From a virus: a stretch of DNA of 64,000 bases. Below, piece after piece: positions 1 through 64,000 of this stretch; positions within the stretch are counted from its first letter, which is position 1; every line of letters starts with the position of its first letter. The stretch spans positions 95,563 through 159,562 of IMG/VR virus record IMGVR_UViG_3300030380_005901; one strand, 5' to 3'. Both the position numbers and the translations under genes were made by a program. The notes under the pieces are model-generated. The model did no database searches and was not told the origin of the DNA. It worked only from the letters and a program-made list of their open reading frames with translations.

Positions 1-52
1 TACCGGTATCAAAGAATTCTTCTACTATAATGTCTAATGATTTTTTATCCAT
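1..52 (-). CDS. 5' end of a hypothetical protein running off the window (MDKKIIRHYSREEFFDTG...)
   Basis: ATG at 52, open frame to the edge, ATATTTAT motif at 59-66. Confidence 0.55.
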   Translation of the reverse strand, partial: MDKKSLDIIVEEFFDTG

Positions 53-70
53 ATATTAATAAATATCCCT

Positions 71-1132
71 TTAATTGGAATACTTATTAATAAGATAATC
101 TAAATTATCTTGTAGGATATCTTTGGCGATGAACTCACCTTCTTTCATAGATTCTCTGTCGTATAACATTATACCATTCTTATCTGATGTTTCACCAGCA
201 AATAAATCGATATATCTATAATTAGGATAGTCCATTGCCATTTTAGCTGCGTTAGACTTACTTTTAACTTGTATTAAATAAACCTTACCTTCTAACTCCA
301 TAATCATATCAATACCATACTTCATATCAATAAAGTTACCATTATTACCGTGATACAGTAATTTAAAACCTTGTTTTTCCAATAACTTAATTGTTAAATC
401 TTCTATTTCATCTCCAATGATAGTATTCTTTCGAGTATTATACGTATAATCGTCATATTCATCCACAGTAAAGTATTTTTCTAATAATCTATAAAGATGT
501 GATGACTTAGGATTTTTTCTGGTTGGGTTTCCACTGTTTCTTAAATTTAAAAGAAAGTTTTTTATTTCAGTAACATTCATATGTTTAAGTTCCTCTATTT
601 TACCACCCCTCATAAACAATGTAGTAAGTAGTTCTGCAAGATCACTCCAACTCGTATTTAATTTGTTTACAAATACCCATTCACCTTCTTCATCCCTAAC
701 TAACTCACAACTTAATAGTCTTTGAGATGTGTAATAACCATCTTTTTCACTTATATCTTTAAATTTACCAGTTTCGTACAAATACTTTAAAGGTTCTTGA
801 AAATTAGGATTCATATCCCTATCATCTTTACGAGGTAACAATAAGGTATCTATAATAGGTTGCATATCTAACCCATCTTTTTCTTTTAACCACCTACCTA
901 ATACATTTAATTTATCACAAACACCTCTTTCTTCGCCTTGAAATCTTTTACAGGTATAGTAAGATAATCTCTCTTCGATACTACGTTCTTCTAAGACTTT
1001 ATCTACTACTTCTCTTTCTTTAGCTTCGTACTCTACACTAGGGTGTTCTAAACCTAATTCTTTTTCGTTTTCTTTTACTTCGTCATTTAAAATAAAATTA
1101 ACAAAGTCATTTATATCATCGGATTTTTGCAT
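71..1132 (-). CDS. Protein with C-terminal PD-(D/E)xK (Mrr/restriction-endonuclease-like) domain
   Basis: GDEIE...LLEKQGF...GIDMI...YLIQVKS matches the E..D..QxK pattern. Confidence 0.65.
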   Translation of the reverse strand: MQKSDDINDFVNFILNDEVKENEKELGLEHPSVEYEAKEREVVDKVLEERSIEERLSYYTCKRFQGEERGVCDKLNVLGRWLKEKDGLDMQPIIDTLLLPRKDDRDMNPNFQEPLKYLYETGKFKDISEKDGYYTSQRLLSCELVRDEEGEWVFVNKLNTSWSDLAELLTTLFMRGGKIEELKHMNVTEIKNFLLNLRNSGNPTRKNPKSSHLYRLLEKYFTVDEYDDYTYNTRKNTIIGDEIEDLTIKLLEKQGFKLLYHGNNGNFIDMKYGIDMIMELEGKVYLIQVKSKSNAAKMAMDYPNYRYIDLFAGETSDKNGIMLYDRESMKEGEFIAKDILQDNLDYLINKYSN

Positions 1133-1174
1133 ATACTTTTTTTTAAACTTAATTAAAAAAAATGAGAATGTAAA

Positions 1175-1396
1175 TTATTTTTGTTTAAAAATGAAAGTTA
1201 CACCTGCAATATTAACTTCTATTTCTTTATTGTGATTGAAAGTGGAGTTATTATTATTAGTTTTATAAAATAACTCTTCGTCTAAATGTCTGTGAGTTTT
1301 AGAATCTAAAAAATATGTGAGGGTAAGTTCTTCAGTTGGTATTACTTCATTACTTACACATTCATTGGCAATCTCTAAAACTTTTTCTAAATTCAT
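1175..1396 (-). CDS. hypothetical protein
   Basis: 73-aa ORF, tightly packed in the operon. Confidence 0.6.
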   Translation of the reverse strand: MNLEKVLEIANECVSNEVIPTEELTLTYFLDSKTHRHLDEELFYKTNNNNSTFNHNKEIEVNIAGVTFIFKQK

Positions 1397-1397
1397 T

Positions 1398-1589
1398 TTA
1401 AAATATTTTTTTTAATTTTAACCAAAAGTTTTCCCACTTACTTCTCTTAATTTTTTTAACTTTATTACCATTTTTTTTGATGTGTTCTCCTAAACCATTT
1501 TTTATCTCACGAATAAATTGTTCTTTTTTGAGTTGGGTTTTTTCGCGATCCATCTCAATACCAAATCTTTCTCTTTCTATTTCATCCAT
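1398..1589 (-). CDS. hypothetical protein (basic, amphipathic C-terminus)
   Basis: 63-aa ORF in the operon. Confidence 0.6.
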   Translation of the reverse strand: MDEIERERFGIEMDREKTQLKKEQFIREIKNGLGEHIKKNGNKVKKIKRSKWENFWLKLKKIF

Positions 1590-1602
1590 ATTACAATTAT
1601 AA

Positions 1603-1980
1603 TTAAATAATTCTAACTAGTGAAGAATAAAGTGAAGGAAATAAGGGTTTAGGTAACTTTTCCATATTAAACCAACCCCAATCTATGTTTTCATCATCTA
1701 ATTTACATTCGTATTCTTCATCACAATACCCAATGTAAAAATCAAAATAGGGAATTAGTTGATTTTGATGTTCAAAAAATTCATAACGAATATTATCATC
1801 ACTAATACCGGTTTCTTCTTTTAACTCTCTTTTTATACCTTCTAATGGTTTTTCACCTCTTTCGATACCACCAGATACTATAGACCACGTTTTAGGATAA
1901 CTAGCCTGTTTACATCTTTTTAATAATAAAAAATTATTTGTTTCCTTACAAATTAATAAAACTCCTCCGTATTTTCTCAT
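1603..1980 (-). CDS. NUDIX hydrolase
   Basis: Nudix box GGIERGEKPLEGIKRELKEETG. Confidence 0.92.
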   Translation of the reverse strand: MRKYGGVLLICKETNNFLLLKRCKQASYPKTWSIVSGGIERGEKPLEGIKRELKEETGISDDNIRYEFFEHQNQLIPYFDFYIGYCDEEYECKLDDENIDWGWFNMEKLPKPLFPSLYSSLVRII

Positions 1981-1990
1981 AATAATAAAT

Positions 1991-3004
1991 TTAAGTCATT
2001 ATATCTTCTTTGTCAACCATAAAATACTCTAAAGGAACATAACCTAAATAGTTATTTCTAAAATACTTGTAATCATTAAACGTATCGTTTGTTACTTGAA
2101 CTCCATCGTTTGTACCTTCATCCCAACCAGTACCTGCCGAATGAATCATACTAATTTTGTTACCATTTACATCAGATACAATTCCCGTATGTTTAGCTTT
2201 TTTACCATCAAATAATAAAATATCACCTGGTTTTACTTCGTCATAGTTATTTCTACCCCCTCTAAAACCTTCTTCTCTTTTTAATGTAGAAGTAGTATCT
2301 CTTCCTGGTGAATCGAGACCATCAACATGTCTAAACGTCCAATCTACCAAACCACTACAATCACCACCGACACCATCAAACTCACCTCCCCACACATATG
2401 GTTCACCTAGTCTTTCTGATGCTTTATCTACGACTTCTCTTCCTAACTTAATTACTTTATCACTTATTTCATAGTCACCATCTTCAACATTATCCCAATC
2501 CAATTCTTTTTTCTCTTCTTCTTCCTCTTCTTCGTCATTATAGTGGGGTTCGTCATCATCACCCATAATATTTTCATCATCTAACCCTAATAATAACACC
2601 TCTTCTACTGACATAGCGTGTTCGTCCCCTAATTCTTCTATATCGTCATATAATTCTGTATAGGTTTTTGGACCCACTATTGAATCCCACTCAATTGGTT
2701 CAATAAAGGTGTCTTTTTGAAAGTGTCTTACCGCTTCTGCAGTGTCTGGACCATAAATACCGTCAATAACCGGTTCACCATCCCCGTAATGTCCTACATC
2801 ATATCCTAAAAGAGTTAACATAGTTTGAACTCTTTTTACCGAATTTTTATTGTTTTTTCTATACCTACGTAAATATTTACCACCTAAATCATCTTGAAAT
2901 TTATCTGCAGTATCAGATAAATTAGCTAATGTAGTTAAAGTTTCTGAAGATTCACTGTCTTCTTTAATTCTTCTTAATTGTCTCTCACTTATTTTTAGTC
3001 TCAT
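1991..3004 (-). CDS. Peptidoglycan-binding domain plus NlpC/P60 endopeptidase, with putative capsid-targeting N-terminus
   Basis: VKRVQTMLTLLGY...DGIYGPDTAEAVRHFQ (PG_binding_1); PYVWGG..DCSGLV..PGDILLF..HTGIV..IHS (Cys-His-His). Confidence 0.9.
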   Translation of the reverse strand: MRLKISERQLRRIKEDSESSETLTTLANLSDTADKFQDDLGGKYLRRYRKNNKNSVKRVQTMLTLLGYDVGHYGDGEPVIDGIYGPDTAEAVRHFQKDTFIEPIEWDSIVGPKTYTELYDDIEELGDEHAMSVEEVLLLGLDDENIMGDDDEPHYNDEEEEEEEKKELDWDNVEDGDYEISDKVIKLGREVVDKASERLGEPYVWGGEFDGVGGDCSGLVDWTFRHVDGLDSPGRDTTSTLKREEGFRGGRNNYDEVKPGDILLFDGKKAKHTGIVSDVNGNKISMIHSAGTGWDEGTNDGVQVTNDTFNDYKYFRNNYLGYVPLEYFMVDKEDIMT

Positions 3005-3416
3005 ACCATTCTTTTATTTTCATCAATTTTATACCTATTTCACTACTATTAATAGTTTCATTTAAATTTTTACTATTATTGTGGATAATATTAATAAATA
3101 CATCCTTAATTTTATTAGACTCATCTAAATACATAGTATTATTATCTAATTCAATAATAGTTTCATTTAACCTTTCATTATAAATATTTAAAATTAAGTT
3201 ATCCATTGGTAATGAATTAAAAAATTTGTGTTTACTTAATTTTAAATTAAGATTATTTAGTGAAATTACATTTTCATTTAGATTTTTATCTTCTATTTTT
3301 TTAATTATATTATCTTTTATATAAACACCCCATTCATTAAGAAAATTATTTTCTTTATTCTGTTGGCGTATTAAACGTTTATACTGATTATTATTGACAA
3401 TTAATTTCATTTTCAC
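2985..3416 (-). CDS. hypothetical head-associated protein (likely ATG start at 3410)
   Basis: MKLIVNNNQYKRLI leader, repeated LNE motifs, CTATTTAT upstream. Confidence 0.55.
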   Translation of the reverse strand: MKMKLIVNNNQYKRLIRQQNKENNFLNEWGVYIKDNIIKKIEDKNLNENVISLNNLNLKLSKHKFFNSLPMDNLILNIYNERLNETIIELDNNTMYLDESNKIKDVFINIIHNNSKNLNETINSSEIGIKLMKIKEWYETKNK

Positions 3417-3424
3417 TATCTTTA
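3393..3424 (+). promoter_or_regulatory. Bacteroidota sigmaA-type promoter for 3457..3777
   Basis: ATTG(3393-96)-N20-TATCTTTA(3417-24). Confidence 0.6.
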
Positions 3425-3431
3425 CTATATA

Positions 3432-3439
3432 ATAAATAG
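3432..3439 (-). promoter_or_regulatory. putative late promoter variant (CTATTTAT)
   Basis: One mismatch to ATATTTAT, upstream of the 3410/3004 operon. Confidence 0.5.
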
Positions 3440-3456
3440 TTTAAAAAACATAAAAA

Positions 3457-3777
3457 ATGAGTATTTTAATTAGTATTTTAGTATGTTATGGAATTTGTAA
3501 CATAATAGTATATGGGAGTATATTTGAAGGTTTAAGAGATAAACTAAATCTATACTCGCCAGATTTTTGGGGAAAATTGTTTAGTTGTATGATGTGTTTA
3601 CCTTTTTGGATTGGTATTTTTATATCTACTAGTGTACATTTATTGGGATATAATCAATTTTCACCTCTTTCATTGAATGGGTTAGATAATTGTTATATTT
3701 CTATATTTTTTGACGCTTGTTTTTTTTCAGGTACGACTTGGTTAATTCATACATTACAAGAACATTTTGAGGTATAA
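3457..3777 (+). CDS. small membrane protein, DUF1360-like, with CxxC
   Basis: Hydrophobic helices; IFEGLRDK...KLFSCMMCLPFWIG. Confidence 0.6.
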   Translation: MSILISILVCYGICNIIVYGSIFEGLRDKLNLYSPDFWGKLFSCMMCLPFWIGIFISTSVHLLGYNQFSPLSLNGLDNCYISIFFDACFFSGTTWLIHTLQEHFEV

Positions 3778-3805
3778 AAAAAGAGGAATTAATTTTCCTC
3801 TTTTT
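3776..3805. terminator. bidirectional intrinsic terminator between convergent genes
   Basis: aaaaagaggaa-ttaatt-ttcctcttttt hairpin with A/T tails on both sides. Confidence 0.65.
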
Positions 3806-4256
3806 CTAATTCTTTTTTAACTTCCTCTTTAGGAGGTAATTCTACTTTACTATTTAGGTGCCTACTACTTTGTGGTATTTCAATGTCTTTTAGGGTTGGT
3901 TCTGTAAGTTCTGGAATTACAAATTTTAATCTTTCTAAATCCTTTAAAGTTTTATCCGTAAATAACCTCTTTAATTCTTCTATTTTAGCTTTAAGTAAAA
4001 CTAATTTATTCTCTTTTTCTATGTTTACATTTATAACATTTTCTACATGTATAACCACATCATCTATAGAGTCTTTAGGATCTTTAGGGAAAACCATAAA
4101 ATAATTTTTGTTATTATTACTAGGTTTATAAGCTACCTTATCAGACTCAAACATATTCCAACCTTCTTTTAAGACTAAATCAACAACGGCTAAATCTTTT
4201 ACAAATCTCAATCCTGTTACATAAGGTCTTAAAGTATTTAATTTTTCTTGTATCAT
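3789..4256 (-). CDS. hypothetical protein
   Basis: 155-aa ORF. Confidence 0.7.
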   Translation of the reverse strand: MIQEKLNTLRPYVTGLRFVKDLAVVDLVLKEGWNMFESDKVAYKPSNNNKNYFMVFPKDPKDSIDDVVIHVENVINVNIEKENKLVLLKAKIEELKRLFTDKTLKDLERLKFVIPELTEPTLKDIEIPQSSRHLNSKVELPPKEEVKKELEKEEN

Positions 4257-4257
4257 T

Positions 4258-4455
4258 TTAAATTTTTATACCTTCTATTAATGTTAGTATTATATATGAT
4301 ATAGACATTCCTAAAATTAATAAAGAAGGCTTGTTTAATTTAAATCTATCACCATCTTTAAAACTCCTAATCAAAAAAAACGAATTTCTTATTACGTTTA
4401 GAATAGATAGGACTAATAAAAACAAAAATATTTTATTAAGAATGTCTATCATCAT
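4258..4455 (-). CDS. small two-TM membrane protein
   Basis: Two hydrophobic segments in 65 aa. Confidence 0.6.
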   Translation of the reverse strand: MMIDILNKIFLFLLVLSILNVIRNSFFLIRSFKDGDRFKLNKPSLLILGMSISYIILTLIEGIKI

Positions 4456-4466
4456 ATTAATTATTT

Positions 4467-4655
4467 TTATACTGCTACAGTATCTGACTTTTTTAATTCA
4501 GAAACTTCTATTCTCATAGTTTGACAAAGATTTTTAATATCTTGACATCCTTTTCTTACTCTAGTTCCAGCCGCTTTATTATTTTTTTCGTAAAATTTTA
4601 CTGCATCTTCTTCTAAATTTGCTACTAATTCTTTTAATGTTTCAAAATTTTTCAT
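4467..4655 (-). CDS. Histone H1-like (Hc1 family) nucleoid-associated protein
   Basis: DAVKFYEKNNKAAGTRVRKGCQDIK signature typical of Bacteroidota Hc1-like proteins. Confidence 0.8.
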   Translation of the reverse strand: MKNFETLKELVANLEEDAVKFYEKNNKAAGTRVRKGCQDIKNLCQTMRIEVSELKKSDTVAV

Positions 4656-4675
4656 TTTTTTAATTTTAATTTTTG

Positions 4676-4927
4676 TTATTTTTCTTCGTTTACACTTTCA
4701 TTTGTAACACTACTAGCAGCAGTTATTTGTGCTAAGTATTCTGTGAGAGTGTTTATTTTATTGTTAACGTTAACTATTGATTCTAAAACTTTTTCAAATT
4801 TTTTCTTTTTCTTTTTGGCTTCAAATAAAGAATTATTTAAAATATAATTTAAATCCATTTCTAACGTATCTCTTTCAGATATTAAATCTGATAAAACTAT
4901 TTCTAAAAATTTAATTTTACTATTCAT
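4676..4927 (-). CDS. hypothetical coiled-coil protein
   Basis: 83-aa ORF. Confidence 0.6.
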   Translation of the reverse strand: MNSKIKFLEIVLSDLISERDTLEMDLNYILNNSLFEAKKKKKKFEKVLESIVNVNNKINTLTEYLAQITAASSVTNESVNEEK

Positions 4928-4972
4928 ATATGTAACTATAAAACTATTTTGTTATAAAATAAATACTAAAAC

Positions 4973-5440
4973 CTACATTTTTAACTTATAATCTAAACTT
5001 TTTTCAAAAATTCTATATAATTCTAATAATACATCCATATCAGATCTAGTTTTTAACCTATAATAATCAAAAGACATATTAGGGAATTTATCTAACTTAT
5101 CTAAAATATCTTTTTTGGTGGGAGTGTAGTAAAATAATTCCACATAAAAATTAAAAAAATATTCTTTTAATAAATCGGTTTCCATAAATAATATACCCTC
5201 TTTACTAAAATTTTTAATTGTATGATTAAAACACCAATTAAAATGGTTTTTTATATCTTCTTCGTTATTTATTACGTCATCACCTAAAAAAGTATTATTA
5301 ACTTTTCTATTAAGAGTCATAATAAACTCATAATATAAATTACATTTATCATAATTTATATTATTTGCTTTATATAACAATGTCATTTCTTCCATTGTTA
5401 ACTCCTTAGTAATGTACTGTATAAACTCTGCACTATTCAT
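4973..5440 (-). CDS. hypothetical protein
   Basis: 155-aa ORF. Confidence 0.7.
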   Translation of the reverse strand: MNSAEFIQYITKELTMEEMTLLYKANNINYDKCNLYYEFIMTLNRKVNNTFLGDDVINNEEDIKNHFNWCFNHTIKNFSKEGILFMETDLLKEYFFNFYVELFYYTPTKKDILDKLDKFPNMSFDYYRLKTRSDMDVLLELYRIFEKSLDYKLKM

Positions 5441-5486
5441 ATAATATTAATATAATACCAATTATTACTCGAATAAAGAGTTATTA

Positions 5487-6323
5487 TTAAATAATTTTTT
5501 TAGATTCTACTTCTTTTATCATTTGGTAGTGAATTTTTGCAATCCTATCTCTACCCTCTTCACTTAAAAGTAATTTACTTTCTTCTCTATTAGTCATAAA
5601 GAAGTTTTCTGATAATATGGAAGGCATAACTACTTTACGTAGAACCCAAAAATTAGATTCTTTATCTGCGTCTCCATCTCTTGTATCTACCCTCATTTTA
5701 TGTGTTGGGAATTCTACTTTTGCCTTTTCATGTAATATTTGAGCAATTTTATCAGATTTAGTTTCACCTACAGTTGTATATACTGACCAACCGTGTGCGG
5801 ATTCTTTGTTAAATCCATTAGCGTGTACTGAAACATAAATACATTTCTTACCATCACTTTGTTGTCTTTCTCTGTATATGTCATTTGCTTTATCAGTTCT
5901 CCATCTTAATGATAAATCTTTTTCTGTATCAACTAAATTAATACACTCAATACCATCTTTTTCACACATCTTAATAATTCTATTTACAACTGCCCTATTG
6001 AACTCTCCTTCAAATAACTGTGTACCATCCTCCCACTTAGGTGATCGTTTACCAGGTGTCTGATATACACCGTCTATAATACCTCCATGTCCATTATCTA
6101 ATATCCATACGTACCCATCACTTTTTTCTATACTGTTGTTTCTACTTTGTATCTTTTTCCATGTCTTAGGTCCGACTATACCATCAGTTTTTAAACCGTT
6201 TTGTGCTTGAAATCTCATTACTGCTAGTTCAGTTGCAGGACCGAAATCACCATCAACAGTAATATTTAATAATTTTTGTAGTTCTTTAACATCATCACCT
6301 TTACTTCCTTTTTTTAATAACAT
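5487..6323 (-). CDS. Endolysin: PG-binding domain plus N-acetylmuramoyl-L-alanine amidase (Amidase_3)
   Basis: Likely start MLLKKGSKGDDVKELQ at 6323; ILDNGHGG, EGEFN, VSVHAN, SILSENFFMTN Zn/catalytic motifs. Confidence 0.92.
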   Translation of the reverse strand: MLLKKGSKGDDVKELQKLLNITVDGDFGPATELAVMRFQAQNGLKTDGIVGPKTWKKIQSRNNSIEKSDGYVWILDNGHGGIIDGVYQTPGKRSPKWEDGTQLFEGEFNRAVVNRIIKMCEKDGIECINLVDTEKDLSLRWRTDKANDIYRERQQSDGKKCIYVSVHANGFNKESAHGWSVYTTVGETKSDKIAQILHEKAKVEFPTHKMRVDTRDGDADKESNFWVLRKVVMPSILSENFFMTNREESKLLLSEEGRDRIAKIHYQMIKEVESKKII

Positions 6324-6360
6324 ATTTCTATTTTTTTGTTCTATTATTGGTTTGTCCGAA

Positions 6361-7125
6361 TTAACCTTCTCTTTCTGGTTTAATATTTTCATAATAGTGG
6401 CGGATATCTTCATCCCACTCTTCAATTTCATCTCGTAAATTTTCAATAATGAAATTAAAATATTTTTCCAAACTTTCATCACTTAAATTATTTAAACGTT
6501 TTATTGGGTTTGGTATTTCAATGGTGTCAATAATATCTGCATATTTAGACACTTTAATATCTTCTGAAAAATACGCACCTAAACCATCTTCATTGTGAGT
6601 AATAATATCACCCGCCAATTTATTACCTTTCAAATCTAATAAATATAGAAATATGTGTTCATAGTTACCATTAGTTACAAGCATAGTCATTAAATTCTCT
6701 TCAACCATAGTAATTGGATCTTCCATCATTTCTATTGTCCATCCCGGATAAATTTCCCTTCCTACTAGATTATCTAAATAATATTTTGCAATTATAAGTT
6801 TAGTTGCATCATCATAGTCTTCTATACTATATGAAAAGTCATCAAATATCTCATCATCAAATAAGACATCCCCAAACCTTTTATAAAAATTCCACATTTT
6901 AAAAACATAGTCATAATCTTTTAACCCAAAAACATTAATTAAATCATTGATTCTTAATGCATCACTTGCTTCCATATCATAAGTATTTTTACCAATACTA
7001 TGGTTAAATTTTTCTTTACTCATAGATTGGTGGATAAACTTAAGAACTGCCTTATCCATTCTAGTTAAAGTTTCTAATTCATCAATAATCGATTCTAATA
7101 ATATATTTTTAAAATTTAGTTCCAT
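6361..7125 (-). CDS. hypothetical acidic protein, putative head-packaged
   Basis: Likely start MELNFKNILLES at 7125, 5 nt after ATATTTAT. Confidence 0.65.
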   Translation of the reverse strand: MELNFKNILLESIIDELETLTRMDKAVLKFIHQSMSKEKFNHSIGKNTYDMEASDALRINDLINVFGLKDYDYVFKMWNFYKRFGDVLFDDEIFDDFSYSIEDYDDATKLIIAKYYLDNLVGREIYPGWTIEMMEDPITMVEENLMTMLVTNGNYEHIFLYLLDLKGNKLAGDIITHNEDGLGAYFSEDIKVSKYADIIDTIEIPNPIKRLNNLSDESLEKYFNFIIENLRDEIEEWDEDIRHYYENIKPEREG

Positions 7126-7130
7126 TACAT

Positions 7131-7138
7131 ATAAATAT
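7131..7138 (-). promoter_or_regulatory. putative phage late promoter ATATTTAT
   Basis: Recurrent oriented motif, directly downstream of a terminator. Confidence 0.7.
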
Positions 7139-7149
7139 AATGAAAGCAT

Positions 7150-7175
7150 AAAAAAACCCCCATAAATGGAGGTTT
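7150..7175 (-). terminator. intrinsic terminator
   Basis: AAACCTCCAT-TT-ATGGGGGTTT followed by a T-run on the minus strand. Confidence 0.8.
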
Positions 7176-7195
7176 AATTAGTGGTTTGTGGGTGG

Positions 7196-8050
7196 TTAAT
7201 CCGATAATAAGTTTTTATCTTTAACTGATTCCATTAAGTTTTTAAAAACTTTAGTTTCTTCAGTATAATCATTAGTTTTTGTGTTAACATCACCATATTG
7301 GAAATCATATAATTTCTTCATCTTTTCTACATTCTCATTTATAGATTTTTCATTTCTAAAATTTAATACTGTAGCCTCATTCAATGATTCGTCCCATCTC
7401 ATTTTAAATGTTTGGTTACCATCTGTCATTAAAAAAGTGTGATTATCAACCTTATAGTTTTCAGGTATTAATTCTTTTACTTCTTCTACTGAAGTGAATT
7501 CAGTTTTAAAATTTAATCTTTTCATTTTTTCATTTTTTGATTCATTGACACCTTTAGTTACCCTAACTCTTGGAGTTTGTTGATATTCTGTTGGTTCGTC
7601 ATATTTATATTTTTTCTTTAGTTCACCATTTTTCATCAAAACTTCAAATGTATCATCATTTTCATCAGTTTCTCCGAAACCATCTTTAGTACCAAATTCT
7701 TTATCATACTCAGAAGTATCATTTAGCTTTTCTATACGGTTCATAAATGATTTAAATACTTCACTACCTTCATCATCATACTTTAACCCTTGCATTCCAG
7801 AACCTAACGCCTCTATTTCATAAGGATCGATACCTTTAGGTGAATCTTGTTCTCTATCTACTTTTAATACTGGATCTAATTCTTTTAGTTCATCACCATA
7901 ATAATCTTCTAATTTTTTACCAATAGCCTTTAAAGCATCTTTATTAATAGTTGCATCTTCTTTATGAACTTTTTCATAAGTTTTTAACCCATTAGGAGAT
8001 TCTTCATTAATGGTTACTTTAGTCTTTTTAGTTAAAAATTTATTTTCCAT
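7196..8050 (-). CDS. hypothetical head-associated protein
   Basis: Many L/I/V-x-E sites (INEE, VNES, LNEA, INEN, LMES); ATATTTAT at 8069-8076. Confidence 0.65.
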   Translation of the reverse strand: MENKFLTKKTKVTINEESPNGLKTYEKVHKEDATINKDALKAIGKKLEDYYGDELKELDPVLKVDREQDSPKGIDPYEIEALGSGMQGLKYDDEGSEVFKSFMNRIEKLNDTSEYDKEFGTKDGFGETDENDDTFEVLMKNGELKKKYKYDEPTEYQQTPRVRVTKGVNESKNEKMKRLNFKTEFTSVEEVKELIPENYKVDNHTFLMTDGNQTFKMRWDESLNEATVLNFRNEKSINENVEKMKKLYDFQYGDVNTKTNDYTEETKVFKNLMESVKDKNLLSD

Positions 8051-8068
8051 TTTATTGTTTGTTTATAT

Positions 8069-8076
8069 ATAAATAT
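8069..8076 (-). promoter_or_regulatory. putative late promoter ATATTTAT
   Basis: 18 nt upstream of ATG 8050. Confidence 0.7.
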
Positions 8077-8095
8077 ACATTAATTGATTAATGTA

Positions 8096-9244
8096 TTATT
8101 TTTTGAGTTTTAAATTACTCTTTTTGATTATTTTATTTTCATTAAATACATTATCTATTTTCATATCTGATGTATTTGTTAGTGTAATAGGTGAGGTTTT
8201 TTTACTTCCATACCCTTGATTACAATAAGGATATGTGTTACATTTTTCTTTTATATTAACAAATTTACCTCCCGGATATGCTAACTTATTTGCCCCTCTC
8301 CAATTCTTTTTATTTTTTGCCCACATTGCCGGTGTTACATATGAACCTACCGCACCCCCATAATCTACCGCCTCTTCTAATTCTTCATCTTCTTCTAATA
8401 TACCCATAGAAAACATTTTACCAATAGGTTTTGTCATACCATTTTTAGAAACCGGTATTTTATTTTTTGCAAACCTTCTACTTATAGGTTCTTGATTTAA
8501 TGGTGCAACAAATGCACCTGCACTACCAGCACCAGTAGCTTCTTCTAATTCATCATCTTCAAAATCTTCTGATTTTCTTCTTTCTAATTCTTCAGAACGT
8601 TTTTCTCTTATCTTATCAAAAATTTCTTTTTTAGTAAATCTATTTCTTTGTTGTTGTCTTAATTGATCTCTTAGTCTATTGGCAATTTCATTAGTATCTA
8701 AATCTTCATGAAATATTTCCATATCATCCATTATTAATTCTAACTTTCCTTCTTTACTCTTTTCAAATAATTCTTTTTCTACTCTTACAGTTTTTTTAGT
8801 TCCATTTTTACTTTCTACTGCAATTATACAAAAATTGGGATTAGTATAATAATCCGAAATATTATTAACGTTTTGAGTTGCTAATTCTGTTGCTTGTTCT
8901 ATAGGTAAATGATTCTGTTCTATTTGTGTACCAATATTAATTTCTTCTTTCATCTGTGGTGCAATTTTTTGGAGTGACTCTACACCACTTAAATTTAATT
9001 GAGTTTTAAACTCTTTTCCACTATTAAATATTTCATTTACACCTTCTTCTTTACCCTTAGTACATTTTAAACTCATTAACTTAATTAATTGTTTTAAAAT
9101 ATTGATTTGTTTAGTAGGTATTTTATCACTGTGTTTATCCACCAATTTATTTAATACCTTATCCGCAACTTTTAGTTGGGTGGTATTATTACAAGACATT
9201 ATAATGTCTTTTACTTTGTCGTAGTCTCTTTTAATATTTTCCAT
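8096..9244 (-). CDS. hypothetical head-associated protein with repeated ELEEA-Gly-rich motifs
   Basis: Likely start 9244 (TAATG coupling); ELEEATGAGSAGAFVAP and ELEEAVDYGGAVGSYVTP. Confidence 0.65.
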   Translation of the reverse strand: MENIKRDYDKVKDIIMSCNNTTQLKVADKVLNKLVDKHSDKIPTKQINILKQLIKLMSLKCTKGKEEGVNEIFNSGKEFKTQLNLSGVESLQKIAPQMKEEINIGTQIEQNHLPIEQATELATQNVNNISDYYTNPNFCIIAVESKNGTKKTVRVEKELFEKSKEGKLELIMDDMEIFHEDLDTNEIANRLRDQLRQQQRNRFTKKEIFDKIREKRSEELERRKSEDFEDDELEEATGAGSAGAFVAPLNQEPISRRFAKNKIPVSKNGMTKPIGKMFSMGILEEDEELEEAVDYGGAVGSYVTPAMWAKNKKNWRGANKLAYPGGKFVNIKEKCNTYPYCNQGYGSKKTSPITLTNTSDMKIDNVFNENKIIKKSNLKLKK

Positions 9245-9504
9245 TATTTTATTGCGTTTTTCCAAAACATACGTCTCATCCATAATTCTCTATAAAGTTG
9301 TTCTAATACATCTTTACTAATTTTAACTACTTCTTTTTCAAACTTAGTCCCCTTTATTTCTTTACTAACTATATTAGTAACTTTTTTCTCTAAATCACTA
9401 CCAAACGCATCCTTAATCTCTTTACGTATCATTACACCAATTTTATTTTCATCGGTTTTAGTTAACGCTTCTTTAATTATGTGTTTTAATTCAATATCGT
9501 TCAT
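9244..9504 (-). CDS. hypothetical protein (LKHIIKEAL leader)
   Basis: 86-aa ORF; ATATTTAT at 9523-9530. Confidence 0.65.
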   Translation of the reverse strand: MNDIELKHIIKEALTKTDENKIGVMIRKEIKDAFGSDLEKKVTNIVSKEIKGTKFEKEVVKISKDVLEQLYRELWMRRMFWKNAIK

Positions 9505-9522
9505 GATAATACATGTTTATTT

Positions 9523-9530
9523 ATAAATAT
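9523..9530 (-). promoter_or_regulatory. putative late promoter ATATTTAT
   Basis: 18 nt upstream of ATG 9504. Confidence 0.7.
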
Positions 9531-9548
9531 TTGATATTATGAAAAAAA

Positions 9549-10004
9549 TCAGACTAAAATCAATATTGCAATAATTGGGAGAATTACTGATCCACCAAAA
9601 CCTAAAAACTTTAAAAGTTTTTGTTTTCGTAATTCTTTTTTCTGTTGTTTAATGGTGTCTTCTTTCATACCTAACTCAGAGTTTTTATTATCCAATATTT
9701 GTTGAAAATTATCTATTTGACTTTGTTGGTTATCTGATTTTTCCATTAACTTAAAAATAACCTCTTTTTGTAGTGTTATAGTATTAGTATTAAGACTATC
9801 TTTCTCTTTGTAAACAGTTAATAAACTATCTGCAATCTCATACTCCAAAAGATCGTTAAGTATTACCTTAGCGTCCTCTAAATTCATAATAACTAATGTA
9901 TCGCCATTCTCAACGATTGTTCTGACCTCTCCTTTGGAGATAGTCTGAGAGAGTATTGGTGACACCATCGCTATCCATATTATCAACGATATTAGATACT
10001 TCAT
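9549..10004 (-). CDS. putative spanin-like protein (signal peptide, coiled coil, C-terminal TM)
   Basis: N-terminal hydrophobic signal, heptad region, hydrophobic C-terminus; overlaps the upstream gene. Confidence 0.5.
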   Translation of the reverse strand: MKYLISLIIWIAMVSPILSQTISKGEVRTIVENGDTLVIMNLEDAKVILNDLLEYEIADSLLTVYKEKDSLNTNTITLQKEVIFKLMEKSDNQQSQIDNFQQILDNKNSELGMKEDTIKQQKKELRKQKLLKFLGFGGSVILPIIAILILV

Positions 10005-10290
10005 TTCTTTTTCTTTCTAATTCTTTTAACTTATCTTCTGTTTTTCTAAGAACAACTTTAGTACTGTCAATTGCGTATAAAATAACATCAATTTCTTTTT
10101 GTAATTTTATATTTGCTTTAATAATACTATCGTTTGATATTAGTAGTTTTTCATTTTGTTTTTGTAAAACACTAATTTCTTCTTCATATTCCTCTATAGG
10201 TACACTAGGTCTAAATATAAAACTAAGGACTAAAGCTACTGCTAAACCTAATATTAAAATCGCCTTTAAGTCTATATTAATTTTAAGCAT
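9910..10290 (-). CDS. putative i-spanin-like protein (N-terminal TM plus coiled coil)
   Basis: Likely start MLKINIDLK at 10290; AILILGLAVALVLSFIF followed by a coiled coil. Confidence 0.5.
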   Translation of the reverse strand: MLKINIDLKAILILGLAVALVLSFIFRPSVPIEEYEEEISVLQKQNEKLLISNDSIIKANIKLQKEIDVILYAIDSTKVVLRKTEDKLKELERKRNEVSNIVDNMDSDGVTNTLSDYLQRRGQNNR

Positions 10291-10819
10291 TTTCTTCGGT
10301 TGGGTTAGGCATGGATTCTCCTTCACCTTCTTCCCCAAATCCTGGCGAGTTCATACTGTCTGGACCTTCTTCTGCGTTTTCTTCATCAGTTTGTTGATTT
10401 TCATATTCTTCCGCAATTCTTTTAGCCCAATCATCTGACCATGTTTTATAATATGCAATTAATTTTTGTAAAAGTTTCATTGTGTCTTCTCTAAGTTGTA
10501 ATAACTCTGTAGTGACGTAAACACCTTGTGTATCGTCTAACGAATAAAACCATTCTACTGCATTATCTGTAAATTCTCCACTCCATTCTACATTTTGTGC
10601 TTTTGGATAAAGTTTCATTTGGTTAAATTTAACTCTTTGTGTTACAGTGTCTCTAAACAATCTTTCTTGTTCTTTCATTTCTGTAGGATCTAAAGAATTT
10701 TCATCTTGTTTTTGAACATTTAAATCCTGTTCAGTAATTAAAGTTTTAGTTAAAATAGATTTACTACCACTTTCTCTAATTAATTCTAATATTTTTCTAG
10801 TTTCATCGTGTTGACTCAT
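10283..10819 (-). CDS. hypothetical head-associated protein with acidic tail
   Basis: LIRES...LITEQ leader, acidic C-terminus. Confidence 0.6.
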   Translation of the reverse strand: MSQHDETRKILELIRESGSKSILTKTLITEQDLNVQKQDENSLDPTEMKEQERLFRDTVTQRVKFNQMKLYPKAQNVEWSGEFTDNAVEWFYSLDDTQGVYVTTELLQLREDTMKLLQKLIAYYKTWSDDWAKRIAEEYENQQTDEENAEEGPDSMNSPGFGEEGEGESMPNPTEENA

Positions 10820-10840
10820 ATCTTTTGTTTTTATTTTTAT

Positions 10841-11449
10841 TTAATTTTCTATTTTTTCTTTAAATTTTCTAAAATCCCAAGAAGGGTTAACATCAGTATT
10901 ATCTTTATAGTAATTACTCCTATACGTAACACCATCAAACTCCTCTATTTCTTTAATATAAGTATTATGTCCTACACATTTTTTATTTATATTGTGTGTT
11001 TCACATAAATATTTAACTAAATTAATAGTAGATTTTAACTGTTTAGGTGTATAAGGATCCCAATATTGTTGTCCCCTCCATCTTTTTTCTACTACATTAA
11101 CTCTTCTTTTATAAATATTGCCTACCCAATCAAAATATTTATTTGATAATAAATCTTTTTTTAACCAACCTCTATTTTCTAAAACTATTGAAATTATTTT
11201 TTTATCGTTTCTTTTTTCATTTAAAAAATCGGAATAATATTTAGGATTAAAATGTTCATAAATTTCACCTTTTGTGGTAACGGTATAATTAGCAGTTTTA
11301 GTAAATTCCCCATCCATTTTAGTTAACCACCCATTAAAATGATATAATTTTTGATTAAACGTATTACCGATAACTATTTGTTTTTTATCAAACTCTTTTT
11401 TATGGTAATTTTCTTTATTTAATTCATATGTTAATCTATCAATATTCAT
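10841..11449 (-). CDS. Amidase_2/PGRP-fold protein, probably catalytically degenerate
   Basis: IVIGNT, ANYTVTTKGEIYE, ISIVLEN, YTPKQLKS, CVGH, DVNPSWD; first Zn-ligand His absent. Confidence 0.7.
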   Translation of the reverse strand: MNIDRLTYELNKENYHKKEFDKKQIVIGNTFNQKLYHFNGWLTKMDGEFTKTANYTVTTKGEIYEHFNPKYYSDFLNEKRNDKKIISIVLENRGWLKKDLLSNKYFDWVGNIYKRRVNVVEKRWRGQQYWDPYTPKQLKSTINLVKYLCETHNINKKCVGHNTYIKEIEEFDGVTYRSNYYKDNTDVNPSWDFRKFKEKIEN

Positions 11450-12471
11450 TAATCAATCCTTTTAATATTGGTTTTAGATCTGACTTTACCGTATTCTGTA
11501 GGTATTAATCTTGATTTTTCAGTTACTTTTTTTTTTGGCTCTTCTTTTTTAGTTTGGTACTCGTCAATTGCTTTTTTAAGAATTTCAGATTCTTTTTTTT
11601 CTTTGTTTTTAATTTTTTTTTCTAAATCTTCTTGTTTTTTTTGAAACTTCATAAAGTCTCCTTCTTTATCGGCAGTTAACCCCCCTACTGTATATATTTT
11701 ATCATCTTCCTCTGACCATGAACCTGGTTCATCCATCTTTTCTAAAAATTCTTGAACTTCAGGATCTTCTTCCCACGTAACTTCCTCATCACTTTCACCA
11801 TAAAAATCTTTTTCATCTATTTTTTTACTTATCTCTTCCGCCTGTTCTATAGATTCTTCTAAATGTTCTTTATTCTTTTCTGATTTCAAAAGGTGTTCAG
11901 TTTCATCTTCTTTATCTTTTTTTCTACTTTCCACTATATCAACCATTTTTTTATTTCTATTATCAAAATATTCTTTAATAATTTTTTCTTTATCTATTTC
12001 TTCACTTTGATTTCTATCGTATCTTACAAAGAAGTGTAACGAAGTAAGTGAAATAACAGGTAACAAACCACCCTCTAAAAATGCTAACCATCTTTTAAGT
12101 GCTAATGTATCTGTTAAATCCGTACCAACCATTTCCCATACTGGTGTAGTTAATTCTATCCATGATAACCACAATTCTCCACTAGTATCTATTTCTTTAA
12201 AAGAAAAGTATATATTACCTACCATTTGAATGAAGGTAACCAGCCCAAACATAAACCACACACCACCTTTTACTCTATTAGTTGCAGCAACTAATGCAGT
12301 CATTGCACCAACTTCTATTGCAATAGAAAGGTATATTGCCCAATTAATTGGGTTCGCTATACTATACCATGTTACTACGTGAGAAATAGATATTGCTGCC
12401 ACTAATATTATAGGAATTAAAAACAATGTTCTTATAGGATTGTTTTTAATCCAATTTCCAATCAGCTTCAT
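11449..12471 (-). CDS. multi-TM membrane protein (DUF2637-like) with long charged tail; holin candidate
   Basis: About 4 TM helices (AAISISH..WAIYLSIAIE..GN..LPVISL), then an acidic/basic C-terminus. Confidence 0.55.
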   Translation of the reverse strand: MKLIGNWIKNNPIRTLFLIPIILVAAISISHVVTWYSIANPINWAIYLSIAIEVGAMTALVAATNRVKGGVWFMFGLVTFIQMVGNIYFSFKEIDTSGELWLSWIELTTPVWEMVGTDLTDTLALKRWLAFLEGGLLPVISLTSLHFFVRYDRNQSEEIDKEKIIKEYFDNRNKKMVDIVESRKKDKEDETEHLLKSEKNKEHLEESIEQAEEISKKIDEKDFYGESDEEVTWEEDPEVQEFLEKMDEPGSWSEEDDKIYTVGGLTADKEGDFMKFQKKQEDLEKKIKNKEKKESEILKKAIDEYQTKKEEPKKKVTEKSRLIPTEYGKVRSKTNIKRID

Positions 12472-12482
12472 AATTTAAATTT

Positions 12483-12785
12483 TTATTTTTCGTTATCGTT
12501 TTTTAGTTTATTTATAGGAATTCTGTTTTTATCCGATAACTCTTCTAATTCTAATGTTTTCCAATTAGGGACTTCTTTAATAAGATTAATCATTTTTTCT
12601 TCAGTAATAATCTTATTATTAATTTTATTTAGTGTACTATCGATTGTAACAGTTTTACTATTTAATTCTTTTTGTACTTTTTCTATTTTACCATTTGTAG
12701 TACAGGTTTTAAGAAAAATAATTAAAACTAAAGCGAATGTTAATCTAGTTCCCCATTTGTCAATAAATTCTACTAATTTTTTCAT
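12483..12785 (-). CDS. putative lipoprotein or membrane-anchored protein
   Basis: Hydrophobic segment ending IFLKTC, then a coiled coil. Confidence 0.5.
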   Translation of the reverse strand: MKKLVEFIDKWGTRLTFALVLIIFLKTCTTNGKIEKVQKELNSKTVTIDSTLNKINNKIITEEKMINLIKEVPNWKTLELEELSDKNRIPINKLKNDNEK

Positions 12786-12809
12786 ATCTTTTTTTTTATT
12801 TTATATTAT

Positions 12810-12817
12810 ATAAATAT
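12810..12817 (-). promoter_or_regulatory. putative late promoter ATATTTAT
   Basis: Follows the terminator, heads the lysis-like operon. Confidence 0.7.
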
Positions 12818-12856
12818 CTATTACAATAAATAATAGCAAAACATAAAAAAGTATAT

Positions 12857-12883
12857 AAAAAAAGGGGGTTATTTACCCCCTTT
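12857..12883 (-). terminator. intrinsic terminator after the sigma gene
   Basis: AAAGGGGGT-AAATA-ACCCCCTTT plus T-run. Confidence 0.85.
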
Positions 12884-12902
12884 ATATTAAATAGTTGAAA
12901 TT

Positions 12903-13718
12903 TTATAGTTCATCTTCACCCATATAATCAAATATGTCTCCTACATTATTCCTAATTTTTCGTATTGCAGATTCTTTAATTTGTCGTATTCTCTCTTTAG
13001 TTAACCCTAATTCTTCTCCAATAGTTTCTAAAGTCATAGGGCTCCCATAAATACCAAAATAACAATTAACTATCTCTCTTTCTCTGTCACTTAAATAAGA
13101 CATAACTTTTTTAAGTCTACCACTTAATGTATCATTTTTGTCTACATTTGAATCTGGACTAGCAAAAGTGTCATCTTTTATAAGTGCACCTAATTCATCA
13201 CCATCTTCATTAATTTGTTTGTTGAGTGATCCACAAGTGGGTACATGTACATATTCTACTTCATCAGCAGTAGGTAATCTCTCAAACTCTTTTTCAAATT
13301 GTTCTATTTCTTTTTTTATTTTAGATAATTTATTAACCATATTTGCAGGTATCCTTACCATTCTGGAATTATCATTTAAACATTGTAGTATAGCTTGTTT
13401 AACCCACCACACGGCATAAGATATGAATTTAAAACCTTTAGTGTGGTCAAATCTTTTAGCAGCAGTTATTAATCCGTAATTTCCTTCCGATATTAAATCT
13501 GCAAGTGATATACCTTGATTTTGATATTCTTTAGCTATTGCAATAACAAATCGTAAATTTGCCATAACTAATTCATCGATAGCCTTTTCATCGCCAGCAG
13601 CAATCCTCTTAGCAATTTCTATTTCTTGTTGTGGTGTAATCTGTTCACTTTTTCTCACATCTTTTAGATATTTAGACATGGAATCTTCCTTAGTGTTAAT
13701 ATATCTTCTATAATCCAT
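12903..13718 (-). CDS. RNA polymerase sigma-70 factor (short RpoD/SigA type lacking region 1.1)
   Basis: ANLRFVIAIAKEY, DLISEGNYGL, FKFISYAVWWVKQAI, TLETIGEELGLTKERIRQI. Confidence 0.95.
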   Translation of the reverse strand: MDYRRYINTKEDSMSKYLKDVRKSEQITPQQEIEIAKRIAAGDEKAIDELVMANLRFVIAIAKEYQNQGISLADLISEGNYGLITAAKRFDHTKGFKFISYAVWWVKQAILQCLNDNSRMVRIPANMVNKLSKIKKEIEQFEKEFERLPTADEVEYVHVPTCGSLNKQINEDGDELGALIKDDTFASPDSNVDKNDTLSGRLKKVMSYLSDREREIVNCYFGIYGSPMTLETIGEELGLTKERIRQIKESAIRKIRNNVGDIFDYMGEDEL

Positions 13719-13728
13719 AATTTTTAGT

Positions 13729-14223
13729 TTATTGTTGTTTAGAATATTCTTTTAAATATTGTTTTTCTATTTTAGATAATTTATCTAACCCTACTTTACT
13801 AATTTTATCTAAAAGTTCATCCATAGTAGGTTTAATTGGTTCTATATCAATTATTTTATTTAAATCAGGTATTTCCTCACTAGATGTCATTATATTTTCC
13901 ATTTTTAATCTAGCTTCAAATAATGGAGTAAACTCTGTATTATCTACTTTCCCACCAAATAAAGCTTCTTGAAATTTTTCAATTAATAAATTTGCAGAAA
14001 ATGTTGCCGGTAACATTTCAAATACAATGTACGCCCTTTTTTCCATATTTAAAAATTCTTCTAATTCTATAATGTTTAATTCTGACTTGAATGTTGCGAT
14101 TATAATTTCTTCTCCTGTCGCAAAATTTACAATATCGTTTGATATATACTCTAAATCTTTTTGTATTTGTTCTATATCGTCTAAACCTATCAAACAATAT
14201 TTTTTTAATCTTATTTGTTCCAT
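13729..14223 (-). CDS. hypothetical protein with C-terminal DUF6576-like motif
   Basis: MDELLDKISKVGLDKLSKIEKQYL. Confidence 0.6.
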   Translation of the reverse strand: MEQIRLKKYCLIGLDDIEQIQKDLEYISNDIVNFATGEEIIIATFKSELNIIELEEFLNMEKRAYIVFEMLPATFSANLLIEKFQEALFGGKVDNTEFTPLFEARLKMENIMTSSEEIPDLNKIIDIEPIKPTMDELLDKISKVGLDKLSKIEKQYLKEYSKQQ

Positions 14224-14284
14224 TTTAAAACTTTTAGTTATTAAATATATATGTACAAATTAAGTACCATTACCTAATTTTAGA

Positions 14285-14315
14285 CAAATATAAGTAAAAT
14301 TATTTAATCTGCAAT
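14285..14315 (-). promoter_or_regulatory. sigmaA-type promoter for the 14223/sigma operon
   Basis: ATTG-N19-TATATTTG. Confidence 0.6.
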
Positions 14316-16681
14316 GACGAAACGTCATTATTTTTTTCAATTGTTATAATTTTGTCACCCCAATCTTGTGTAATAGGGTTATGTGTTATGAGTAAAATTA
14401 CCTCATACATCTTTTTTATCTTATCAAAAAATATTTTAACATAATCTAAATTTATGTTTGCAACTTTACCCAATACCTCGTCAAATACTATTACATTTGG
14501 TTTTGGTAATGTTGATATTCTACCTAAGACACATCTTAATGCTAAGGATGCTAAAGTTGTTTCTAAACCAGAACCAGACTTTAACTTTTTAGTAACGTCT
14601 TTTTTGACTATATTAAAGTCTACTTCATTTTTATCATTAATCTCTAATTGTATTTGAAAATCACATACTTCATCTAACAGTCTGTCTAATTCATAATTGA
14701 TTATAGGTATTACTGAAGATAAAACTAGTTTAGATATACCATTTTTACCTATCATCCTATTATAAATCTCAAATATTTTTAATACTTCTTCTTCTCTTAA
14801 TATTTGTTCTATTATATTTTGATTATCAATATTGTTTTGTTTTTTAACTTTATTATCGTTTTTTAAATCTTGTATTTCATTTCTAATACTGTCTCTTTTT
14901 TTATTTAATTTTTCCAATAATTGATTGTAACCTAATATTTTACTTTCTAAATTTCTATTCTTCTCAATATATTCAATATTACGTTCATAGTTCTTATGTA
15001 GATTCATTTTTTCTTTTAAATCAACTCTTAACCCATCAATCTCTACTTCTAATCTGTCTCTACTTAATTCTAACTTATCTTTTTCATCGGAAATAGTTTT
15101 TAGATTACTTTGTTTATCCAAAGACTTAAGTGTAACACCTAACTCTTTTTGTATTACTTTTATTAAATCTTTTATATTTTTTAAATTTTTCTTTTCCTCT
15201 TTTATTTCTTTGCTATGATCAACATCTTCTAATGCTCTTTTACATGTAGGACAAATTTCTCCCTCCTCCAAATTTTTTATTAATAATTCTTTTCTTTCTT
15301 TATTACTTAATTCTTTACTTTCTTTCAATAGTAAATCTTTTTCTTCTTCTCTAATCTCATCATGTTTGTCTTCATCATAATCTACATCACCTATCTTAGT
15401 AATGTTTTTTATAATATCATCTAAAGATTTTTTCTTAGTAACACCTTCATCAGTTAAAGTATCTATTTCATCTTTAAGTGTTTTAGGATTAACATTACTA
15501 ACTTCATCATCAATCACATATTTTTCGGATAATAAAATTTCTTTTTTAGAATTAGCTTCAGATATTTCACCATCTATTTTTAATAATTTATTATTATTTT
15601 CTTTTATTAATTCTTTATTTTCTTTTATCTTTATTAGATTATCCTCTATTTCAAATTCCAACTCTTTAGTATTATGAATATTAGATTTCATCTTACTTTT
15701 AAAATCCGTCATTAATCCTTTATTAATCTCTTCTTTTTTCTCAATAATTTCTAATCCAATAAATTTAGTTAAAAGTCTTCCTCTTTGGGTGGGTTTGGTT
15801 TCTAATAAATCCTCTAGATTTTTTGCAGTTGCAACAATAGTTAACATAAAGTCATCAAAAGTACCTATAGTTTCAGAGATTAGTTTATCAGTTTCTCTTC
15901 TTTGTTCACCCTCTAAATTTTCGTAACTACCATCAGATAATACCCTAAAGAAATTTAATTCTGAAGAAGTTTTATATTTACCAGTTTTACTTTTTTTTCT
16001 AAATAATTTTCTTTCAATTATATACTCATCCCCATCTATATTAATTTCTCCACCAACTACTACTTCATCTTTATCTGTAAATGTATTGAATATTTCTGAT
16101 GCAGTGTCTGTCTTAGTAGTTTTACCAAAAAACAAAAACAAAAGAGAATCAATACTAAAAATAGTTTTACCACCTTGATTTGCAGGTAAAGAATTAACAA
16201 TAGTTAACCCTTTAAGTCCATTATAATCTATATTATTATCGTTACCAAAAGATAAAAAATTATCTATCCATAATTTATTTATACTCCATCTTCTATATCT
16301 TATATCTTCTTCACCTAAATTTACTAGTACATCATTAACTTTATCATCTAATCTACATAACCTATCAAAATCTATATCCACACCATTAATTTCAATCCAT
16401 TGAGTAAATAATTTACGTTGGTACGCAGTGTCCATTATATTATCGATTAAACCATCAGTAATATCTACTACTTTACCAACACTATTTTTTAAAATAGGTA
16501 TAAAATTTATTTTAATGGATGTTTTATTTAAACCATATTTATCAGAGAAATATGTTTTAACTCTACTAATTGTTTCTAATGTTCTATTTTCAGGATAATC
16601 TTGCCAATCAACCCTTAACTGTGCGTTTTTAGGAACGTCTACTATTTTCTTTGTTCTTACCACTTCAATATTATTTTCCAT
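14300..16681 (-). CDS. Rad50/SbcC/gp46-like ATPase with about 130-aa N-terminal extension
   Basis: NFLSFG, Walker A NQGGKT, zinc hook CPTC, coiled coils, SGLE signature, IVFDE, LITH. Confidence 0.92.
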   Translation of the reverse strand: MENNIEVVRTKKIVDVPKNAQLRVDWQDYPENRTLETISRVKTYFSDKYGLNKTSIKINFIPILKNSVGKVVDITDGLIDNIMDTAYQRKLFTQWIEINGVDIDFDRLCRLDDKVNDVLVNLGEEDIRYRRWSINKLWIDNFLSFGNDNNIDYNGLKGLTIVNSLPANQGGKTIFSIDSLLFLFFGKTTKTDTASEIFNTFTDKDEVVVGGEINIDGDEYIIERKLFRKKSKTGKYKTSSELNFFRVLSDGSYENLEGEQRRETDKLISETIGTFDDFMLTIVATAKNLEDLLETKPTQRGRLLTKFIGLEIIEKKEEINKGLMTDFKSKMKSNIHNTKELEFEIEDNLIKIKENKELIKENNNKLLKIDGEISEANSKKEILLSEKYVIDDEVSNVNPKTLKDEIDTLTDEGVTKKKSLDDIIKNITKIGDVDYDEDKHDEIREEEKDLLLKESKELSNKERKELLIKNLEEGEICPTCKRALEDVDHSKEIKEEKKNLKNIKDLIKVIQKELGVTLKSLDKQSNLKTISDEKDKLELSRDRLEVEIDGLRVDLKEKMNLHKNYERNIEYIEKNRNLESKILGYNQLLEKLNKKRDSIRNEIQDLKNDNKVKKQNNIDNQNIIEQILREEEVLKIFEIYNRMIGKNGISKLVLSSVIPIINYELDRLLDEVCDFQIQLEINDKNEVDFNIVKKDVTKKLKSGSGLETTLASLALRCVLGRISTLPKPNVIVFDEVLGKVANINLDYVKIFFDKIKKMYEVILLITHNPITQDWGDKIITIEKNNDVSSLQIK

Positions 16682-16685
16682 ATTA

Positions 16686-17345
16686 TTATTTTTTATCTAT
16701 AAGATTAGAACCCCAATGTCCTCCAGTTCCCTCATCTTCATCGTATATATCTCTAAAAGATCTCCCTTTAGAAATAGTACTTTCGTTTTTTAAATTTGTT
16801 ATATCTTTTTCTAAATCTAAAATAGTATTTTTAAGTTTTTTAATCTCTTTTTCTTTTTTATTTATAATACTTTTATTTTTTTTTATCTCTTCATCTTTAT
16901 TTAAAGTTTCCGTTGTTTTTATTATATTATCTTTTTCTATTTTGTTTAGATTATTTTTAATATTAATAATATTTTTTTCTTTTTCATTAATAATGTCTTC
17001 TAATTTACCTATTTTAATACCTAATTCATTTACTTGTTTATCATCTGTAATATAAACATCTTTCTCAATAGTTATTTCTTTAATAACTTCCTTTTCAACC
17101 GGTACTTCAACTAAAACCTCTTTAATAATTTCTACTGGAACTTCTTTCTCTACAACAACTTCCTTAATAACTTCAACAGGAACTTCTTTTTCAACTACTA
17201 CTTCTTTAGTGACGGGTGCATTACCATATTTTTCTATATTAAATCCAGTCTTTATATTTTTTAAAATAAAATCGTCTATGTCTTCAATACCATTGAGTTT
17301 ACAAAATTCTTTTATTTCGTCTCTTATTTTTTTAGGTATTCTCAT
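16686..17345 (-). CDS. protein with (V/I)EKEVPV repeats and coiled coil
   Basis: KEVVVEKEVPVEVIKEVVVEKEVPVEIIKEVLVEVPVEKEVIKE. Confidence 0.7.
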   Translation of the reverse strand: MRIPKKIRDEIKEFCKLNGIEDIDDFILKNIKTGFNIEKYGNAPVTKEVVVEKEVPVEVIKEVVVEKEVPVEIIKEVLVEVPVEKEVIKEITIEKDVYITDDKQVNELGIKIGKLEDIINEKEKNIINIKNNLNKIEKDNIIKTTETLNKDEEIKKNKSIINKKEKEIKKLKNTILDLEKDITNLKNESTISKGRSFRDIYDEDEGTGGHWGSNLIDKK

Positions 17346-18163
17346 TAAGCATTAGTTAGATATTCTTTACCTACTTCTAAATCTTCTAAAGAATTTATTT
17401 TAAAAACATAATAACCATATTCTGTATCTATATCATGTTCTGTGTAATCTAAATGTTCTACATCCCATATTAAGTAACCATGTTCAGATACTCTCTCACC
17501 AAAGTCTTGTTGGATAAAACTACCACAATATGTTATATTTATACCTTTATGTACAAAATTTTGTCTGTGGTGGATATCACCCATAATAACTGCATCACAC
17601 CCTTCAAACTGTTTTAACTCTGCAGATTCATCAAATTCAAAACCTACTGAAGTTATTGCACCGTTAACTGGTGCATGAAATAAACCAATATATTTCTTGT
17701 CATTACCATATTCTTTTCTACAAGCATCAATATCCGGTCTAGCGTTTTCTTCAAATATAGAATAACAACACCAAACTATGTTTTCATCTAAATAACACTT
17801 ACTTTCAGTCATATAGTTCACATATGGGTTATTCATTATTTCTATTATTGGTGTTAAGGAATCCAACCTATCTTTATTATTTTCCAAAAGATCGTGATTA
17901 CCCGCAATTAAAACCACAGGACATAACTCACTACATTTATTAAGAAACCAAGAAACTAACATTGTTAACTCGTTTGATATAGTAATCTTTTGATGCACTA
18001 TATCTCCTGCAATTACTATTCTACATTCTTCAAAAGATAAGTTGTTATCTTCTATATAAAATTTAACTTCATTGAGGAATTTGTTACAGACTTCTTTACA
18101 TTCATTATGTCTATTATAGGTTCTAAAATGTAAATCTGCAATGTGAAATAATTTTTTTATCAT
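17345..18163 (-). CDS. Mre11/SbcD/gp47-like metallophosphoesterase nuclease
   Basis: IADLH, AGD, AGNHD, LFH, MGDIH, YCGS. Confidence 0.92.
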   Translation of the reverse strand: MIKKLFHIADLHFRTYNRHNECKEVCNKFLNEVKFYIEDNNLSFEECRIVIAGDIVHQKITISNELTMLVSWFLNKCSELCPVVLIAGNHDLLENNKDRLDSLTPIIEIMNNPYVNYMTESKCYLDENIVWCCYSIFEENARPDIDACRKEYGNDKKYIGLFHAPVNGAITSVGFEFDESAELKQFEGCDAVIMGDIHHRQNFVHKGINITYCGSFIQQDFGERVSEHGYLIWDVEHLDYTEHDIDTEYGYYVFKINSLEDLEVGKEYLTNA

Positions 18164-18167
18164 ATCT

Positions 18168-18199
18168 TAAATATAATGATTTTTTATTGAAAAGACAAC
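18168..18199 (-). promoter_or_regulatory. sigmaA-type promoter, predicted leaderless
   Basis: GTTG-N20-TATATTTA-N4-ATG. Confidence 0.65.
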
Positions 18200-18203
18200 G
18201 CGA

Positions 18204-19100
18204 TTAGGCAGGAATTAGAGTAGTTAACATATTATCTACATGTTCACTATAATCTGCACATTTGATAACTTTATAATTTGGGTTGTCTTCATTAAACCAA
18301 ACTAAATTACATCTACCTAACTTTAAGTTAGTATTTTTCTCAATTATTTTTTTATAGATATTAAGTTGTAATGAATATGTATTAAATTCACATTTATCTA
18401 ACATCCATAAACACTCCTTCATTTTGTTACCATAATCATCCTTCATATTTAGACGAGTATTAGTCTTCCAATCCCATATCTCTAAAGTACCATATCTTTC
18501 ATTCCAAAATAACTGATCCACCATACCACATAACATATAGTCTTTATCACCAACCACTAACTCTGATTTAATTGGTACTAACTTACCTTTAGCTACTGTA
18601 TCATTATAAAAGTTATGGAAATATCCTTCCATAATTTTATATGTTTCTTCTATCTCACTAAAATCCAATCCTTCAGGACTTTTAGTGGGGTAAGGCATTA
18701 TCTTATTATTTAGATAATTCTCAATATAATCGTGAAGTGTTGTACCTTCAAAAGTTGCATGATTGTTTTTATACTTCCATAACTTTTTGATGTCTTCTTC
18801 ACTAGTACATTCCTCTGATGGTTTTGGTTTAGAGTAATCAGGTCTATCATACGGATCACCTTCCATAGGATAAAAGTTTTGTTTATGTGCAAACTTATCT
18901 GCCATACTTTTAGCCTTATATATATGTCCTTGTTTTTCTGCCCATTTATCTGGTTTATCTACATTAGATTCAAAGTCTTCTTCAAACTTATGAATGAAAC
19001 CAGTACAGGATATTGTTTTCTCTCCATCAATATAATACGTATGAGGTTCGTCATAATATTTTATATTGTTGAATACGGATAATTCTTTAATAATCTCCAT
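18204..19100 (-). CDS. PD-(D/E)xK (RecB/Cas4-like) exonuclease
   Basis: Likely start MEIIKEL at 19100; GTTLHDYIE, SELVV, CGMVD, IWDWKT, QLNIYK. Confidence 0.85.
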   Translation of the reverse strand: MEIIKELSVFNNIKYYDEPHTYYIDGEKTISCTGFIHKFEEDFESNVDKPDKWAEKQGHIYKAKSMADKFAHKQNFYPMEGDPYDRPDYSKPKPSEECTSEEDIKKLWKYKNNHATFEGTTLHDYIENYLNNKIMPYPTKSPEGLDFSEIEETYKIMEGYFHNFYNDTVAKGKLVPIKSELVVGDKDYMLCGMVDQLFWNERYGTLEIWDWKTNTRLNMKDDYGNKMKECLWMLDKCEFNTYSLQLNIYKKIIEKNTNLKLGRCNLVWFNEDNPNYKVIKCADYSEHVDNMLTTLIPA

Positions 19101-19107
19101 TTTTTGT

Positions 19108-19115
19108 ATATTTAT
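19108..19115 (+). promoter_or_regulatory. putative late promoter ATATTTAT on the plus strand
   Basis: Motif is flipped in front of the plus-strand gene at 19152. Confidence 0.7.
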
Positions 19116-19120
19116 TATTA

Positions 19121-19152
19121 CAAAGATAAGCATTTATTTTTAAAAAAACAAA
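19121..19152 (-). promoter_or_regulatory. sigmaA-type promoter for the exonuclease
   Basis: TTTG-N20-TATCTTTG, perfect consensus. Confidence 0.8.
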
Positions 19153-21050
19153 TGGAATTAAAAGACATTATAAGAAATACTACTGATACCCAACCGTTCA
19201 ATAATTTTGAGATTGCAGTATTAAGAGAAATATATAGAACTTTGGATGGTAGAGTAAAAAGTAATAAAAAAACTGATATTAACCTTTTAATGGATTCTAA
19301 TATAATAGGTAACTTAGCATTAGATAAGGATATACTTATGTATTTTTATGCTTTATATAAAAATAATTTATTCAATGTTTTAAATAAAGATGGTGATTTT
19401 GCTTCTATAGAAGAAGTAGTTGTACCACAAATGAAAGAGTATCAAATTAAATTTTATCAAAACGTAAATTCTTGGAGAGAAATCAAAAATACTGTCGTGT
19501 CAGATGATAGTGATACTGCCCTAGACGCAATGGATTGGGAATACGATTATGGTAATATGGTGAATCCAGAATTAACAACTCACATAGATGATGAAATACA
19601 TCAAGGAGATTATGATGAGGTTTTTGATACAGATGCAGATGTATTACGAACTTTAAATGAAAGTATTAAGAATATATTAAGAGAGGAACTGAATACTGAA
19701 AAAGAACCGGTAATTTTTATTGCAGGTTGTTCTTCTGCAGGTGAATGTGGTAAAAAATATAAGTATTCACACCAACAACAAGGTAATATGTTACAGACTG
19801 CTTTAGGTGATAATTTTAATGTAATAACCCTATCACATGTACCCTCACCTTTATCAGAAATAAAAAAACATAATAATCCTTATGTAGTTATGTTTAGTGC
19901 TGGTGGTAAACACTCAGATAGGGTGGCAAACGAAATAAACAATAGCGAAAAAGACTTAAATAAAATTTATATTGTTGAGCCTTATACTTGTGGTTCAAAC
20001 ACTCTAAAAAAAGTTAACTCCGCAATAACTACGATAGGGAGTAATAATAATGTCTATGGTGGAACATCAAATTGTACAGGTAAAAATGTTGCGGGTAAAA
20101 TAGATAGTGAAAGTAATCACTGGAGTGCCTTAACTACTGTTGGTAATGATATTAAAAAGACATATATACCCCCTATACCCCCTATTTCTACAAACCCCAC
20201 ATTAGATATTAATATACCAAATACAAACATTCCTATGGATAATACTTATGTGGCACCACCTTATTTAGGTATATACGAATCTAAAAAAAGAAAAATAAAA
20301 ATTAGTGAGAGTCAATTATCCAAAATTGAGGAAGATTTAAAATACTGGAGTGTTAGTGATGCAAACCCAAACAAAAACAAATATGAAATGGGTGTGGAGT
20401 TAGAAGAAGAGGTAACTAGTATTCCAATATATAAAGATAATAATCCCCATAAAAGAGTGTATGAAAAAATGAGAAGAGAGTTTCCTGATACACCAGAATA
20501 TGTTTTACAAGATTATTACAGAAATATCATACTAATGAGAGCACCAGGTCATCGTCCAGCGATGAAAGATATTTTAAACACTTATAATGGTGATCCAATA
20601 CCATATATTAAGGGTGATGGAAATGGGTGGTGGTATAACTATTTAAAAGGTCCGTGGAAGTTACAAGTTTTAAACGTAAACCCAATGGACTTTGATAAAC
20701 GTACAGTAAGAGCGTTTGAACAAAGAGATTTTGGTAATATAAATGCATACAACGTACCCAAAGATGAAGAACGAATGGACACTCAAATGAGTATGAGGAG
20801 AGATGATGGAATGAACGAACCAGTTATTATTCTACAAAATCCTGATGGTACTTATCAATTAATAGAAGGGTGGCATAGAACAATGTCTATATTAAAAATG
20901 GGTGATAAACCTACTGAAGATTATTATGATGAAGATGATTACAATGATGAATTGTGGGACGAAGAAACACCTACTGAGTTAAAAGATTGGGATAAAGTTA
21001 AACTCAGAGCATTTGTTGCACCAAATCCAGACTTTAAAGAAAAAAAGTGA
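19152..21050 (+). CDS. multidomain putative head-packaged polyprotein: unknown domain, alpha/beta-hydrolase-like domain, ParB/Srx-like domain
   Basis: Likely start MELKDII at 19152; VIFIAG..VMFSAGG..HW; EPVIIL..YQLIEGWHR; internal LNESIKNILREE and KIKISESQLSKIEE. Confidence 0.65.
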   Translation: MELKDIIRNTTDTQPFNNFEIAVLREIYRTLDGRVKSNKKTDINLLMDSNIIGNLALDKDILMYFYALYKNNLFNVLNKDGDFASIEEVVVPQMKEYQIKFYQNVNSWREIKNTVVSDDSDTALDAMDWEYDYGNMVNPELTTHIDDEIHQGDYDEVFDTDADVLRTLNESIKNILREELNTEKEPVIFIAGCSSAGECGKKYKYSHQQQGNMLQTALGDNFNVITLSHVPSPLSEIKKHNNPYVVMFSAGGKHSDRVANEINNSEKDLNKIYIVEPYTCGSNTLKKVNSAITTIGSNNNVYGGTSNCTGKNVAGKIDSESNHWSALTTVGNDIKKTYIPPIPPISTNPTLDINIPNTNIPMDNTYVAPPYLGIYESKKRKIKISESQLSKIEEDLKYWSVSDANPNKNKYEMGVELEEEVTSIPIYKDNNPHKRVYEKMRREFPDTPEYVLQDYYRNIILMRAPGHRPAMKDILNTYNGDPIPYIKGDGNGWWYNYLKGPWKLQVLNVNPMDFDKRTVRAFEQRDFGNINAYNVPKDEERMDTQMSMRRDDGMNEPVIILQNPDGTYQLIEGWHRTMSILKMGDKPTEDYYDEDDYNDELWDEETPTELKDWDKVKLRAFVAPNPDFKEKK

Positions 21051-21121
21051 ACCGGGGAGGATTCGAACCTCCGACCGTCTGCTTAGAAGGCAGATGCTCT
21101 ATCCAGCTGAGCTACCGGTCC
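21048..21121 (-). tRNA. tRNA-Arg(UCU)
   Basis: GGACCGG acceptor stem, TCTGC-CTTCTAA-GCAGA anticodon arm, GGTTCGAATCC; no encoded CCA. Confidence 0.95.
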
Positions 21122-21127
21122 AATATG

Positions 21128-21211
21128 TACTCGAAGCGGGAATCGAACCCGCACTCCCAAATGGGAACAAGATTTTAAGTCTTGCGTGTCTACCTATTCC
21201 ACCACTCGAGC
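21128..21211 (-). tRNA. tRNA-Leu(UAA)
   Basis: GCTCGAG acceptor, CAAGA-CTTAAAA-TCTTG arm, long variable arm, GGTTCGATTCC; no encoded CCA. Confidence 0.95.
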
Positions 21212-21358
21212 ATCGAGTATGTTATTAAAATATTCAATAACATATTTAGCATATGAAGTGAGAACATCTCTACCTTCAAATACAAACATTTCTTTACCTT
21301 TAATTACTGCATCTTTATACTGTAATTTAAACTTATCTATATTTTCTAAACTAATCAT
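21194..21358 (-). CDS. 54-aa hypothetical protein not in the ORF track (MISLENIDKFKLQYKDA...)
   Basis: Manual translation; perfect promoter 4 nt upstream; stop codon inside tRNA-Leu. Confidence 0.65.
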   Translation of the reverse strand: MISLENIDKFKLQYKDAVIKGKEMFVFEGRDVLTSYAKYVIEYFNNILDARVVE

Positions 21359-21362
21359 ACCT

Positions 21363-21394
21363 CAAATATAGTAATAATTTTTTACTAAAACAAA
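21363..21394 (-). promoter_or_regulatory. sigmaA-type promoter, predicted leaderless, also drives the tRNAs
   Basis: TTTG-N20-TATATTTG-N4-ATG. Confidence 0.8.
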
Positions 21395-21583
21395 TTAATT
21401 GTAAGTTTTTGATATTACATCTAAAAATAAATCCGTATAAGAGTCCACTTTATTAGGGAAATTACGTTTCATACGTTTTGCCCAATCTTGTGCCCACTCA
21501 TAGGCGTGTTCTTTTTGTTTTTCCGTTATACAACTATTAACAACTTTATTAACATAATTAAACTGTTCTCTTAAATTTAACAT
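21395..21583 (-). CDS. hypothetical protein
   Basis: 62-aa ORF resembling the N-terminus of 8096..9244. Confidence 0.65.
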   Translation of the reverse strand: MLNLREQFNYVNKVVNSCITEKQKEHAYEWAQDWAKRMKRNFPNKVDSYTDLFLDVISKTYN

Positions 21584-21589
21584 ATTTTA

Positions 21590-21742
21590 TTATTTAAAAA
21601 TTATAGTATATAATATTGAATGTATCCCTTTTAAATGAACGGGATCTATTAACAATCTAATTTTCTTCATTAGTCTATACCTTTTTATTAATCTAAACTT
21701 ATTAGTTGTGTGATATTCCTCTATTATGTTTTGTAATTCCAT
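21590..21742 (-). CDS. 50-aa hypothetical protein not in the ORF track (MELQNIIEEYHTTNKF...)
   Basis: Manual translation; fills the gap; promoter 4 nt upstream. Confidence 0.55.
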   Translation of the reverse strand: MELQNIIEEYHTTNKFRLIKRYRLMKKIRLLIDPVHLKGIHSILYTIIFK

Positions 21743-21746
21743 ATTG

Positions 21747-21778
21747 TAAAAATAAAAAAAATATTTTACTTTACCAAA
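21747..21778 (-). promoter_or_regulatory. sigmaA-type promoter, predicted leaderless
   Basis: TTTG-N20-TATTTTTA-N4-ATG. Confidence 0.6.
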
Positions 21779-22161
21779 TGTTTTTTAAAATTTTCTAAAT
21801 ATTTTTTTATATTTTCTGCACCCACAGGATTTGCAGAATGTACCAAATAAAATGGTATATCTTTACCTTCATCTAAACAATATTCACACAACCATCTACA
21901 AGCATCATATCCCGTTTTTTCTTTAAGACTACCATAATTAATATCACCCTTTTGATTTTCTGGTAAATATGCATCATACGACAAATCATGATCGAAAGAT
22001 ATGTGAGTTGGTAAACCAAATTTATTAATTGCGGAGATAAACTGATAATAATCTCTCACTATAACCCAATCGTTATCACTTTCATATAATGGATTAACTG
22101 TTAATTTAAATACACAATAAGGGGTCCTGATATCATCGAGAAATAGTTTATAATTTTTCAT
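21766..22161 (-). CDS. cyclic-phosphate-processing receiver-like domain protein
   Basis: KLFLDDIR, ISFDHDL, TGYD, VHSANPVGAENI. Confidence 0.8.
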   Translation of the reverse strand: MKNYKLFLDDIRTPYCVFKLTVNPLYESDNDWVIVRDYYQFISAINKFGLPTHISFDHDLSYDAYLPENQKGDINYGSLKEKTGYDACRWLCEYCLDEGKDIPFYLVHSANPVGAENIKKYLENFKKHLVK

Positions 22162-22165
22162 ATCA

Positions 22166-22197
22166 TAAATGTACGAAAAAATTTTAACTATAACAAA
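22166..22197 (-). promoter_or_regulatory. sigmaA-type promoter, predicted leaderless
   Basis: TTTG-N20-TACATTTA-N4-ATG. Confidence 0.7.
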
Positions 22198-22224
22198 AAA
22201 AAATAAGAAATAATAAGGTTAATT

Positions 22225-23169
22225 TTAGGACATAGGTGAAAATATTTTATTTAAAAAAAGACCCGCTGGTTTGGTCCTACGGTATGCCCTCCAATAAGCT
22301 TTTTTATCTTCTTCATCCTCAGAATTTTTCCAATCGTCAATTGTATTATATTTTTTAGATATATTTATTAGATCTTCCTCAGTATCCAAATAGTTTTTAT
22401 GATGTTTCATATGAGAAGTTACATCTTCCCAAAATTCTTTACCTCTTTTATATGCCTGCCAGTAAGTAAGTCTATCATCATTTTTCCACTCTGTCTTAGT
22501 TTTATATTTTAAAGCAATTTTTCTTAGAGTGTCGTCTGAGTTTAAATACTTCATACCTAAAGCACCTGTTTTAGCAATATTTAAAATTTGCCAACCATTA
22601 TTCATATACTCAGTCTCATAAAAAGACTCTAATTCTTTAGCCTCTTTAAACCCAACTTTTTCTGGTGTAAGTTTTTTAAGTTTAAGACGTAGTTGTGGGT
22701 TACTTTCTAAAAACTTACCTACTGCGGTTTTTTCTTGTTTTTTGCTATAAGAACAACTATCTGTTGTGTGTTCCAAATGTCTTCTATCAATATCACAAGA
22801 CAACCCTATATATGCTGCTTTTGGTTTATCACCATCCGCATCAGTAAATTCATAAACATATATATCTTTTTCACCAAACCAACCAGCAGGTTCCATATCA
22901 GAAGTTAATTCTCGCCAAAATTTATTTCCCTCACCCTCATTATCTGTGTTCATAACCTTTACCCTATTCTTTGCTGCAAAATAACTATTTTTATCTACAC
23001 TATTTAACCATTCTTTTATAGTTCGATATTTTTTTGCTATCTTAATTAATTCGTCATTGGTGTACTTAACCTTTCTTCCAATTTTGTGAAATCTTGAACT
23101 TAATCTCCTATCATAAGACTCTCTTTCTTTAATTTTTTTAAATTGGTTTTCAGTTATAATAATCTTCAT
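22225..23169 (-). CDS. GIY-YIG endonuclease with helical repeats and putative capsid-targeting leader
   Basis: DIYVYEF..AYIGLS..RRHLEH..KELE..ILN; three LxxIAxKYxTxxEW-like repeats; MKIIITENQFKKIKE. Confidence 0.8.
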   Translation of the reverse strand: MKIIITENQFKKIKERESYDRRLSSRFHKIGRKVKYTNDELIKIAKKYRTIKEWLNSVDKNSYFAAKNRVKVMNTDNEGEGNKFWRELTSDMEPAGWFGEKDIYVYEFTDADGDKPKAAYIGLSCDIDRRHLEHTTDSCSYSKKQEKTAVGKFLESNPQLRLKLKKLTPEKVGFKEAKELESFYETEYMNNGWQILNIAKTGALGMKYLNSDDTLRKIALKYKTKTEWKNDDRLTYWQAYKRGKEFWEDVTSHMKHHKNYLDTEEDLINISKKYNTIDDWKNSEDEEDKKAYWRAYRRTKPAGLFLNKIFSPMS

Positions 23170-23173
23170 AATT

Positions 23174-23181
23174 ATAAATAT
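23174..23181 (-). promoter_or_regulatory. putative late promoter ATATTTAT
   Basis: 4 nt upstream of the GIY-YIG ATG. Confidence 0.7.
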
Positions 23182-23205
23182 TTTGTCAAACCAAAAAAAA
23201 ACATA

Positions 23206-24153
23206 TTATAATAAACTTTCTTTTATACGTTTTGCGGTAGTAATTAATTTAATTACACCCTTACTACCTAATTTTTGGTGTACGTCTGATAAATCAAATC
23301 GTTTAGGCATATATACCATTAGTACCCTTCCATTCAATTTAGTACTATCTAATTTTTTATATAGGTTAATTGCGTCTTTTTCTGCATCGTTGTCTAAAAC
23401 TATTATGACTTTGGCGGAAGCATTATCTATTAATTTTTTAAATAACAAATCATTTAGTACTTTACCCAACATAGGAATACTATTTGGTAGGGTGATATGA
23501 TCGAATACACCTTCTACTAAATAAATGTTAGAATCCCAATTAATTTTTCCTTCATTAAATATAATATCCATTTTAGATACTTCAGGATTTTTATACTTTA
23601 GTTTAGTGTATTTTTCAAAACTCCTACCTAAAAAATAATTTATCTTACCTTCACTGTCATATGATGGAAATATAATTCTATTTCTGTAATCTCCTACGTT
23701 AGCGTAACCTAAATTATATTTTTTAATTAAGTCTATCCCTATATTTCTTTTACTAAGATATTGTAGTGCTTGTTGATACCCACTATCATTCCTTTCTATA
23801 GTTAGTGGTGTAAAATTTTTAGGTAATCCCGTTATAACCACCTTTTCTTTGTCTACTACAACCCTTTTATTATCAGGTATTACTAACTGATATTGTTTCA
23901 TATGGTTTTTATTACCATACTTCCTAATAAGTTTATTAAGTGTCCCATGTGTACCATAGGTTTCTGAACAAGCCCAACATTTATAAACATGATGATAGTA
24001 ATTAACTTCTAAATTACCTTTACCATCTCCACAGTCTAGTCCTTTAATTGATGAACATACAGGACAGTCAAAAGATATCTGACTTTTGTTTTCATAATGT
24101 TTTTTAGAATTACCTAATACATCTTCTAAGATTTCTACAACTAATTGTGACAT
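23206..24153 (-). CDS. DNA primase (DnaG/gp61-like)
   Basis: CPVC..YKCWAC zinc finger, RIIFP, KYKNP, TOPRIM LVEGVFD and LDND. Confidence 0.92.
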   Translation of the reverse strand: MSQLVVEILEDVLGNSKKHYENKSQISFDCPVCSSIKGLDCGDGKGNLEVNYYHHVYKCWACSETYGTHGTLNKLIRKYGNKNHMKQYQLVIPDNKRVVVDKEKVVITGLPKNFTPLTIERNDSGYQQALQYLSKRNIGIDLIKKYNLGYANVGDYRNRIIFPSYDSEGKINYFLGRSFEKYTKLKYKNPEVSKMDIIFNEGKINWDSNIYLVEGVFDHITLPNSIPMLGKVLNDLLFKKLIDNASAKVIIVLDNDAEKDAINLYKKLDSTKLNGRVLMVYMPKRFDLSDVHQKLGSKGVIKLITTAKRIKESLL

Positions 24154-24157
24154 TTCA

Positions 24158-24189
24158 CAAATATATGAATTTTATTTTAAAAATCCAAA
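24158..24189 (-). promoter_or_regulatory. sigmaA-type promoter, predicted leaderless
   Basis: TTTG-N20-TATATTTG-N4-ATG. Confidence 0.8.
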
Positions 24190-24822
24190 TTAATTCCAGT
24201 CTCCACATTTTCTCATACCACCTAATACACACGCATATGCATCAGTCATATCATAATTTTCTTTAGTTAATTTGTTGTGTTTATCGTATATCCATACTAC
24301 TTGTGGTTCTATCTCACTTACTTTTTGATGTATTATCACTTTTTTATCAATATCATATGGTAAACCCCCAAATAAAACTGGATTTTTCTTTTCTATTTCT
24401 TTGTCTGTATATCTTTCACCTGATTTTTTAAATAACCTAACTTGCATTAAATCTGGGAAAGCAAATTTTCTAGCATCGTAAGATGAAACAAATTCAGGTA
24501 CTATGTTTAAAACCTCATACACTGACCTACATATCATACCATTAAATCGTAATAACGTTGCTACAGTATTTACATTATTAGATCTTAATAAAGGTTCTTC
24601 AATAAAAACCCTATCAATTTCAATATCACTATATTTTTCTAAGAAATCCTCTTCAAATATTTGAACCTTTTTTATTAAAGTTTCTATATTATTTTTAGGT
24701 TTAGGTTTAACTTTAGGTGTTATATGTGTTAACAATTGTAATTTACCATTATCACCTTTATCTTCAAAAAGTGCTATACCTATAGTTTTTGTGGACACAT
24801 CTAGCCCTAGAATTCTACTCAT
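24190..24822 (-). CDS. RuvC-like Holliday junction resolvase
   Basis: ILGLDVSTKTIGIA, FIEE, DMTDAY. Confidence 0.85.
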   Translation of the reverse strand: MSRILGLDVSTKTIGIALFEDKGDNGKLQLLTHITPKVKPKPKNNIETLIKKVQIFEEDFLEKYSDIEIDRVFIEEPLLRSNNVNTVATLLRFNGMICRSVYEVLNIVPEFVSSYDARKFAFPDLMQVRLFKKSGERYTDKEIEKKNPVLFGGLPYDIDKKVIIHQKVSEIEPQVVWIYDKHNKLTKENYDMTDAYACVLGGMRKCGDWN

Positions 24823-24860
24823 TATAAAACATTTTTTTAATTAAAGTTTTTACACTTCAT

Positions 24861-26159
24861 TTATAAAACAACTTGTACATCAAATATTACAAAATCGTTT
24901 TTCTTTTTAATAATTTGTCTATCTACTTTTCCGATAGCCAATACTTCTCCCGTTACATCAGTTATACCAATTTCTGTTATTCTAACATCATCATTTAAAT
25001 CAATTGTACCATTATTAGATCTAAAAAATTCTCCTCTTCCTGCAATACAAATAACATTTTGTACTAAGTTATTAACAACACTATCTACAGTAGTATTAAA
25101 AGTACCACCTGAATAATAATATAAACCTAAATCATTAGTTATTATACCAGTTTCTGTATCACCACTAAAATCAGTTGCAATATTATTTACAATTGTTGGA
25201 TCGGTGAATGCTAAAATTCCTTTATCTAAATATGCCACACCAATAACGTTATCTTTATTAATTCCTGTAGGTCCAACGGTTTTAGTATTTATAAGTTGTT
25301 TATTATTTACACTAAAAGGTTTTACTTGATCGTATCCTGTAGACCAACTCTTAGTTAAATCGTCATTAGGTCTTTGTACATTATCAGAAACCATATAACT
25401 TACAGGAAAATCTTTCCCAAAAATACCTTCAGTAAATACTGAACCATCTTTATATCTACCATCTAACTGTACTAAACTAAATTGTGCACTATTAACAAAA
25501 GTTGAATAACAATCATAGGTTGTGATACCTGTTGCTTCACCACCAGATGTATAACCGGTAACTATTGGTAAAGTTGTTTTTATAGTTTTACCATCAATCA
25601 ATTCACCATAACTATCGTTATCTATTATCGCCATTAAAACTTTATCTGTAGCTAATCCACTAAATGCAGTGTCTGACCAACCACCGTTGGTTGATGTAGT
25701 TCCCGTAAATATTTTCTTTTTAGATTCTAAAATCGGTAACCTTAAACTTTCAAAATAATTGGTAAAAGGAGAAGTATTATCTGTCTTATCAATTAAAATA
25801 TAAGTTAAATTACTTCCACTTACTACTGTTTCCCCCAATGGTACTGTAGTATTAACAATAACATTGGACCCTGACTCAACCGATTTAATATTTATCTGTG
25901 TATTGTTTAAATAAAGTTTATTTTTAATTCCTACACCTACATCTATATTATCATTTGTTCCACCATTTTCACCTAAATCACCACTATTTGAAGGTACTAA
26001 CCCAGATGTTAATAACCCACTAGTCCTATAATTTGCATCAGAATCTCCTAAAACAAAGTGTGTTAGTATCTGATTACTTTGAGTTAATAATCTTTCTCTA
26101 CCAGCTAATGTTAGTTTTGCCGTTATTGATACCGTATTCGCTGAACTGATTAATCCCAT
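24861..26159 (-). CDS. virion structural protein with tail collar-fibre-like termini
   Basis: KLTLAGRERL..FVLGDSD at the N-terminus; ITEIGITD..GEVLAIGK at the C-terminus. Confidence 0.65.
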   Translation of the reverse strand: MGLISSANTVSITAKLTLAGRERLLTQSNQILTHFVLGDSDANYRTSGLLTSGLVPSNSGDLGENGGTNDNIDVGVGIKNKLYLNNTQINIKSVESGSNVIVNTTVPLGETVVSGSNLTYILIDKTDNTSPFTNYFESLRLPILESKKKIFTGTTSTNGGWSDTAFSGLATDKVLMAIIDNDSYGELIDGKTIKTTLPIVTGYTSGGEATGITTYDCYSTFVNSAQFSLVQLDGRYKDGSVFTEGIFGKDFPVSYMVSDNVQRPNDDLTKSWSTGYDQVKPFSVNNKQLINTKTVGPTGINKDNVIGVAYLDKGILAFTDPTIVNNIATDFSGDTETGIITNDLGLYYYSGGTFNTTVDSVVNNLVQNVICIAGRGEFFRSNNGTIDLNDDVRITEIGITDVTGEVLAIGKVDRQIIKKKNDFVIFDVQVVL

Positions 26160-26170
26160 TTCTTTATAAT

Positions 26171-28375
26171 TTAAAAATCAATTGTTAGTTCAATAGAGGC
26201 AGTACTACTATCCGCTATTCTTATTGGTCTAGATAATTTACCTACCATTACTAAATTACCATCACTATCTAAAATACCTACTTCAGAAATAAATCTATCC
26301 TCACCTAAAGTATATGAAGTGTTACAACTAGTTGGTAATTGTGCCCCATCTACATTAATTGTAAATAAAGTTTTATAGATAGTCGCACCTATAAAAGTTC
26401 TTAAGTTACCATAAAATAATCTCTCATCCCCAAAATTTAATTTACCATAATTTTCCCCTTTTGGTAAATCTAATTCAACACCTAAATTAAATGTATTCCC
26501 ACTAGCATTATTATATTGACTACCTTTAAGGATGAATCCAGTGTTAGCACTATTTTGGTTTTCTAATAAAACTGGATTAATTGTTTCTCCTGAATTACCG
26601 GTAATATTATTACTAGTATAATTAATTTCTCTCCATTCTGATGGATTAGGTCTTGTTTGTGTCGACTTATTTATTTTTTGACTTAAAAGAACGAATTTAT
26701 TAGCGTAAAAACCATAACCGTCATAAGATGAAGATTCTAATTTTCTCATATAAGGTAACTGATTAATATTATTAATTCTAAATTGTAAATCTTTATCCGT
26801 AGATGTATTATTATCTAAAATAGTGTACCTTTGACAAGGTAATACTGAAGTAAACCCACTGTTTCCACTAAATTGTAAACCGTATGTTAAAAACATAGTT
26901 TCACCCGCTTCTAAACAACCGCTACAGTCCCCATCTACTGATGGTATAAGGCTGGCAGATAGATCGGGTAACGTATAATTTCTATTAGACTTATAAGACA
27001 TTGCTGCCAATAATTCTTCATTATCTATTACAACTATTTTTAATTGTGGAAATACCTTACCTACCGCTAATGGTGCATCAGGTGTAACACTCATAGTAGG
27101 ATCTTCGATTAAATCATAATATTGTATATCTGTTTGATTTAATTCTTTTTCTATTGTATCAGTAACAAATGTCATACCTAATGTTGTACCACTTCCTGTT
27201 ACTTCGTTTCTTCTATGCCAAAGGATAGGAATATCTAAATTTAACAATTTACCACTATTTCCATCTATATTAAACATTTCTCCATAAAAGTTAGAAATAC
27301 AACTATTAGTATAATGAATAACTGAAATACCTTTTATAAAAGGATCCATATAACTTACGGATAACATATCACTACTCAAATTTATTTGTGGTGTTTCGTT
27401 ATAGAGTAAATATTGTTTTGTTCCTGCGTATTGTTCCGAGCCGAATAAATCATGACTATGATAATTTTCACTATTATCTCTAAATTGTCCTGCCATATTT
27501 TCAGTCCACACATTATTCATATTCCACACAGGTATATTTTCTACACAAATATCACAACTACTATCAAAAGAAAGTGTTCCTGTATTCCAATATGATGATA
27601 ATGATGGTAATCCATAATATGTATCTTCGGGATCATCTCCACCAGGTAAAGTATAATATGTAATAACTGTTCCCGAAAATCCACTAAAAGTTGGTAGTTC
27701 TCTGTCCACTTTAATTGTGGATCCACTTATACTAGTTATATTATAAACTTGATTTACTGTAGCTGCAGTCATTGTTGGTGTAGTAATATCACCTAATGTA
27801 GGATTACTAAATCTAAACATTATAAAATCGTCTTCACTTGTGGCAGTTAACGTAATACCACTTAAAACTCCTTGTATAAATGGTGTAGTATCAATTTCAC
27901 CCGTAAAATTACTTAAATCAATAGTACCACTCTCTTTGATAAATCTTTCTGAAGTTTGTGCAGTTAAACCCTCACTAACAGTTGATCCAGAAAAGAATCC
28001 TCTATCCGCAGCTTCATTACTTACCACACCTTTAATTAATTGTAGACTACTACTACTATCAATGGGTTGTATAAAATTGTTATTATTATCTAATAAAAAA
28101 GATGTTAAAAATGGTTGTTTATCTTTAGGTCGTAATACTTTAGAATAAATATTTTTAGTTACAGAACCATCACCACCATAAAAATAAAATTCTCCTGTGG
28201 AGGCGTTACTTTTGGGGACAAACTCTTTCCACCCTTTTACGTAGTTATAATCTACTTCTGAATCACCCGCAATCCAAGAATTATAAGTTAATTTTCCTTG
28301 TGCTAGTTGTTCTCTACCAATGTCGGTTAACTTAACTCTTACTAATGCAGTATTTTGTTTATTTATATAACTCAT
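26171..28375 (-). CDS. virion structural protein, paralog of 24861..26159
   Basis: KLTDIGREQL..AGDSEVDY; ISEVGILDSDGNLVMVGK. Confidence 0.65.
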   Translation of the reverse strand: MSYINKQNTALVRVKLTDIGREQLAQGKLTYNSWIAGDSEVDYNYVKGWKEFVPKSNASTGEFYFYGGDGSVTKNIYSKVLRPKDKQPFLTSFLLDNNNNFIQPIDSSSSLQLIKGVVSNEAADRGFFSGSTVSEGLTAQTSERFIKESGTIDLSNFTGEIDTTPFIQGVLSGITLTATSEDDFIMFRFSNPTLGDITTPTMTAATVNQVYNITSISGSTIKVDRELPTFSGFSGTVITYYTLPGGDDPEDTYYGLPSLSSYWNTGTLSFDSSCDICVENIPVWNMNNVWTENMAGQFRDNSENYHSHDLFGSEQYAGTKQYLLYNETPQINLSSDMLSVSYMDPFIKGISVIHYTNSCISNFYGEMFNIDGNSGKLLNLDIPILWHRRNEVTGSGTTLGMTFVTDTIEKELNQTDIQYYDLIEDPTMSVTPDAPLAVGKVFPQLKIVVIDNEELLAAMSYKSNRNYTLPDLSASLIPSVDGDCSGCLEAGETMFLTYGLQFSGNSGFTSVLPCQRYTILDNNTSTDKDLQFRINNINQLPYMRKLESSSYDGYGFYANKFVLLSQKINKSTQTRPNPSEWREINYTSNNITGNSGETINPVLLENQNSANTGFILKGSQYNNASGNTFNLGVELDLPKGENYGKLNFGDERLFYGNLRTFIGATIYKTLFTINVDGAQLPTSCNTSYTLGEDRFISEVGILDSDGNLVMVGKLSRPIRIADSSTASIELTIDF

Positions 28376-28394
28376 TACTAATTCTTATTTTAAT

Positions 28395-28402
28395 ATAAAT
28401 AT
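28395..28402 (-). promoter_or_regulatory. putative late promoter ATATTTAT
   Basis: Upstream of ATG 28375. Confidence 0.7.
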
Positions 28403-28419
28403 GCTCAATGTAAATATTA

Positions 28420-31344
28420 TTAATAAATATTTCCTCTATTTGTGACAATTTCTATAGGAATTGTCGTACTATAGGTAACACTTGTTATTATTTCCCCAAC
28501 AATAGGTGTATATAATTTTTGGTTTTTAACTCTATAAATTAATTTATCACCAGCAACCGCTTCACTTAAATCAATAATCAAAGAATAATTATTTTGTCCT
28601 AATACATAAGGTGTAGATGCAATATATTTTACGTCCTTAAAATCTTCGTCACTTACATCTGTAACTTCTATAGTAAATAATCCTTCTTGACATATTGTAG
28701 GTGCATTAGGTATTACCCAAGATAACTCAGGTTTATTTGTTTCCACACTTCCAAATACACCACTAATAGGATTAAAAAACACTTGAATTAAATCACCTTT
28801 TTTAATTTCTACTAAAATTATTAGTCTTCTAGGATCTGTATCTGATCTCATATACTCTATATTATATGAAAGTTGGTTACCATTTAAAGTTAACCCTACA
28901 TCACCTATTGCATCAACCGGTAAATAATACTCATATGTTTGTTGAGTAGTATTATAATATAATTTATCTTCTTTCCCTTGTTGTCCTGTAGGTCCTGAAG
29001 AAATAGGTTCAGTTACGGTATAATTATCAATTGATAATTCATTTGGATTACCGTCCTCCACAAATGCTAACGTAACCATTCTATCTGCTAATGTTGGTGT
29101 AAAAAAGTCTATATAAAATGCATTAGGTGTGTCTGTATTAGCACTATATTCAACCCCTTTTGATTGAATTACCCCATTATAAGACACTAAGGGATCTGAT
29201 AAAGAGTTATAAAAAAATCTAGTGTCTCCAGATTCAGTTTTAAATGAAGTTACTCTTAAATTACTGATGGTATTAGGTTCTCCTGGCTCATTAATGAAGG
29301 TTGGTTCGTCCGCTTCAAAAAGATTTAAAAAGTACCAATCTGTTTCGGGATTATATAAATTATATTCCGTACCTCTTTTATAGTTATTAACACTATTTCT
29401 TCTTCTACCTAATTCTTTTTGTATTAATGTTTTAATCGGATAATCAAAATATCCTTTTATTATAAATTCCCCCTCATCTATTTCATTTAAAGGTATTGTT
29501 AATGTAGTACCACTTTCTCCACTAAATAAAGTATAATCAAAATCCTCTACTAAAACGGGATTATCATTAAATACACCTCTCTCACAATCAAAAGAATAAA
29601 TTTCTGCAGTGAAATTCAATTTATTTGGTTGTATGACATTTGAAACGTCATTTAATATTAAGTCAAACTCAAAAGGAGTTCTATCACGATCACTTATATA
29701 AACATATCTATCACAAGATAATGTCTTACTAGTTATAACATTTGGTAATCCCCATGTGGACGTAATACCTGTACTGATACCTGTTAATGAAAACCCTTCT
29801 TCTTCAAAATTACATTGTACCCCTAATCCGTTAGGTCTATGTATAATGTGTAAAAAATCTTTTAGATAATCAGCAACATATATTTTTTCATCAGGACCCA
29901 TTTGTAACGCACCTAAACTAGCAGTAATAGGTAAGTCAGCCACAATAATACTATTATCTACCATTTCAGTAGAAGAAGTGTAAGTTAAATCATATTGTAT
30001 TATTTTATTAGATGCACCATCACTTACATAGAATTTAGAAGAATCGGATGAAAATTCTAAACCATAAGGTCCGTTTATAAAAAATGTGTCACCACTTATT
30101 AATAACTCATTAGACAATGTACCACCTGTATTATTAAAATCTAATACTTGAATTAGGTTCTCATCATAAAATAGTGAAACTAATTTACTACTATCTGGTG
30201 ACGTTTTCATATACCCCCTATTAGTATTATATGTAGTACCTGTATCACTTATTACTGCAGATGCTATACCACCACTCTTTACCCTAAACGAATAAAATTT
30301 AGAATCTCCACTAGTGTGTGTTATAACCCAATAATCAGTTTCATTAAAATGAGAACAAGCGGTAACTTTTTCACAAATAGGGGTACTAATTAAAGGCATA
30401 TTTTTAAAAATAATTTTACCATCTCCACCTGCCCTATTCATATCCACTAAACTATATTCAAAACCATTAGGGTTACCTTCAAAGTCAGTAGTAAATATAT
30501 AATACTCATTACTATTTGGTCGAGGTACGATTATACTAGATTGGGTAGAAGTACCTGAACTTCTCAAATTAGCCCCTTGTTGCATAATAGTATTAGCACT
30601 AGTAAAAACTGTTTCACCATCAGTATAAAATAATAAATTACCTTCTTGATTAGATATACTACTACATCCTTCTTGTGATACTACTGCACCACTTATCACA
30701 ACAGGTGTTGCCCCACTTTTTATGGGATCGAAACTTATACCAGCTCTCTGCCCAAACAACCAATTATAATTTAATCTATCATAAGTATATTCATTATTAT
30801 CAAAAGTTACTGGACCACATAGTGTGTCATTACTACCGGAAATAGGTATTTTTCGTGTTCCTCTAGGTGTAAATTGTGGATAATCAAAACCATAAACATC
30901 TGATCTTTCTTCATGTGAATACTTATCTTCATTACTTACAGGCTCCCAACCTAAATAAATCTTTTTTTCACTTATTGCACCATAATGTTCATAAGTTTTA
31001 CCACCATCTATATATTGCATAGGGATATTTGCAAAAATTTCTTTATCAATTAAATTTTCATCTTCATCTAATTCGTAATTAAAAAAACATAATTTGTTAA
31101 TAGGTGCATCAGTTAAGGCGGTATTACCCATACTTTGTGGTACGGGCTTAAATATTAAATTTTTAACCTGTGAAAGATCATCCATAAAATATGCCCTATT
31201 AACTGTAAATAATGAAGGGGATAAAGAACTAGCTAGATAGTTAATATTTAAATTAATATCTACTTCAGTTCTAACCTCGTTTTCGGTTACTACTTTACCA
31301 TTAACACTAATTGGGTTTATTATATTTGCCTTTATATTCGCCAT
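28420..31344 (-). CDS. tail/baseplate-associated protein containing a Flavobacteria-type beta-propeller
   Basis: NWLFG..EGCSSIS..GNLLFYTDG..STQS..YSLVDM..SPD..YGLEFS..LQMGPDEKIYVA..GLPN. Confidence 0.65.
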   Translation of the reverse strand: MANIKANIINPISVNGKVVTENEVRTEVDINLNINYLASSLSPSLFTVNRAYFMDDLSQVKNLIFKPVPQSMGNTALTDAPINKLCFFNYELDEDENLIDKEIFANIPMQYIDGGKTYEHYGAISEKKIYLGWEPVSNEDKYSHEERSDVYGFDYPQFTPRGTRKIPISGSNDTLCGPVTFDNNEYTYDRLNYNWLFGQRAGISFDPIKSGATPVVISGAVVSQEGCSSISNQEGNLLFYTDGETVFTSANTIMQQGANLRSSGTSTQSSIIVPRPNSNEYYIFTTDFEGNPNGFEYSLVDMNRAGGDGKIIFKNMPLISTPICEKVTACSHFNETDYWVITHTSGDSKFYSFRVKSGGIASAVISDTGTTYNTNRGYMKTSPDSSKLVSLFYDENLIQVLDFNNTGGTLSNELLISGDTFFINGPYGLEFSSDSSKFYVSDGASNKIIQYDLTYTSSTEMVDNSIIVADLPITASLGALQMGPDEKIYVADYLKDFLHIIHRPNGLGVQCNFEEEGFSLTGISTGITSTWGLPNVITSKTLSCDRYVYISDRDRTPFEFDLILNDVSNVIQPNKLNFTAEIYSFDCERGVFNDNPVLVEDFDYTLFSGESGTTLTIPLNEIDEGEFIIKGYFDYPIKTLIQKELGRRRNSVNNYKRGTEYNLYNPETDWYFLNLFEADEPTFINEPGEPNTISNLRVTSFKTESGDTRFFYNSLSDPLVSYNGVIQSKGVEYSANTDTPNAFYIDFFTPTLADRMVTLAFVEDGNPNELSIDNYTVTEPISSGPTGQQGKEDKLYYNTTQQTYEYYLPVDAIGDVGLTLNGNQLSYNIEYMRSDTDPRRLIILVEIKKGDLIQVFFNPISGVFGSVETNKPELSWVIPNAPTICQEGLFTIEVTDVSDEDFKDVKYIASTPYVLGQNNYSLIIDLSEAVAGDKLIYRVKNQKLYTPIVGEIITSVTYSTTIPIEIVTNRGNIY

Positions 31345-31349
31345 TATTT

Positions 31350-31357
31350 ATAAATAT
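31350..31357 (-). promoter_or_regulatory. putative late promoter ATATTTAT
   Basis: 5 nt upstream of ATG 31344. Confidence 0.7.
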
Positions 31358-31380
31358 ATTTTATTTTATAGTTTTTTATT

Positions 31381-32193
31381 TTATTCTAAACAATCAATTA
31401 TTAGTTGATCATCTTGATCCCATTCATTATCTCCCACTACCGTAACATTACCTTCATATTCATTAGTTTCATATATTTGTGTTATAAACGCAGTATTATA
31501 AGTTGTTATATTTGTTGCAGTTGCATTTTCTCTACATTTTTTATACTTTTCTTTTAAAACATTTAAATATTGTAATAAACTATTATATTCAGAGTTTGAC
31601 GTACAACCACTACTAACACTATTATTTTCTAAATTAATTAACTGTTGTTGTATCATTTCTATTTCAACACTTAAAGAATAACAATCATTTTTAGAATCTA
31701 CAAAATTCTGTTGTGATAATTTTTCTTTTTCTGCTAACTCAATACACTCACTATTTTTTACTACTAATTCTTCTTTTAATTTATTAATTTGATTATTTAA
31801 ATCTTTTTCACTTTTATTTATTACACTTAGTTGTGTTTGTAAATTATTTAACTGGTTTGTTAAATTATTTATAATTGTACTATTTCCTGTATTAGGATTG
31901 TCGTTAACATTGTCACCTACATTTGGTGTCTTTCCGTCACCTGACGAAGGTAATCTATATTCATCGTTTGGTGTTTTACCTTCGGGTGTCATAGGATTTT
32001 TACCTATATTAGGATTCTTACTAGTATTAGGATTCTTACTAGTATTAGGATTCTTACTAGTATTAGGATTCTTACTAGTGGGGGGATTCTTACTAGTAGA
32101 AGGATTAAAAGGGTTAGTAGACAAAGGTGGACTAACACTTTTGTTACTATTACTTTTACTACTAATTACTTTTATTTTAGATGATTTTCCCAT
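31381..32193 (-). CDS. low-complexity, coiled-coil virion-associated protein with TSKNPN repeats
   Basis: ORF in the structural operon. Confidence 0.65.
   Translation of the reverse strand: MGKSSKIKVISSKSNSNKSVSPPLSTNPFNPSTSKNPPTSKNPNTSKNPNTSKNPNTSKNPNIGKNPMTPEGKTPNDEYRLPSSGDGKTPNVGDNVNDNPNTGNSTIINNLTNQLNNLQTQLSVINKSEKDLNNQINKLKEELVVKNSECIELAEKEKLSQQNFVDSKNDCYSLSVEIEMIQQQLINLENNSVSSGCTSNSEYNSLLQYLNVLKEKYKKCRENATATNITTYNTAFITQIYETNEYEGNVTVVGDNEWDQDDQLIIDCLE
31990..32097. repeat. 18-bp coding tandem repeat (4 perfect plus 2 degenerate units)
   Basis: attaggattcttactagt x4 at 32008-32079. Confidence 0.95.
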
Positions 32194-32204
32194 TTTTATT
32201 TTTT

Positions 32205-35200
32205 TTAACTTCTACTACTTCTACTATTTTTTTTATTACTACTTTGTTTATTTCTTTTTTGTCTTGCTTGTGTTGCTTTTTGTTTTTGTTCCTGATTAAG
32301 TTTATTTTTTATACTTTCACTTTGTTTTTCTTTTTTATTTGTTTGTTCTTCTTTTCTTTTATTTTCTTTCTGTTCTTTCTTTTGTTTTGTAGGAATATTT
32401 TTTGCTTTTTGGTTATTTAAATCATTTTTTACTGTACTTATTGCTAATTCTGTAGAATTTTTTTGTTGTTTTAATATATTTAATTGTTCCTCTAAGTTTG
32501 TTATTTGATTCTGAATTAATATTTTTTCTTCTTCACATAATTTACTAGATTCTGGTAAACACCCACCACCTAAACAAATATCCTCTACAGATATTTCTAC
32601 GCTTTGTTGTCCTATAGAATCTTGTGTTACACCACTTACTTTACAATTATCATTAACATCCATATAATTTAAGACATATTTTTTATATACAAATTTATTA
32701 TTATCAAAAATCGTATTTCTATAAACTTTACCAGAATTATCACAACCTTCCATAATTGTTGTTGATGGTATCACTTGTTCTATTAATTCTAACCAGTAAT
32801 CACCTATTAGATCCATAAATTGGAAAAGATTATTATATGTTAGTTTTCCACTGTGTTGTTCACCACAACCATTAGCTCGTAAATAAAGTTCGTAAAATAA
32901 TTTCAATGTAGGATAACCACTAATTGTTTGTCTGTTTTGTGCGTTAATCAAATTACTTTGTACCATTTCGTCAAACACCTCTTTTACTTTAATTTTAGAT
33001 GGGGGTTGTTCTAAGAAATCCAATGGGTTAACACATATTGTTTTGTCTACTACTTCACAAGTTACCCCACTACTATTTCCACTAAATGAAGAATGAGTGG
33101 TATTACCACAATGTGTACAATCTCCTTCATCATTTAAATCTATCCAAGTACATCCGCTGATTGAATTATTCCATATATAATTTTTATCTAAGTTAAGTCC
33201 GTTTTTACCACTACTTGTTAGTATAGTATTTAGATTTGTACAACACTCAGAAGTCATACCAGAAGTTTGGTTGAATGTTTGTGCAGACACACCATTAATA
33301 ATTTCTATTATTTCTCCACCACTATAAGGTGTTGTACCGCTATATACATACAAACCAAATAACGAAATAGTTCCATCCCCTTCTTCTACAATTAATCTCT
33401 GATCACTATTTAAAGTTTTTCTATCCCCAATAACCAATGTTTGTGTGTTACAATCATTATCCACTATATAAAGTTCTTCGATACTACCACCCTTTTCAAT
33501 TAAATCCCAATATCCTGCACTTAGTGATGAAGGATAATCTGCAGTTAATATATAATAATTTTCTTTTATGTCTTCTACAATATTCTCTAATGACCTATTA
33601 TAAATCTTACAATCACTTAACATACTACCTACTGAAGTAGTAGATAATGTTAATTCATAATTTTGTGTTGATTCACCAGTGTATGTAAATACACCCTCGT
33701 AGGTAACACTCTCACCACTACTACAAGACGATGGACACTCATCACAATTAATATTTTTCCAAAAATTGTAAACATCACATTCAATAGATTTAGACGGATC
33801 TATCTGAAATGCTGCAGACTTAGAATTTATAATTAAGTCAGAGTGATTGAAATCGTATTCCGTATATCTATATTCTAAATTTTGCCATAACCTATTTTGT
33901 GTAGTTATTTCTAATGGTGTTGCACATGTAACTTCATTTTCTACACACTTACCGTCAGGTAAATTTTTAACTGGTTTTATACTATCCCCAACATATACCC
34001 AAGACTTTCTATTATCTATAGTACAATTTAATTTAGGTAAACCATCACCCTGTGTATTATAAAATGGAAATATATCGTAAGTTTTATAATTTATTTGTAT
34101 ATTATCAATTAATAAACATACATCACACTCGTAGTTTTCTAACATTAACGATAAAAAGAATTGTTTATCTGGATATGCACCATTTAAATTATCTAATACG
34201 TCTTGTGGTATTTTTAATTCAAAGTTTTGCCATTTAGGCTCAAATATAGCATTTAACCCACTATAACCTTGTTCTGACAATGCCACAGTTATTGAATCTT
34301 CTAATAAATTACTATTATAATCTGAACCACCTATTACAACACCACTATAATTTTGTGGATTAAACCTCCATATTGGATTAGTATTTGACATAATTGGTAA
34401 TGTTGTCAAATTACTTACTACCTCGTTTTCTGGTATAGAACCTATAGTATTATTATCTACTTCTAAATTAAAACTTAATGTAAGTTCATCCATATATTCA
34501 AACGAAGTTGCCATTTTATCTTTAACAAATTCTAAATATTGATTGTATCTTGTTGTATACCAATCTTGATATAATACCTCCGTATCATAATATATGTCAT
34601 TTCTAGTTTTAGTTAAACTTCTAAGTAGTTCTTGAACCTCTTCTAAAGTTTCTTTACAACATTTGTTTTGAGTGGTATTACGTAATTGATTTTCTAAATT
34701 ATTTTTTACAGTTTTAATATCTTTTATAATCTCTTCTTTTTCTTTTTGTTCTTTTTTGTACTCTTCATTTATCTTTAACCTGTTTTTTTGTATTGTACCT
34801 AATTCTTCTTCAAGTTCTAGTTTTTTAATTTTTAATTTATTTGAGACGGCTTTTTGTGTACTTAATACTCTATTAACTTCTACTTTTTGTGGTGCAGTTA
34901 AATCAGTAGTATTACCCTTTCTTATCGTTGTACTATCAACATTTAATATTTTTGAAACTATATCAACATTTTTCTTAATATCGTTTTCTTGTTCTTTAGT
35001 TGATCTTAAAATATCATTTTCTTCATTTATATCTTCACAGAAAATAGTACTTTGTAATTCATTTAATTTATCTAAGGTTATATCATATTCACTATTAAGT
35101 CTATTTTTTGTTACTATATCGTTATTAGCTTCAGCCTTACTTAATTCATCACTAATTACATTACTTTTAACACAGTTTTGGAATAATTCTTGATATTTTT

Positions 35201-38200
35201 TCAACTCTTTACCTAATTCCATTTTTTTATTAGATAAACAAGTGTTGTATGCAGTAAATACAACATCTGGATTGTCAGATACATTGTTGGTTTGATTTCT
35301 ACAAAATTCTTCTATATTAAAATTTTCTATAATTTTAATTTGATCTTGATAAAGATTACAATCTATCTTCGGTAAATTTTCTTCTTTTACTGAATCTATT
35401 GCCGTAGTTACTTCTACAATATCATTTATTTGTTTATCAAGGTCTCTTACTTCTCTCTTTTTTAGTGAATGTTTAGTTTCTAAATCTACAATACTTTTCT
35501 TAAACTCTTTTTCTTTTTTATTTTTTTCTACTTCTTCAGATATTTGTTCTTTATCTGTTTCTACAATAAGATTACTCATTCTTAGGTTAGCATCGTTACA
35601 TATTGTTAATTCCGCCTCCATTAATTTTAATTGGTTGATTAATTTCCAATATTGTTTTAATACTTCACTATATGAACCTATTAATTGAGGGGTTAATAAC
35701 GCACATACATTAGGGGTAGTTATAATTTGTTCGAAATCATCACAATAATTTTCACCTCTAAATGTTACATAATCAACACAAGATTCATCCATAATATTAC
35801 TTACTAATTGATTGTCATCTAGAAGGTTTTTAATAATATTTTTAAAATCATCGTCTACCCAACTTGAAACATTACCATTTACATTAATTGCATTAACATT
35901 ACTCGCAAATTCTTCTTTAATTCTTCCCACATTTTCTTCATTCACTTTACCCCAATTAGAAATAGGTACTAATGTACCACCATACGCACTACAACATTCA
36001 TCTGATTCAGTAACAGTTTTTTGAAGTCCTGGTGTTTGCCATACTTGTATATTATTACTGTCCCAATACGGTATTAAATTAGGTATTCCATCTTTATCTG
36101 GCTTAGTTAAATCTAATGTTTCACCTTCCAACGGTACAATATCGGTATCGATATGAAGAATATTATCTTTTAATGTGTTTTTAATTTGTTCACCTTCAGT
36201 AAACACTATAAAGTTTCTACAATCTAAATTATATATACTGTTAGTATATAAATCTAATGGTATCGGACATGAATCTATACCCGCACACGCAATTAAGGAT
36301 TCCGCATTATATTTAATCATATAATCAAATTTAATGGTTACTTCATTGCTTTCATTATTGGTGGGTAAAAAGAACCCATCACTACCATTACTACCTAAAA
36401 TTAGTTTAACATCTTGTGTGTCTTCACAAGATATATGAGATTTGTCTACACAAGAATCTATAATAGAACCATTTGTGAAGTTGTTTGGTTCACCGTTATA
36501 AGGTACTAACTGATTAGTTTCAGGATTTATCTGAAATTGCCCAAAACCATAACCTTTACCTAAACAACATTCTTTATATAAATCTGCCCCACTATCTTTA
36601 GTGGCGTTCCAATCCAATGTAGTCTTACTATCTTCAACAGATACAAATGTTATTCTACCATATTGGTCAATATTATCAAGTTTCCATTTAGTAATATCTT
36701 GAAAGTCTGGATTACCAAAAGGAGAACCAAAGTCAGTATTTACTTCACCATCTTTACCTCCTATGTTACCTTTACTATAAACTCCTTTAGTATTAGACAT
36801 TACAGTAATAGTGTCTCCTTTACTTTTTACTGCATTTAAATTAGTTCCTTCTTCATACTTAGTATAACCTTTACTAGTGGCTGGTTTAATTGTTCTAGTA
36901 TTCTTTAACTCATTTTTTTGTTTTTGAGTATTTAATTCAATTTTCCTTTGTTCTAAATTTATTCTTTCTAAACGTAATTTAGATTTTTCTTTACCAGTTA
37001 TAGTCCTACTATTATCAATCTTTTTAGTAACTTCTCTTTGTTGTTTTTCAACCTTTTTTATTTCTTTTTCAATACTTTTTTGAGGGTTATTTAATTCACT
37101 TTTACCTCCCTTTGAGGGTTTAGTAATTGTTGGGGAAGTATTAGGTCTTCTACCATCAGTGTCATATATTGGTTCTGTTGGTTGTGGATCTGGCATCTCA
37201 TAATCATCTTGATCTATAAAATCACCATTTTTATCTCTACAATAAACTACGGTTGTAATAGTGCCATCTTCATTTCTTTTATTTACATAATAATGATCAA
37301 AACCATAATATGCACAACATTCTACCGTAGAATCATAAGTAGTATTAGTACCATCACAATCCACAGGAGTAAAATATTTTTCAAAGTTAGTAACCGGTTG
37401 TGCGTTTCTTACGGCTTCCACATATTTTTCTAATGATAATTGAGGATTATTTACTACCTCACTACTATAAAGTTTTTCATAATTAGGGAAAACAGTACCA
37501 TTAAGTTTTTTTATGTAATTAATTGCACTTAAACCCTTAAATGATAAAGTAATGCCTGCAACATTTGAAATATATCCCACAGGATTAGTGTCTTTATCAT
37601 AAATAACAAATTCTGCAATCTTATCTCCTATCTTAGTCGAAAATCCGTCTAATTCGGACTCGTCTTCAATAAAACCAAAAAACTTTTCTCCCTCTTCAGT
37701 TAACTGAAAACAACCCGATATTTCAAATTCATTACAACCAGTATTAGTACTAATTTGTGTTAAAATTTCTTTCCTAACTTTAGTAGTACAATCGGTTAAA
37801 AATTTAATTCTTTCTTCTTCACTTCTAAAAGTTTTACTTTTGGCTTCATTCAAACACTTTTCTTCATATTGTGGAAGTGATGTGTTATCAGGTTTAATTC
37901 GTATTATATTATCAGGAACAACATTTAATCCTTCTAATTGCCATAAAATTGCTTCTCCCGTATTTTCTATTGGTATACCGGGACAAGGAGGTTCTGTTGC
38001 ACAAAAGAATGATTCTTCATTTTGTTGATTAGTGTATGTAAAATATTGTCCTCCTGCTGCTACACAACACTGAGGAAACTCATCAAAATTAACTTGTGTA
38101 CCTTTTTCATCAGTAAAATAAATAATACCATTATCTTCTACCATAGTGTAAAAATCACAAGGATTTTCAATTACTTTAATAGCATCACAATCCGTATTTA

Positions 38201-40502
38201 TACAAATTTCTAACGCCTCATTATTATTACCATTCCTACTATTTATCTCTCTATTTAAATTATTTTTAGCAATGATATAATTTTGTTGTACTCTAAACCA
38301 TTCAGGTGAATATATTAATTCACATTTTTCTTTTATATCCTCAACCCATTGGTCATATTCTAGTTTTGCATTGTTACATAAATCTTGAAATAATGTTGTA
38401 CCACCCGAAACAGGTGGGGAAGTGACTACTGAAAATTCTATGTCTAATCCTTCAGTAATAATTTGATTGTTTAGTGGGTTAATTGGTGTAATATATAAAA
38501 TGTCCCCATCAGATGTTCCATTTATAAAACCATCGTTATAATTTAAAAATTGATTTTGATATATAGTATTCCCAGTTAAAGTTATAAAATCACTTTTTAT
38601 TTGATTAGGATAAATAGATGTGATAAATTGATTCATATAAAATGAACCTCCATCATATTTACCTTGATGTGGGTTATTACCTTCACGAATATCTATAGGT
38701 GGGTTCAATCCACCTGTTTCTCTATACCATCCACCTGCTTTTTGAAACCAAGTTGTATCAAATATAGGATTATTTTCACTATCAAAACCTATTATAACAT
38801 CTTCCCCATTTGGTATTGGAAGTGGATAACCATCACTATCAAAAGGTAAATCTTTTATGTCTGAACTTCCCGTATAAATGTATAACATACTTTGAAGTTG
38901 TGGAATATTAACAGGTTTATCTGCCACTACAATATATTCATTAAAATTAACTAATGACTCTGGTGCCCCTATAAATCTAAATAAAAATTCTATAGCTTTT
39001 CTAGCACCTTTACTTTTCCATAACCAAGCCACATTCAAAATTAATCTTCTATATAATTCAATATCTATTTCTTCTAAACTCATATTAGTAGAAGTACCAC
39101 TCATTAAACCTTTACCATTACTAGGTAAAATATTTTTTAGAATATTTACATCGGTTAAAAAATTAAAATCACCAAAACCTAACATATTAGCTAAATCTTT
39201 AACTAAACTATCAGGTGTATTATTATTTTTATTATAGGTAATAACATGTGAAAATTTTATCCCATCGATATATTTCTTTACCTCATCAAACTCAACACCA
39301 TATATCCTTAATAATTTATTTGCTTTAGCCCCATCTAATTCTAAATCTTCACTACCATCACCAGAAGGTAAAGTATCAAAACCAGTTATTACTTCAGCAG
39401 TATATTTTCTTTTTATTATATCAGTTTTAAACTTGTCTAAATTCTCACCAATATCTATTATTGTATTAAGATAAGTTATATATAAACCGTCAAATAAATT
39501 TAGATTATATCCATCATTTAATACTGGAAATGTAACTTTTTCTTCGCTAAATACTATTACCCCTTGTTCTGTTTCTTTAGGTGTCTTAAATGTGGCAGTA
39601 TAAATGGGATATACATTTCTATTAAGTAAATTTTTTTCTAAATCGTTTAATTGAGTAAAAAAATTTTCGCTTTTTATTTCATTAGGTTTTATAAAAAATG
39701 GTATAGAACCTTCTCCAATACTATTTAAAAAACTAAACTGAGAAAAGTTTAAACCAGTTATTTCAGGAAATGGATTACCTTCCACCACAAATTCAACTAA
39801 GCTATTAGTAACGGTTGTAGCAGGAGTGAAATTTATTATATTTTTACTAATACCATTGTGTTCTATAACATAATCTTTATAATTAATTGTAATATTTCTT
39901 AATGGATTTGATGTATCATCATCACTAACTCTTTTACTATCCGAAGTATATACTAAACCAAAAGGATTATTAAAATAATTTGTATTAACTGTAAATGTAG
40001 ATTCGTCCGCTAAACTATCATAAACGTATTTCGTTATATTGTTTCCACTAACCGAACCTATAACGTCTTCAACATATATTGCCGCAGGAAAATATTCTTT
40101 TATATGTTCTAAAGAAACACGTATTTTTTCTTCTACAGAACCATATAAAACATAAGTTAAAGGATTACTATCATCTAAATTTAAACCCGCTTTTTGGTTT
40201 TTTTGTATTAATAAACTATCACTTTGTCCATCGTCTAAATCATCTAAACTAAAAAAATCAGAATAACTACCTTGATTGTAAGTTTTATTTAACTTAGGAC
40301 TTAAATTAGTTGTAACTTTAAAATTACCCAACGTAAATAGGGGTGTTCCACCATCATTAACAATTTGATTACCCACTAAATCATCTGCAAAATTTCTATA
40401 TTCTATATTGTCTATAAAAAATTTTCTTTTAGCGTAACCAGGAACCTTAATAGTTCTATTAAAGTTATTGTTTTGATTATTATTTTGGTTGGTTGTTGGC
40501 AT
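32205..40502 (-). CDS. giant (2765 aa) baseplate-wedge/tail protein with Cys-rich modules and coiled coils
   Basis: LYRRLILNVAWLWKSKGARKAIEFL (tail protein I/wedge KG motif); position in the baseplate cluster. Confidence 0.65.
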   Translation of the reverse strand: MPTTNQNNNQNNNFNRTIKVPGYAKRKFFIDNIEYRNFADDLVGNQIVNDGGTPLFTLGNFKVTTNLSPKLNKTYNQGSYSDFFSLDDLDDGQSDSLLIQKNQKAGLNLDDSNPLTYVLYGSVEEKIRVSLEHIKEYFPAAIYVEDVIGSVSGNNITKYVYDSLADESTFTVNTNYFNNPFGLVYTSDSKRVSDDDTSNPLRNITINYKDYVIEHNGISKNIINFTPATTVTNSLVEFVVEGNPFPEITGLNFSQFSFLNSIGEGSIPFFIKPNEIKSENFFTQLNDLEKNLLNRNVYPIYTATFKTPKETEQGVIVFSEEKVTFPVLNDGYNLNLFDGLYITYLNTIIDIGENLDKFKTDIIKRKYTAEVITGFDTLPSGDGSEDLELDGAKANKLLRIYGVEFDEVKKYIDGIKFSHVITYNKNNNTPDSLVKDLANMLGFGDFNFLTDVNILKNILPSNGKGLMSGTSTNMSLEEIDIELYRRLILNVAWLWKSKGARKAIEFLFRFIGAPESLVNFNEYIVVADKPVNIPQLQSMLYIYTGSSDIKDLPFDSDGYPLPIPNGEDVIIGFDSENNPIFDTTWFQKAGGWYRETGGLNPPIDIREGNNPHQGKYDGGSFYMNQFITSIYPNQIKSDFITLTGNTIYQNQFLNYNDGFINGTSDGDILYITPINPLNNQIITEGLDIEFSVVTSPPVSGGTTLFQDLCNNAKLEYDQWVEDIKEKCELIYSPEWFRVQQNYIIAKNNLNREINSRNGNNNEALEICINTDCDAIKVIENPCDFYTMVEDNGIIYFTDEKGTQVNFDEFPQCCVAAGGQYFTYTNQQNEESFFCATEPPCPGIPIENTGEAILWQLEGLNVVPDNIIRIKPDNTSLPQYEEKCLNEAKSKTFRSEEERIKFLTDCTTKVRKEILTQISTNTGCNEFEISGCFQLTEEGEKFFGFIEDESELDGFSTKIGDKIAEFVIYDKDTNPVGYISNVAGITLSFKGLSAINYIKKLNGTVFPNYEKLYSSEVVNNPQLSLEKYVEAVRNAQPVTNFEKYFTPVDCDGTNTTYDSTVECCAYYGFDHYYVNKRNEDGTITTVVYCRDKNGDFIDQDDYEMPDPQPTEPIYDTDGRRPNTSPTITKPSKGGKSELNNPQKSIEKEIKKVEKQQREVTKKIDNSRTITGKEKSKLRLERINLEQRKIELNTQKQKNELKNTRTIKPATSKGYTKYEEGTNLNAVKSKGDTITVMSNTKGVYSKGNIGGKDGEVNTDFGSPFGNPDFQDITKWKLDNIDQYGRITFVSVEDSKTTLDWNATKDSGADLYKECCLGKGYGFGQFQINPETNQLVPYNGEPNNFTNGSIIDSCVDKSHISCEDTQDVKLILGSNGSDGFFLPTNNESNEVTIKFDYMIKYNAESLIACAGIDSCPIPLDLYTNSIYNLDCRNFIVFTEGEQIKNTLKDNILHIDTDIVPLEGETLDLTKPDKDGIPNLIPYWDSNNIQVWQTPGLQKTVTESDECCSAYGGTLVPISNWGKVNEENVGRIKEEFASNVNAINVNGNVSSWVDDDFKNIIKNLLDDNQLVSNIMDESCVDYVTFRGENYCDDFEQIITTPNVCALLTPQLIGSYSEVLKQYWKLINQLKLMEAELTICNDANLRMSNLIVETDKEQISEEVEKNKKEKEFKKSIVDLETKHSLKKREVRDLDKQINDIVEVTTAIDSVKEENLPKIDCNLYQDQIKIIENFNIEEFCRNQTNNVSDNPDVVFTAYNTCLSNKKMELGKELKKYQELFQNCVKSNVISDELSKAEANNDIVTKNRLNSEYDITLDKLNELQSTIFCEDINEENDILRSTKEQENDIKKNVDIVSKILNVDSTTIRKGNTTDLTAPQKVEVNRVLSTQKAVSNKLKIKKLELEEELGTIQKNRLKINEEYKKEQKEKEEIIKDIKTVKNNLENQLRNTTQNKCCKETLEEVQELLRSLTKTRNDIYYDTEVLYQDWYTTRYNQYLEFVKDKMATSFEYMDELTLSFNLEVDNNTIGSIPENEVVSNLTTLPIMSNTNPIWRFNPQNYSGVVIGGSDYNSNLLEDSITVALSEQGYSGLNAIFEPKWQNFELKIPQDVLDNLNGAYPDKQFFLSLMLENYECDVCLLIDNIQINYKTYDIFPFYNTQGDGLPKLNCTIDNRKSWVYVGDSIKPVKNLPDGKCVENEVTCATPLEITTQNRLWQNLEYRYTEYDFNHSDLIINSKSAAFQIDPSKSIECDVYNFWKNINCDECPSSCSSGESVTYEGVFTYTGESTQNYELTLSTTSVGSMLSDCKIYNRSLENIVEDIKENYYILTADYPSSLSAGYWDLIEKGGSIEELYIVDNDCNTQTLVIGDRKTLNSDQRLIVEEGDGTISLFGLYVYSGTTPYSGGEIIEIINGVSAQTFNQTSGMTSECCTNLNTILTSSGKNGLNLDKNYIWNNSISGCTWIDLNDEGDCTHCGNTTHSSFSGNSSGVTCEVVDKTICVNPLDFLEQPPSKIKVKEVFDEMVQSNLINAQNRQTISGYPTLKLFYELYLRANGCGEQHSGKLTYNNLFQFMDLIGDYWLELIEQVIPSTTIMEGCDNSGKVYRNTIFDNNKFVYKKYVLNYMDVNDNCKVSGVTQDSIGQQSVEISVEDICLGGGCLPESSKLCEEEKILIQNQITNLEEQLNILKQQKNSTELAISTVKNDLNNQKAKNIPTKQKKEQKENKRKEEQTNKKEKQSESIKNKLNQEQKQKATQARQKRNKQSSNKKNSRSSRS

Positions 40503-40513
40503 TCATTTTATTA

Positions 40514-41428
40514 CTATACATCTGTTATTTCATCAAATTCCTTAGTGAAATCTGGTTTTTCCAATTCTTCCCTAACTTCATACAATGGTTTACCTGTGAA
40601 CTGATCTTTTATTTCAAATAATACATACTGTTTGTAAATTTCGTTATCATTGTTATATATTGTATAAATACCATCGTCTATAGATTTTGTTTGGTTACCA
40701 TATAAGGCATATGATAAAGTTTCATCATCATGTTCTACCATTTCTACTTCCACCATAATTGGGTTAAAAAAAGTATTAGTTATTATTATTGGTTGACCTG
40801 GCTCACCAATATATGGTAATATATTTGGTTTAATGGATGGTGCGGAAGAAGGAGTTAAAGTGCAAAATACTAAATCAGAACTATCATCAAAAGAGTATGA
40901 TGCTACTTGTGCCGATGCATTACTCACATTTTCTGCAACACTTAATACTCTATTATTTGATGTGACTACTCTATACAAATTTTGCATTTTTTTCTGTTCA
41001 CTATTAGTATTAGTTGATAGGTATTCCACTCTATATCCTACTAAATTTCCATTTTCGAATTTAACCTTATCTTCTCCGCTAATATTTGGATCGTTTAGTT
41101 GTAAAACAATTCCTATAATATCAGGACTACTTGATAAAACACCACATGCTTGTATTGTAGTTCTTATTTGTTTTGGTCTTATTATTATATTGTAAATACC
41201 TTTAGCTGCAAATTCATTTGTAGGTAATTTTAGAGTATACATACCACCTAAAATCTCTCCACTATCATTAGGGTTATTCGCAGGTATTAATACTTGTGTT
41301 GGATCTAAATTAATCAGTATACTTTCACTGCTATTTTCACCTCTATTGGGACTGTAAGAATATAAAATTTCTACGTCCTCTACCGATACATCTGCCGGTC
41401 TTATTGTTCCATAATTTCCTGTTGCCAT
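40514..41428 (-). CDS. putative baseplate/tail structural protein
   Basis: Context; beta-rich. Confidence 0.55.
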   Translation of the reverse strand: MATGNYGTIRPADVSVEDVEILYSYSPNRGENSSESILINLDPTQVLIPANNPNDSGEILGGMYTLKLPTNEFAAKGIYNIIIRPKQIRTTIQACGVLSSSPDIIGIVLQLNDPNISGEDKVKFENGNLVGYRVEYLSTNTNSEQKKMQNLYRVVTSNNRVLSVAENVSNASAQVASYSFDDSSDLVFCTLTPSSAPSIKPNILPYIGEPGQPIIITNTFFNPIMVEVEMVEHDDETLSYALYGNQTKSIDDGIYTIYNNDNEIYKQYVLFEIKDQFTGKPLYEVREELEKPDFTKEFDEITDV

Positions 41429-41440
41429 AATTTATTTTTT

Positions 41441-42211
41441 TTACGTTCTTATAAATCCTCCCCTATTAGTATCAATATCATTAGTTGTTTTTATTTCACC
41501 TAACAAAGCGTGTCTCTCAAAAATATCTGCCACACCTCTATTAATAAATACTTCACTATCAACTTCTGGTTTGAAAACCAACCCTAAATATTCTTCTTGT
41601 TTAGTTATTGCAGATAATGTTACTATATTGTCATTTATACTATTTAAATCTGTATAAAAATCTGTTTTCCTATATCTCTCTCTATTACCTTCCGAATTTA
41701 TTTTATCAACATACTCATTAAAAAAAGTAATATAATGTATCCCACTACTATTAATATTGTTAGATTCTGCATTTATAACATAGTGTATTTTTTCACTATC
41801 TTGATTAATTACCCCCGTAAAAATCAAATCAGAATTACCTGTCATATCTAAATCATTGACATAAATTGGTTTTCCTGTGTTTACATCTACTCTATATGAG
41901 GAAACATTTGCTATTTTACCGTCATCAGTTGTACCATTTATTCTTATAGATTCATTAATATAAAAACTAAGAGGTGCCGCAGGAAATCTACCATAAGTAA
42001 ACGAATTAAATTCACCTAAATTAGTAGGTCTTTCAGTTAAATATGGTAAAAGTGGGTTAAAAGAAAAATCAGTAAAAATTCCTTGATCTTCCATTTTTTG
42101 AGTTAAGTATACATTTACACATATATTATCATTTAATAATTTACCATAATTATCATTAGACTCTTTACTAACATAATTACTAATACATCTTTTTATTTTT
42201 ATTATTTCCAT
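41441..42211 (-). CDS. putative structural protein
   Basis: Context; translationally coupled. Confidence 0.5.
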   Translation of the reverse strand: MEIIKIKRCISNYVSKESNDNYGKLLNDNICVNVYLTQKMEDQGIFTDFSFNPLLPYLTERPTNLGEFNSFTYGRFPAAPLSFYINESIRINGTTDDGKIANVSSYRVDVNTGKPIYVNDLDMTGNSDLIFTGVINQDSEKIHYVINAESNNINSSGIHYITFFNEYVDKINSEGNRERYRKTDFYTDLNSINDNIVTLSAITKQEEYLGLVFKPEVDSEVFINRGVADIFERHALLGEIKTTNDIDTNRGGFIRT

Positions 42212-43110
42212 TAGTTTTTAATGTTTGGTTCTACTTGCCAAAATGTTAAATATGGTAAGTCAGATAATCCACTTTGTGGATTTAAATTTATTCCTCCCGG
42301 ACCACCATTAAATGCATTTTGCTCATTATTAGGTTCAAATCTGTATTTATATATACCATTATCATTTTTTAAAACTACTTTTAAAAATCTATTATCGTTT
42401 ATCTGATTGAAATTTAGATTATTAAAATCTGTAGTTTTTCTAGAATAATGTAAGGTAGATTCTCCTGTTTTAGCGTTTTGATATGTTACTTCTAGATATA
42501 TGACATACTCTTTATTTGGGGCGTTATCTACTAAATCTTGAAACCAATATATATAGTATCCTTCATGAACTGTTTCTGGTTCTAAAGTTGAATCACCCAA
42601 AACAAAACTTACCGGACATTCATCTTTAGTTAAAACAAATCCATACTCATTTTTCTGATCATTTAGTATTTGTGTAAATATATTAGTAGATGCAATTAAA
42701 TTATTAGGTAATACATTTGTGTCATAATAACTAAATCTAATAAAACTATTCATAACACTATCGGTTCTACAAAACAAATCATCAAATCTAAAACCTATTT
42801 CACCATAATAAGAAGAACCATTATAACTTGGACTGTTACTATAAAAATAACCGTTATTTGTTTTTCTAAAGAAATTTATATTAATTTTGAACTTTCTTAT
42901 AATATTCCAATTATTATCACAAGGGAAAAATCTAACTTTTTTATAATCGTCTATTGGATTTATTGCCTTTTCTATTTCGTCATCAATTAATTTAGTCTTT
43001 ATTAATTCTGCATTATCCACAGGTGAAAAATCTAAATTAACATTTAAATTAATTGTAGTTCCTGATATATTTATATCTCTAATAGGTATTTTAAATTTAT
43101 TAACAGACAT
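42211..43110 (-). CDS. putative structural protein
   Basis: Context. Confidence 0.5.
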   Translation of the reverse strand: MSVNKFKIPIRDINISGTTINLNVNLDFSPVDNAELIKTKLIDDEIEKAINPIDDYKKVRFFPCDNNWNIIRKFKININFFRKTNNGYFYSNSPSYNGSSYYGEIGFRFDDLFCRTDSVMNSFIRFSYYDTNVLPNNLIASTNIFTQILNDQKNEYGFVLTKDECPVSFVLGDSTLEPETVHEGYYIYWFQDLVDNAPNKEYVIYLEVTYQNAKTGESTLHYSRKTTDFNNLNFNQINDNRFLKVVLKNDNGIYKYRFEPNNEQNAFNGGPGGINLNPQSGLSDLPYLTFWQVEPNIKN

Positions 43111-45085
43111 CAGTAATTGTTTTTTGATTTAATGACGAATAATCTGCACAACCACCAGGAGTATCCCTCTCACCTAATTCGTAATTGCCAGAATAAGTAA
43201 TAAATTTGATATCAACATCGGTAGGTTGCAACTGAGGATCTAATAAATCTACTGGTATATTACTACCTAATAAATTTATTAAATCATCCGGTGTATATTC
43301 AAAAAAAGTAGGTTCTGAGCACAAAGCAGTGAATTTATCTTTCTCAGATGGTAATGTTACTTGTTGAGTTGTGAAGTCCACAACACATGGTGGATCTTGT
43401 CTATAAAGATAAAAATTCTTATCAAAATATATATAATGTGCACCACTTTCAAACGGATATTCAACCCCTCTACCATTACCATCAATAAATCCAATTTCTA
43501 ATAAATCTCTCCATCTATAAATTATAGAATCTGTGGTTAATGGTTTTGTTTTTAGTGGTCCTGTTGGTAAACTTTCTGTGTTAGCAGAGTATTTTAGATG
43601 TGCATAATCAGGTATATTTAGTGTGTTTTGTGAATCACCTTCCTCAACATATTCAGAATATTCTCTTATAGTAATTGGAGTATGAGGATTATAAATATAT
43701 CCTTCTCTTTTATCTACTTTTTCTGAATCAATAATACTTAAATTATCTCTATAAACAGTATTAATTCTATGAAAAACTTCTTCTAATACAATTTCACTTA
43801 AGTTTTTTTCATTATATTCTACAATATCATTATCAAACTCAAGATTGCTCTCATCTATATTTTCAAAATAATTTTGTGGGTAATTTGGTTTTCCTCCAGG
43901 ATAATTAGAACCAACTGCCCTTATATTATAATTTACTTTAACATCTTGTTCTGTTTCATAACCACCAATAATTGGCATCCAAAATCTATTTTTTATTTTA
44001 TCTGGTAGATTTTTTTGTTTGTCTCTAAAAAAAACATTTTTAATGTCACTATAATCTGTATCATTATCATTTTTTACAATAGTAAAAAATAATGTACTTA
44101 GTGGTCTACCTAAGTTATCTCTTAATCCTTCTACATCAACATCTTTTTTAAAATAAAATCCCGCTTCCATATCATCAAAATAATTTACACCATATGCAGA
44201 GGGATAAATGTCATAGTCTTTTTCTTCTGTAGTTAAACATTTTAATCTTCTTACGTAATATTCAGAAACTACGTTATCTATTGACCTTTTTATTGTAGAT
44301 ATTCCTTTAGTGAAATCTATGTCTTGTGGATTTATATCTATAACAAATATTCTATTTAGATTATTATTTTCTTCGTCACCTAACTTAACAATATTAAAAG
44401 TTCTTTCATTAAGATATAAACCATTATTAGTATTATCTATAAAATTATAAAGTCTAATTTCATCATCTTCTTCTAATGCATGATTTATAGGTGTTTTGAA
44501 ATAAACATACTCTCTATTATTTATAGTAACTGATCCCTTATCTATTATTTGTAAACCGTCTTTTAAACTTATGTTTCCGTTATTTTCTACTAAATTAATA
44601 TCTCTACTTTCAAATGGATAAGTAATTTTCAAAAGATAGTTCTCTTTACCATCATAATCAATCATAGATAATCTATCAAAACCAGGATCAAAAGTTTTAA
44701 ATTGACATCTAGATGACTCATTATCATTTTGTATTTGAGCAACATCAGTATCGGGCGGTTCAAAATAACCATACCAACCATCAGTAACAAAAATACTATT
44801 AGATCTAATAAGTTCACTAGTTACAACACCATTATCCTCAAAAATCCTTATATTTTCATTATATAAACAATTACTAACAACACTATTTAATACACCATAA
44901 AATCTATATATGTGTGATTCTTTTCTTTCTTTCTCAAATTGTTCATAACTATTAACAACCGCCTGTTCATCACTTAATGGTAATAGTTTATTACTATTTT
45001 CTAAATTTAAAGGTATGTGTTCAGTTCTATTAACTGATCTTACTGATTTTTCCTTATTTAATAATATTTTAAATTTATCTTTCAC
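43100..45085 (-). CDS. putative structural protein (GTG start)
   Basis: Context; ATATTTAT 5 nt upstream. Confidence 0.55.
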   Translation of the reverse strand: MKDKFKILLNKEKSVRSVNRTEHIPLNLENSNKLLPLSDEQAVVNSYEQFEKERKESHIYRFYGVLNSVVSNCLYNENIRIFEDNGVVTSELIRSNSIFVTDGWYGYFEPPDTDVAQIQNDNESSRCQFKTFDPGFDRLSMIDYDGKENYLLKITYPFESRDINLVENNGNISLKDGLQIIDKGSVTINNREYVYFKTPINHALEEDDEIRLYNFIDNTNNGLYLNERTFNIVKLGDEENNNLNRIFVIDINPQDIDFTKGISTIKRSIDNVVSEYYVRRLKCLTTEEKDYDIYPSAYGVNYFDDMEAGFYFKKDVDVEGLRDNLGRPLSTLFFTIVKNDNDTDYSDIKNVFFRDKQKNLPDKIKNRFWMPIIGGYETEQDVKVNYNIRAVGSNYPGGKPNYPQNYFENIDESNLEFDNDIVEYNEKNLSEIVLEEVFHRINTVYRDNLSIIDSEKVDKREGYIYNPHTPITIREYSEYVEEGDSQNTLNIPDYAHLKYSANTESLPTGPLKTKPLTTDSIIYRWRDLLEIGFIDGNGRGVEYPFESGAHYIYFDKNFYLYRQDPPCVVDFTTQQVTLPSEKDKFTALCSEPTFFEYTPDDLINLLGSNIPVDLLDPQLQPTDVDIKFITYSGNYELGERDTPGGCADYSSLNQKTITDVC

Positions 45086-45090
45086 TATAT

Positions 45091-45098
45091 ATAAATAT
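45091..45098 (-). promoter_or_regulatory. putative late promoter ATATTTAT
   Basis: Upstream of 45085. Confidence 0.7.
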
Positions 45099-45101
45099 TT
45101 T

Positions 45102-48100
45102 CTAAGTTATTTTTATATAACCGTTAGTATTATTACTACCTGTAATATATTCTAAATAAACGTTATATGTACCAGTTTGTTTTATTGTAAAATTAATTGT
45201 ATCAGTAGTTGAGTTCAACATTCCAAATATAGGTCTAATAATAACATTTTGTGGGTTTGGTTGTGCGTTGAAAGATGATATTACGTTTGTGTCTACGGGA
45301 GTAGTAGTATTATCATTATAAATAGCAAATTTTCCGGTACCTGTTGTAAGTGCAGGTGGGAAACCTGATTGTACTGATCCAGTACTAATTTCTATTTTTA
45401 ATTCTGCATTAGGTGAAGTAACAAATATCTTAGTAGGGCTAACCTGCCCAAAATTATTTGTTTTATCAGTAGAAAAAGTATTAGTATTACCTACCTCATT
45501 AACTCCTGTTATCTGATATTTAAGATTATTTGGTATTGCGGATGAACCTCCACTATTTTTGCCGACTGCCGCATTTCCGTTTGGTAATGATATTACACCA
45601 CTATTACTTAAATCTGATATTGCAGCACTTTCTGAAGCACTTGTAATGACTGCCTCACCTAAACAACTTCTAAGTGCGGTAAATTTATTTTGTCCAATAT
45701 CTCTAAATCCTGGTTGGTTATAAGTATTAGAACCGGCTTTTTCATTGTTACCTAATCCTTGTAATGTAACTTCATCAATCTTATCTGCAAAATATTTAGA
45801 AACTAATCTATGTAATGCACTTTTACCTGGTACTAAACCAAAATAATGATAATATGGTGTCTGTGAGGTTGAGTATTTTACCCCAAAATTTTGTGGGTTT
45901 GTTTTATCATTAATATTAGACATATTAGGAAAATCTAAAAATTCACTAGGAAATGGGTTATTCCCTCCTTTCCAACCTGCACCATAGAAAAAATTACCAT
46001 TACTTTTTAAACCACATCTATCTCCTGTTACAAATTCATCACCATCATTAATACTATTAGGTATTAAAACACCATCTATAGAGTAATTTACTGATGGTAT
46101 TCCTGATGTAAACTGTGCAGAAGGATAAACATCATAAAGATTATCAAATTCGTTCGATCCTGGTCTCATATAGTTTACTTCTAAATCATCATTCTTAAAA
46201 GTACTAAACCTCCTACAGAAATAATCTCTAGTTTCTGAGTCATGTTCATAATATGTAAAACACTGTCCAACTTCCATACCTAAATCGTTACTATCAATTA
46301 AATCTATACCTACTTGTGATTGTACCACACCTGCAGTAGTATTTAAACAATTTACTCTTGTGCAACCAAAAGAAACATAAGCTCTAAGATTTACTATTCC
46401 ATCTTTCTCTTCCACAGAATTAACTACTATAGGATTAGCATTTTGATTTTCAAAATCATATTCTAAACCTTCCTCACTTAATCTAGAAGTTGTGGGTTCT
46501 AAATCATTAATTACAAATGGTACATCATCTATATCGCAGTATACTGAACTACCCATTTCGACTAAATCTGTAGGATATAATAAATTTGCTTTATAATTTC
46601 TAGGTAAAGTATTATATGCCGCATCAGGTTTTTTCATAACTGATGCGTAATATATTTTACCGTCTTCCCACGCAATAATACCGTGTTTTATATTTCTATC
46701 GTTATAACTATTATGTTGTGTACAAGGACATCTATTAGTACACCCTTGAACCGCACTTTGACAAGGATCTATACATCCAGTAGGGGGACAACTTTGTGGT
46801 TGAAGGTTGTTGGGTATGTCTTCACCTGGTTGTGTCTCAGGATCGGGTGGGGATGTAATGAAATCTGCATCTATTGAACCTGCATTATTATTACCTAAAT
46901 CTGTTTGGCAACCAACAGAGGATCTAAAATATTCTTCTTTCTCTACTCGATAAACAGTATTACATTTATTTTTATGATGTGAGTGTCCACCTCTATTTTC
47001 CCACACACTCAATCCAGTTACGGGATCTTCAACCTCAACATAATTAGGTCTACCATGTGGACCAGGAAACGTTTTAATAGTTTTAGAATCATTTATTCTA
47101 ATCTCTATATTTGCATTATCATCAAAAGCTTGAAACACAAGTGGATCGTCGAATCGTAAAGTACAAGGGTTGGATGCCGTATCTACACCTGTAAATTTTA
47201 AAGATTCTTTTGCATTTAGTATTGCAATATCTTCTAATACTTGTGCGTTACCATTAGCTACGTATTTACCAAACCACGGAGTAACATATCTTTTTGATCC
47301 TCTGATTCTAACCCTACACCCATTTACATCAATAATTTCTTCTTGATTTGCAGTAGTATTTTGAACTATAACCCTATATTTGTTATATGTAAGTGGTGTT
47401 TGATAATCAGGTGCACAATCAAAGTCACAGAATTTATCTTTCTTTAATTGTCCTCTTTTCTTTTTTCTTTTTTTAAGTTTATATTTTCTTTTTATTAATG
47501 GAAAGTATAACGTACCACTAACCCAATCATTATAAAATTCAAACCTTAACATATTTAACCAATTAGCGACACCCTCTAATTTACACTTAACCCACTCTTT
47601 GATTTGAGGTGTGCTACTTCCAGAACACTCTTTACAACTATTTATTTTAACAAATGTTTCATTACATACATTTCTAGCCAATGGTGTATATATTAGAGAA
47701 GGTCTAATTGTGGGAAATGCATTATCTTCAGGACAACTTAACGCAATTAAATTAATTTTTGTACAACAAGAACGACAACAACCTCTATCCTTATTATCTT
47801 CAGGTGTACCATCAATACATAATGCACAATCATTTCTAGGACAACCGTATTTTCTATCAAAACTACCACTAGTACAATTTTCGTTATCATTGTTTTTTTC
47901 AGATGAACCTGTGGTTGGTGATATATCTCTACAACAACTATGTCCAGGATTGGTATTTGGAAAACATGTGTCATTACAACGTTTACATAACCACCCACCA
48001 AAAACACATTTTTTTCTAAAACATAATTTTAACTTTAAACAAACAGTGAACCCAATCTTTTTTGTTAAGCCTATGTAAGTATGAAAATTAAATATATTAA

Positions 48101-49745
48101 TGGAACTGCTACATGCAGGAGTATTACAACCGTGATTACCATATCTTATGCGTATATTACTAACTACTTTTAACCCACATATAATAGGTATTTGGCATAT
48201 GGATGTTATTAAACTATTAATATAATTTAATATTCCATTTATGAAAGCGATAACAATTCCGACTGCAGTTAATACAAAACAAAATATAGAATATATTGCA
48301 TTTATTTTTGTAAATAACCTATTTATTGGAAATTTAGTTGTTCCTGCACCATCTTCAATTCTCTTTATTCCAATAAAATTTCTATTTCTGTCTTTTTTAT
48401 TTGACTGGTATCTCGAAATGAATTGTTTAACAGTATAAACTTTTTTCCATCTTAAAGTGTAAAAATCCTCTAAATAGTTATATTGATTATTAGTTTGTCC
48501 AGAATATGGTGTATTTTCAGTAAACGTAGATAACTGTCTATTTATTTTATATGGTTTTTCTTCTTGTAACTCTTTTAAATCATAGTTATCGAATTTATAA
48601 TTTCCTGTTAAATTAGGTACTAAAAAACTTGCCCTTCTCCTAAGTCTTTTATCATTACCTGTGGCATCCATACTGATTCTAAATCTAAAATCAGCCTCAG
48701 TAGCGATACCTTTAATACCATCTGGACTAGGAACTAAGTTACCAAATTCATCTGTCACTACTTTTCTTAAATTCATTGGTAATTGTAATGCAAATGTACC
48801 ATTTTCATCTATTGCATCTTCATCAATATCGTATTTTTCTATATCTCCATCTATAGTACGATATATAGCCTCAACTTGTCCTTTACCGGTAATCATTTCC
48901 TCCATACGACCCATTTTCTTTCTAGGTCTACAATTTTTATTAACAGAGTCTTTTTCATCATCTGATAATACACTACCAAAAAACATTGCCGTAGGTGTTA
49001 ATTCTATAGAATCTATACTAATATCTTCTCTGGTAATTCCAATAACTCTACCCGTACTTAAACTGTCACACCAAAATGGTTGGACTAAAACATTTATGTT
49101 TTGACTAACTATTTGAGTTAAACTATCTAAGTTTCTACTACTTTTAAATTTAAATGGTGACGCAAATAACTCTTCTGCATAACCTTGTTCTATTAATTCA
49201 TAAGGTCTAGCAGATATAAAACCTATGTCACTAACATCCATATCATAATGTAGTGTTTGATTACCTGTAGGAACACCAAATAAAATAAAATCTCCTGATT
49301 CGTTGGTTGTTGTAGTATATTTATAATATCTTTCGTATATTTCTAAGTTTATTTTATCATCTAAAATACCTATTTTATCAGGAAATGTACCAACCGGTGT
49401 GTGATCTAAAGTTTGTTGACTATCGGGTAATAAATTATATCGTATACCGTTAACATTTTTCTTCTCAGGTGAAGGACTGTCAAAAGGGTATAATTGTTCA
49501 ACTATAGGATTATTAGAATTTTTTGGTATAAATATAGATACTTTTACATTTGGTACACCAAAACCGTTATTTATTATAACTCTACCTGCTACTACACCAT
49601 GATCGGAACAAAAATTTCCATAAACATCTTCCTGTTTAATTTTTAAACTTAAAATTTCTAGTAAGTCAAAATCTTGTTTAAGTTCGACCTTAACATACTT
49701 ATCTTTTCCGTTTGGTGTTGTTCTTATTCGAACTGATTTTGACAT
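45102..49745 (-). CDS. large baseplate-associated protein: prealbumin/CarboxypepD-reg-like N-domain, internal TM helix, Cys-rich region
   Basis: GRVI..GVPNVKVSIF..TNESGDFILFGVPTG; AIYSIFCFVLTAVGIVIAFINGIL; dense Cys cluster. Confidence 0.6.
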   Translation of the reverse strand: MSKSVRIRTTPNGKDKYVKVELKQDFDLLEILSLKIKQEDVYGNFCSDHGVVAGRVIINNGFGVPNVKVSIFIPKNSNNPIVEQLYPFDSPSPEKKNVNGIRYNLLPDSQQTLDHTPVGTFPDKIGILDDKINLEIYERYYKYTTTTNESGDFILFGVPTGNQTLHYDMDVSDIGFISARPYELIEQGYAEELFASPFKFKSSRNLDSLTQIVSQNINVLVQPFWCDSLSTGRVIGITREDISIDSIELTPTAMFFGSVLSDDEKDSVNKNCRPRKKMGRMEEMITGKGQVEAIYRTIDGDIEKYDIDEDAIDENGTFALQLPMNLRKVVTDEFGNLVPSPDGIKGIATEADFRFRISMDATGNDKRLRRRASFLVPNLTGNYKFDNYDLKELQEEKPYKINRQLSTFTENTPYSGQTNNQYNYLEDFYTLRWKKVYTVKQFISRYQSNKKDRNRNFIGIKRIEDGAGTTKFPINRLFTKINAIYSIFCFVLTAVGIVIAFINGILNYINSLITSICQIPIICGLKVVSNIRIRYGNHGCNTPACSSSINIFNFHTYIGLTKKIGFTVCLKLKLCFRKKCVFGGWLCKRCNDTCFPNTNPGHSCCRDISPTTGSSEKNNDNENCTSGSFDRKYGCPRNDCALCIDGTPEDNKDRGCCRSCCTKINLIALSCPEDNAFPTIRPSLIYTPLARNVCNETFVKINSCKECSGSSTPQIKEWVKCKLEGVANWLNMLRFEFYNDWVSGTLYFPLIKRKYKLKKRKKKRGQLKKDKFCDFDCAPDYQTPLTYNKYRVIVQNTTANQEEIIDVNGCRVRIRGSKRYVTPWFGKYVANGNAQVLEDIAILNAKESLKFTGVDTASNPCTLRFDDPLVFQAFDDNANIEIRINDSKTIKTFPGPHGRPNYVEVEDPVTGLSVWENRGGHSHHKNKCNTVYRVEKEEYFRSSVGCQTDLGNNNAGSIDADFITSPPDPETQPGEDIPNNLQPQSCPPTGCIDPCQSAVQGCTNRCPCTQHNSYNDRNIKHGIIAWEDGKIYYASVMKKPDAAYNTLPRNYKANLLYPTDLVEMGSSVYCDIDDVPFVINDLEPTTSRLSEEGLEYDFENQNANPIVVNSVEEKDGIVNLRAYVSFGCTRVNCLNTTAGVVQSQVGIDLIDSNDLGMEVGQCFTYYEHDSETRDYFCRRFSTFKNDDLEVNYMRPGSNEFDNLYDVYPSAQFTSGIPSVNYSIDGVLIPNSINDGDEFVTGDRCGLKSNGNFFYGAGWKGGNNPFPSEFLDFPNMSNINDKTNPQNFGVKYSTSQTPYYHYFGLVPGKSALHRLVSKYFADKIDEVTLQGLGNNEKAGSNTYNQPGFRDIGQNKFTALRSCLGEAVITSASESAAISDLSNSGVISLPNGNAAVGKNSGGSSAIPNNLKYQITGVNEVGNTNTFSTDKTNNFGQVSPTKIFVTSPNAELKIEISTGSVQSGFPPALTTGTGKFAIYNDNTTTPVDTNVISSFNAQPNPQNVIIRPIFGMLNSTTDTINFTIKQTGTYNVYLEYITGSNNTNGYIKIT

Positions 49746-49750
49746 ATCTA

Positions 49751-50170
49751 CTATTCTTCATTTTCTTCGTTATCTTCTACTATTTCTAAATTACTAAAAG
49801 TTTCTGCACTATATGTTGGTGTGTCAGAAAACTGTTTTTCTCTTTTTTCTCTAGTTGCAGTGTTTTTTCTTACTTTATTTTTTTCTGTTCTTTCTCTAAT
49901 TTTATTTTTCCAATATAGTGACCATTTTACTTGTATTTTTTGTAACCACTTAGGGGTAAACATATGTAAAATAAATTGAATGGTAATTGCCACTAATACT
50001 AATGGTATTGCCATTAAAATTACTACTGTCGTCACTAATTTTAATATTATATTCATTTCGTTAAAATTACCATCTGCAATTGCAGATGGGATTAAATTAA
50101 TTTCTTTTCCAGGAATATCATCATATGACATTTCACCTTGTTTTTTTCCGTTACATGTATTACATCCCAT
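49751..50170 (-). CDS. small membrane protein with N-terminal CxxC
   Basis: MGCNTC; hydrophobic LVTTVVILMAIPLVLVAITIQFIL. Confidence 0.6.
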   Translation of the reverse strand: MGCNTCNGKKQGEMSYDDIPGKEINLIPSAIADGNFNEMNIILKLVTTVVILMAIPLVLVAITIQFILHMFTPKWLQKIQVKWSLYWKNKIRERTEKNKVRKNTATREKREKQFSDTPTYSAETFSNLEIVEDNEENEE

Positions 50171-50215
50171 AATTTCTATTTTTTTTAAAACTAATTCATA
50201 AACTACGAAAAGTAA

Positions 50216-52039
50216 CTATTTAAACCTAACTTTTATATCTTTATTTGGGAATTTAACTTCAAACATTGCATCTGGTTCACCAAATAAAGTATAATCATCA
50301 GAAATATCTATTTCTTTACTATCATCATCTATATATGGTTGAGATATTTCATTTAATGAATATTTTCCACCAACTTTATTAAATATCTTCAAATCAGTAA
50401 CATTTAATACTCCACCTACATTATTTATATTTTCAACTAACTGAGCTAAATAAACATTTTCTCCCATACCCCAACTATCTATATCAAAATACTCTTCTAC
50501 TGTTTCAATAACTGAAGACATAATTTCACCTTTAGATGTAGTTTTATCTGTAAATACGGAAACTTCAAATGAAAGGTTAATAATTCTACCATCTTTTATC
50601 GTTACATAATCGTTTAACATTCTATAATTAGATAGGTACTCTGCTATATTTTCTTTTAACGTATCAGTAGAAGTATTTGTTAAATTTTCATTTTCATCTA
50701 AAGCCAAAATTGTTACGTTAACTTTATTTCTTTCTTCCCAAACCCCACTTCTAAAAGGAATACCAAACTTTCCAGGCATTAAACTTATTCTAGACATATA
50801 ATCTTTTATAGTTACACATCTGTCTTGTGCAGAAAAATTATATTTAACTAATTGTCTAATTTCGTTAAGGGACGGTTGATCTTTACCCCCAATAGCAGGT
50901 ATTGGGTTATTTGCGGTTAAACTATTTTTTACATTTAAATTTATTGTTGCGTCTTCACCTGTAGTAACCATAAATACTTCGCCTAAACCTTTTAACACAT
51001 TAGGTCCAACATTACTGTCACCACCACCACCAACTCTATATTTAATAAACATAGTTCTTCCAGGTGTAGGTATAGTTCCTAATGAATCATTATTAACAAA
51101 ATTACCAATTTGTGTTATTTGTCCTCTACATCCAATAAAATCGTTTAATTCTGAAACATCTATTTCACCACCACCAAATGTAATTTTACAAAAACCATTG
51201 TCCGTATATTCACTTATAAATCTTTGGGGTATGTTTTTCCATTTACCAGCTAAAATACCTTGTGTTGTCGTAGGTACATTAGGATCTTCAATAAACTTTT
51301 CTGCCTCAGCTAATGCACTAACTTCATAAAAATTATTTTCGAAGGTGGAATAATCAACTAAAGTAGGGGGTGTGGTTAAATTTGTTCCTTCCAATGTAAT
51401 TATATTGTCAATAGAAATTACATTATCTTCAGGTAAAATAACTTCTAAAAAAGGTTTATAATCTTCTCTACTTATAACTCTTTTATATTCTTTAGTAATA
51501 CCATTGACTACTAAAGCTTGTTTAATTAAATTATAATTGTCTATACCACCAGAGGAATTTTTATTAGGTAAAACTTTTCTATTAGGTATACCACTACTAC
51601 TAAAAGGGGAGGAAAAATCTAAATCATCTACTAACTCAAACACTTTACCCGCACCCGTAACTTGTGTACCCTTTAATAATATTGGTGCATAACTTTCATC
51701 TGCCTTAGTACCATCATTTTCATCTACTGGAACAGTAACAGATAATTCCACAATTGTAATACTAGGTCTTTTACCTGGAACTTTTAAACCAAAAGTTCTA
51801 GCCAATTCTAATAGTGATGATCTCTCTTGTGCATAATTTATTTGTGTTTCATTAAACATTCTGTCTGTATGAAATGATAACATATCACCTACTGCAGCAT
51901 TTAACTCTAATAACATCATACCTACGGAAGCGTCATTGAAATCTGATAATACTTCAGGATAATATTGTTGTACAAAACCAATTAATTCTGCTCTTACTTC
52001 GGCAAAATTTCTACTATTATAATTTACTTTCTTTTTCAT
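50216..52039 (-). CDS. baseplate wedge subunit (T4 gp6/baseplate J-like)
   Basis: DFNDASVGMMLLE..GDMLSFH, YRVGGG, GGKD..L.EIR, AQDRCVTIKDY. Confidence 0.88.
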   Translation of the reverse strand: MKKKVNYNSRNFAEVRAELIGFVQQYYPEVLSDFNDASVGMMLLELNAAVGDMLSFHTDRMFNETQINYAQERSSLLELARTFGLKVPGKRPSITIVELSVTVPVDENDGTKADESYAPILLKGTQVTGAGKVFELVDDLDFSSPFSSSGIPNRKVLPNKNSSGGIDNYNLIKQALVVNGITKEYKRVISREDYKPFLEVILPEDNVISIDNIITLEGTNLTTPPTLVDYSTFENNFYEVSALAEAEKFIEDPNVPTTTQGILAGKWKNIPQRFISEYTDNGFCKITFGGGEIDVSELNDFIGCRGQITQIGNFVNNDSLGTIPTPGRTMFIKYRVGGGGDSNVGPNVLKGLGEVFMVTTGEDATINLNVKNSLTANNPIPAIGGKDQPSLNEIRQLVKYNFSAQDRCVTIKDYMSRISLMPGKFGIPFRSGVWEERNKVNVTILALDENENLTNTSTDTLKENIAEYLSNYRMLNDYVTIKDGRIINLSFEVSVFTDKTTSKGEIMSSVIETVEEYFDIDSWGMGENVYLAQLVENINNVGGVLNVTDLKIFNKVGGKYSLNEISQPYIDDDSKEIDISDDYTLFGEPDAMFEVKFPNKDIKVRFK

Positions 52040-52041
52040 AT

Positions 52042-52425
52042 TTAAAGTGTTATTTCTAAAATATCAGAAGATGCGAAAGTACCATCTACTACTGTATATT
52101 TTAATTCAACTATTATTAATTCTTCAATGTCATTTTTTTTAAAATCTATACTATCTACAACTAAATTTGGTATATATTTTTTTATTGTCTCATTTAAATT
52201 GTCTTTAATTTCACTATGTGTTATGTTATCATTAGGTTCAAAAATAAACTTTTTTAAATCACTACCAAAATCTGGCATATACAATCTTTCTCCTTTAGTA
52301 GTCAATAAAAGATGAAGTAAATCAGCCTTAATTGCATCTTTATCAGTTTGATTTAATTTAAAGTAAAAACCACTCTCACTGTTCTTAAAAGGAAAATCAA
52401 TATTTATAAATCTTTCTTCTGCCAT
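52042..52425 (-). CDS. baseplate gp25/GPW-like sheath-initiator protein
   Basis: IKADLLHLLLTTKGERLYMPDFGSDL. Confidence 0.92.
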   Translation of the reverse strand: MAEERFINIDFPFKNSESGFYFKLNQTDKDAIKADLLHLLLTTKGERLYMPDFGSDLKKFIFEPNDNITHSEIKDNLNETIKKYIPNLVVDSIDFKKNDIEELIIVELKYTVVDGTFASSDILEITL

Positions 52426-52431
52426 ATGTAT

Positions 52432-52439
52432 ATAAATAT
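52432..52439 (-). promoter_or_regulatory. putative late promoter ATATTTAT heading the baseplate operon
   Basis: Between the nrdJ terminator and the gp25 ATG. Confidence 0.75.
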
Positions 52440-52473
52440 TCTACAATAAATTTTTTAAAAGAAAAGGTTATAT

Positions 52474-52507
52474 AAAAAAAAAAGGTATCGTTTGATACCT
52501 TTTTTTT
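52474..52507. terminator. intrinsic terminator after nrdJ
   Basis: A-run-ggtatc-gttt-gatacc-T-run. Confidence 0.85.
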
Positions 52508-52527
52508 ATTTAATAATAATCATTATT

Positions 52528-54387
52528 TTAAGTAATTTCACAAGCTCCTCCAGCACAAGCTAATTCACCACTTAAATTTGTTTCATCATTTTCTTCTACT
52601 ACTTTAGATAAGTCTATTTCTGACAGTGTTTTCATCATTTTTTCGTACTCATCTTTAGTACAATCCTCAAATGGTGCTTGCACATAAGTACCACCATTAT
52701 ATGGTAAAACGGATAATCCATTATAATGTTCCCTATTATTCCACATCCATTCACCAGCTAACTCCCAATCTTCTTCTTTTAAAGATATTGTTGCGGAGAC
52801 ATTATGTGAATTAGAACCACTATTATGCCCACTTTTAACCCATTTAGTTGCAACTGTTTTAACTCTTTCTAATAAATCAAATGGTGACTCAGTTCTTAAT
52901 ATTGAACCTTTGGGTGCTTTTTGTGGTATAGATATAACTGCAGTATCATGTCCCCTAAAATAATCGTCTTCTATTAATTCTGGGTGATTGTTTTGAAGGT
53001 ATCCATACATTGATTCATTTTTACCTACTCTAACTCTCCTAATATAATAATCGTTATGCCAAGCATGTATTCCAGATGAAGTACCTAATGTAAGTGAGGT
53101 AGTTCCAGCAGGTTTAACTGTAGTAGTTCTAGCTGATTTATTAATACCAATTAATTTAGCAACCCTACTATTTTCTCTTTTAACAACTTTAGCTGCTTCT
53201 TCCATATCGTAACCTAAAACTCTACCTGAACCAATACCTGTCATACTAACACCTATTAATGCTTCTTTTTCAGTAGTTTCCTGCCATATATCTCTTAAAT
53301 AATGAAAATGTGTATATCCGGCTTGTAGTGTACCTATAAAAGCTGCGGCTTTAACTCTTTCATTTAAATCTTCTTGTGACTCAATGTTTGATACGTTGAC
53401 TTCACATAAATTACAAAACTGATAAGGTCTCAGAGCTATTTCACAACAAGGATTTGTACCCCAGTCTTTATCATTATTAAAATAAATACCTGGCTCACCA
53501 GATCCACTTAATTCAACTCTTTTCCATAAATCTAAAAAGAATTCCTTAGTTATCTTATGTCTCATTAAACACGCTGAGTTATTAGATCTACCTCTTTGTG
53601 GATTTGTTTCCCACCAATTACCTGATTTACAACCAATCATTTCTTGATCGTCTGCAGAAAATAAACTAATCAATGCAGCTCTACGAATACCTCCCGCTAA
53701 TACCGCATCTGCAATATGACATACAATATCATGTACCTCTAAAGTAGTTAGTTGTTCACCATCTTCTTTTTCACTTAATATACCAGTTATTTTAACGATA
53801 CATTCTTTTAATGGTTGAGGCCCTGGTGCCTTACCTCCTGAAGTAACTAATCTAGCCCCTTTAGGTCTAATATCAGAATAATCAAATACTATTCTAGAAC
53901 TCTTACCATTAAGATAGGATTTCATTAATAATTTAATTGCGTCTGCCCAACCTTCTATTGAGTCACTAATTAAAAATCTTTTTGTTCTTTTCGCATAAGG
54001 TTTATTTACGGGTGGTAATTTCTCAACATGATGTTTTTGTACTGAGTAACCTACACCAGTTCCACCTAACAATAAAAACATACACTCACTAAAAGAGTCT
54101 ATATGATCAATAGGCATATATGCACAATTATAAATTCTATTAGGTGATATTTCAATTGGTTTTCCACCAAATTGCATACTTCTCATTGAGGGTAATACTT
54201 TTTTGTCATACACAAATTGGTACGCTTCGTCTATTTTATCCGCAATGTTAGGGTATCTTTTTTGATGCATTTCTTTATTACGGGTAACTAATTCATCCCA
54301 TGTTTCTCTTCTGTTTAATTCTGGTAGATATTTTGCATACTTCATATATACAGTAATATCCGATAAAATTTTGCTTGATAACTCCAT
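52528..54387 (-). CDS. nrdJ: class II (adenosylcobalamin-dependent) ribonucleotide reductase
   Basis: RETW, YNC, GGIRRAALI, TNPCCEI, VKPAGTTS, C-terminal CAGGAC. Confidence 0.9.
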   Translation of the reverse strand: MELSSKILSDITVYMKYAKYLPELNRRETWDELVTRNKEMHQKRYPNIADKIDEAYQFVYDKKVLPSMRSMQFGGKPIEISPNRIYNCAYMPIDHIDSFSECMFLLLGGTGVGYSVQKHHVEKLPPVNKPYAKRTKRFLISDSIEGWADAIKLLMKSYLNGKSSRIVFDYSDIRPKGARLVTSGGKAPGPQPLKECIVKITGILSEKEDGEQLTTLEVHDIVCHIADAVLAGGIRRAALISLFSADDQEMIGCKSGNWWETNPQRGRSNNSACLMRHKITKEFFLDLWKRVELSGSGEPGIYFNNDKDWGTNPCCEIALRPYQFCNLCEVNVSNIESQEDLNERVKAAAFIGTLQAGYTHFHYLRDIWQETTEKEALIGVSMTGIGSGRVLGYDMEEAAKVVKRENSRVAKLIGINKSARTTTVKPAGTTSLTLGTSSGIHAWHNDYYIRRVRVGKNESMYGYLQNNHPELIEDDYFRGHDTAVISIPQKAPKGSILRTESPFDLLERVKTVATKWVKSGHNSGSNSHNVSATISLKEEDWELAGEWMWNNREHYNGLSVLPYNGGTYVQAPFEDCTKDEYEKMMKTLSEIDLSKVVEENDETNLSGELACAGGACEIT

Positions 54388-54416
54388 TTTTTAACTACTT
54401 ATTTTATTTATTATTA

Positions 54417-55805
54417 TTAATTTTCCCCTAATGTCTCTCTTTTCTTTTTCATGGCATCTATAACCAATTGAGACTTTCTCTTCTCCTCACCATTTTGGTG
54501 TTCTAAGAATGAAACGTCACTAGAAATACTAGTGTCTATTTTTAATGATCCGTTATCAAATAATATATCTTCGAATATAATACCATCTTTACCAAATCTA
54601 GACTTAAGTATTGCCATAGTAGCAGTACCTTCTTCTTTTTGTTCTAAAGTCTTAGCTACTGATATAATAAAGTGTCCAATTTGTCCTTTTTTAATCGAAC
54701 CACCAATCATATCTGCTTTCACTACATCCGCACCTATAGAACTTCTATTACCTTGTACTGCAGTCCACCCAACAACGTCTAATTCAGATATCATAGTTTC
54801 AAACTGTCTCATAACGTTTCCTTCACCAGCATATTCATCTTTAAACTGTTTAGTGGGTACAACACAATCCATATAATCTATAAAAACAACATCAGGTTTT
54901 GTACCATTAGATGTTAGTTTTCTTAAATATTGTTTTATATGATTAATTGTTGTGCCATCACTCGGCATCTTTTTTAATATTAAATTTCCTTCTTTTTCTT
55001 TAAACTGAGGTAATAATGCTTTAACTTCTTCTTTTCTATCAGTTAATTCATTTAGTGGTATTTCACTCCAACATGTCATATGTTTTCTTTGAATGACTTT
55101 TGGGTTATCTTCAAAGAAGATTTGCACTACATTGTAACCCAGATTATAAGCAGTATTTGCCATACGAGTTATTAAAGTAGTTTTACCAACACCAAAAGGT
55201 GCTAAAATCACACCTAATTCTCCTTTAGATAATCCACCATCCATTAAATTGTCTATACCAACTAATCCTGTGGGTACAGGACTTCTAAAATCGTCACTTA
55301 ATACCTCATCTATTGCGTGAAATACATCTATACCATTATCTTTTTCTCCTCCAACAGATAAAGCTTCTTTTAATATGTCTTCACATTCATCATACCTATC
55401 AAAATCTCCCGAATCTAATATTCCTTGTATCTTATTTGTTGCTTTTTTAAGTTCTTGTTGTTTACAAAACTTAGTTGCAACTTCTTGTGTGTGTAAACAA
55501 TCTTTATTATCTGAATTTTTTACCTCTTTAACCATTTCAATCGCAGAATCTCTGGCGATATCTCTTTTTATTTCTACTCTTATAAGTTGAAAAATAGTGT
55601 CATAAGTAGGAATTGTTTCATAACTTTCATAATAATTTTTAATACTAGCAACAATTATTCTAAGATATTCGTTATCAAAATATTTTGGATCGATTATATC
55701 AATAATCTCCTCACAAAATTTATTATCTTCAATTAATTGTTTGACTAACTTAATTTGAAAACTCCACCCTAAATAACCTAAATTTTTATCTTTTTCTTTA
55801 GTCAT
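54417..55805 (-). CDS. replicative DNA helicase (DnaB/gp41-like)
   Basis: LAPFGVGKTT, FIDYMD, TAVQGNR, KSRFG. Confidence 0.92.
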   Translation of the reverse strand: MTKEKDKNLGYLGWSFQIKLVKQLIEDNKFCEEIIDIIDPKYFDNEYLRIIVASIKNYYESYETIPTYDTIFQLIRVEIKRDIARDSAIEMVKEVKNSDNKDCLHTQEVATKFCKQQELKKATNKIQGILDSGDFDRYDECEDILKEALSVGGEKDNGIDVFHAIDEVLSDDFRSPVPTGLVGIDNLMDGGLSKGELGVILAPFGVGKTTLITRMANTAYNLGYNVVQIFFEDNPKVIQRKHMTCWSEIPLNELTDRKEEVKALLPQFKEKEGNLILKKMPSDGTTINHIKQYLRKLTSNGTKPDVVFIDYMDCVVPTKQFKDEYAGEGNVMRQFETMISELDVVGWTAVQGNRSSIGADVVKADMIGGSIKKGQIGHFIISVAKTLEQKEEGTATMAILKSRFGKDGIIFEDILFDNGSLKIDTSISSDVSFLEHQNGEEKRKSQLVIDAMKKKRETLGEN

Positions 55806-55829
55806 TCTTTAATCCTTTTTGATTTATTA

Positions 55830-55837
55830 ATAAATAT
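55830..55837 (-). promoter_or_regulatory. ATATTTAT motif upstream of the helicase-nrdJ pair
   Basis: Same motif, here before non-structural genes. Confidence 0.55.
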
Positions 55838-55840
55838 ACA

Positions 55841-56302
55841 CTAAAGCGTGTAACCACAATATTCTTGACTATATTTTTTTAAACTCAACCCATTCTGTAT
55901 AATAGAGATGATTTCAGGAATAATTGATCTGATATCAACATCATATCTTACCTTTGGGGGGTAGTCATTACCACTAAAAATCTTTTGTGCCACAACCCTT
56001 CCTTTAACTTTAATTTGTAAAGTAAATAAATCTTCATTTTCATATATATCATGTCTTAATTCATCTAATTCTTCTGTAGTTTGAATAGCATAAGGATTAT
56101 AATACTTCCACAAATAAAAATTACTTTTTAATTTAAATTGGTTCTTTATGACTTCAGTTGCATCATCAATAACATCTTTAATTTTTGTAGATCTTAAACT
56201 TTTTTCATTATATCCATTTATTTGAAAGTTTCTACCGACTATAGGTTTACCGTTAATCAATAATAAAAATTCATAAGGAAGACTATCATATCTTTTTTTC
56301 AT
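55841..56302 (-). CDS. hypothetical protein
   Basis: 153-aa ORF in the replication operon. Confidence 0.7.
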   Translation of the reverse strand: MKKRYDSLPYEFLLLINGKPIVGRNFQINGYNEKSLRSTKIKDVIDDATEVIKNQFKLKSNFYLWKYYNPYAIQTTEELDELRHDIYENEDLFTLQIKVKGRVVAQKIFSGNDYPPKVRYDVDIRSIIPEIISIIQNGLSLKKYSQEYCGYTL

Positions 56303-56307
56303 AATTT

Positions 56308-57351
56308 TTAATTTTTAATTTTACTAAAATAACTTTTTTCTTTTTTTATTATTCGTAAAAACGGTTGTAAAAAGTTAATATAACCGTCTCTACCCCCAGG
56401 TATTGCCATTGTTAATCCGTCTTCTAACATCATCTTAATTACATTTTTAGTTGTCCTATTTTCGGGATCAATAGGAGAACTAAATAAATTATTTAAAGTG
56501 GTTTTAGATTGTTCAGTTAACAAAGGTTTCTTTAGATTAATAATTTTTTCATTTACCTCAAAAATACTTTCACCTTGTACTCCCACAGTAACTTTATTAA
56601 TTATATTATCTAATGTTTTCAATCTACTTTTTCTTTGACTTTGAATTTCTTCAATTTTACTAAAAATTTCTTCCAATGTCAAAGTTTTGGAAGAGAAATC
56701 AGGAAAATATTTTATTAATGTTTTTTCACTAACACCTTTTATACCTTTTATATTGTCGCTAGCGTCACCAGAAATCATTTTTAATAACTTAACATTACTA
56801 TAATGATGTGTGAAATATTGATTATAATTTGATATTGTAATAATATTTCTAAGATTAAGAACATATACTCCCACTCTTTCATTAAGTAGTTGTAACATAT
56901 CTCTATCGTTAGTCATTATAACAACTTTCTCATTATCTTTAATCTGATTACAATAATAACCTATTCCATCATCCGCTTCTACAACCTCATCAATAAATTG
57001 ACGAATAAAAAGTTCTTCACAATAATCAATTACTCTTTCTTTTTGAATATATAATTCAGGTTCTGATGGTGGTTGTTCACAATAAAAATCTTTATCCCTA
57101 TTACCTTTATAATCTTTATAGATATCATATCTTAACCTGCCACTAAAAACACCATCCCAAAATACATAAACTCTATCGTATCTGTACTCATTAATATTTT
57201 TTCTTAACATAGTTAAGAATTGAAAAATCCCACCTATATGGTTTTCTTTATAATAAAGATTTTTTGCACCATGATAGGCGGTTTTTAACAATGAATCACC
57301 ATCTACTAATAAAGTGTGGGTATATTTAGGTTTTTTAGTTGGTCTCGACAC
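56308..57351 (-). CDS. 5'-3' exonuclease/flap endonuclease (T4 RNase H-like)
   Basis: LLVDGD, YKGNR, EADD, NDRDMLQL, GDASDNIKGIKGV. Confidence 0.92.
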   Translation of the reverse strand: MSRPTKKPKYTHTLLVDGDSLLKTAYHGAKNLYYKENHIGGIFQFLTMLRKNINEYRYDRVYVFWDGVFSGRLRYDIYKDYKGNRDKDFYCEQPPSEPELYIQKERVIDYCEELFIRQFIDEVVEADDGIGYYCNQIKDNEKVVIMTNDRDMLQLLNERVGVYVLNLRNIITISNYNQYFTHHYSNVKLLKMISGDASDNIKGIKGVSEKTLIKYFPDFSSKTLTLEEIFSKIEEIQSQRKSRLKTLDNIINKVTVGVQGESIFEVNEKIINLKKPLLTEQSKTTLNNLFSSPIDPENRTTKNVIKMMLEDGLTMAIPGGRDGYINFLQPFLRIIKKEKSYFSKIKN

Positions 57352-57382
57352 TTAACATATTGATTACAAAATTAATAAAAAA

Positions 57383-58432
57383 TTATTGATCTGCATATTC
57401 TACGGGTGCATCAATATGTTCTCCTTCTTCTATTGTAAAATCTACTTCTTCACCAACACTATCAAATACCGTAGACCAATATTCTTTATAGTCAGACTTA
57501 TAAGAATCAATAGCTTTCTTATCGTCTTCAATAAATCCGTGTGTTGTCGCCAGTATTCTACAATCAGCATAACCTAAACCATTCATATGGTTTTTATGTA
57601 TACCCACTTTAGTTCTAACTGCGAAGTTTACTTTACGTCCTTTATTTGTTGCATTTAATTTAGATACTCCTGCACTTTTTTGATTCCCAAAAAGGAATAC
57701 TAACGCACAAGATAAATAAATTGATTGCCCCCCTTTAGGTTGAATTCTGGGTTGACTGAATGGGTTATCGGGTAACTCTACCCAAGGTTGGTTAACAAAT
57801 ACCATTGTATTAGTATAAGGAGAACTCTCTTTACGAGAAGAGGTTATCCTTTGAGCCATTCCCATACCCCATTTTTCTGATATTACTCTAGCAGTATGTT
57901 GGTTACCACCTTTACCTTCAAAACTCATTTTACAAGGTATTGTTCCTATGGAGTCCCACAAAAATACAATATCATGTGGTATATCTCCTTTTGATTGTGC
58001 ATCTAAAATTTCAGTCACATATTCGAAAGCTTGTTCAATGTATTCAAATCCTAACTTATATAATAAGAATCCATCCCAATAAGCTTCTATTTCACCAGTA
58101 CTTTCATCTACTTCTTCAATATATTCAGTCTCTAAACCCATTTGTTTTGCGTGTTCAAAACTAAATTTTTGTTCAGTTATAATGAATATTGGTAATATAC
58201 CTTTTTTCTGTGCATCTACTGCAGTTTGTATTAGTGCAGTTGTTTTTCCAGTATCTGAATGTCCTAATAACATATTAATTTGACCCATAGCAGGACCAGG
58301 AATTCCTGTTGCTTTTTGAAATGATTCTCCTAAATCAAAGTATTTCTGTTCTTTATACTTATCACTAGAAGAAAACTTTTTACGTATACTAGAAAAATCA
58401 CTTGTTTTTTTCTTAATTGGTTTCTTAGCCAT
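57383..58432 (-). CDS. RecA/UvsX-like recombinase
   Basis: Likely start MAKK at 58432; GHSDTGKTT, WDSIG, FVNQ, PKGG. Confidence 0.88.
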   Translation of the reverse strand: MAKKPIKKKTSDFSSIRKKFSSSDKYKEQKYFDLGESFQKATGIPGPAMGQINMLLGHSDTGKTTALIQTAVDAQKKGILPIFIITEQKFSFEHAKQMGLETEYIEEVDESTGEIEAYWDGFLLYKLGFEYIEQAFEYVTEILDAQSKGDIPHDIVFLWDSIGTIPCKMSFEGKGGNQHTARVISEKWGMGMAQRITSSRKESSPYTNTMVFVNQPWVELPDNPFSQPRIQPKGGQSIYLSCALVFLFGNQKSAGVSKLNATNKGRKVNFAVRTKVGIHKNHMNGLGYADCRILATTHGFIEDDKKAIDSYKSDYKEYWSTVFDSVGEEVDFTIEEGEHIDAPVEYADQ

Positions 58433-58444
58433 ATATTTTTTTTT

Positions 58445-58477
58445 AAAAAAATAGGTCACCCAAAAAGATGACCTACT
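58445..58477 (-). terminator. intrinsic terminator or attenuator between SSB and recombinase
   Basis: TAGGTCA-loop-TGACCTA plus T-run on the minus strand. Confidence 0.7.
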
Positions 58478-58495
58478 TTTAACATTTATAATAAA

Positions 58496-59389
58496 TTAAA
58501 ATGGTAAATCATCACCACCAGTTTCTAAATTAGTCACAGTAACTTCATCATCATCTTCATTTGAAGATTCCACTTGTGGGGTGTTACTTTCCTCTCTTAA
58601 GAAAGTTATTTCTTCTTCTAATGAAGCAGTTTCTGATTCTTCTCTTTCTTCTTCTGCAACATATTTACTTTGTTCTGAATCCCAAACAGGTGTCATATTT
58701 TTTGCTACTATCTCTAAATATTCTGGAGATTTTTTAGCGTAAACATCTCTAAATGTTTCTTCGTTGTTAAACCAATCGTTAGCCTTAGTAGTATCTTCAG
58801 TTAACATACTTACATCATCACACATAATAGATGTTACTACACTCCACCCTTTTTCGTTACGGTTAGTAGTTATAATAATATCTCTACCTTCTCTAGCATC
58901 TGTAATGTCACCTTTTAATTTAAAAAGTGGCATTAACTTATCCATAACACCGTTACCTGTGTAATTGTGTTTAAATCTCCAAAATTTAACACCGTGATCT
59001 TCATTATCTCTATCAATACCTTTTACCACATAAAATTTACGAGGAGTATACTCTCTAGCCATTTCTTTAGCTTTTTTACTACCCTCCATTAATAAAGCTT
59101 CCTTTGCTTCATACATTGGGCAATGTTCACCATCATTTAATTTATTACAGTAAATTTTTTCATATTTACCATTCACTTGTCTTTCGTAAAAATATACTTC
59201 TTCGAATGGAGACTTACCATCTTTTGCAGGTAAAATTCTAAATCTTCGAGTTGCATTTTTTACACCTTGTTGAAGTTTTTCAGTGAAATACTTCTTAAGT
59301 CTATCTTCATTAGATAACTTAGGTTTTTTTGAACTGTTTTCAGTATTACTTTCATACTGAGACAAAATCGCGTCTAAACTGTTACTCAT
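58496..59389 (-). CDS. single-stranded DNA-binding protein (gp32-like)
   Basis: RFRILP..PF, C..CP, VIDR-type core, acidic tail ending DDLPF. Confidence 0.85.
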   Translation of the reverse strand: MSNSLDAILSQYESNTENSSKKPKLSNEDRLKKYFTEKLQQGVKNATRRFRILPAKDGKSPFEEVYFYERQVNGKYEKIYCNKLNDGEHCPMYEAKEALLMEGSKKAKEMAREYTPRKFYVVKGIDRDNEDHGVKFWRFKHNYTGNGVMDKLMPLFKLKGDITDAREGRDIIITTNRNEKGWSVVTSIMCDDVSMLTEDTTKANDWFNNEETFRDVYAKKSPEYLEIVAKNMTPVWDSEQSKYVAEEEREESETASLEEEITFLREESNTPQVESSNEDDDEVTVTNLETGGDDLPF

Positions 59390-59421
59390 TTCTATTTTTT
59401 TTAAATGTTAATAATTATTTC

Positions 59422-59507
59422 TAAATATAATAAGTTTTTTCTTAAAAGTCAATACATGAAAAAACCAATAATGAACAAATATAGTCATTATTGGTTAATA
59501 TGTCAAA
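59422..59507 (-). promoter_or_regulatory. two tandem sigmaA-type promoters for the SSB operon
   Basis: TTTG(59504-07)-N20-TATATTTG(59476-83) and ATTG(59450-53)-N20-TATATTTA(59422-29). Confidence 0.75.
59459..59496 (-). terminator. 12-bp hairpin plus U-tract terminator enclosing a -7 box
   Basis: aaccaataatga(59463-74) / tcattattggtt(59485-96). Confidence 0.7.
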
Positions 59508-59523
59508 TAATTTTTTTAATTAT

Positions 59524-60282
59524 TTAATAATCTTCGTCATCCTTATCATAGTCAAAAGAATTTTTTATTTCTGTTGCACTATAATCATCTACGTCTTTTT
59601 GAGTTATGGTGTATTCTTCCTCTTCTTTACCCCCAACATCATATCCTTCTTTATCTGACCAATAATCAGTTAAGGAAACACTATATGGAAAAGAATCCAT
59701 CGATCTCATTTCTAATCTTTCTACCGGTGTTGGGTTTCTATCTGCTATTTCTTTTTCTAATCCATCTATTTTATTAATAACTTGATCCATATCACCTACC
59801 TTACCTTCTAAATCACCTAATTTACCTAATAATTCATCCATTTTAGCAGTCATACCCTCAATTTCTGTTCTAGTTTGTTCTGCCTTATCTACTATATCAG
59901 TAACATCTACTTCGACAGTTTCTTCACCACCTTCCTCAGTTGCGAATTCATCTTCCACTTCCATACCTTCTTCACCTGCAAATGGATCTGTTTCACCTGC
60001 AAATGGATCTGTTTCACCTGATCCTTCTTCAGTATCTAAATCTACAGTTTCTTCTTCACCACCTTCTTCTGCAAATGGGTCTTCAGTAGTCTCTTCTTCT
60101 GTACCTTCTCCACTTTCTGTATCACCACCATCAGGAACAGGATCTTGTTCATAAAGTTGTTTAGCACCTAATAAAAGTTCGTCAGTATCATCACTGTCAA
60201 CTTTATCTTCCATATAAAACGTATATTCCAATAGTTCCATATGTCTTTTTAACTCTTCCGATATTAATTTTTTCTTATCCAT
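59524..60282 (-). CDS. very acidic head-associated or scaffold-like protein
   Basis: KKLISEELKRHMEL..LYEQ leader, Glu/Gly-rich region, coiled coil. Confidence 0.6.
   Translation of the reverse strand: MDKKKLISEELKRHMELLEYTFYMEDKVDSDDTDELLLGAKQLYEQDPVPDGGDTESGEGTEEETTEDPFAEEGGEEETVDLDTEEGSGETDPFAGETDPFAGEEGMEVEDEFATEEGGEETVEVDVTDIVDKAEQTRTEIEGMTAKMDELLGKLGDLEGKVGDMDQVINKIDGLEKEIADRNPTPVERLEMRSMDSFPYSVSLTDYWSDKEGYDVGGKEEEEYTITQKDVDDYSATEIKNSFDYDKDDEDY
59971..60020. repeat. 21-bp coding tandem duplication (GETDPFA x2)
   Basis: ttcacctgcaaatggatctgt x2 plus a partial copy. Confidence 0.9.
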
Positions 60283-60287
60283 TTTTT

Positions 60288-60470
60288 TTATATTAATAAT
60301 TGTCTTCCGTCAGTAGTTTTATAAACTTTATTAACTCTTTCCACAATTTCTTTACCATCATTAATTAAACATTCTTCCCCTTCACACTCTTTTTCTTCAT
60401 TAACTTTAAGAAATTCATTAAGTGAGTCTTCTAAATCTTTAGTTCTTTGTATGTCTTTTTTATTATCCAT
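60288..60470 (-). CDS. hypothetical protein
   Basis: 60 aa; ATATTTAT at 60487-60494. Confidence 0.65.
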   Translation of the reverse strand: MDNKKDIQRTKDLEDSLNEFLKVNEEKECEGEECLINDGKEIVERVNKVYKTTDGRQLLI

Positions 60471-60486
60471 ATTAAGCTCTTTTATT

Positions 60487-60494
60487 ATAAATAT
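60487..60494 (-). promoter_or_regulatory. putative late promoter ATATTTAT
   Basis: Upstream of 60470. Confidence 0.7.
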
Positions 60495-60501
60495 AAGAAT
60501 T

Positions 60502-60915
60502 TTAAGAAAAATTACGTTTAATATCTATAATAGTTAATTCATTTTTTTTAGTTATCAACATTTTATTTTGGTATTTATCCCATTCTATCTTATGTTCTTT
60601 ATGATTTAAATTACCTGTTTCTCCATTACTTTCACTTTCAATCAATTTATTAAGTGCATTAATAGTATAAAAACACTCTCCCTTTTTGTGTGTTATGATA
60701 GTGGTAGGGAAAAATGATTTAGTATTTATTTTTTTTCCATCCCTTAAATATAATCTAAATGTTAAAATTTTTTTACCTATTTCTTGCGGGGAAGTATAAA
60801 TAAATAATTTTTCTTTAGGTATTTTAAACCTTTTTTCTATATAATCACTGAAACCATCTATTCTATCCTCATCAACAAATGATGCTAGTGTGATTATTTT
60901 TGTCTGTTGTTCCAT
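60502..60915 (-). CDS. hypothetical phage protein
   Basis: 137-aa ORF with HKK..YTINALN motif. Confidence 0.7.
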   Translation of the reverse strand: MEQQTKIITLASFVDEDRIDGFSDYIEKRFKIPKEKLFIYTSPQEIGKKILTFRLYLRDGKKINTKSFFPTTIITHKKGECFYTINALNKLIESESNGETGNLNHKEHKIEWDKYQNKMLITKKNELTIIDIKRNFS

Positions 60916-61495
60916 ATCTATAAATGTATGGTATGATTTTTTTATTGTTATAATCTACACACCCTATACATTTATTAAATATTTCATTTTCAGATAAAGT
61001 TACCTTAGAAAGTTGATTTATTTTATGTTTAATTTTATCTATATCTAAACCTAAAAATAATAATATTTTTAAGTCTAATCCAAAAACTAAATTTTTATCG
61101 TATAAATATACCATATCATCATTAATAATTGTAATAATATTATTTAATGAATATATTTTTCTTATTATTTTTCTTATTTTTTTAGGATTATCATGTATTA
61201 AATCAACAAAAACATAACTATTTTTATTATCTATAAAATCCAAACATCTGTGTTGAAATTTTTTTAAGTCTATTTCTAAATCTACTTTTCTTTCATTATT
61301 ATTAAAAGTCCAAAAAGTTTTATCATCAATTTTCTTATTTAGTATTGAAACATTTTCTTCACCATAAATTTCTTTAGTTGCATCCCAACCAATAATTAAT
61401 GTTATAAAATTATCGTTTATTTGTGAAATATTTTCACAAACATTATATTTTTTATCTGAAAATTTATCTTTAGTTACTATATTTCCAATATACAT
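60872..61495 (-). CDS. hypothetical protein
   Basis: 207-aa ORF with its own promoter. Confidence 0.65.
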   Translation of the reverse strand: MYIGNIVTKDKFSDKKYNVCENISQINDNFITLIIGWDATKEIYGEENVSILNKKIDDKTFWTFNNNERKVDLEIDLKKFQHRCLDFIDNKNSYVFVDLIHDNPKKIRKIIRKIYSLNNIITIINDDMVYLYDKNLVFGLDLKILLFLGLDIDKIKHKINQLSKVTLSENEIFNKCIGCVDYNNKKIIPYIYRYGTTDKNNHTSIIC

Positions 61496-61499
61496 ATTA

Positions 61500-61531
61500 C
61501 AAATATACTATTTTTTTATGTTAAAAACAAA
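61500..61531 (-). promoter_or_regulatory. sigmaA-type promoter, predicted leaderless
   Basis: TTTG-N20-TATATTTG-N4-ATG. Confidence 0.8.
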
Positions 61532-64000
61532 CTATGTAGTGGATGGTGCAATAGTTAAATCAGAATTTTTATTTTCTTTATATAAATTTACTCCTTTATT
61601 TTTAAATTTAGTACCACCAACTGTTTGACCTATTAATTTATCTCCACCACCTTTTACCGGTAAAGTGTTTAAAACTATTGCAAAGTTTTCAAACGAATCT
61701 TCTATATCTTTTCCATCTTTAAAATTTAAACTATTTACAGTATGATTAAAATTCTCAGCTTGTCCACCATTTGCCCAACCACCAGGTGGGTAGTTTTCTT
61801 CACTTTTTAATCTCGTATCTTTTTGTGTAGATAATTCTTCAATTTTTTTGTTAATGTCGTTTATTTCTTTTTCTAACTCATCATTTTCTACCACTCTAGC
61901 AATTCTTTCTTCAGGAGAAATTGCCTTTAGTGAAAGGTTAATTTTTTCTTGATTTACTTTCATTCTTGCTTCTATTCTCGCTTTGTCTTTTTCTTGTTCA
62001 TCTATTTTGCCTTTGTTCTGATAACTACCACTATAAGGATAATTAGTCCATCTCCATGCAGATATTTCACATGATGTTTTAATGTCTATGGTATCACCAG
62101 TTAATTTAGTCATAGGTGTTTTTGTGTCTTCACTAAACCTCATATATTGATCCCTACCTATGATAGGAATAAAACCTCTAGGTCTAAAAACATAAGCGTC
62201 TTTAGTAGTATCAAAATCTCGATTACCAAATCGGTTATCGATTTGACTATATAATCCAAACCCTTTATCGCTATCTGAATTATTCCATGTTAAAACATCT
62301 ATACTAAAATTATTTGATTTTGTCATAGCATTTGCTAAGAACATAGTAACTTGTGAATTACTTTTAATACGAAATCCTTTTAAAGTATTTTTTAAATTAG
62401 TAGCTAAATTTGTGGATGCATTACTTATCCCCATAGTTATTAAATTACTTTCAGTTATAGAATCAAAATTAAAATTTTCATCAGGACCTTTATCTGCAGG
62501 AATACCGGTATTAAAATCAATTTCTTGTCTTATAGAACTTTGAAGTAAAATAGGTTCTGTTTCTAATGTATCGTCTAAACCTATATTTAAAAAAGTAGTC
62601 ATTTTATCTACAACTGGTGTTATATATTTACTTTGTCTTACACCAGTAAAAGATGTAGTCATATGGTTAGGGGTGATATTATGTGTAACATTTAAAATCA
62701 TATATGCACCATCGAAAAAAGGTACATTGTCTAATTGAAAATACATCATAGGTTGAATATTCATACAACCTAAAGCTTCAACACTACAAGTATATGAACG
62801 AGATCTAAACATCTTATATAAATCTGTACCTTGATAAGTCCTACTAGTACCACCTCTTTTATCAATTAAGTCAGTTAATGTTTTATGGTATTCCGCAGTA
62901 TCTTTGTGTTCTTGTTGATTCAATGATACACTTTTAAAAACTGTTTGGTTTTCTGTACCAAATGATACTCTAAAACCAACTAAATTGATGTTATCTTCAG
63001 AAGCATTAGATACTGATTTACCTTTAGCTTCTCTTCTAAGTCTCCTTTTTTCTTTTCTACTTTGTTGTCTTGCTTGTCTTTTTTCTGACTTCTTTGGTGC
63101 TAAAATATCAGAAGGTGGAAAATCCAAATTAAACCCATCGTTTTTAAATGTATATCTATTTTGTTCTTCTATATTTAATACTTGTGACGCACCTCCTGCG
63201 TAAATGCAAAGATATGTTGGACCACTACTATCATTTCTATCCGAAATATTAGTTATAGGTTTAAACATAGTAGAAACTTCTTCCGGGTCTCTATAGTTAA
63301 CATAATTAGGTAGTATTTGAAAAAGAAAATTACTGTCTCTAAGTAATTTAGACATATAAAAATACATATTAGTAGTTAAATTTTGACTTATACTAATAAC
63401 ACTTTCTAAATTTATTATAGCTTTATCACCAATATCGTTAAACCCCCTATCAACAAACCTAAAATACTTAAATAAGTCTTTATTGTCTTTGGCACAAGCG
63501 TTAAAAGCTAATTCCCTTTTGGATGTGTTACCTGCCACCCATCTATCGTATACATTTTTTATACTATTATATGCAGCTTGTTTAATATCCTCCATATTAT
63601 TAGTCTGATCAGTTGATTCTGTTTTATTTGTTTTACCATCACTACTTTTAATTTCTGTATTAAAACTTTGTTTAAATTTATTTAAATAATTGTTAAAATT
63701 GACTGAATCAAAATCTGAAGAACTAGTTTCATTAGTTACAACAATTAATTTTTCTGTTTCTTTTAATAAGGTTGTTAAATTTATACCTTTTTTAAACTTT
63801 TCATCAATAGATAAATCATCATTAGAATATTCTATTACCGCTTTACTAAATTTAGAAAAACTTCCATCATTTACCCATTTAGTAAAATAATCTATTAAAT
63901 TATTTTTTGTCTGTACTGGTAACTCTAACAAACTACTATTTAAACTTGTTTGTTTACCATACCATAAAGGTTTAATATATGTTGTTTGTGTGGGTATAGA
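61532..64000 (-). CDS. 3' part of a large tail/baseplate hub protein with a degenerate GH19-lysozyme-like domain
   Basis: Frame open to the window edge; YTCSVEALG..IQPMMYFQL..GAYMILNVTHNI..TTSFTG hub motif; MFLAN..FRPRGFIPIIGRDQY..SAWRW. Confidence 0.7.
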   Translation of the reverse strand, partial: SIPTQTTYIKPLWYGKQTSLNSSLLELPVQTKNNLIDYFTKWVNDGSFSKFSKAVIEYSNDDLSIDEKFKKGINLTTLLKETEKLIVVTNETSSSDFDSVNFNNYLNKFKQSFNTEIKSSDGKTNKTESTDQTNNMEDIKQAAYNSIKNVYDRWVAGNTSKRELAFNACAKDNKDLFKYFRFVDRGFNDIGDKAIINLESVISISQNLTTNMYFYMSKLLRDSNFLFQILPNYVNYRDPEEVSTMFKPITNISDRNDSSGPTYLCIYAGGASQVLNIEEQNRYTFKNDGFNLDFPPSDILAPKKSEKRQARQQSRKEKRRLRREAKGKSVSNASEDNINLVGFRVSFGTENQTVFKSVSLNQQEHKDTAEYHKTLTDLIDKRGGTSRTYQGTDLYKMFRSRSYTCSVEALGCMNIQPMMYFQLDNVPFFDGAYMILNVTHNITPNHMTTSFTGVRQSKYITPVVDKMTTFLNIGLDDTLETEPILLQSSIRQEIDFNTGIPADKGPDENFNFDSITESNLITMGISNASTNLATNLKNTLKGFRIKSNSQVTMFLANAMTKSNNFSIDVLTWNNSDSDKGFGLYSQIDNRFGNRDFDTTKDAYVFRPRGFIPIIGRDQYMRFSEDTKTPMTKLTGDTIDIKTSCEISAWRWTNYPYSGSYQNKGKIDEQEKDKARIEARMKVNQEKINLSLKAISPEERIARVVENDELEKEINDINKKIEELSTQKDTRLKSEENYPPGGWANGGQAENFNHTVNSLNFKDGKDIEDSFENFAIVLNTLPVKGGGDKLIGQTVGGTKFKNKGVNLYKENKNSDLTIAPSTT

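Follow-up and report, generated by a model that had tools for sequence, protein, structure and literature searches.

In phage T4, IPI, IPII and IPIII, which are internal proteins, and the Alt protein carry a capsid-targeting sequence (CTS) that is removed by the prohead protease gp21 (PMC9026906, PMC3012670, PMC5694885). In the phages phiKZ, 201phi2-1 and SPN3US, propeptides of head and ejection proteins are cut after S/A-x-E by gp175/gp245 (PMC5694885, PMC9026906). A first-pass annotation proposed a T4-like system for the phage studied here, in which a near-identical peptide on unrelated proteins would load a cell-wall hydrolase, a nuclease, a ParB-like protein and others into the head for injection. 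It was based on a 64-kb stretch of DNA, hereafter the window, which is part of a 159.6-kb fragment (48% complete) of an AT-rich, uncultured marine jumbo phage that is distantly T4-like.

All of the peptides quoted in that annotation are present in the window. The first type, class A, occurs on ten proteins of the 159.6-kb fragment, with three N-terminal copies and one internal copy in the window (Table 1). A loose six-frame regular expression gave nine class A matches in the record, eight of which directly follow the initiator Met. A class A position matrix gave 16 N-terminal and three internal matches in this genome and one relative, as compared to none in shuffled proteomes, and class A thus far exceeds chance. 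Correspondingly, 75 pairs of N-terminal 12-mers reached a score of at least 30, whereas only seven pairs did so for residues 40-62. A common peptide is therefore real, and the case for it is stronger than the annotation made out, but "near-identical" overstates the likeness: over 20 residues, the class A copies share 20-55% identity. Gln9 never varies, Met1 and Glu7 hardly do, and the copy on a 141-aa protein lacks both Glu residues (in a relative, G002, the orthologue of this protein reaches 16 bits and does have the closing Glu). Beyond the tag, the carrier proteins are unrelated by blastp as had been claimed, save for one adjacent paralogue pair and a common PG_binding_1 domain. The 84 class A proteins of at least 60 residues obtained from IMG/VR fell into 25 unrelated clusters, and the tag heads at least that many. 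A class A profile search returned no match in phage T4, Flavobacterium phage immuto or Microcystis phage Mel-JY01.

Three further tag classes are found on about 17 more proteins of the fragment. The candidate tagged proteins number at least 26 of the 218 ORFs in half a genome, a large number that speaks against capsid targeting. Strong class B tags occur on eight proteins, all outside the window. Of the second leader class described by the first-pass annotation, the internal peptide of a three-module ORF is credible, while the other four in-window examples are weak, two being marginal and two indistinguishable from background (Table 1).

Table 1 Features of the window. Percentages give the rank of class B-like N-termini among untagged N-termini.
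Feature	Position	Strand	Remarks
PG_binding_1 + NlpC/P60 (CHAP-like) cell-wall hydrolase	1991..3004	-	Pfam matches; no signal peptide
Class A tag of NlpC/P60 protein	2960..3004	-	first 15 codons; matrix score 33 bits
141-aa protein gene	2985-3410	-	operon head; NlpC/P60 gene in same operon
Class A tag of 141-aa protein	3369..3410	-	degenerate
Promoter-like 8-mer, C-variant	3432..3439	-	29 nt upstream of start codon of 141-aa protein gene
Protein assigned to second class by first-pass annotation	6361..7125	-	-2.1 bits, top 10%; indistinguishable from background
8-mer of preceding gene	7131-7138
86-aa protein, marginal class B-like N-terminus	9244..9504	-	1.7 bits, top 1.3%; aliphatic-aliphatic-x-Glu ends at residue 12
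8-mer of preceding gene	9523-9530
Protein assigned to second class by first-pass annotation	10283..10819	-	-2.7 bits, top 11%; indistinguishable from background
Promoter-like 8-mer	19108..19115	+	44 nt upstream of three-module ORF start
Three-module ORF	19152..21050	+	N-terminal domain / alpha/beta-hydrolase-like middle / ParB/Srx-like C-terminal module
Internal class B-like peptide	19656..19688	+	start of middle module; 7.4 bits, equalled or exceeded by 7 of 35,857 internal 11-mers
Internal class A tag	20289..20336	+	start of ParB-like module; 29.8 bits
GIY-YIG-family nuclease-like protein	22225..23169	-	repeated helical modules; phrog_20046; via homologues with PF01541
Class A tag of GIY-YIG-family protein	23125..23169	-	matrix score 35.6 bits
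Promoter-like 8-mer	23174..23181	-	12 nt upstream of start codon of GIY-YIG-family protein
252-aa protein, marginal class B-like N-terminus	59524..60282	-	2.3 bits, top 1.3%; second gene of operon
8-mer at head of preceding operon	60487-60494

The tagged hydrolase was correctly named as an NlpC/P60 protein. Homologues as distant as 43% identity all retain its tag, which is followed by an acidic, Ser-rich linker. In some homologues Peptidase_M23 takes the place of the catalytic domain, with the tag and the PG-binding part retained, and only a distant cellular homologue (P0054) has a true signal peptide, of the Sec type, in place of the phage tag. The tag itself does not qualify as a Sec/Tat signal peptide: the hydrophobic core of about 7-15 residues is missing, and the tags are charged throughout, with basic and aliphatic residues alternating. 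The phage encodes a separate Amidase_3 lysin (5487-6482), which is untagged; this lysin and the signal peptide of the cellular homologue both favour the capsid-targeting reading. The name GIY-YIG is likewise supported; the protein of the window gave no direct Pfam match, but its homologues carry PF01541 at E-values of 1e-36 to 1e-20. Members of this nuclease family bear a class A tag, a class B tag, a third tag or none. The tags are portable and interchangeable.

Tags also occur within the three-module ORF, where they separate the modules. The name ParB-like for its C-terminal module is weakly supported, by matches to phrog_4715 (E 0.004) and the SbnI ParB/Srx domain (E 0.016). The G002 orthologue lacks exactly the middle module, and the internal class B-like peptide and the internal class A tag lie at the left and right boundaries of the indel, respectively. 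A tag-plus-domain cassette is either there or missing, precisely between one internal tag and the other.

Several of the tagged genes share a promoter-like 8-mer, which in gene orientation lies upstream of 44 of the 218 genes, compared to 6.5 ± 2.4 when the upstream windows were shuffled and to 12 genes for its reverse complement. The claim that it stands ahead of all the quoted genes or their operons held for all but one, the gene at 10283-10819, within 80 nt of which no 8-mer was found. The proposed co-occurrence of tag and 8-mer was borne out (13 of 26 tagged versus 30 of 188 untagged genes, P = 2.4e-4). The 8-mer also precedes the genes for portal, protease, sheath and tube and those for baseplate and fibre. 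It stands ahead of a DnaB helicase gene as well, which counts against capsid targeting. T4-type phages shuffle genes via regulatory cassettes, and 8-mer and tag often travel together, in IMG/VR contigs as well. Both observations would suit a tag without a function of its own that is carried along by a mobile gene-start cassette (promoter, start codon and first codons) spreading by recombination, or that reflects an mRNA or translation-initiation signal. We consider this very improbable. The 8-mer is missing ahead of half of the tagged genes, and the in-frame internal copies lie far from any start. Identical residues use the same codon in 67-69% of pairs, near the 58-62% expected from codon usage, and selection on the tags acts on the peptide and not on the DNA. 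Conservative replacements are frequent, Gln9 and Glu7 are conserved as residues, and conservation at the nucleotide level across tag copies falls short of what a mobile gene-start or promoter cassette would leave. Equally little credit is due to the idea that the short, exposed and conserved N-terminal peptide is a degron or timing signal through which a host or phage cytoplasmic protease limits how long accessory proteins last. Nothing connects the tags with a cytoplasmic protease, and a degron predicts neither the internal copies, nor a promoter-like motif in common with structural genes, nor the motif in common with the capsid maturation site described below.

The capsid-targeting reading calls for a head protease and a matching cut site. 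Protease and capsid genes are absent from the 159.6-kb record of the window, in which, at 48% completeness, the head module is missing. The close relative G002 has a tagged NlpC/P60 protein that is 84% identical to that of the window. Its head module is ordered as in T4, with portal, an S77 protease of the gp21 family (91 bits Pfam, 151 bits PHROG) and a gp23-like capsid protein. The ORF in the gp22 position (527 aa, net charge -74) gave no match in family searches. A Peptidase_S77 (gp21-family) protease is encoded by 14 of 20 tag-bearing large contigs and by both of those at least 90% complete, a co-occurrence that is confounded by common ancestry. T4 gp21, gp22, gp23, gp24, gp68, Alt and IPII/IPIII show aliphatic-aliphatic-x-Glu (PMC9026906), and we found this motif in seven of the eight T4 gp21 substrates examined. 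The same motif closes seven of nine class A tags, all nine class B tags and most members of classes A2 and C. In IMG/VR, aliphatic/aromatic-x-Glu falls at residues 12-22 (peak 15-17) in 51 of 55 distinct class A N-termini, residues that the search used to gather them had left unconstrained. Across this genome, 25% of the proteins have aliphatic-aliphatic-x-Glu at residues 5-22 versus 7-8% in internal windows (T4: 14% versus 7-8%), although aliphatic-x-Glu carries little information where Lys, Glu, Ile and Leu abound, as they do in this proteome, and is necessary but not sufficient. The Glu|Ala site of T4 gp23 aligns with aliphatic-aliphatic-Thr-Glu|Ala of the G002 capsid protein, with both columns invariant. 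Judged by this capsid maturation site, the specificity of the lineage's protease matches the end of the tag.

The tags are basic and amphipathic, with a net charge of +2 to +7, and AlphaFold models the tag of the NlpC/P60 protein as a detached, low-confidence helix (residues 7-18) next to a catalytic domain at pLDDT 85-95. Such a peptide, amphipathic or coiled-coil-like, might instead be an uncleaved docking or localisation helix that has nothing to do with the capsid interior and gathers diverse accessory proteins at a common partner, e.g., the membrane, DNA, a hub protein of the phage or some other part of the virion. The tagged proteins themselves are not basic (median pI 5.1 versus 5.35 for untagged proteins, P = 0.3) but mostly acidic and of unknown function, and some tagged genes of G002 sit within the tail gene cluster, both in keeping with docking. 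The complete 353-kb relative G005 points the same way, as it has the protease but almost no enrichment of the N-terminal motif (9.7% versus 8%). We nevertheless regard docking helices as rather unlikely, since they leave unexplained the closing Glu after two aliphatics in the 51 of 55 N-termini, the recurrence of this motif at the capsid maturation site of the lineage, and the internal copies placed exactly at module boundaries.

The predictions of the capsid-targeting reading that can be tested on sequence came out as expected. It is the best explanation because a gp21-family protease is present in the lineage, the capsid maturation site and the motif at the tag end agree, and the tagged genes share the 8-mer with structural genes. 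On this circumstantial evidence, we see about even chances that the tags of class A and of the sister classes serve as portable propeptides at the N-terminus, of the T4-like capsid-targeting kind. Of the earlier proposal, the T4-like mechanism thus gains from the protease, the maturation site, the motif and the portability of the tag, while the tag is unlike the T4 leader in sequence. Scaffold binding, packaging, cleavage and ejection of the tagged proteins are steps that we infer, and they may proceed as follows. The tag would be an amphipathic, basic helix, 11 to about 28 residues long, that binds the presumably strongly acidic scaffolding core while the prohead grows; in this way the attached protein would be enclosed upon closure of the shell. 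The gp21-family prohead protease would then cut after the Glu of the closing aliphatic-aliphatic-x-Glu; in class A, a second cut may occur after Thr/Ser-Glu at position 7. The internal tags of the three-module ORF would be cut likewise, splitting a polyprotein into its modules. The freed cargo, predicted to comprise a cell-wall hydrolase devoid of a signal peptide, the GIY-YIG nuclease-like protein, the ParB-like module and many functionally uncharacterised proteins, would remain in the head and exit with the DNA at infection.

Packaging and trimming need not entail delivery, as the tagged proteins might be prohead core, filler or DNA-organising proteins, comparable to gp67/gp68 of T4 or to the inner body of phiKZ, to be degraded or retained in the head. 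Aliphatic-aliphatic-x-Glu peptides also stand at the start of the G002 ORFs that occupy the gp67/gp68 and post-capsid positions, and many tagged proteins are small and lack enzymatic domains. Several cargos, however, are enzymes with host targets (NlpC/P60, Peptidase_M23, GDSL + SLT and GIY-YIG proteins). Close relatives also differ strongly in gene content, and the same holds for the internal proteins of T-even phages (PMC3012670). Both points speak against a core or filler role, which we consider quite improbable. If the capsid-targeting reading is extended to delivery, the clade of this marine, T4-like jumbo phage may use a small "address code", in which several interchangeable, protease-removable leaders load dozens of fast-evolving effectors into the capsid for co-injection. 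Besides many unknowns, these would comprise cell-wall hydrolases, nucleases and ParB-like modules, some of them made as polyproteins cut inside the head. We put this forward tentatively, as a possibility rather than an expectation. If true, the genome of an uncultured phage could directly reveal which effectors it ejects.

Compared to described systems, the tags come closest to the T4 CTS, which is also a short N-terminal peptide (10-20 residues in T4) on otherwise unrelated, fast-evolving proteins and also ends in aliphatic-aliphatic-x-Glu. A gp21-family protease, a gp23-like capsid protein and the order of the head genes are common to T4 and this lineage, and Alt is a cargo enzyme that acts on the host, as would be several tagged cargos here. 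Tags and CTS share no sequence similarity, which bears on common descent and not on mechanism. The phage has at least four tag classes where T4 has one, and its at least 26 candidate proteins in half a genome stand against about five. Unlike the T4 CTS, class A has two candidate cut sites, and internal tag copies occur in an ORF of several modules. Most cargos are acidic, whereas T4 internal proteins are basic. The phiKZ-type phages are jumbo phages as well. Dozens of proteins lie inside their heads, their gp21-related protease cuts after Glu, and their propeptides contain several cut sites, features that recall those predicted here; the paralogues gp53/gp54 are identical in the first 15 residues. 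Their propeptides, however, mostly exceed 100 residues and do not amount to a portable tag in common, Ser/Ala is preferred at P3 where the tags have an aliphatic residue, and these phages form a different lineage, which is nucleus-forming and has a virion RNA polymerase. In phage P1, diverse anti-host proteins, the Dar antirestriction proteins, are loaded into a myovirus head via DarA/Hdf and injected, but through a hierarchy of partner proteins and not one common cleavable leader. Encapsulin cargo-loading peptides usually sit at the C-terminus, are not cleaved off by a protease and serve a cellular nanocompartment that does not deliver to another cell; like the tags, they are short portable peptides, which send diverse enzymes into an HK97-fold shell.

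All the peptides on which the first-pass annotation had based a shared, capsid-targeting-like leader were found where it had placed them. A loose regular expression run over the six frames of the whole record retrieved nine peptides of class A, the first of several short basic N-terminal tags; eight of the nine directly follow the initiator Met, and correction of a start codon added a tenth. A position matrix for class A gave 16 N-terminal and 3 internal matches in this genome and one relative and none in shuffled proteomes, so that the class exceeds background. Across all proteins, 75 pairs of N-terminal 12-mers scored at least 30, compared with 7 pairs for residues 40-62. Reading through the N-termini outside the window identified A2, a longer variant of class A, on four proteins, class B on eight and class C on four. 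Past the tag, the proteins of these four classes are mutually unrelated in blastp, the exceptions being one adjacent pair and a shared PG_binding_1 domain. A putative "class D" (genome positions 2131, 11311, 11606 and 45118) was discarded as a tag because its members are true paralogues of a repeat-domain family. The second leader class proposed earlier does exist in the genome, but of its five examples in the window just one, the internal copy at 19656-19688, is distinct; the other four are marginal or no better than background.

The signal conserved in the tags is the peptide and not the DNA. Copies differ through synonymous and conservative codon changes, and at identical residues 67-69% of pairs share their codon, against 58-62% expected from codon usage. 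This near-random codon choice speaks against a hitch-hiking gene-start cassette or an RNA signal, which we disfavour. The internal tags of the three-module plus-strand ORF argue in the same direction, as they lie in frame but distant from any start codon. The orthologue of this ORF in a relative lacks exactly the middle module, and the breakpoints coincide with the internal class B-like and class A peptides; tag plus domain therefore acts as a cassette, with internal tags marking the module boundaries.

The same portability is seen among uncultured viruses. IMG/VR was scanned for class A only, with a degenerate DNA pattern covering its first eleven codons, which returned 87 sites, all except one on contigs of 25-37% G+C and nearly all at ORF starts. 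The 84 encoded proteins of at least 60 residues fall into 25 unrelated clusters, one of them a GDSL, PG_binding_1 and SLT protein. Tagged proteins and cluster representatives had hardly any matches in Pfam and PHROG scans, and residues 1-40 of one tagged protein, used as a query, retrieved orthologues only and were uninformative on the spread of the tag. Every homologue of the NlpC/P60 protein, down to 43% identity, retains the tag, and behind it comes a linker that is acidic and rich in Ser. In some of them Peptidase_M23 takes the place of NlpC/P60, with the tag and the PG-binding part retained at 67-80% identity; in a distant cellular homologue a Sec signal peptide stands where the tag would be. 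AlphaFold modelled only the catalytic domain confidently; the pLDDT of about 40 for tag and linker is compatible with a flexible leader, to which it adds little weight. As the window also encodes two untagged cell-wall enzymes (see table), the tagged NlpC/P60 protein is a third, separate hydrolase. The protein at 22225-23169, whose homologues carry PF01541, is a member of a GIY-YIG family in which some proteins begin with class A, others with class B or with a third peptide, and others have no tag, so that the tag classes behave as interchangeable modules.

More protein families with recurring N-terminal peptides lie at genome positions 60850-68769 (locus L005) and 93203-95614, and one of these peptides also starts the GIY-YIG family members P0061 and P0062, which suggests further tag classes. 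Another shared N-terminal peptide of about 25 residues, absent from the window, begins three otherwise different proteins of the close relative G002, two of which sit among tail sheath and tube genes.

In T4, head-internal proteins carry a capsid-targeting leader of 10-20 residues that the gp21 protease removes after L/I-x-Glu, and one propeptide often holds several such sites (PMC9026906, PMC5694885, PMC3012670). In the T4 record we read aliphatic-aliphatic-x-Glu in gp21, gp22, gp23, gp24, gp68, Alt and IPII/IPIII; gp67 has just L-I-Glu. The tags, with a net charge of +2 to +7, end in the same form. Of 55 different IMG/VR N-termini of class A, 51 contain aliphatic/aromatic-x-Glu within residues 12-22, a stretch that the search pattern had left unconstrained, with a peak at 15-17. 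We also counted how many proteins have aliphatic-aliphatic-x-Glu within residues 5-22, relative to internal windows of equal size: 25% against 7-8% in this genome, 20% against 7-10% in G002, 14% against 7-8% in T4 and 17% against 10-12% in Flavobacterium phage immuto.

Neither a protease nor a capsid gene was found in the window's own record, which is 48% complete. The 198-kb G002, whose NlpC/P60 protein is 84% identical, has a head module in T4 order, made up of a portal, two small ORFs, a protease of the Peptidase_S77 family (5056-5745), an ORF of 527 aa in the gp22 position (5860-7443) whose net charge is -74, and a capsid protein like gp23. When the capsid proteins are aligned, the T4 maturation site is seen to be kept as aliphatic-aliphatic-Thr-Glu|Ala, the bar marking the T4 cut, and both flanking columns are invariant. 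Among 20 large contigs with tags, 14 encode the protease; the two with a completeness of at least 90% are among these 14.

The best explanation is that the tags form a T4-like system of capsid-targeting propeptides removed by the protease, with several tag classes and dozens of cargos; judged from sequence, we consider the chances of this reading evenly balanced. Against it, the tags have no sequence similarity to the T4 leader in a profile comparison, the cut motif is low in information content, and the co-occurrence of tag and protease is confounded by phylogeny. Moreover, the complete 353-kb relative G005 bears the protease without N-terminal enrichment of the motif (9.7% against 8% internally). 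The cargos are also not basic; pI, taken as a test for T4-like basic internal proteins, did not differ between tagged and untagged proteins. Alternatively, the tag could be a docking helix that stays uncleaved, could mark head-core proteins that are not delivered, or could be a degron.

Many tagged genes follow a promoter-like 8-mer (A or C first), which in gene orientation is found 10-29 nt ahead of the start codon in 44 of 218 genes, compared with 6.5 +/- 2.4 in shuffled windows and 12 for the reverse complement. It precedes 13 of 26 tagged against 30 of 188 untagged genes. Its distance from the start codon is bimodal, at 10-14 nt (19 genes) or 20-29 nt (20 genes), and it is retained before tagged genes on many IMG/VR contigs. 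In G002 it stands before the portal, protease, sheath, tube, baseplate and fibre genes. Because it also precedes DnaB, a "late" role can only be presumed. We rejected its identity with the T4 late promoter because, in the orientation of the genes, it reads as the reverse complement of that box; it is closer to a Bacteroidota-type -7 box than to the T4 late box. A candidate for its reader is the complete sigma-70-family factor encoded in the window; T4 uses the much reduced gp55 as sigma factor.

Features of the window and of relative G002
Feature	Position	Strand	Remark
NUDIX hydrolase gene	1603-1980	-	directly downstream of NlpC/P60 gene, same orientation
NlpC/P60 protein	1991-3004	-	tagged
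Amidase_3 + PG_binding_1 protein	5487-6482	-	probable endolysin, untagged
Sigma-70-family factor	12903-13718	-	phage-encoded; regions 1.2, 2, 3, 4
SbcC-like (793 aa) and SbcD/Mre11-like (272 aa) nuclease pair	14300-18163	-	219-aa ORF in between
PD-(D/E)XK-like nuclease	18204-19133		
Three-module ORF	19152-21050	+	internal tags
tRNA-Arg(TCT), tRNA-Leu(TAA)	21047-21211	-	adjoin end of sole long plus-strand ORF
GIY-YIG-family protein	22225-23169	-	tagged
799-aa protein with endolysin-like domain	61532-63931	-	untagged
8-mer, examples	3432-3439, 7131-7138, 9523-9530, 23174-23181, 60487-60494	-	
8-mer, example	19108-19115	+	
G002 extra peptide class	L014:10268-11245	-	
G002 extra peptide class	L016:15324-15767	+	
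G002 extra peptide class	L017:498-1355	+	

The window takes up bases 95,563-159,562 of its parent IMG/VR virus record. This record (159,562 bp, 28.5% G+C, estimated completeness 48%) showed no DNA-level similarity to known phages over the stretch, and tblastn of one tagged protein against a phage collection gave no match. Nearly all window genes lie on the minus strand, and those for baseplate wedge, SbcCD, DnaB and ribonucleotide reductase match phage families. The closest cultured relatives, all distant, are Microcystis phage Mel-JY01 and Flavobacterium phage immuto, followed by classical T4-like phages. In public runs the stretch occurs in marine metagenomes from several studies. Contigs from RNA libraries cover it thinly and only at 1900-2074 and 3310-3600, and are of no use as evidence on expression or transcript starts. 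Depth peaks thousands-fold at 2504-2536, where unrelated contigs map to an acidic low-complexity repeat of the NlpC/P60 linker that other organisms also have; this peak is a mapping artefact.

Should the tags be propeptides for capsid loading, sequence alone would be enough to list the proteins injected by an uncultured ocean phage along with its DNA. Injected phage proteins include anti-defence and host-takeover factors, and to our knowledge the only other way to find them is proteomics on the virions of cultured phages. The T4 mechanism would then reach beyond the roughly five proteins of a single model phage: in a widespread marine lineage, a modular system with several classes would take in 10-15% of the genes. 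It would also supply new natural leader peptides for packaging foreign proteins in phage heads. How such cargo repertoires evolve is suggested by the cassette-like insertion that lies between two internal tags. Were the capsid-targeting reading wrong, the tags would remain a peptide signal under strong selection, present on at least 25 protein families and still in need of an explanation.

That diverse internal proteins of T-even phages have nothing in common but a conserved capsid-targeting sequence is an established principle (PMC3012670), and such loading has been proposed as a general protein-loading route of T4-like phages (PMC9026906). A full-text literature search found no paper connecting capsid-targeting sequences with marine jumbo phages. 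Compared with these known systems, what would be new is the use of a set of tag classes that are interchangeable, a scale of at least 26 of 218 ORFs, the internal tags within a modular polyprotein and the occurrence in an uncultured marine jumbo lineage.
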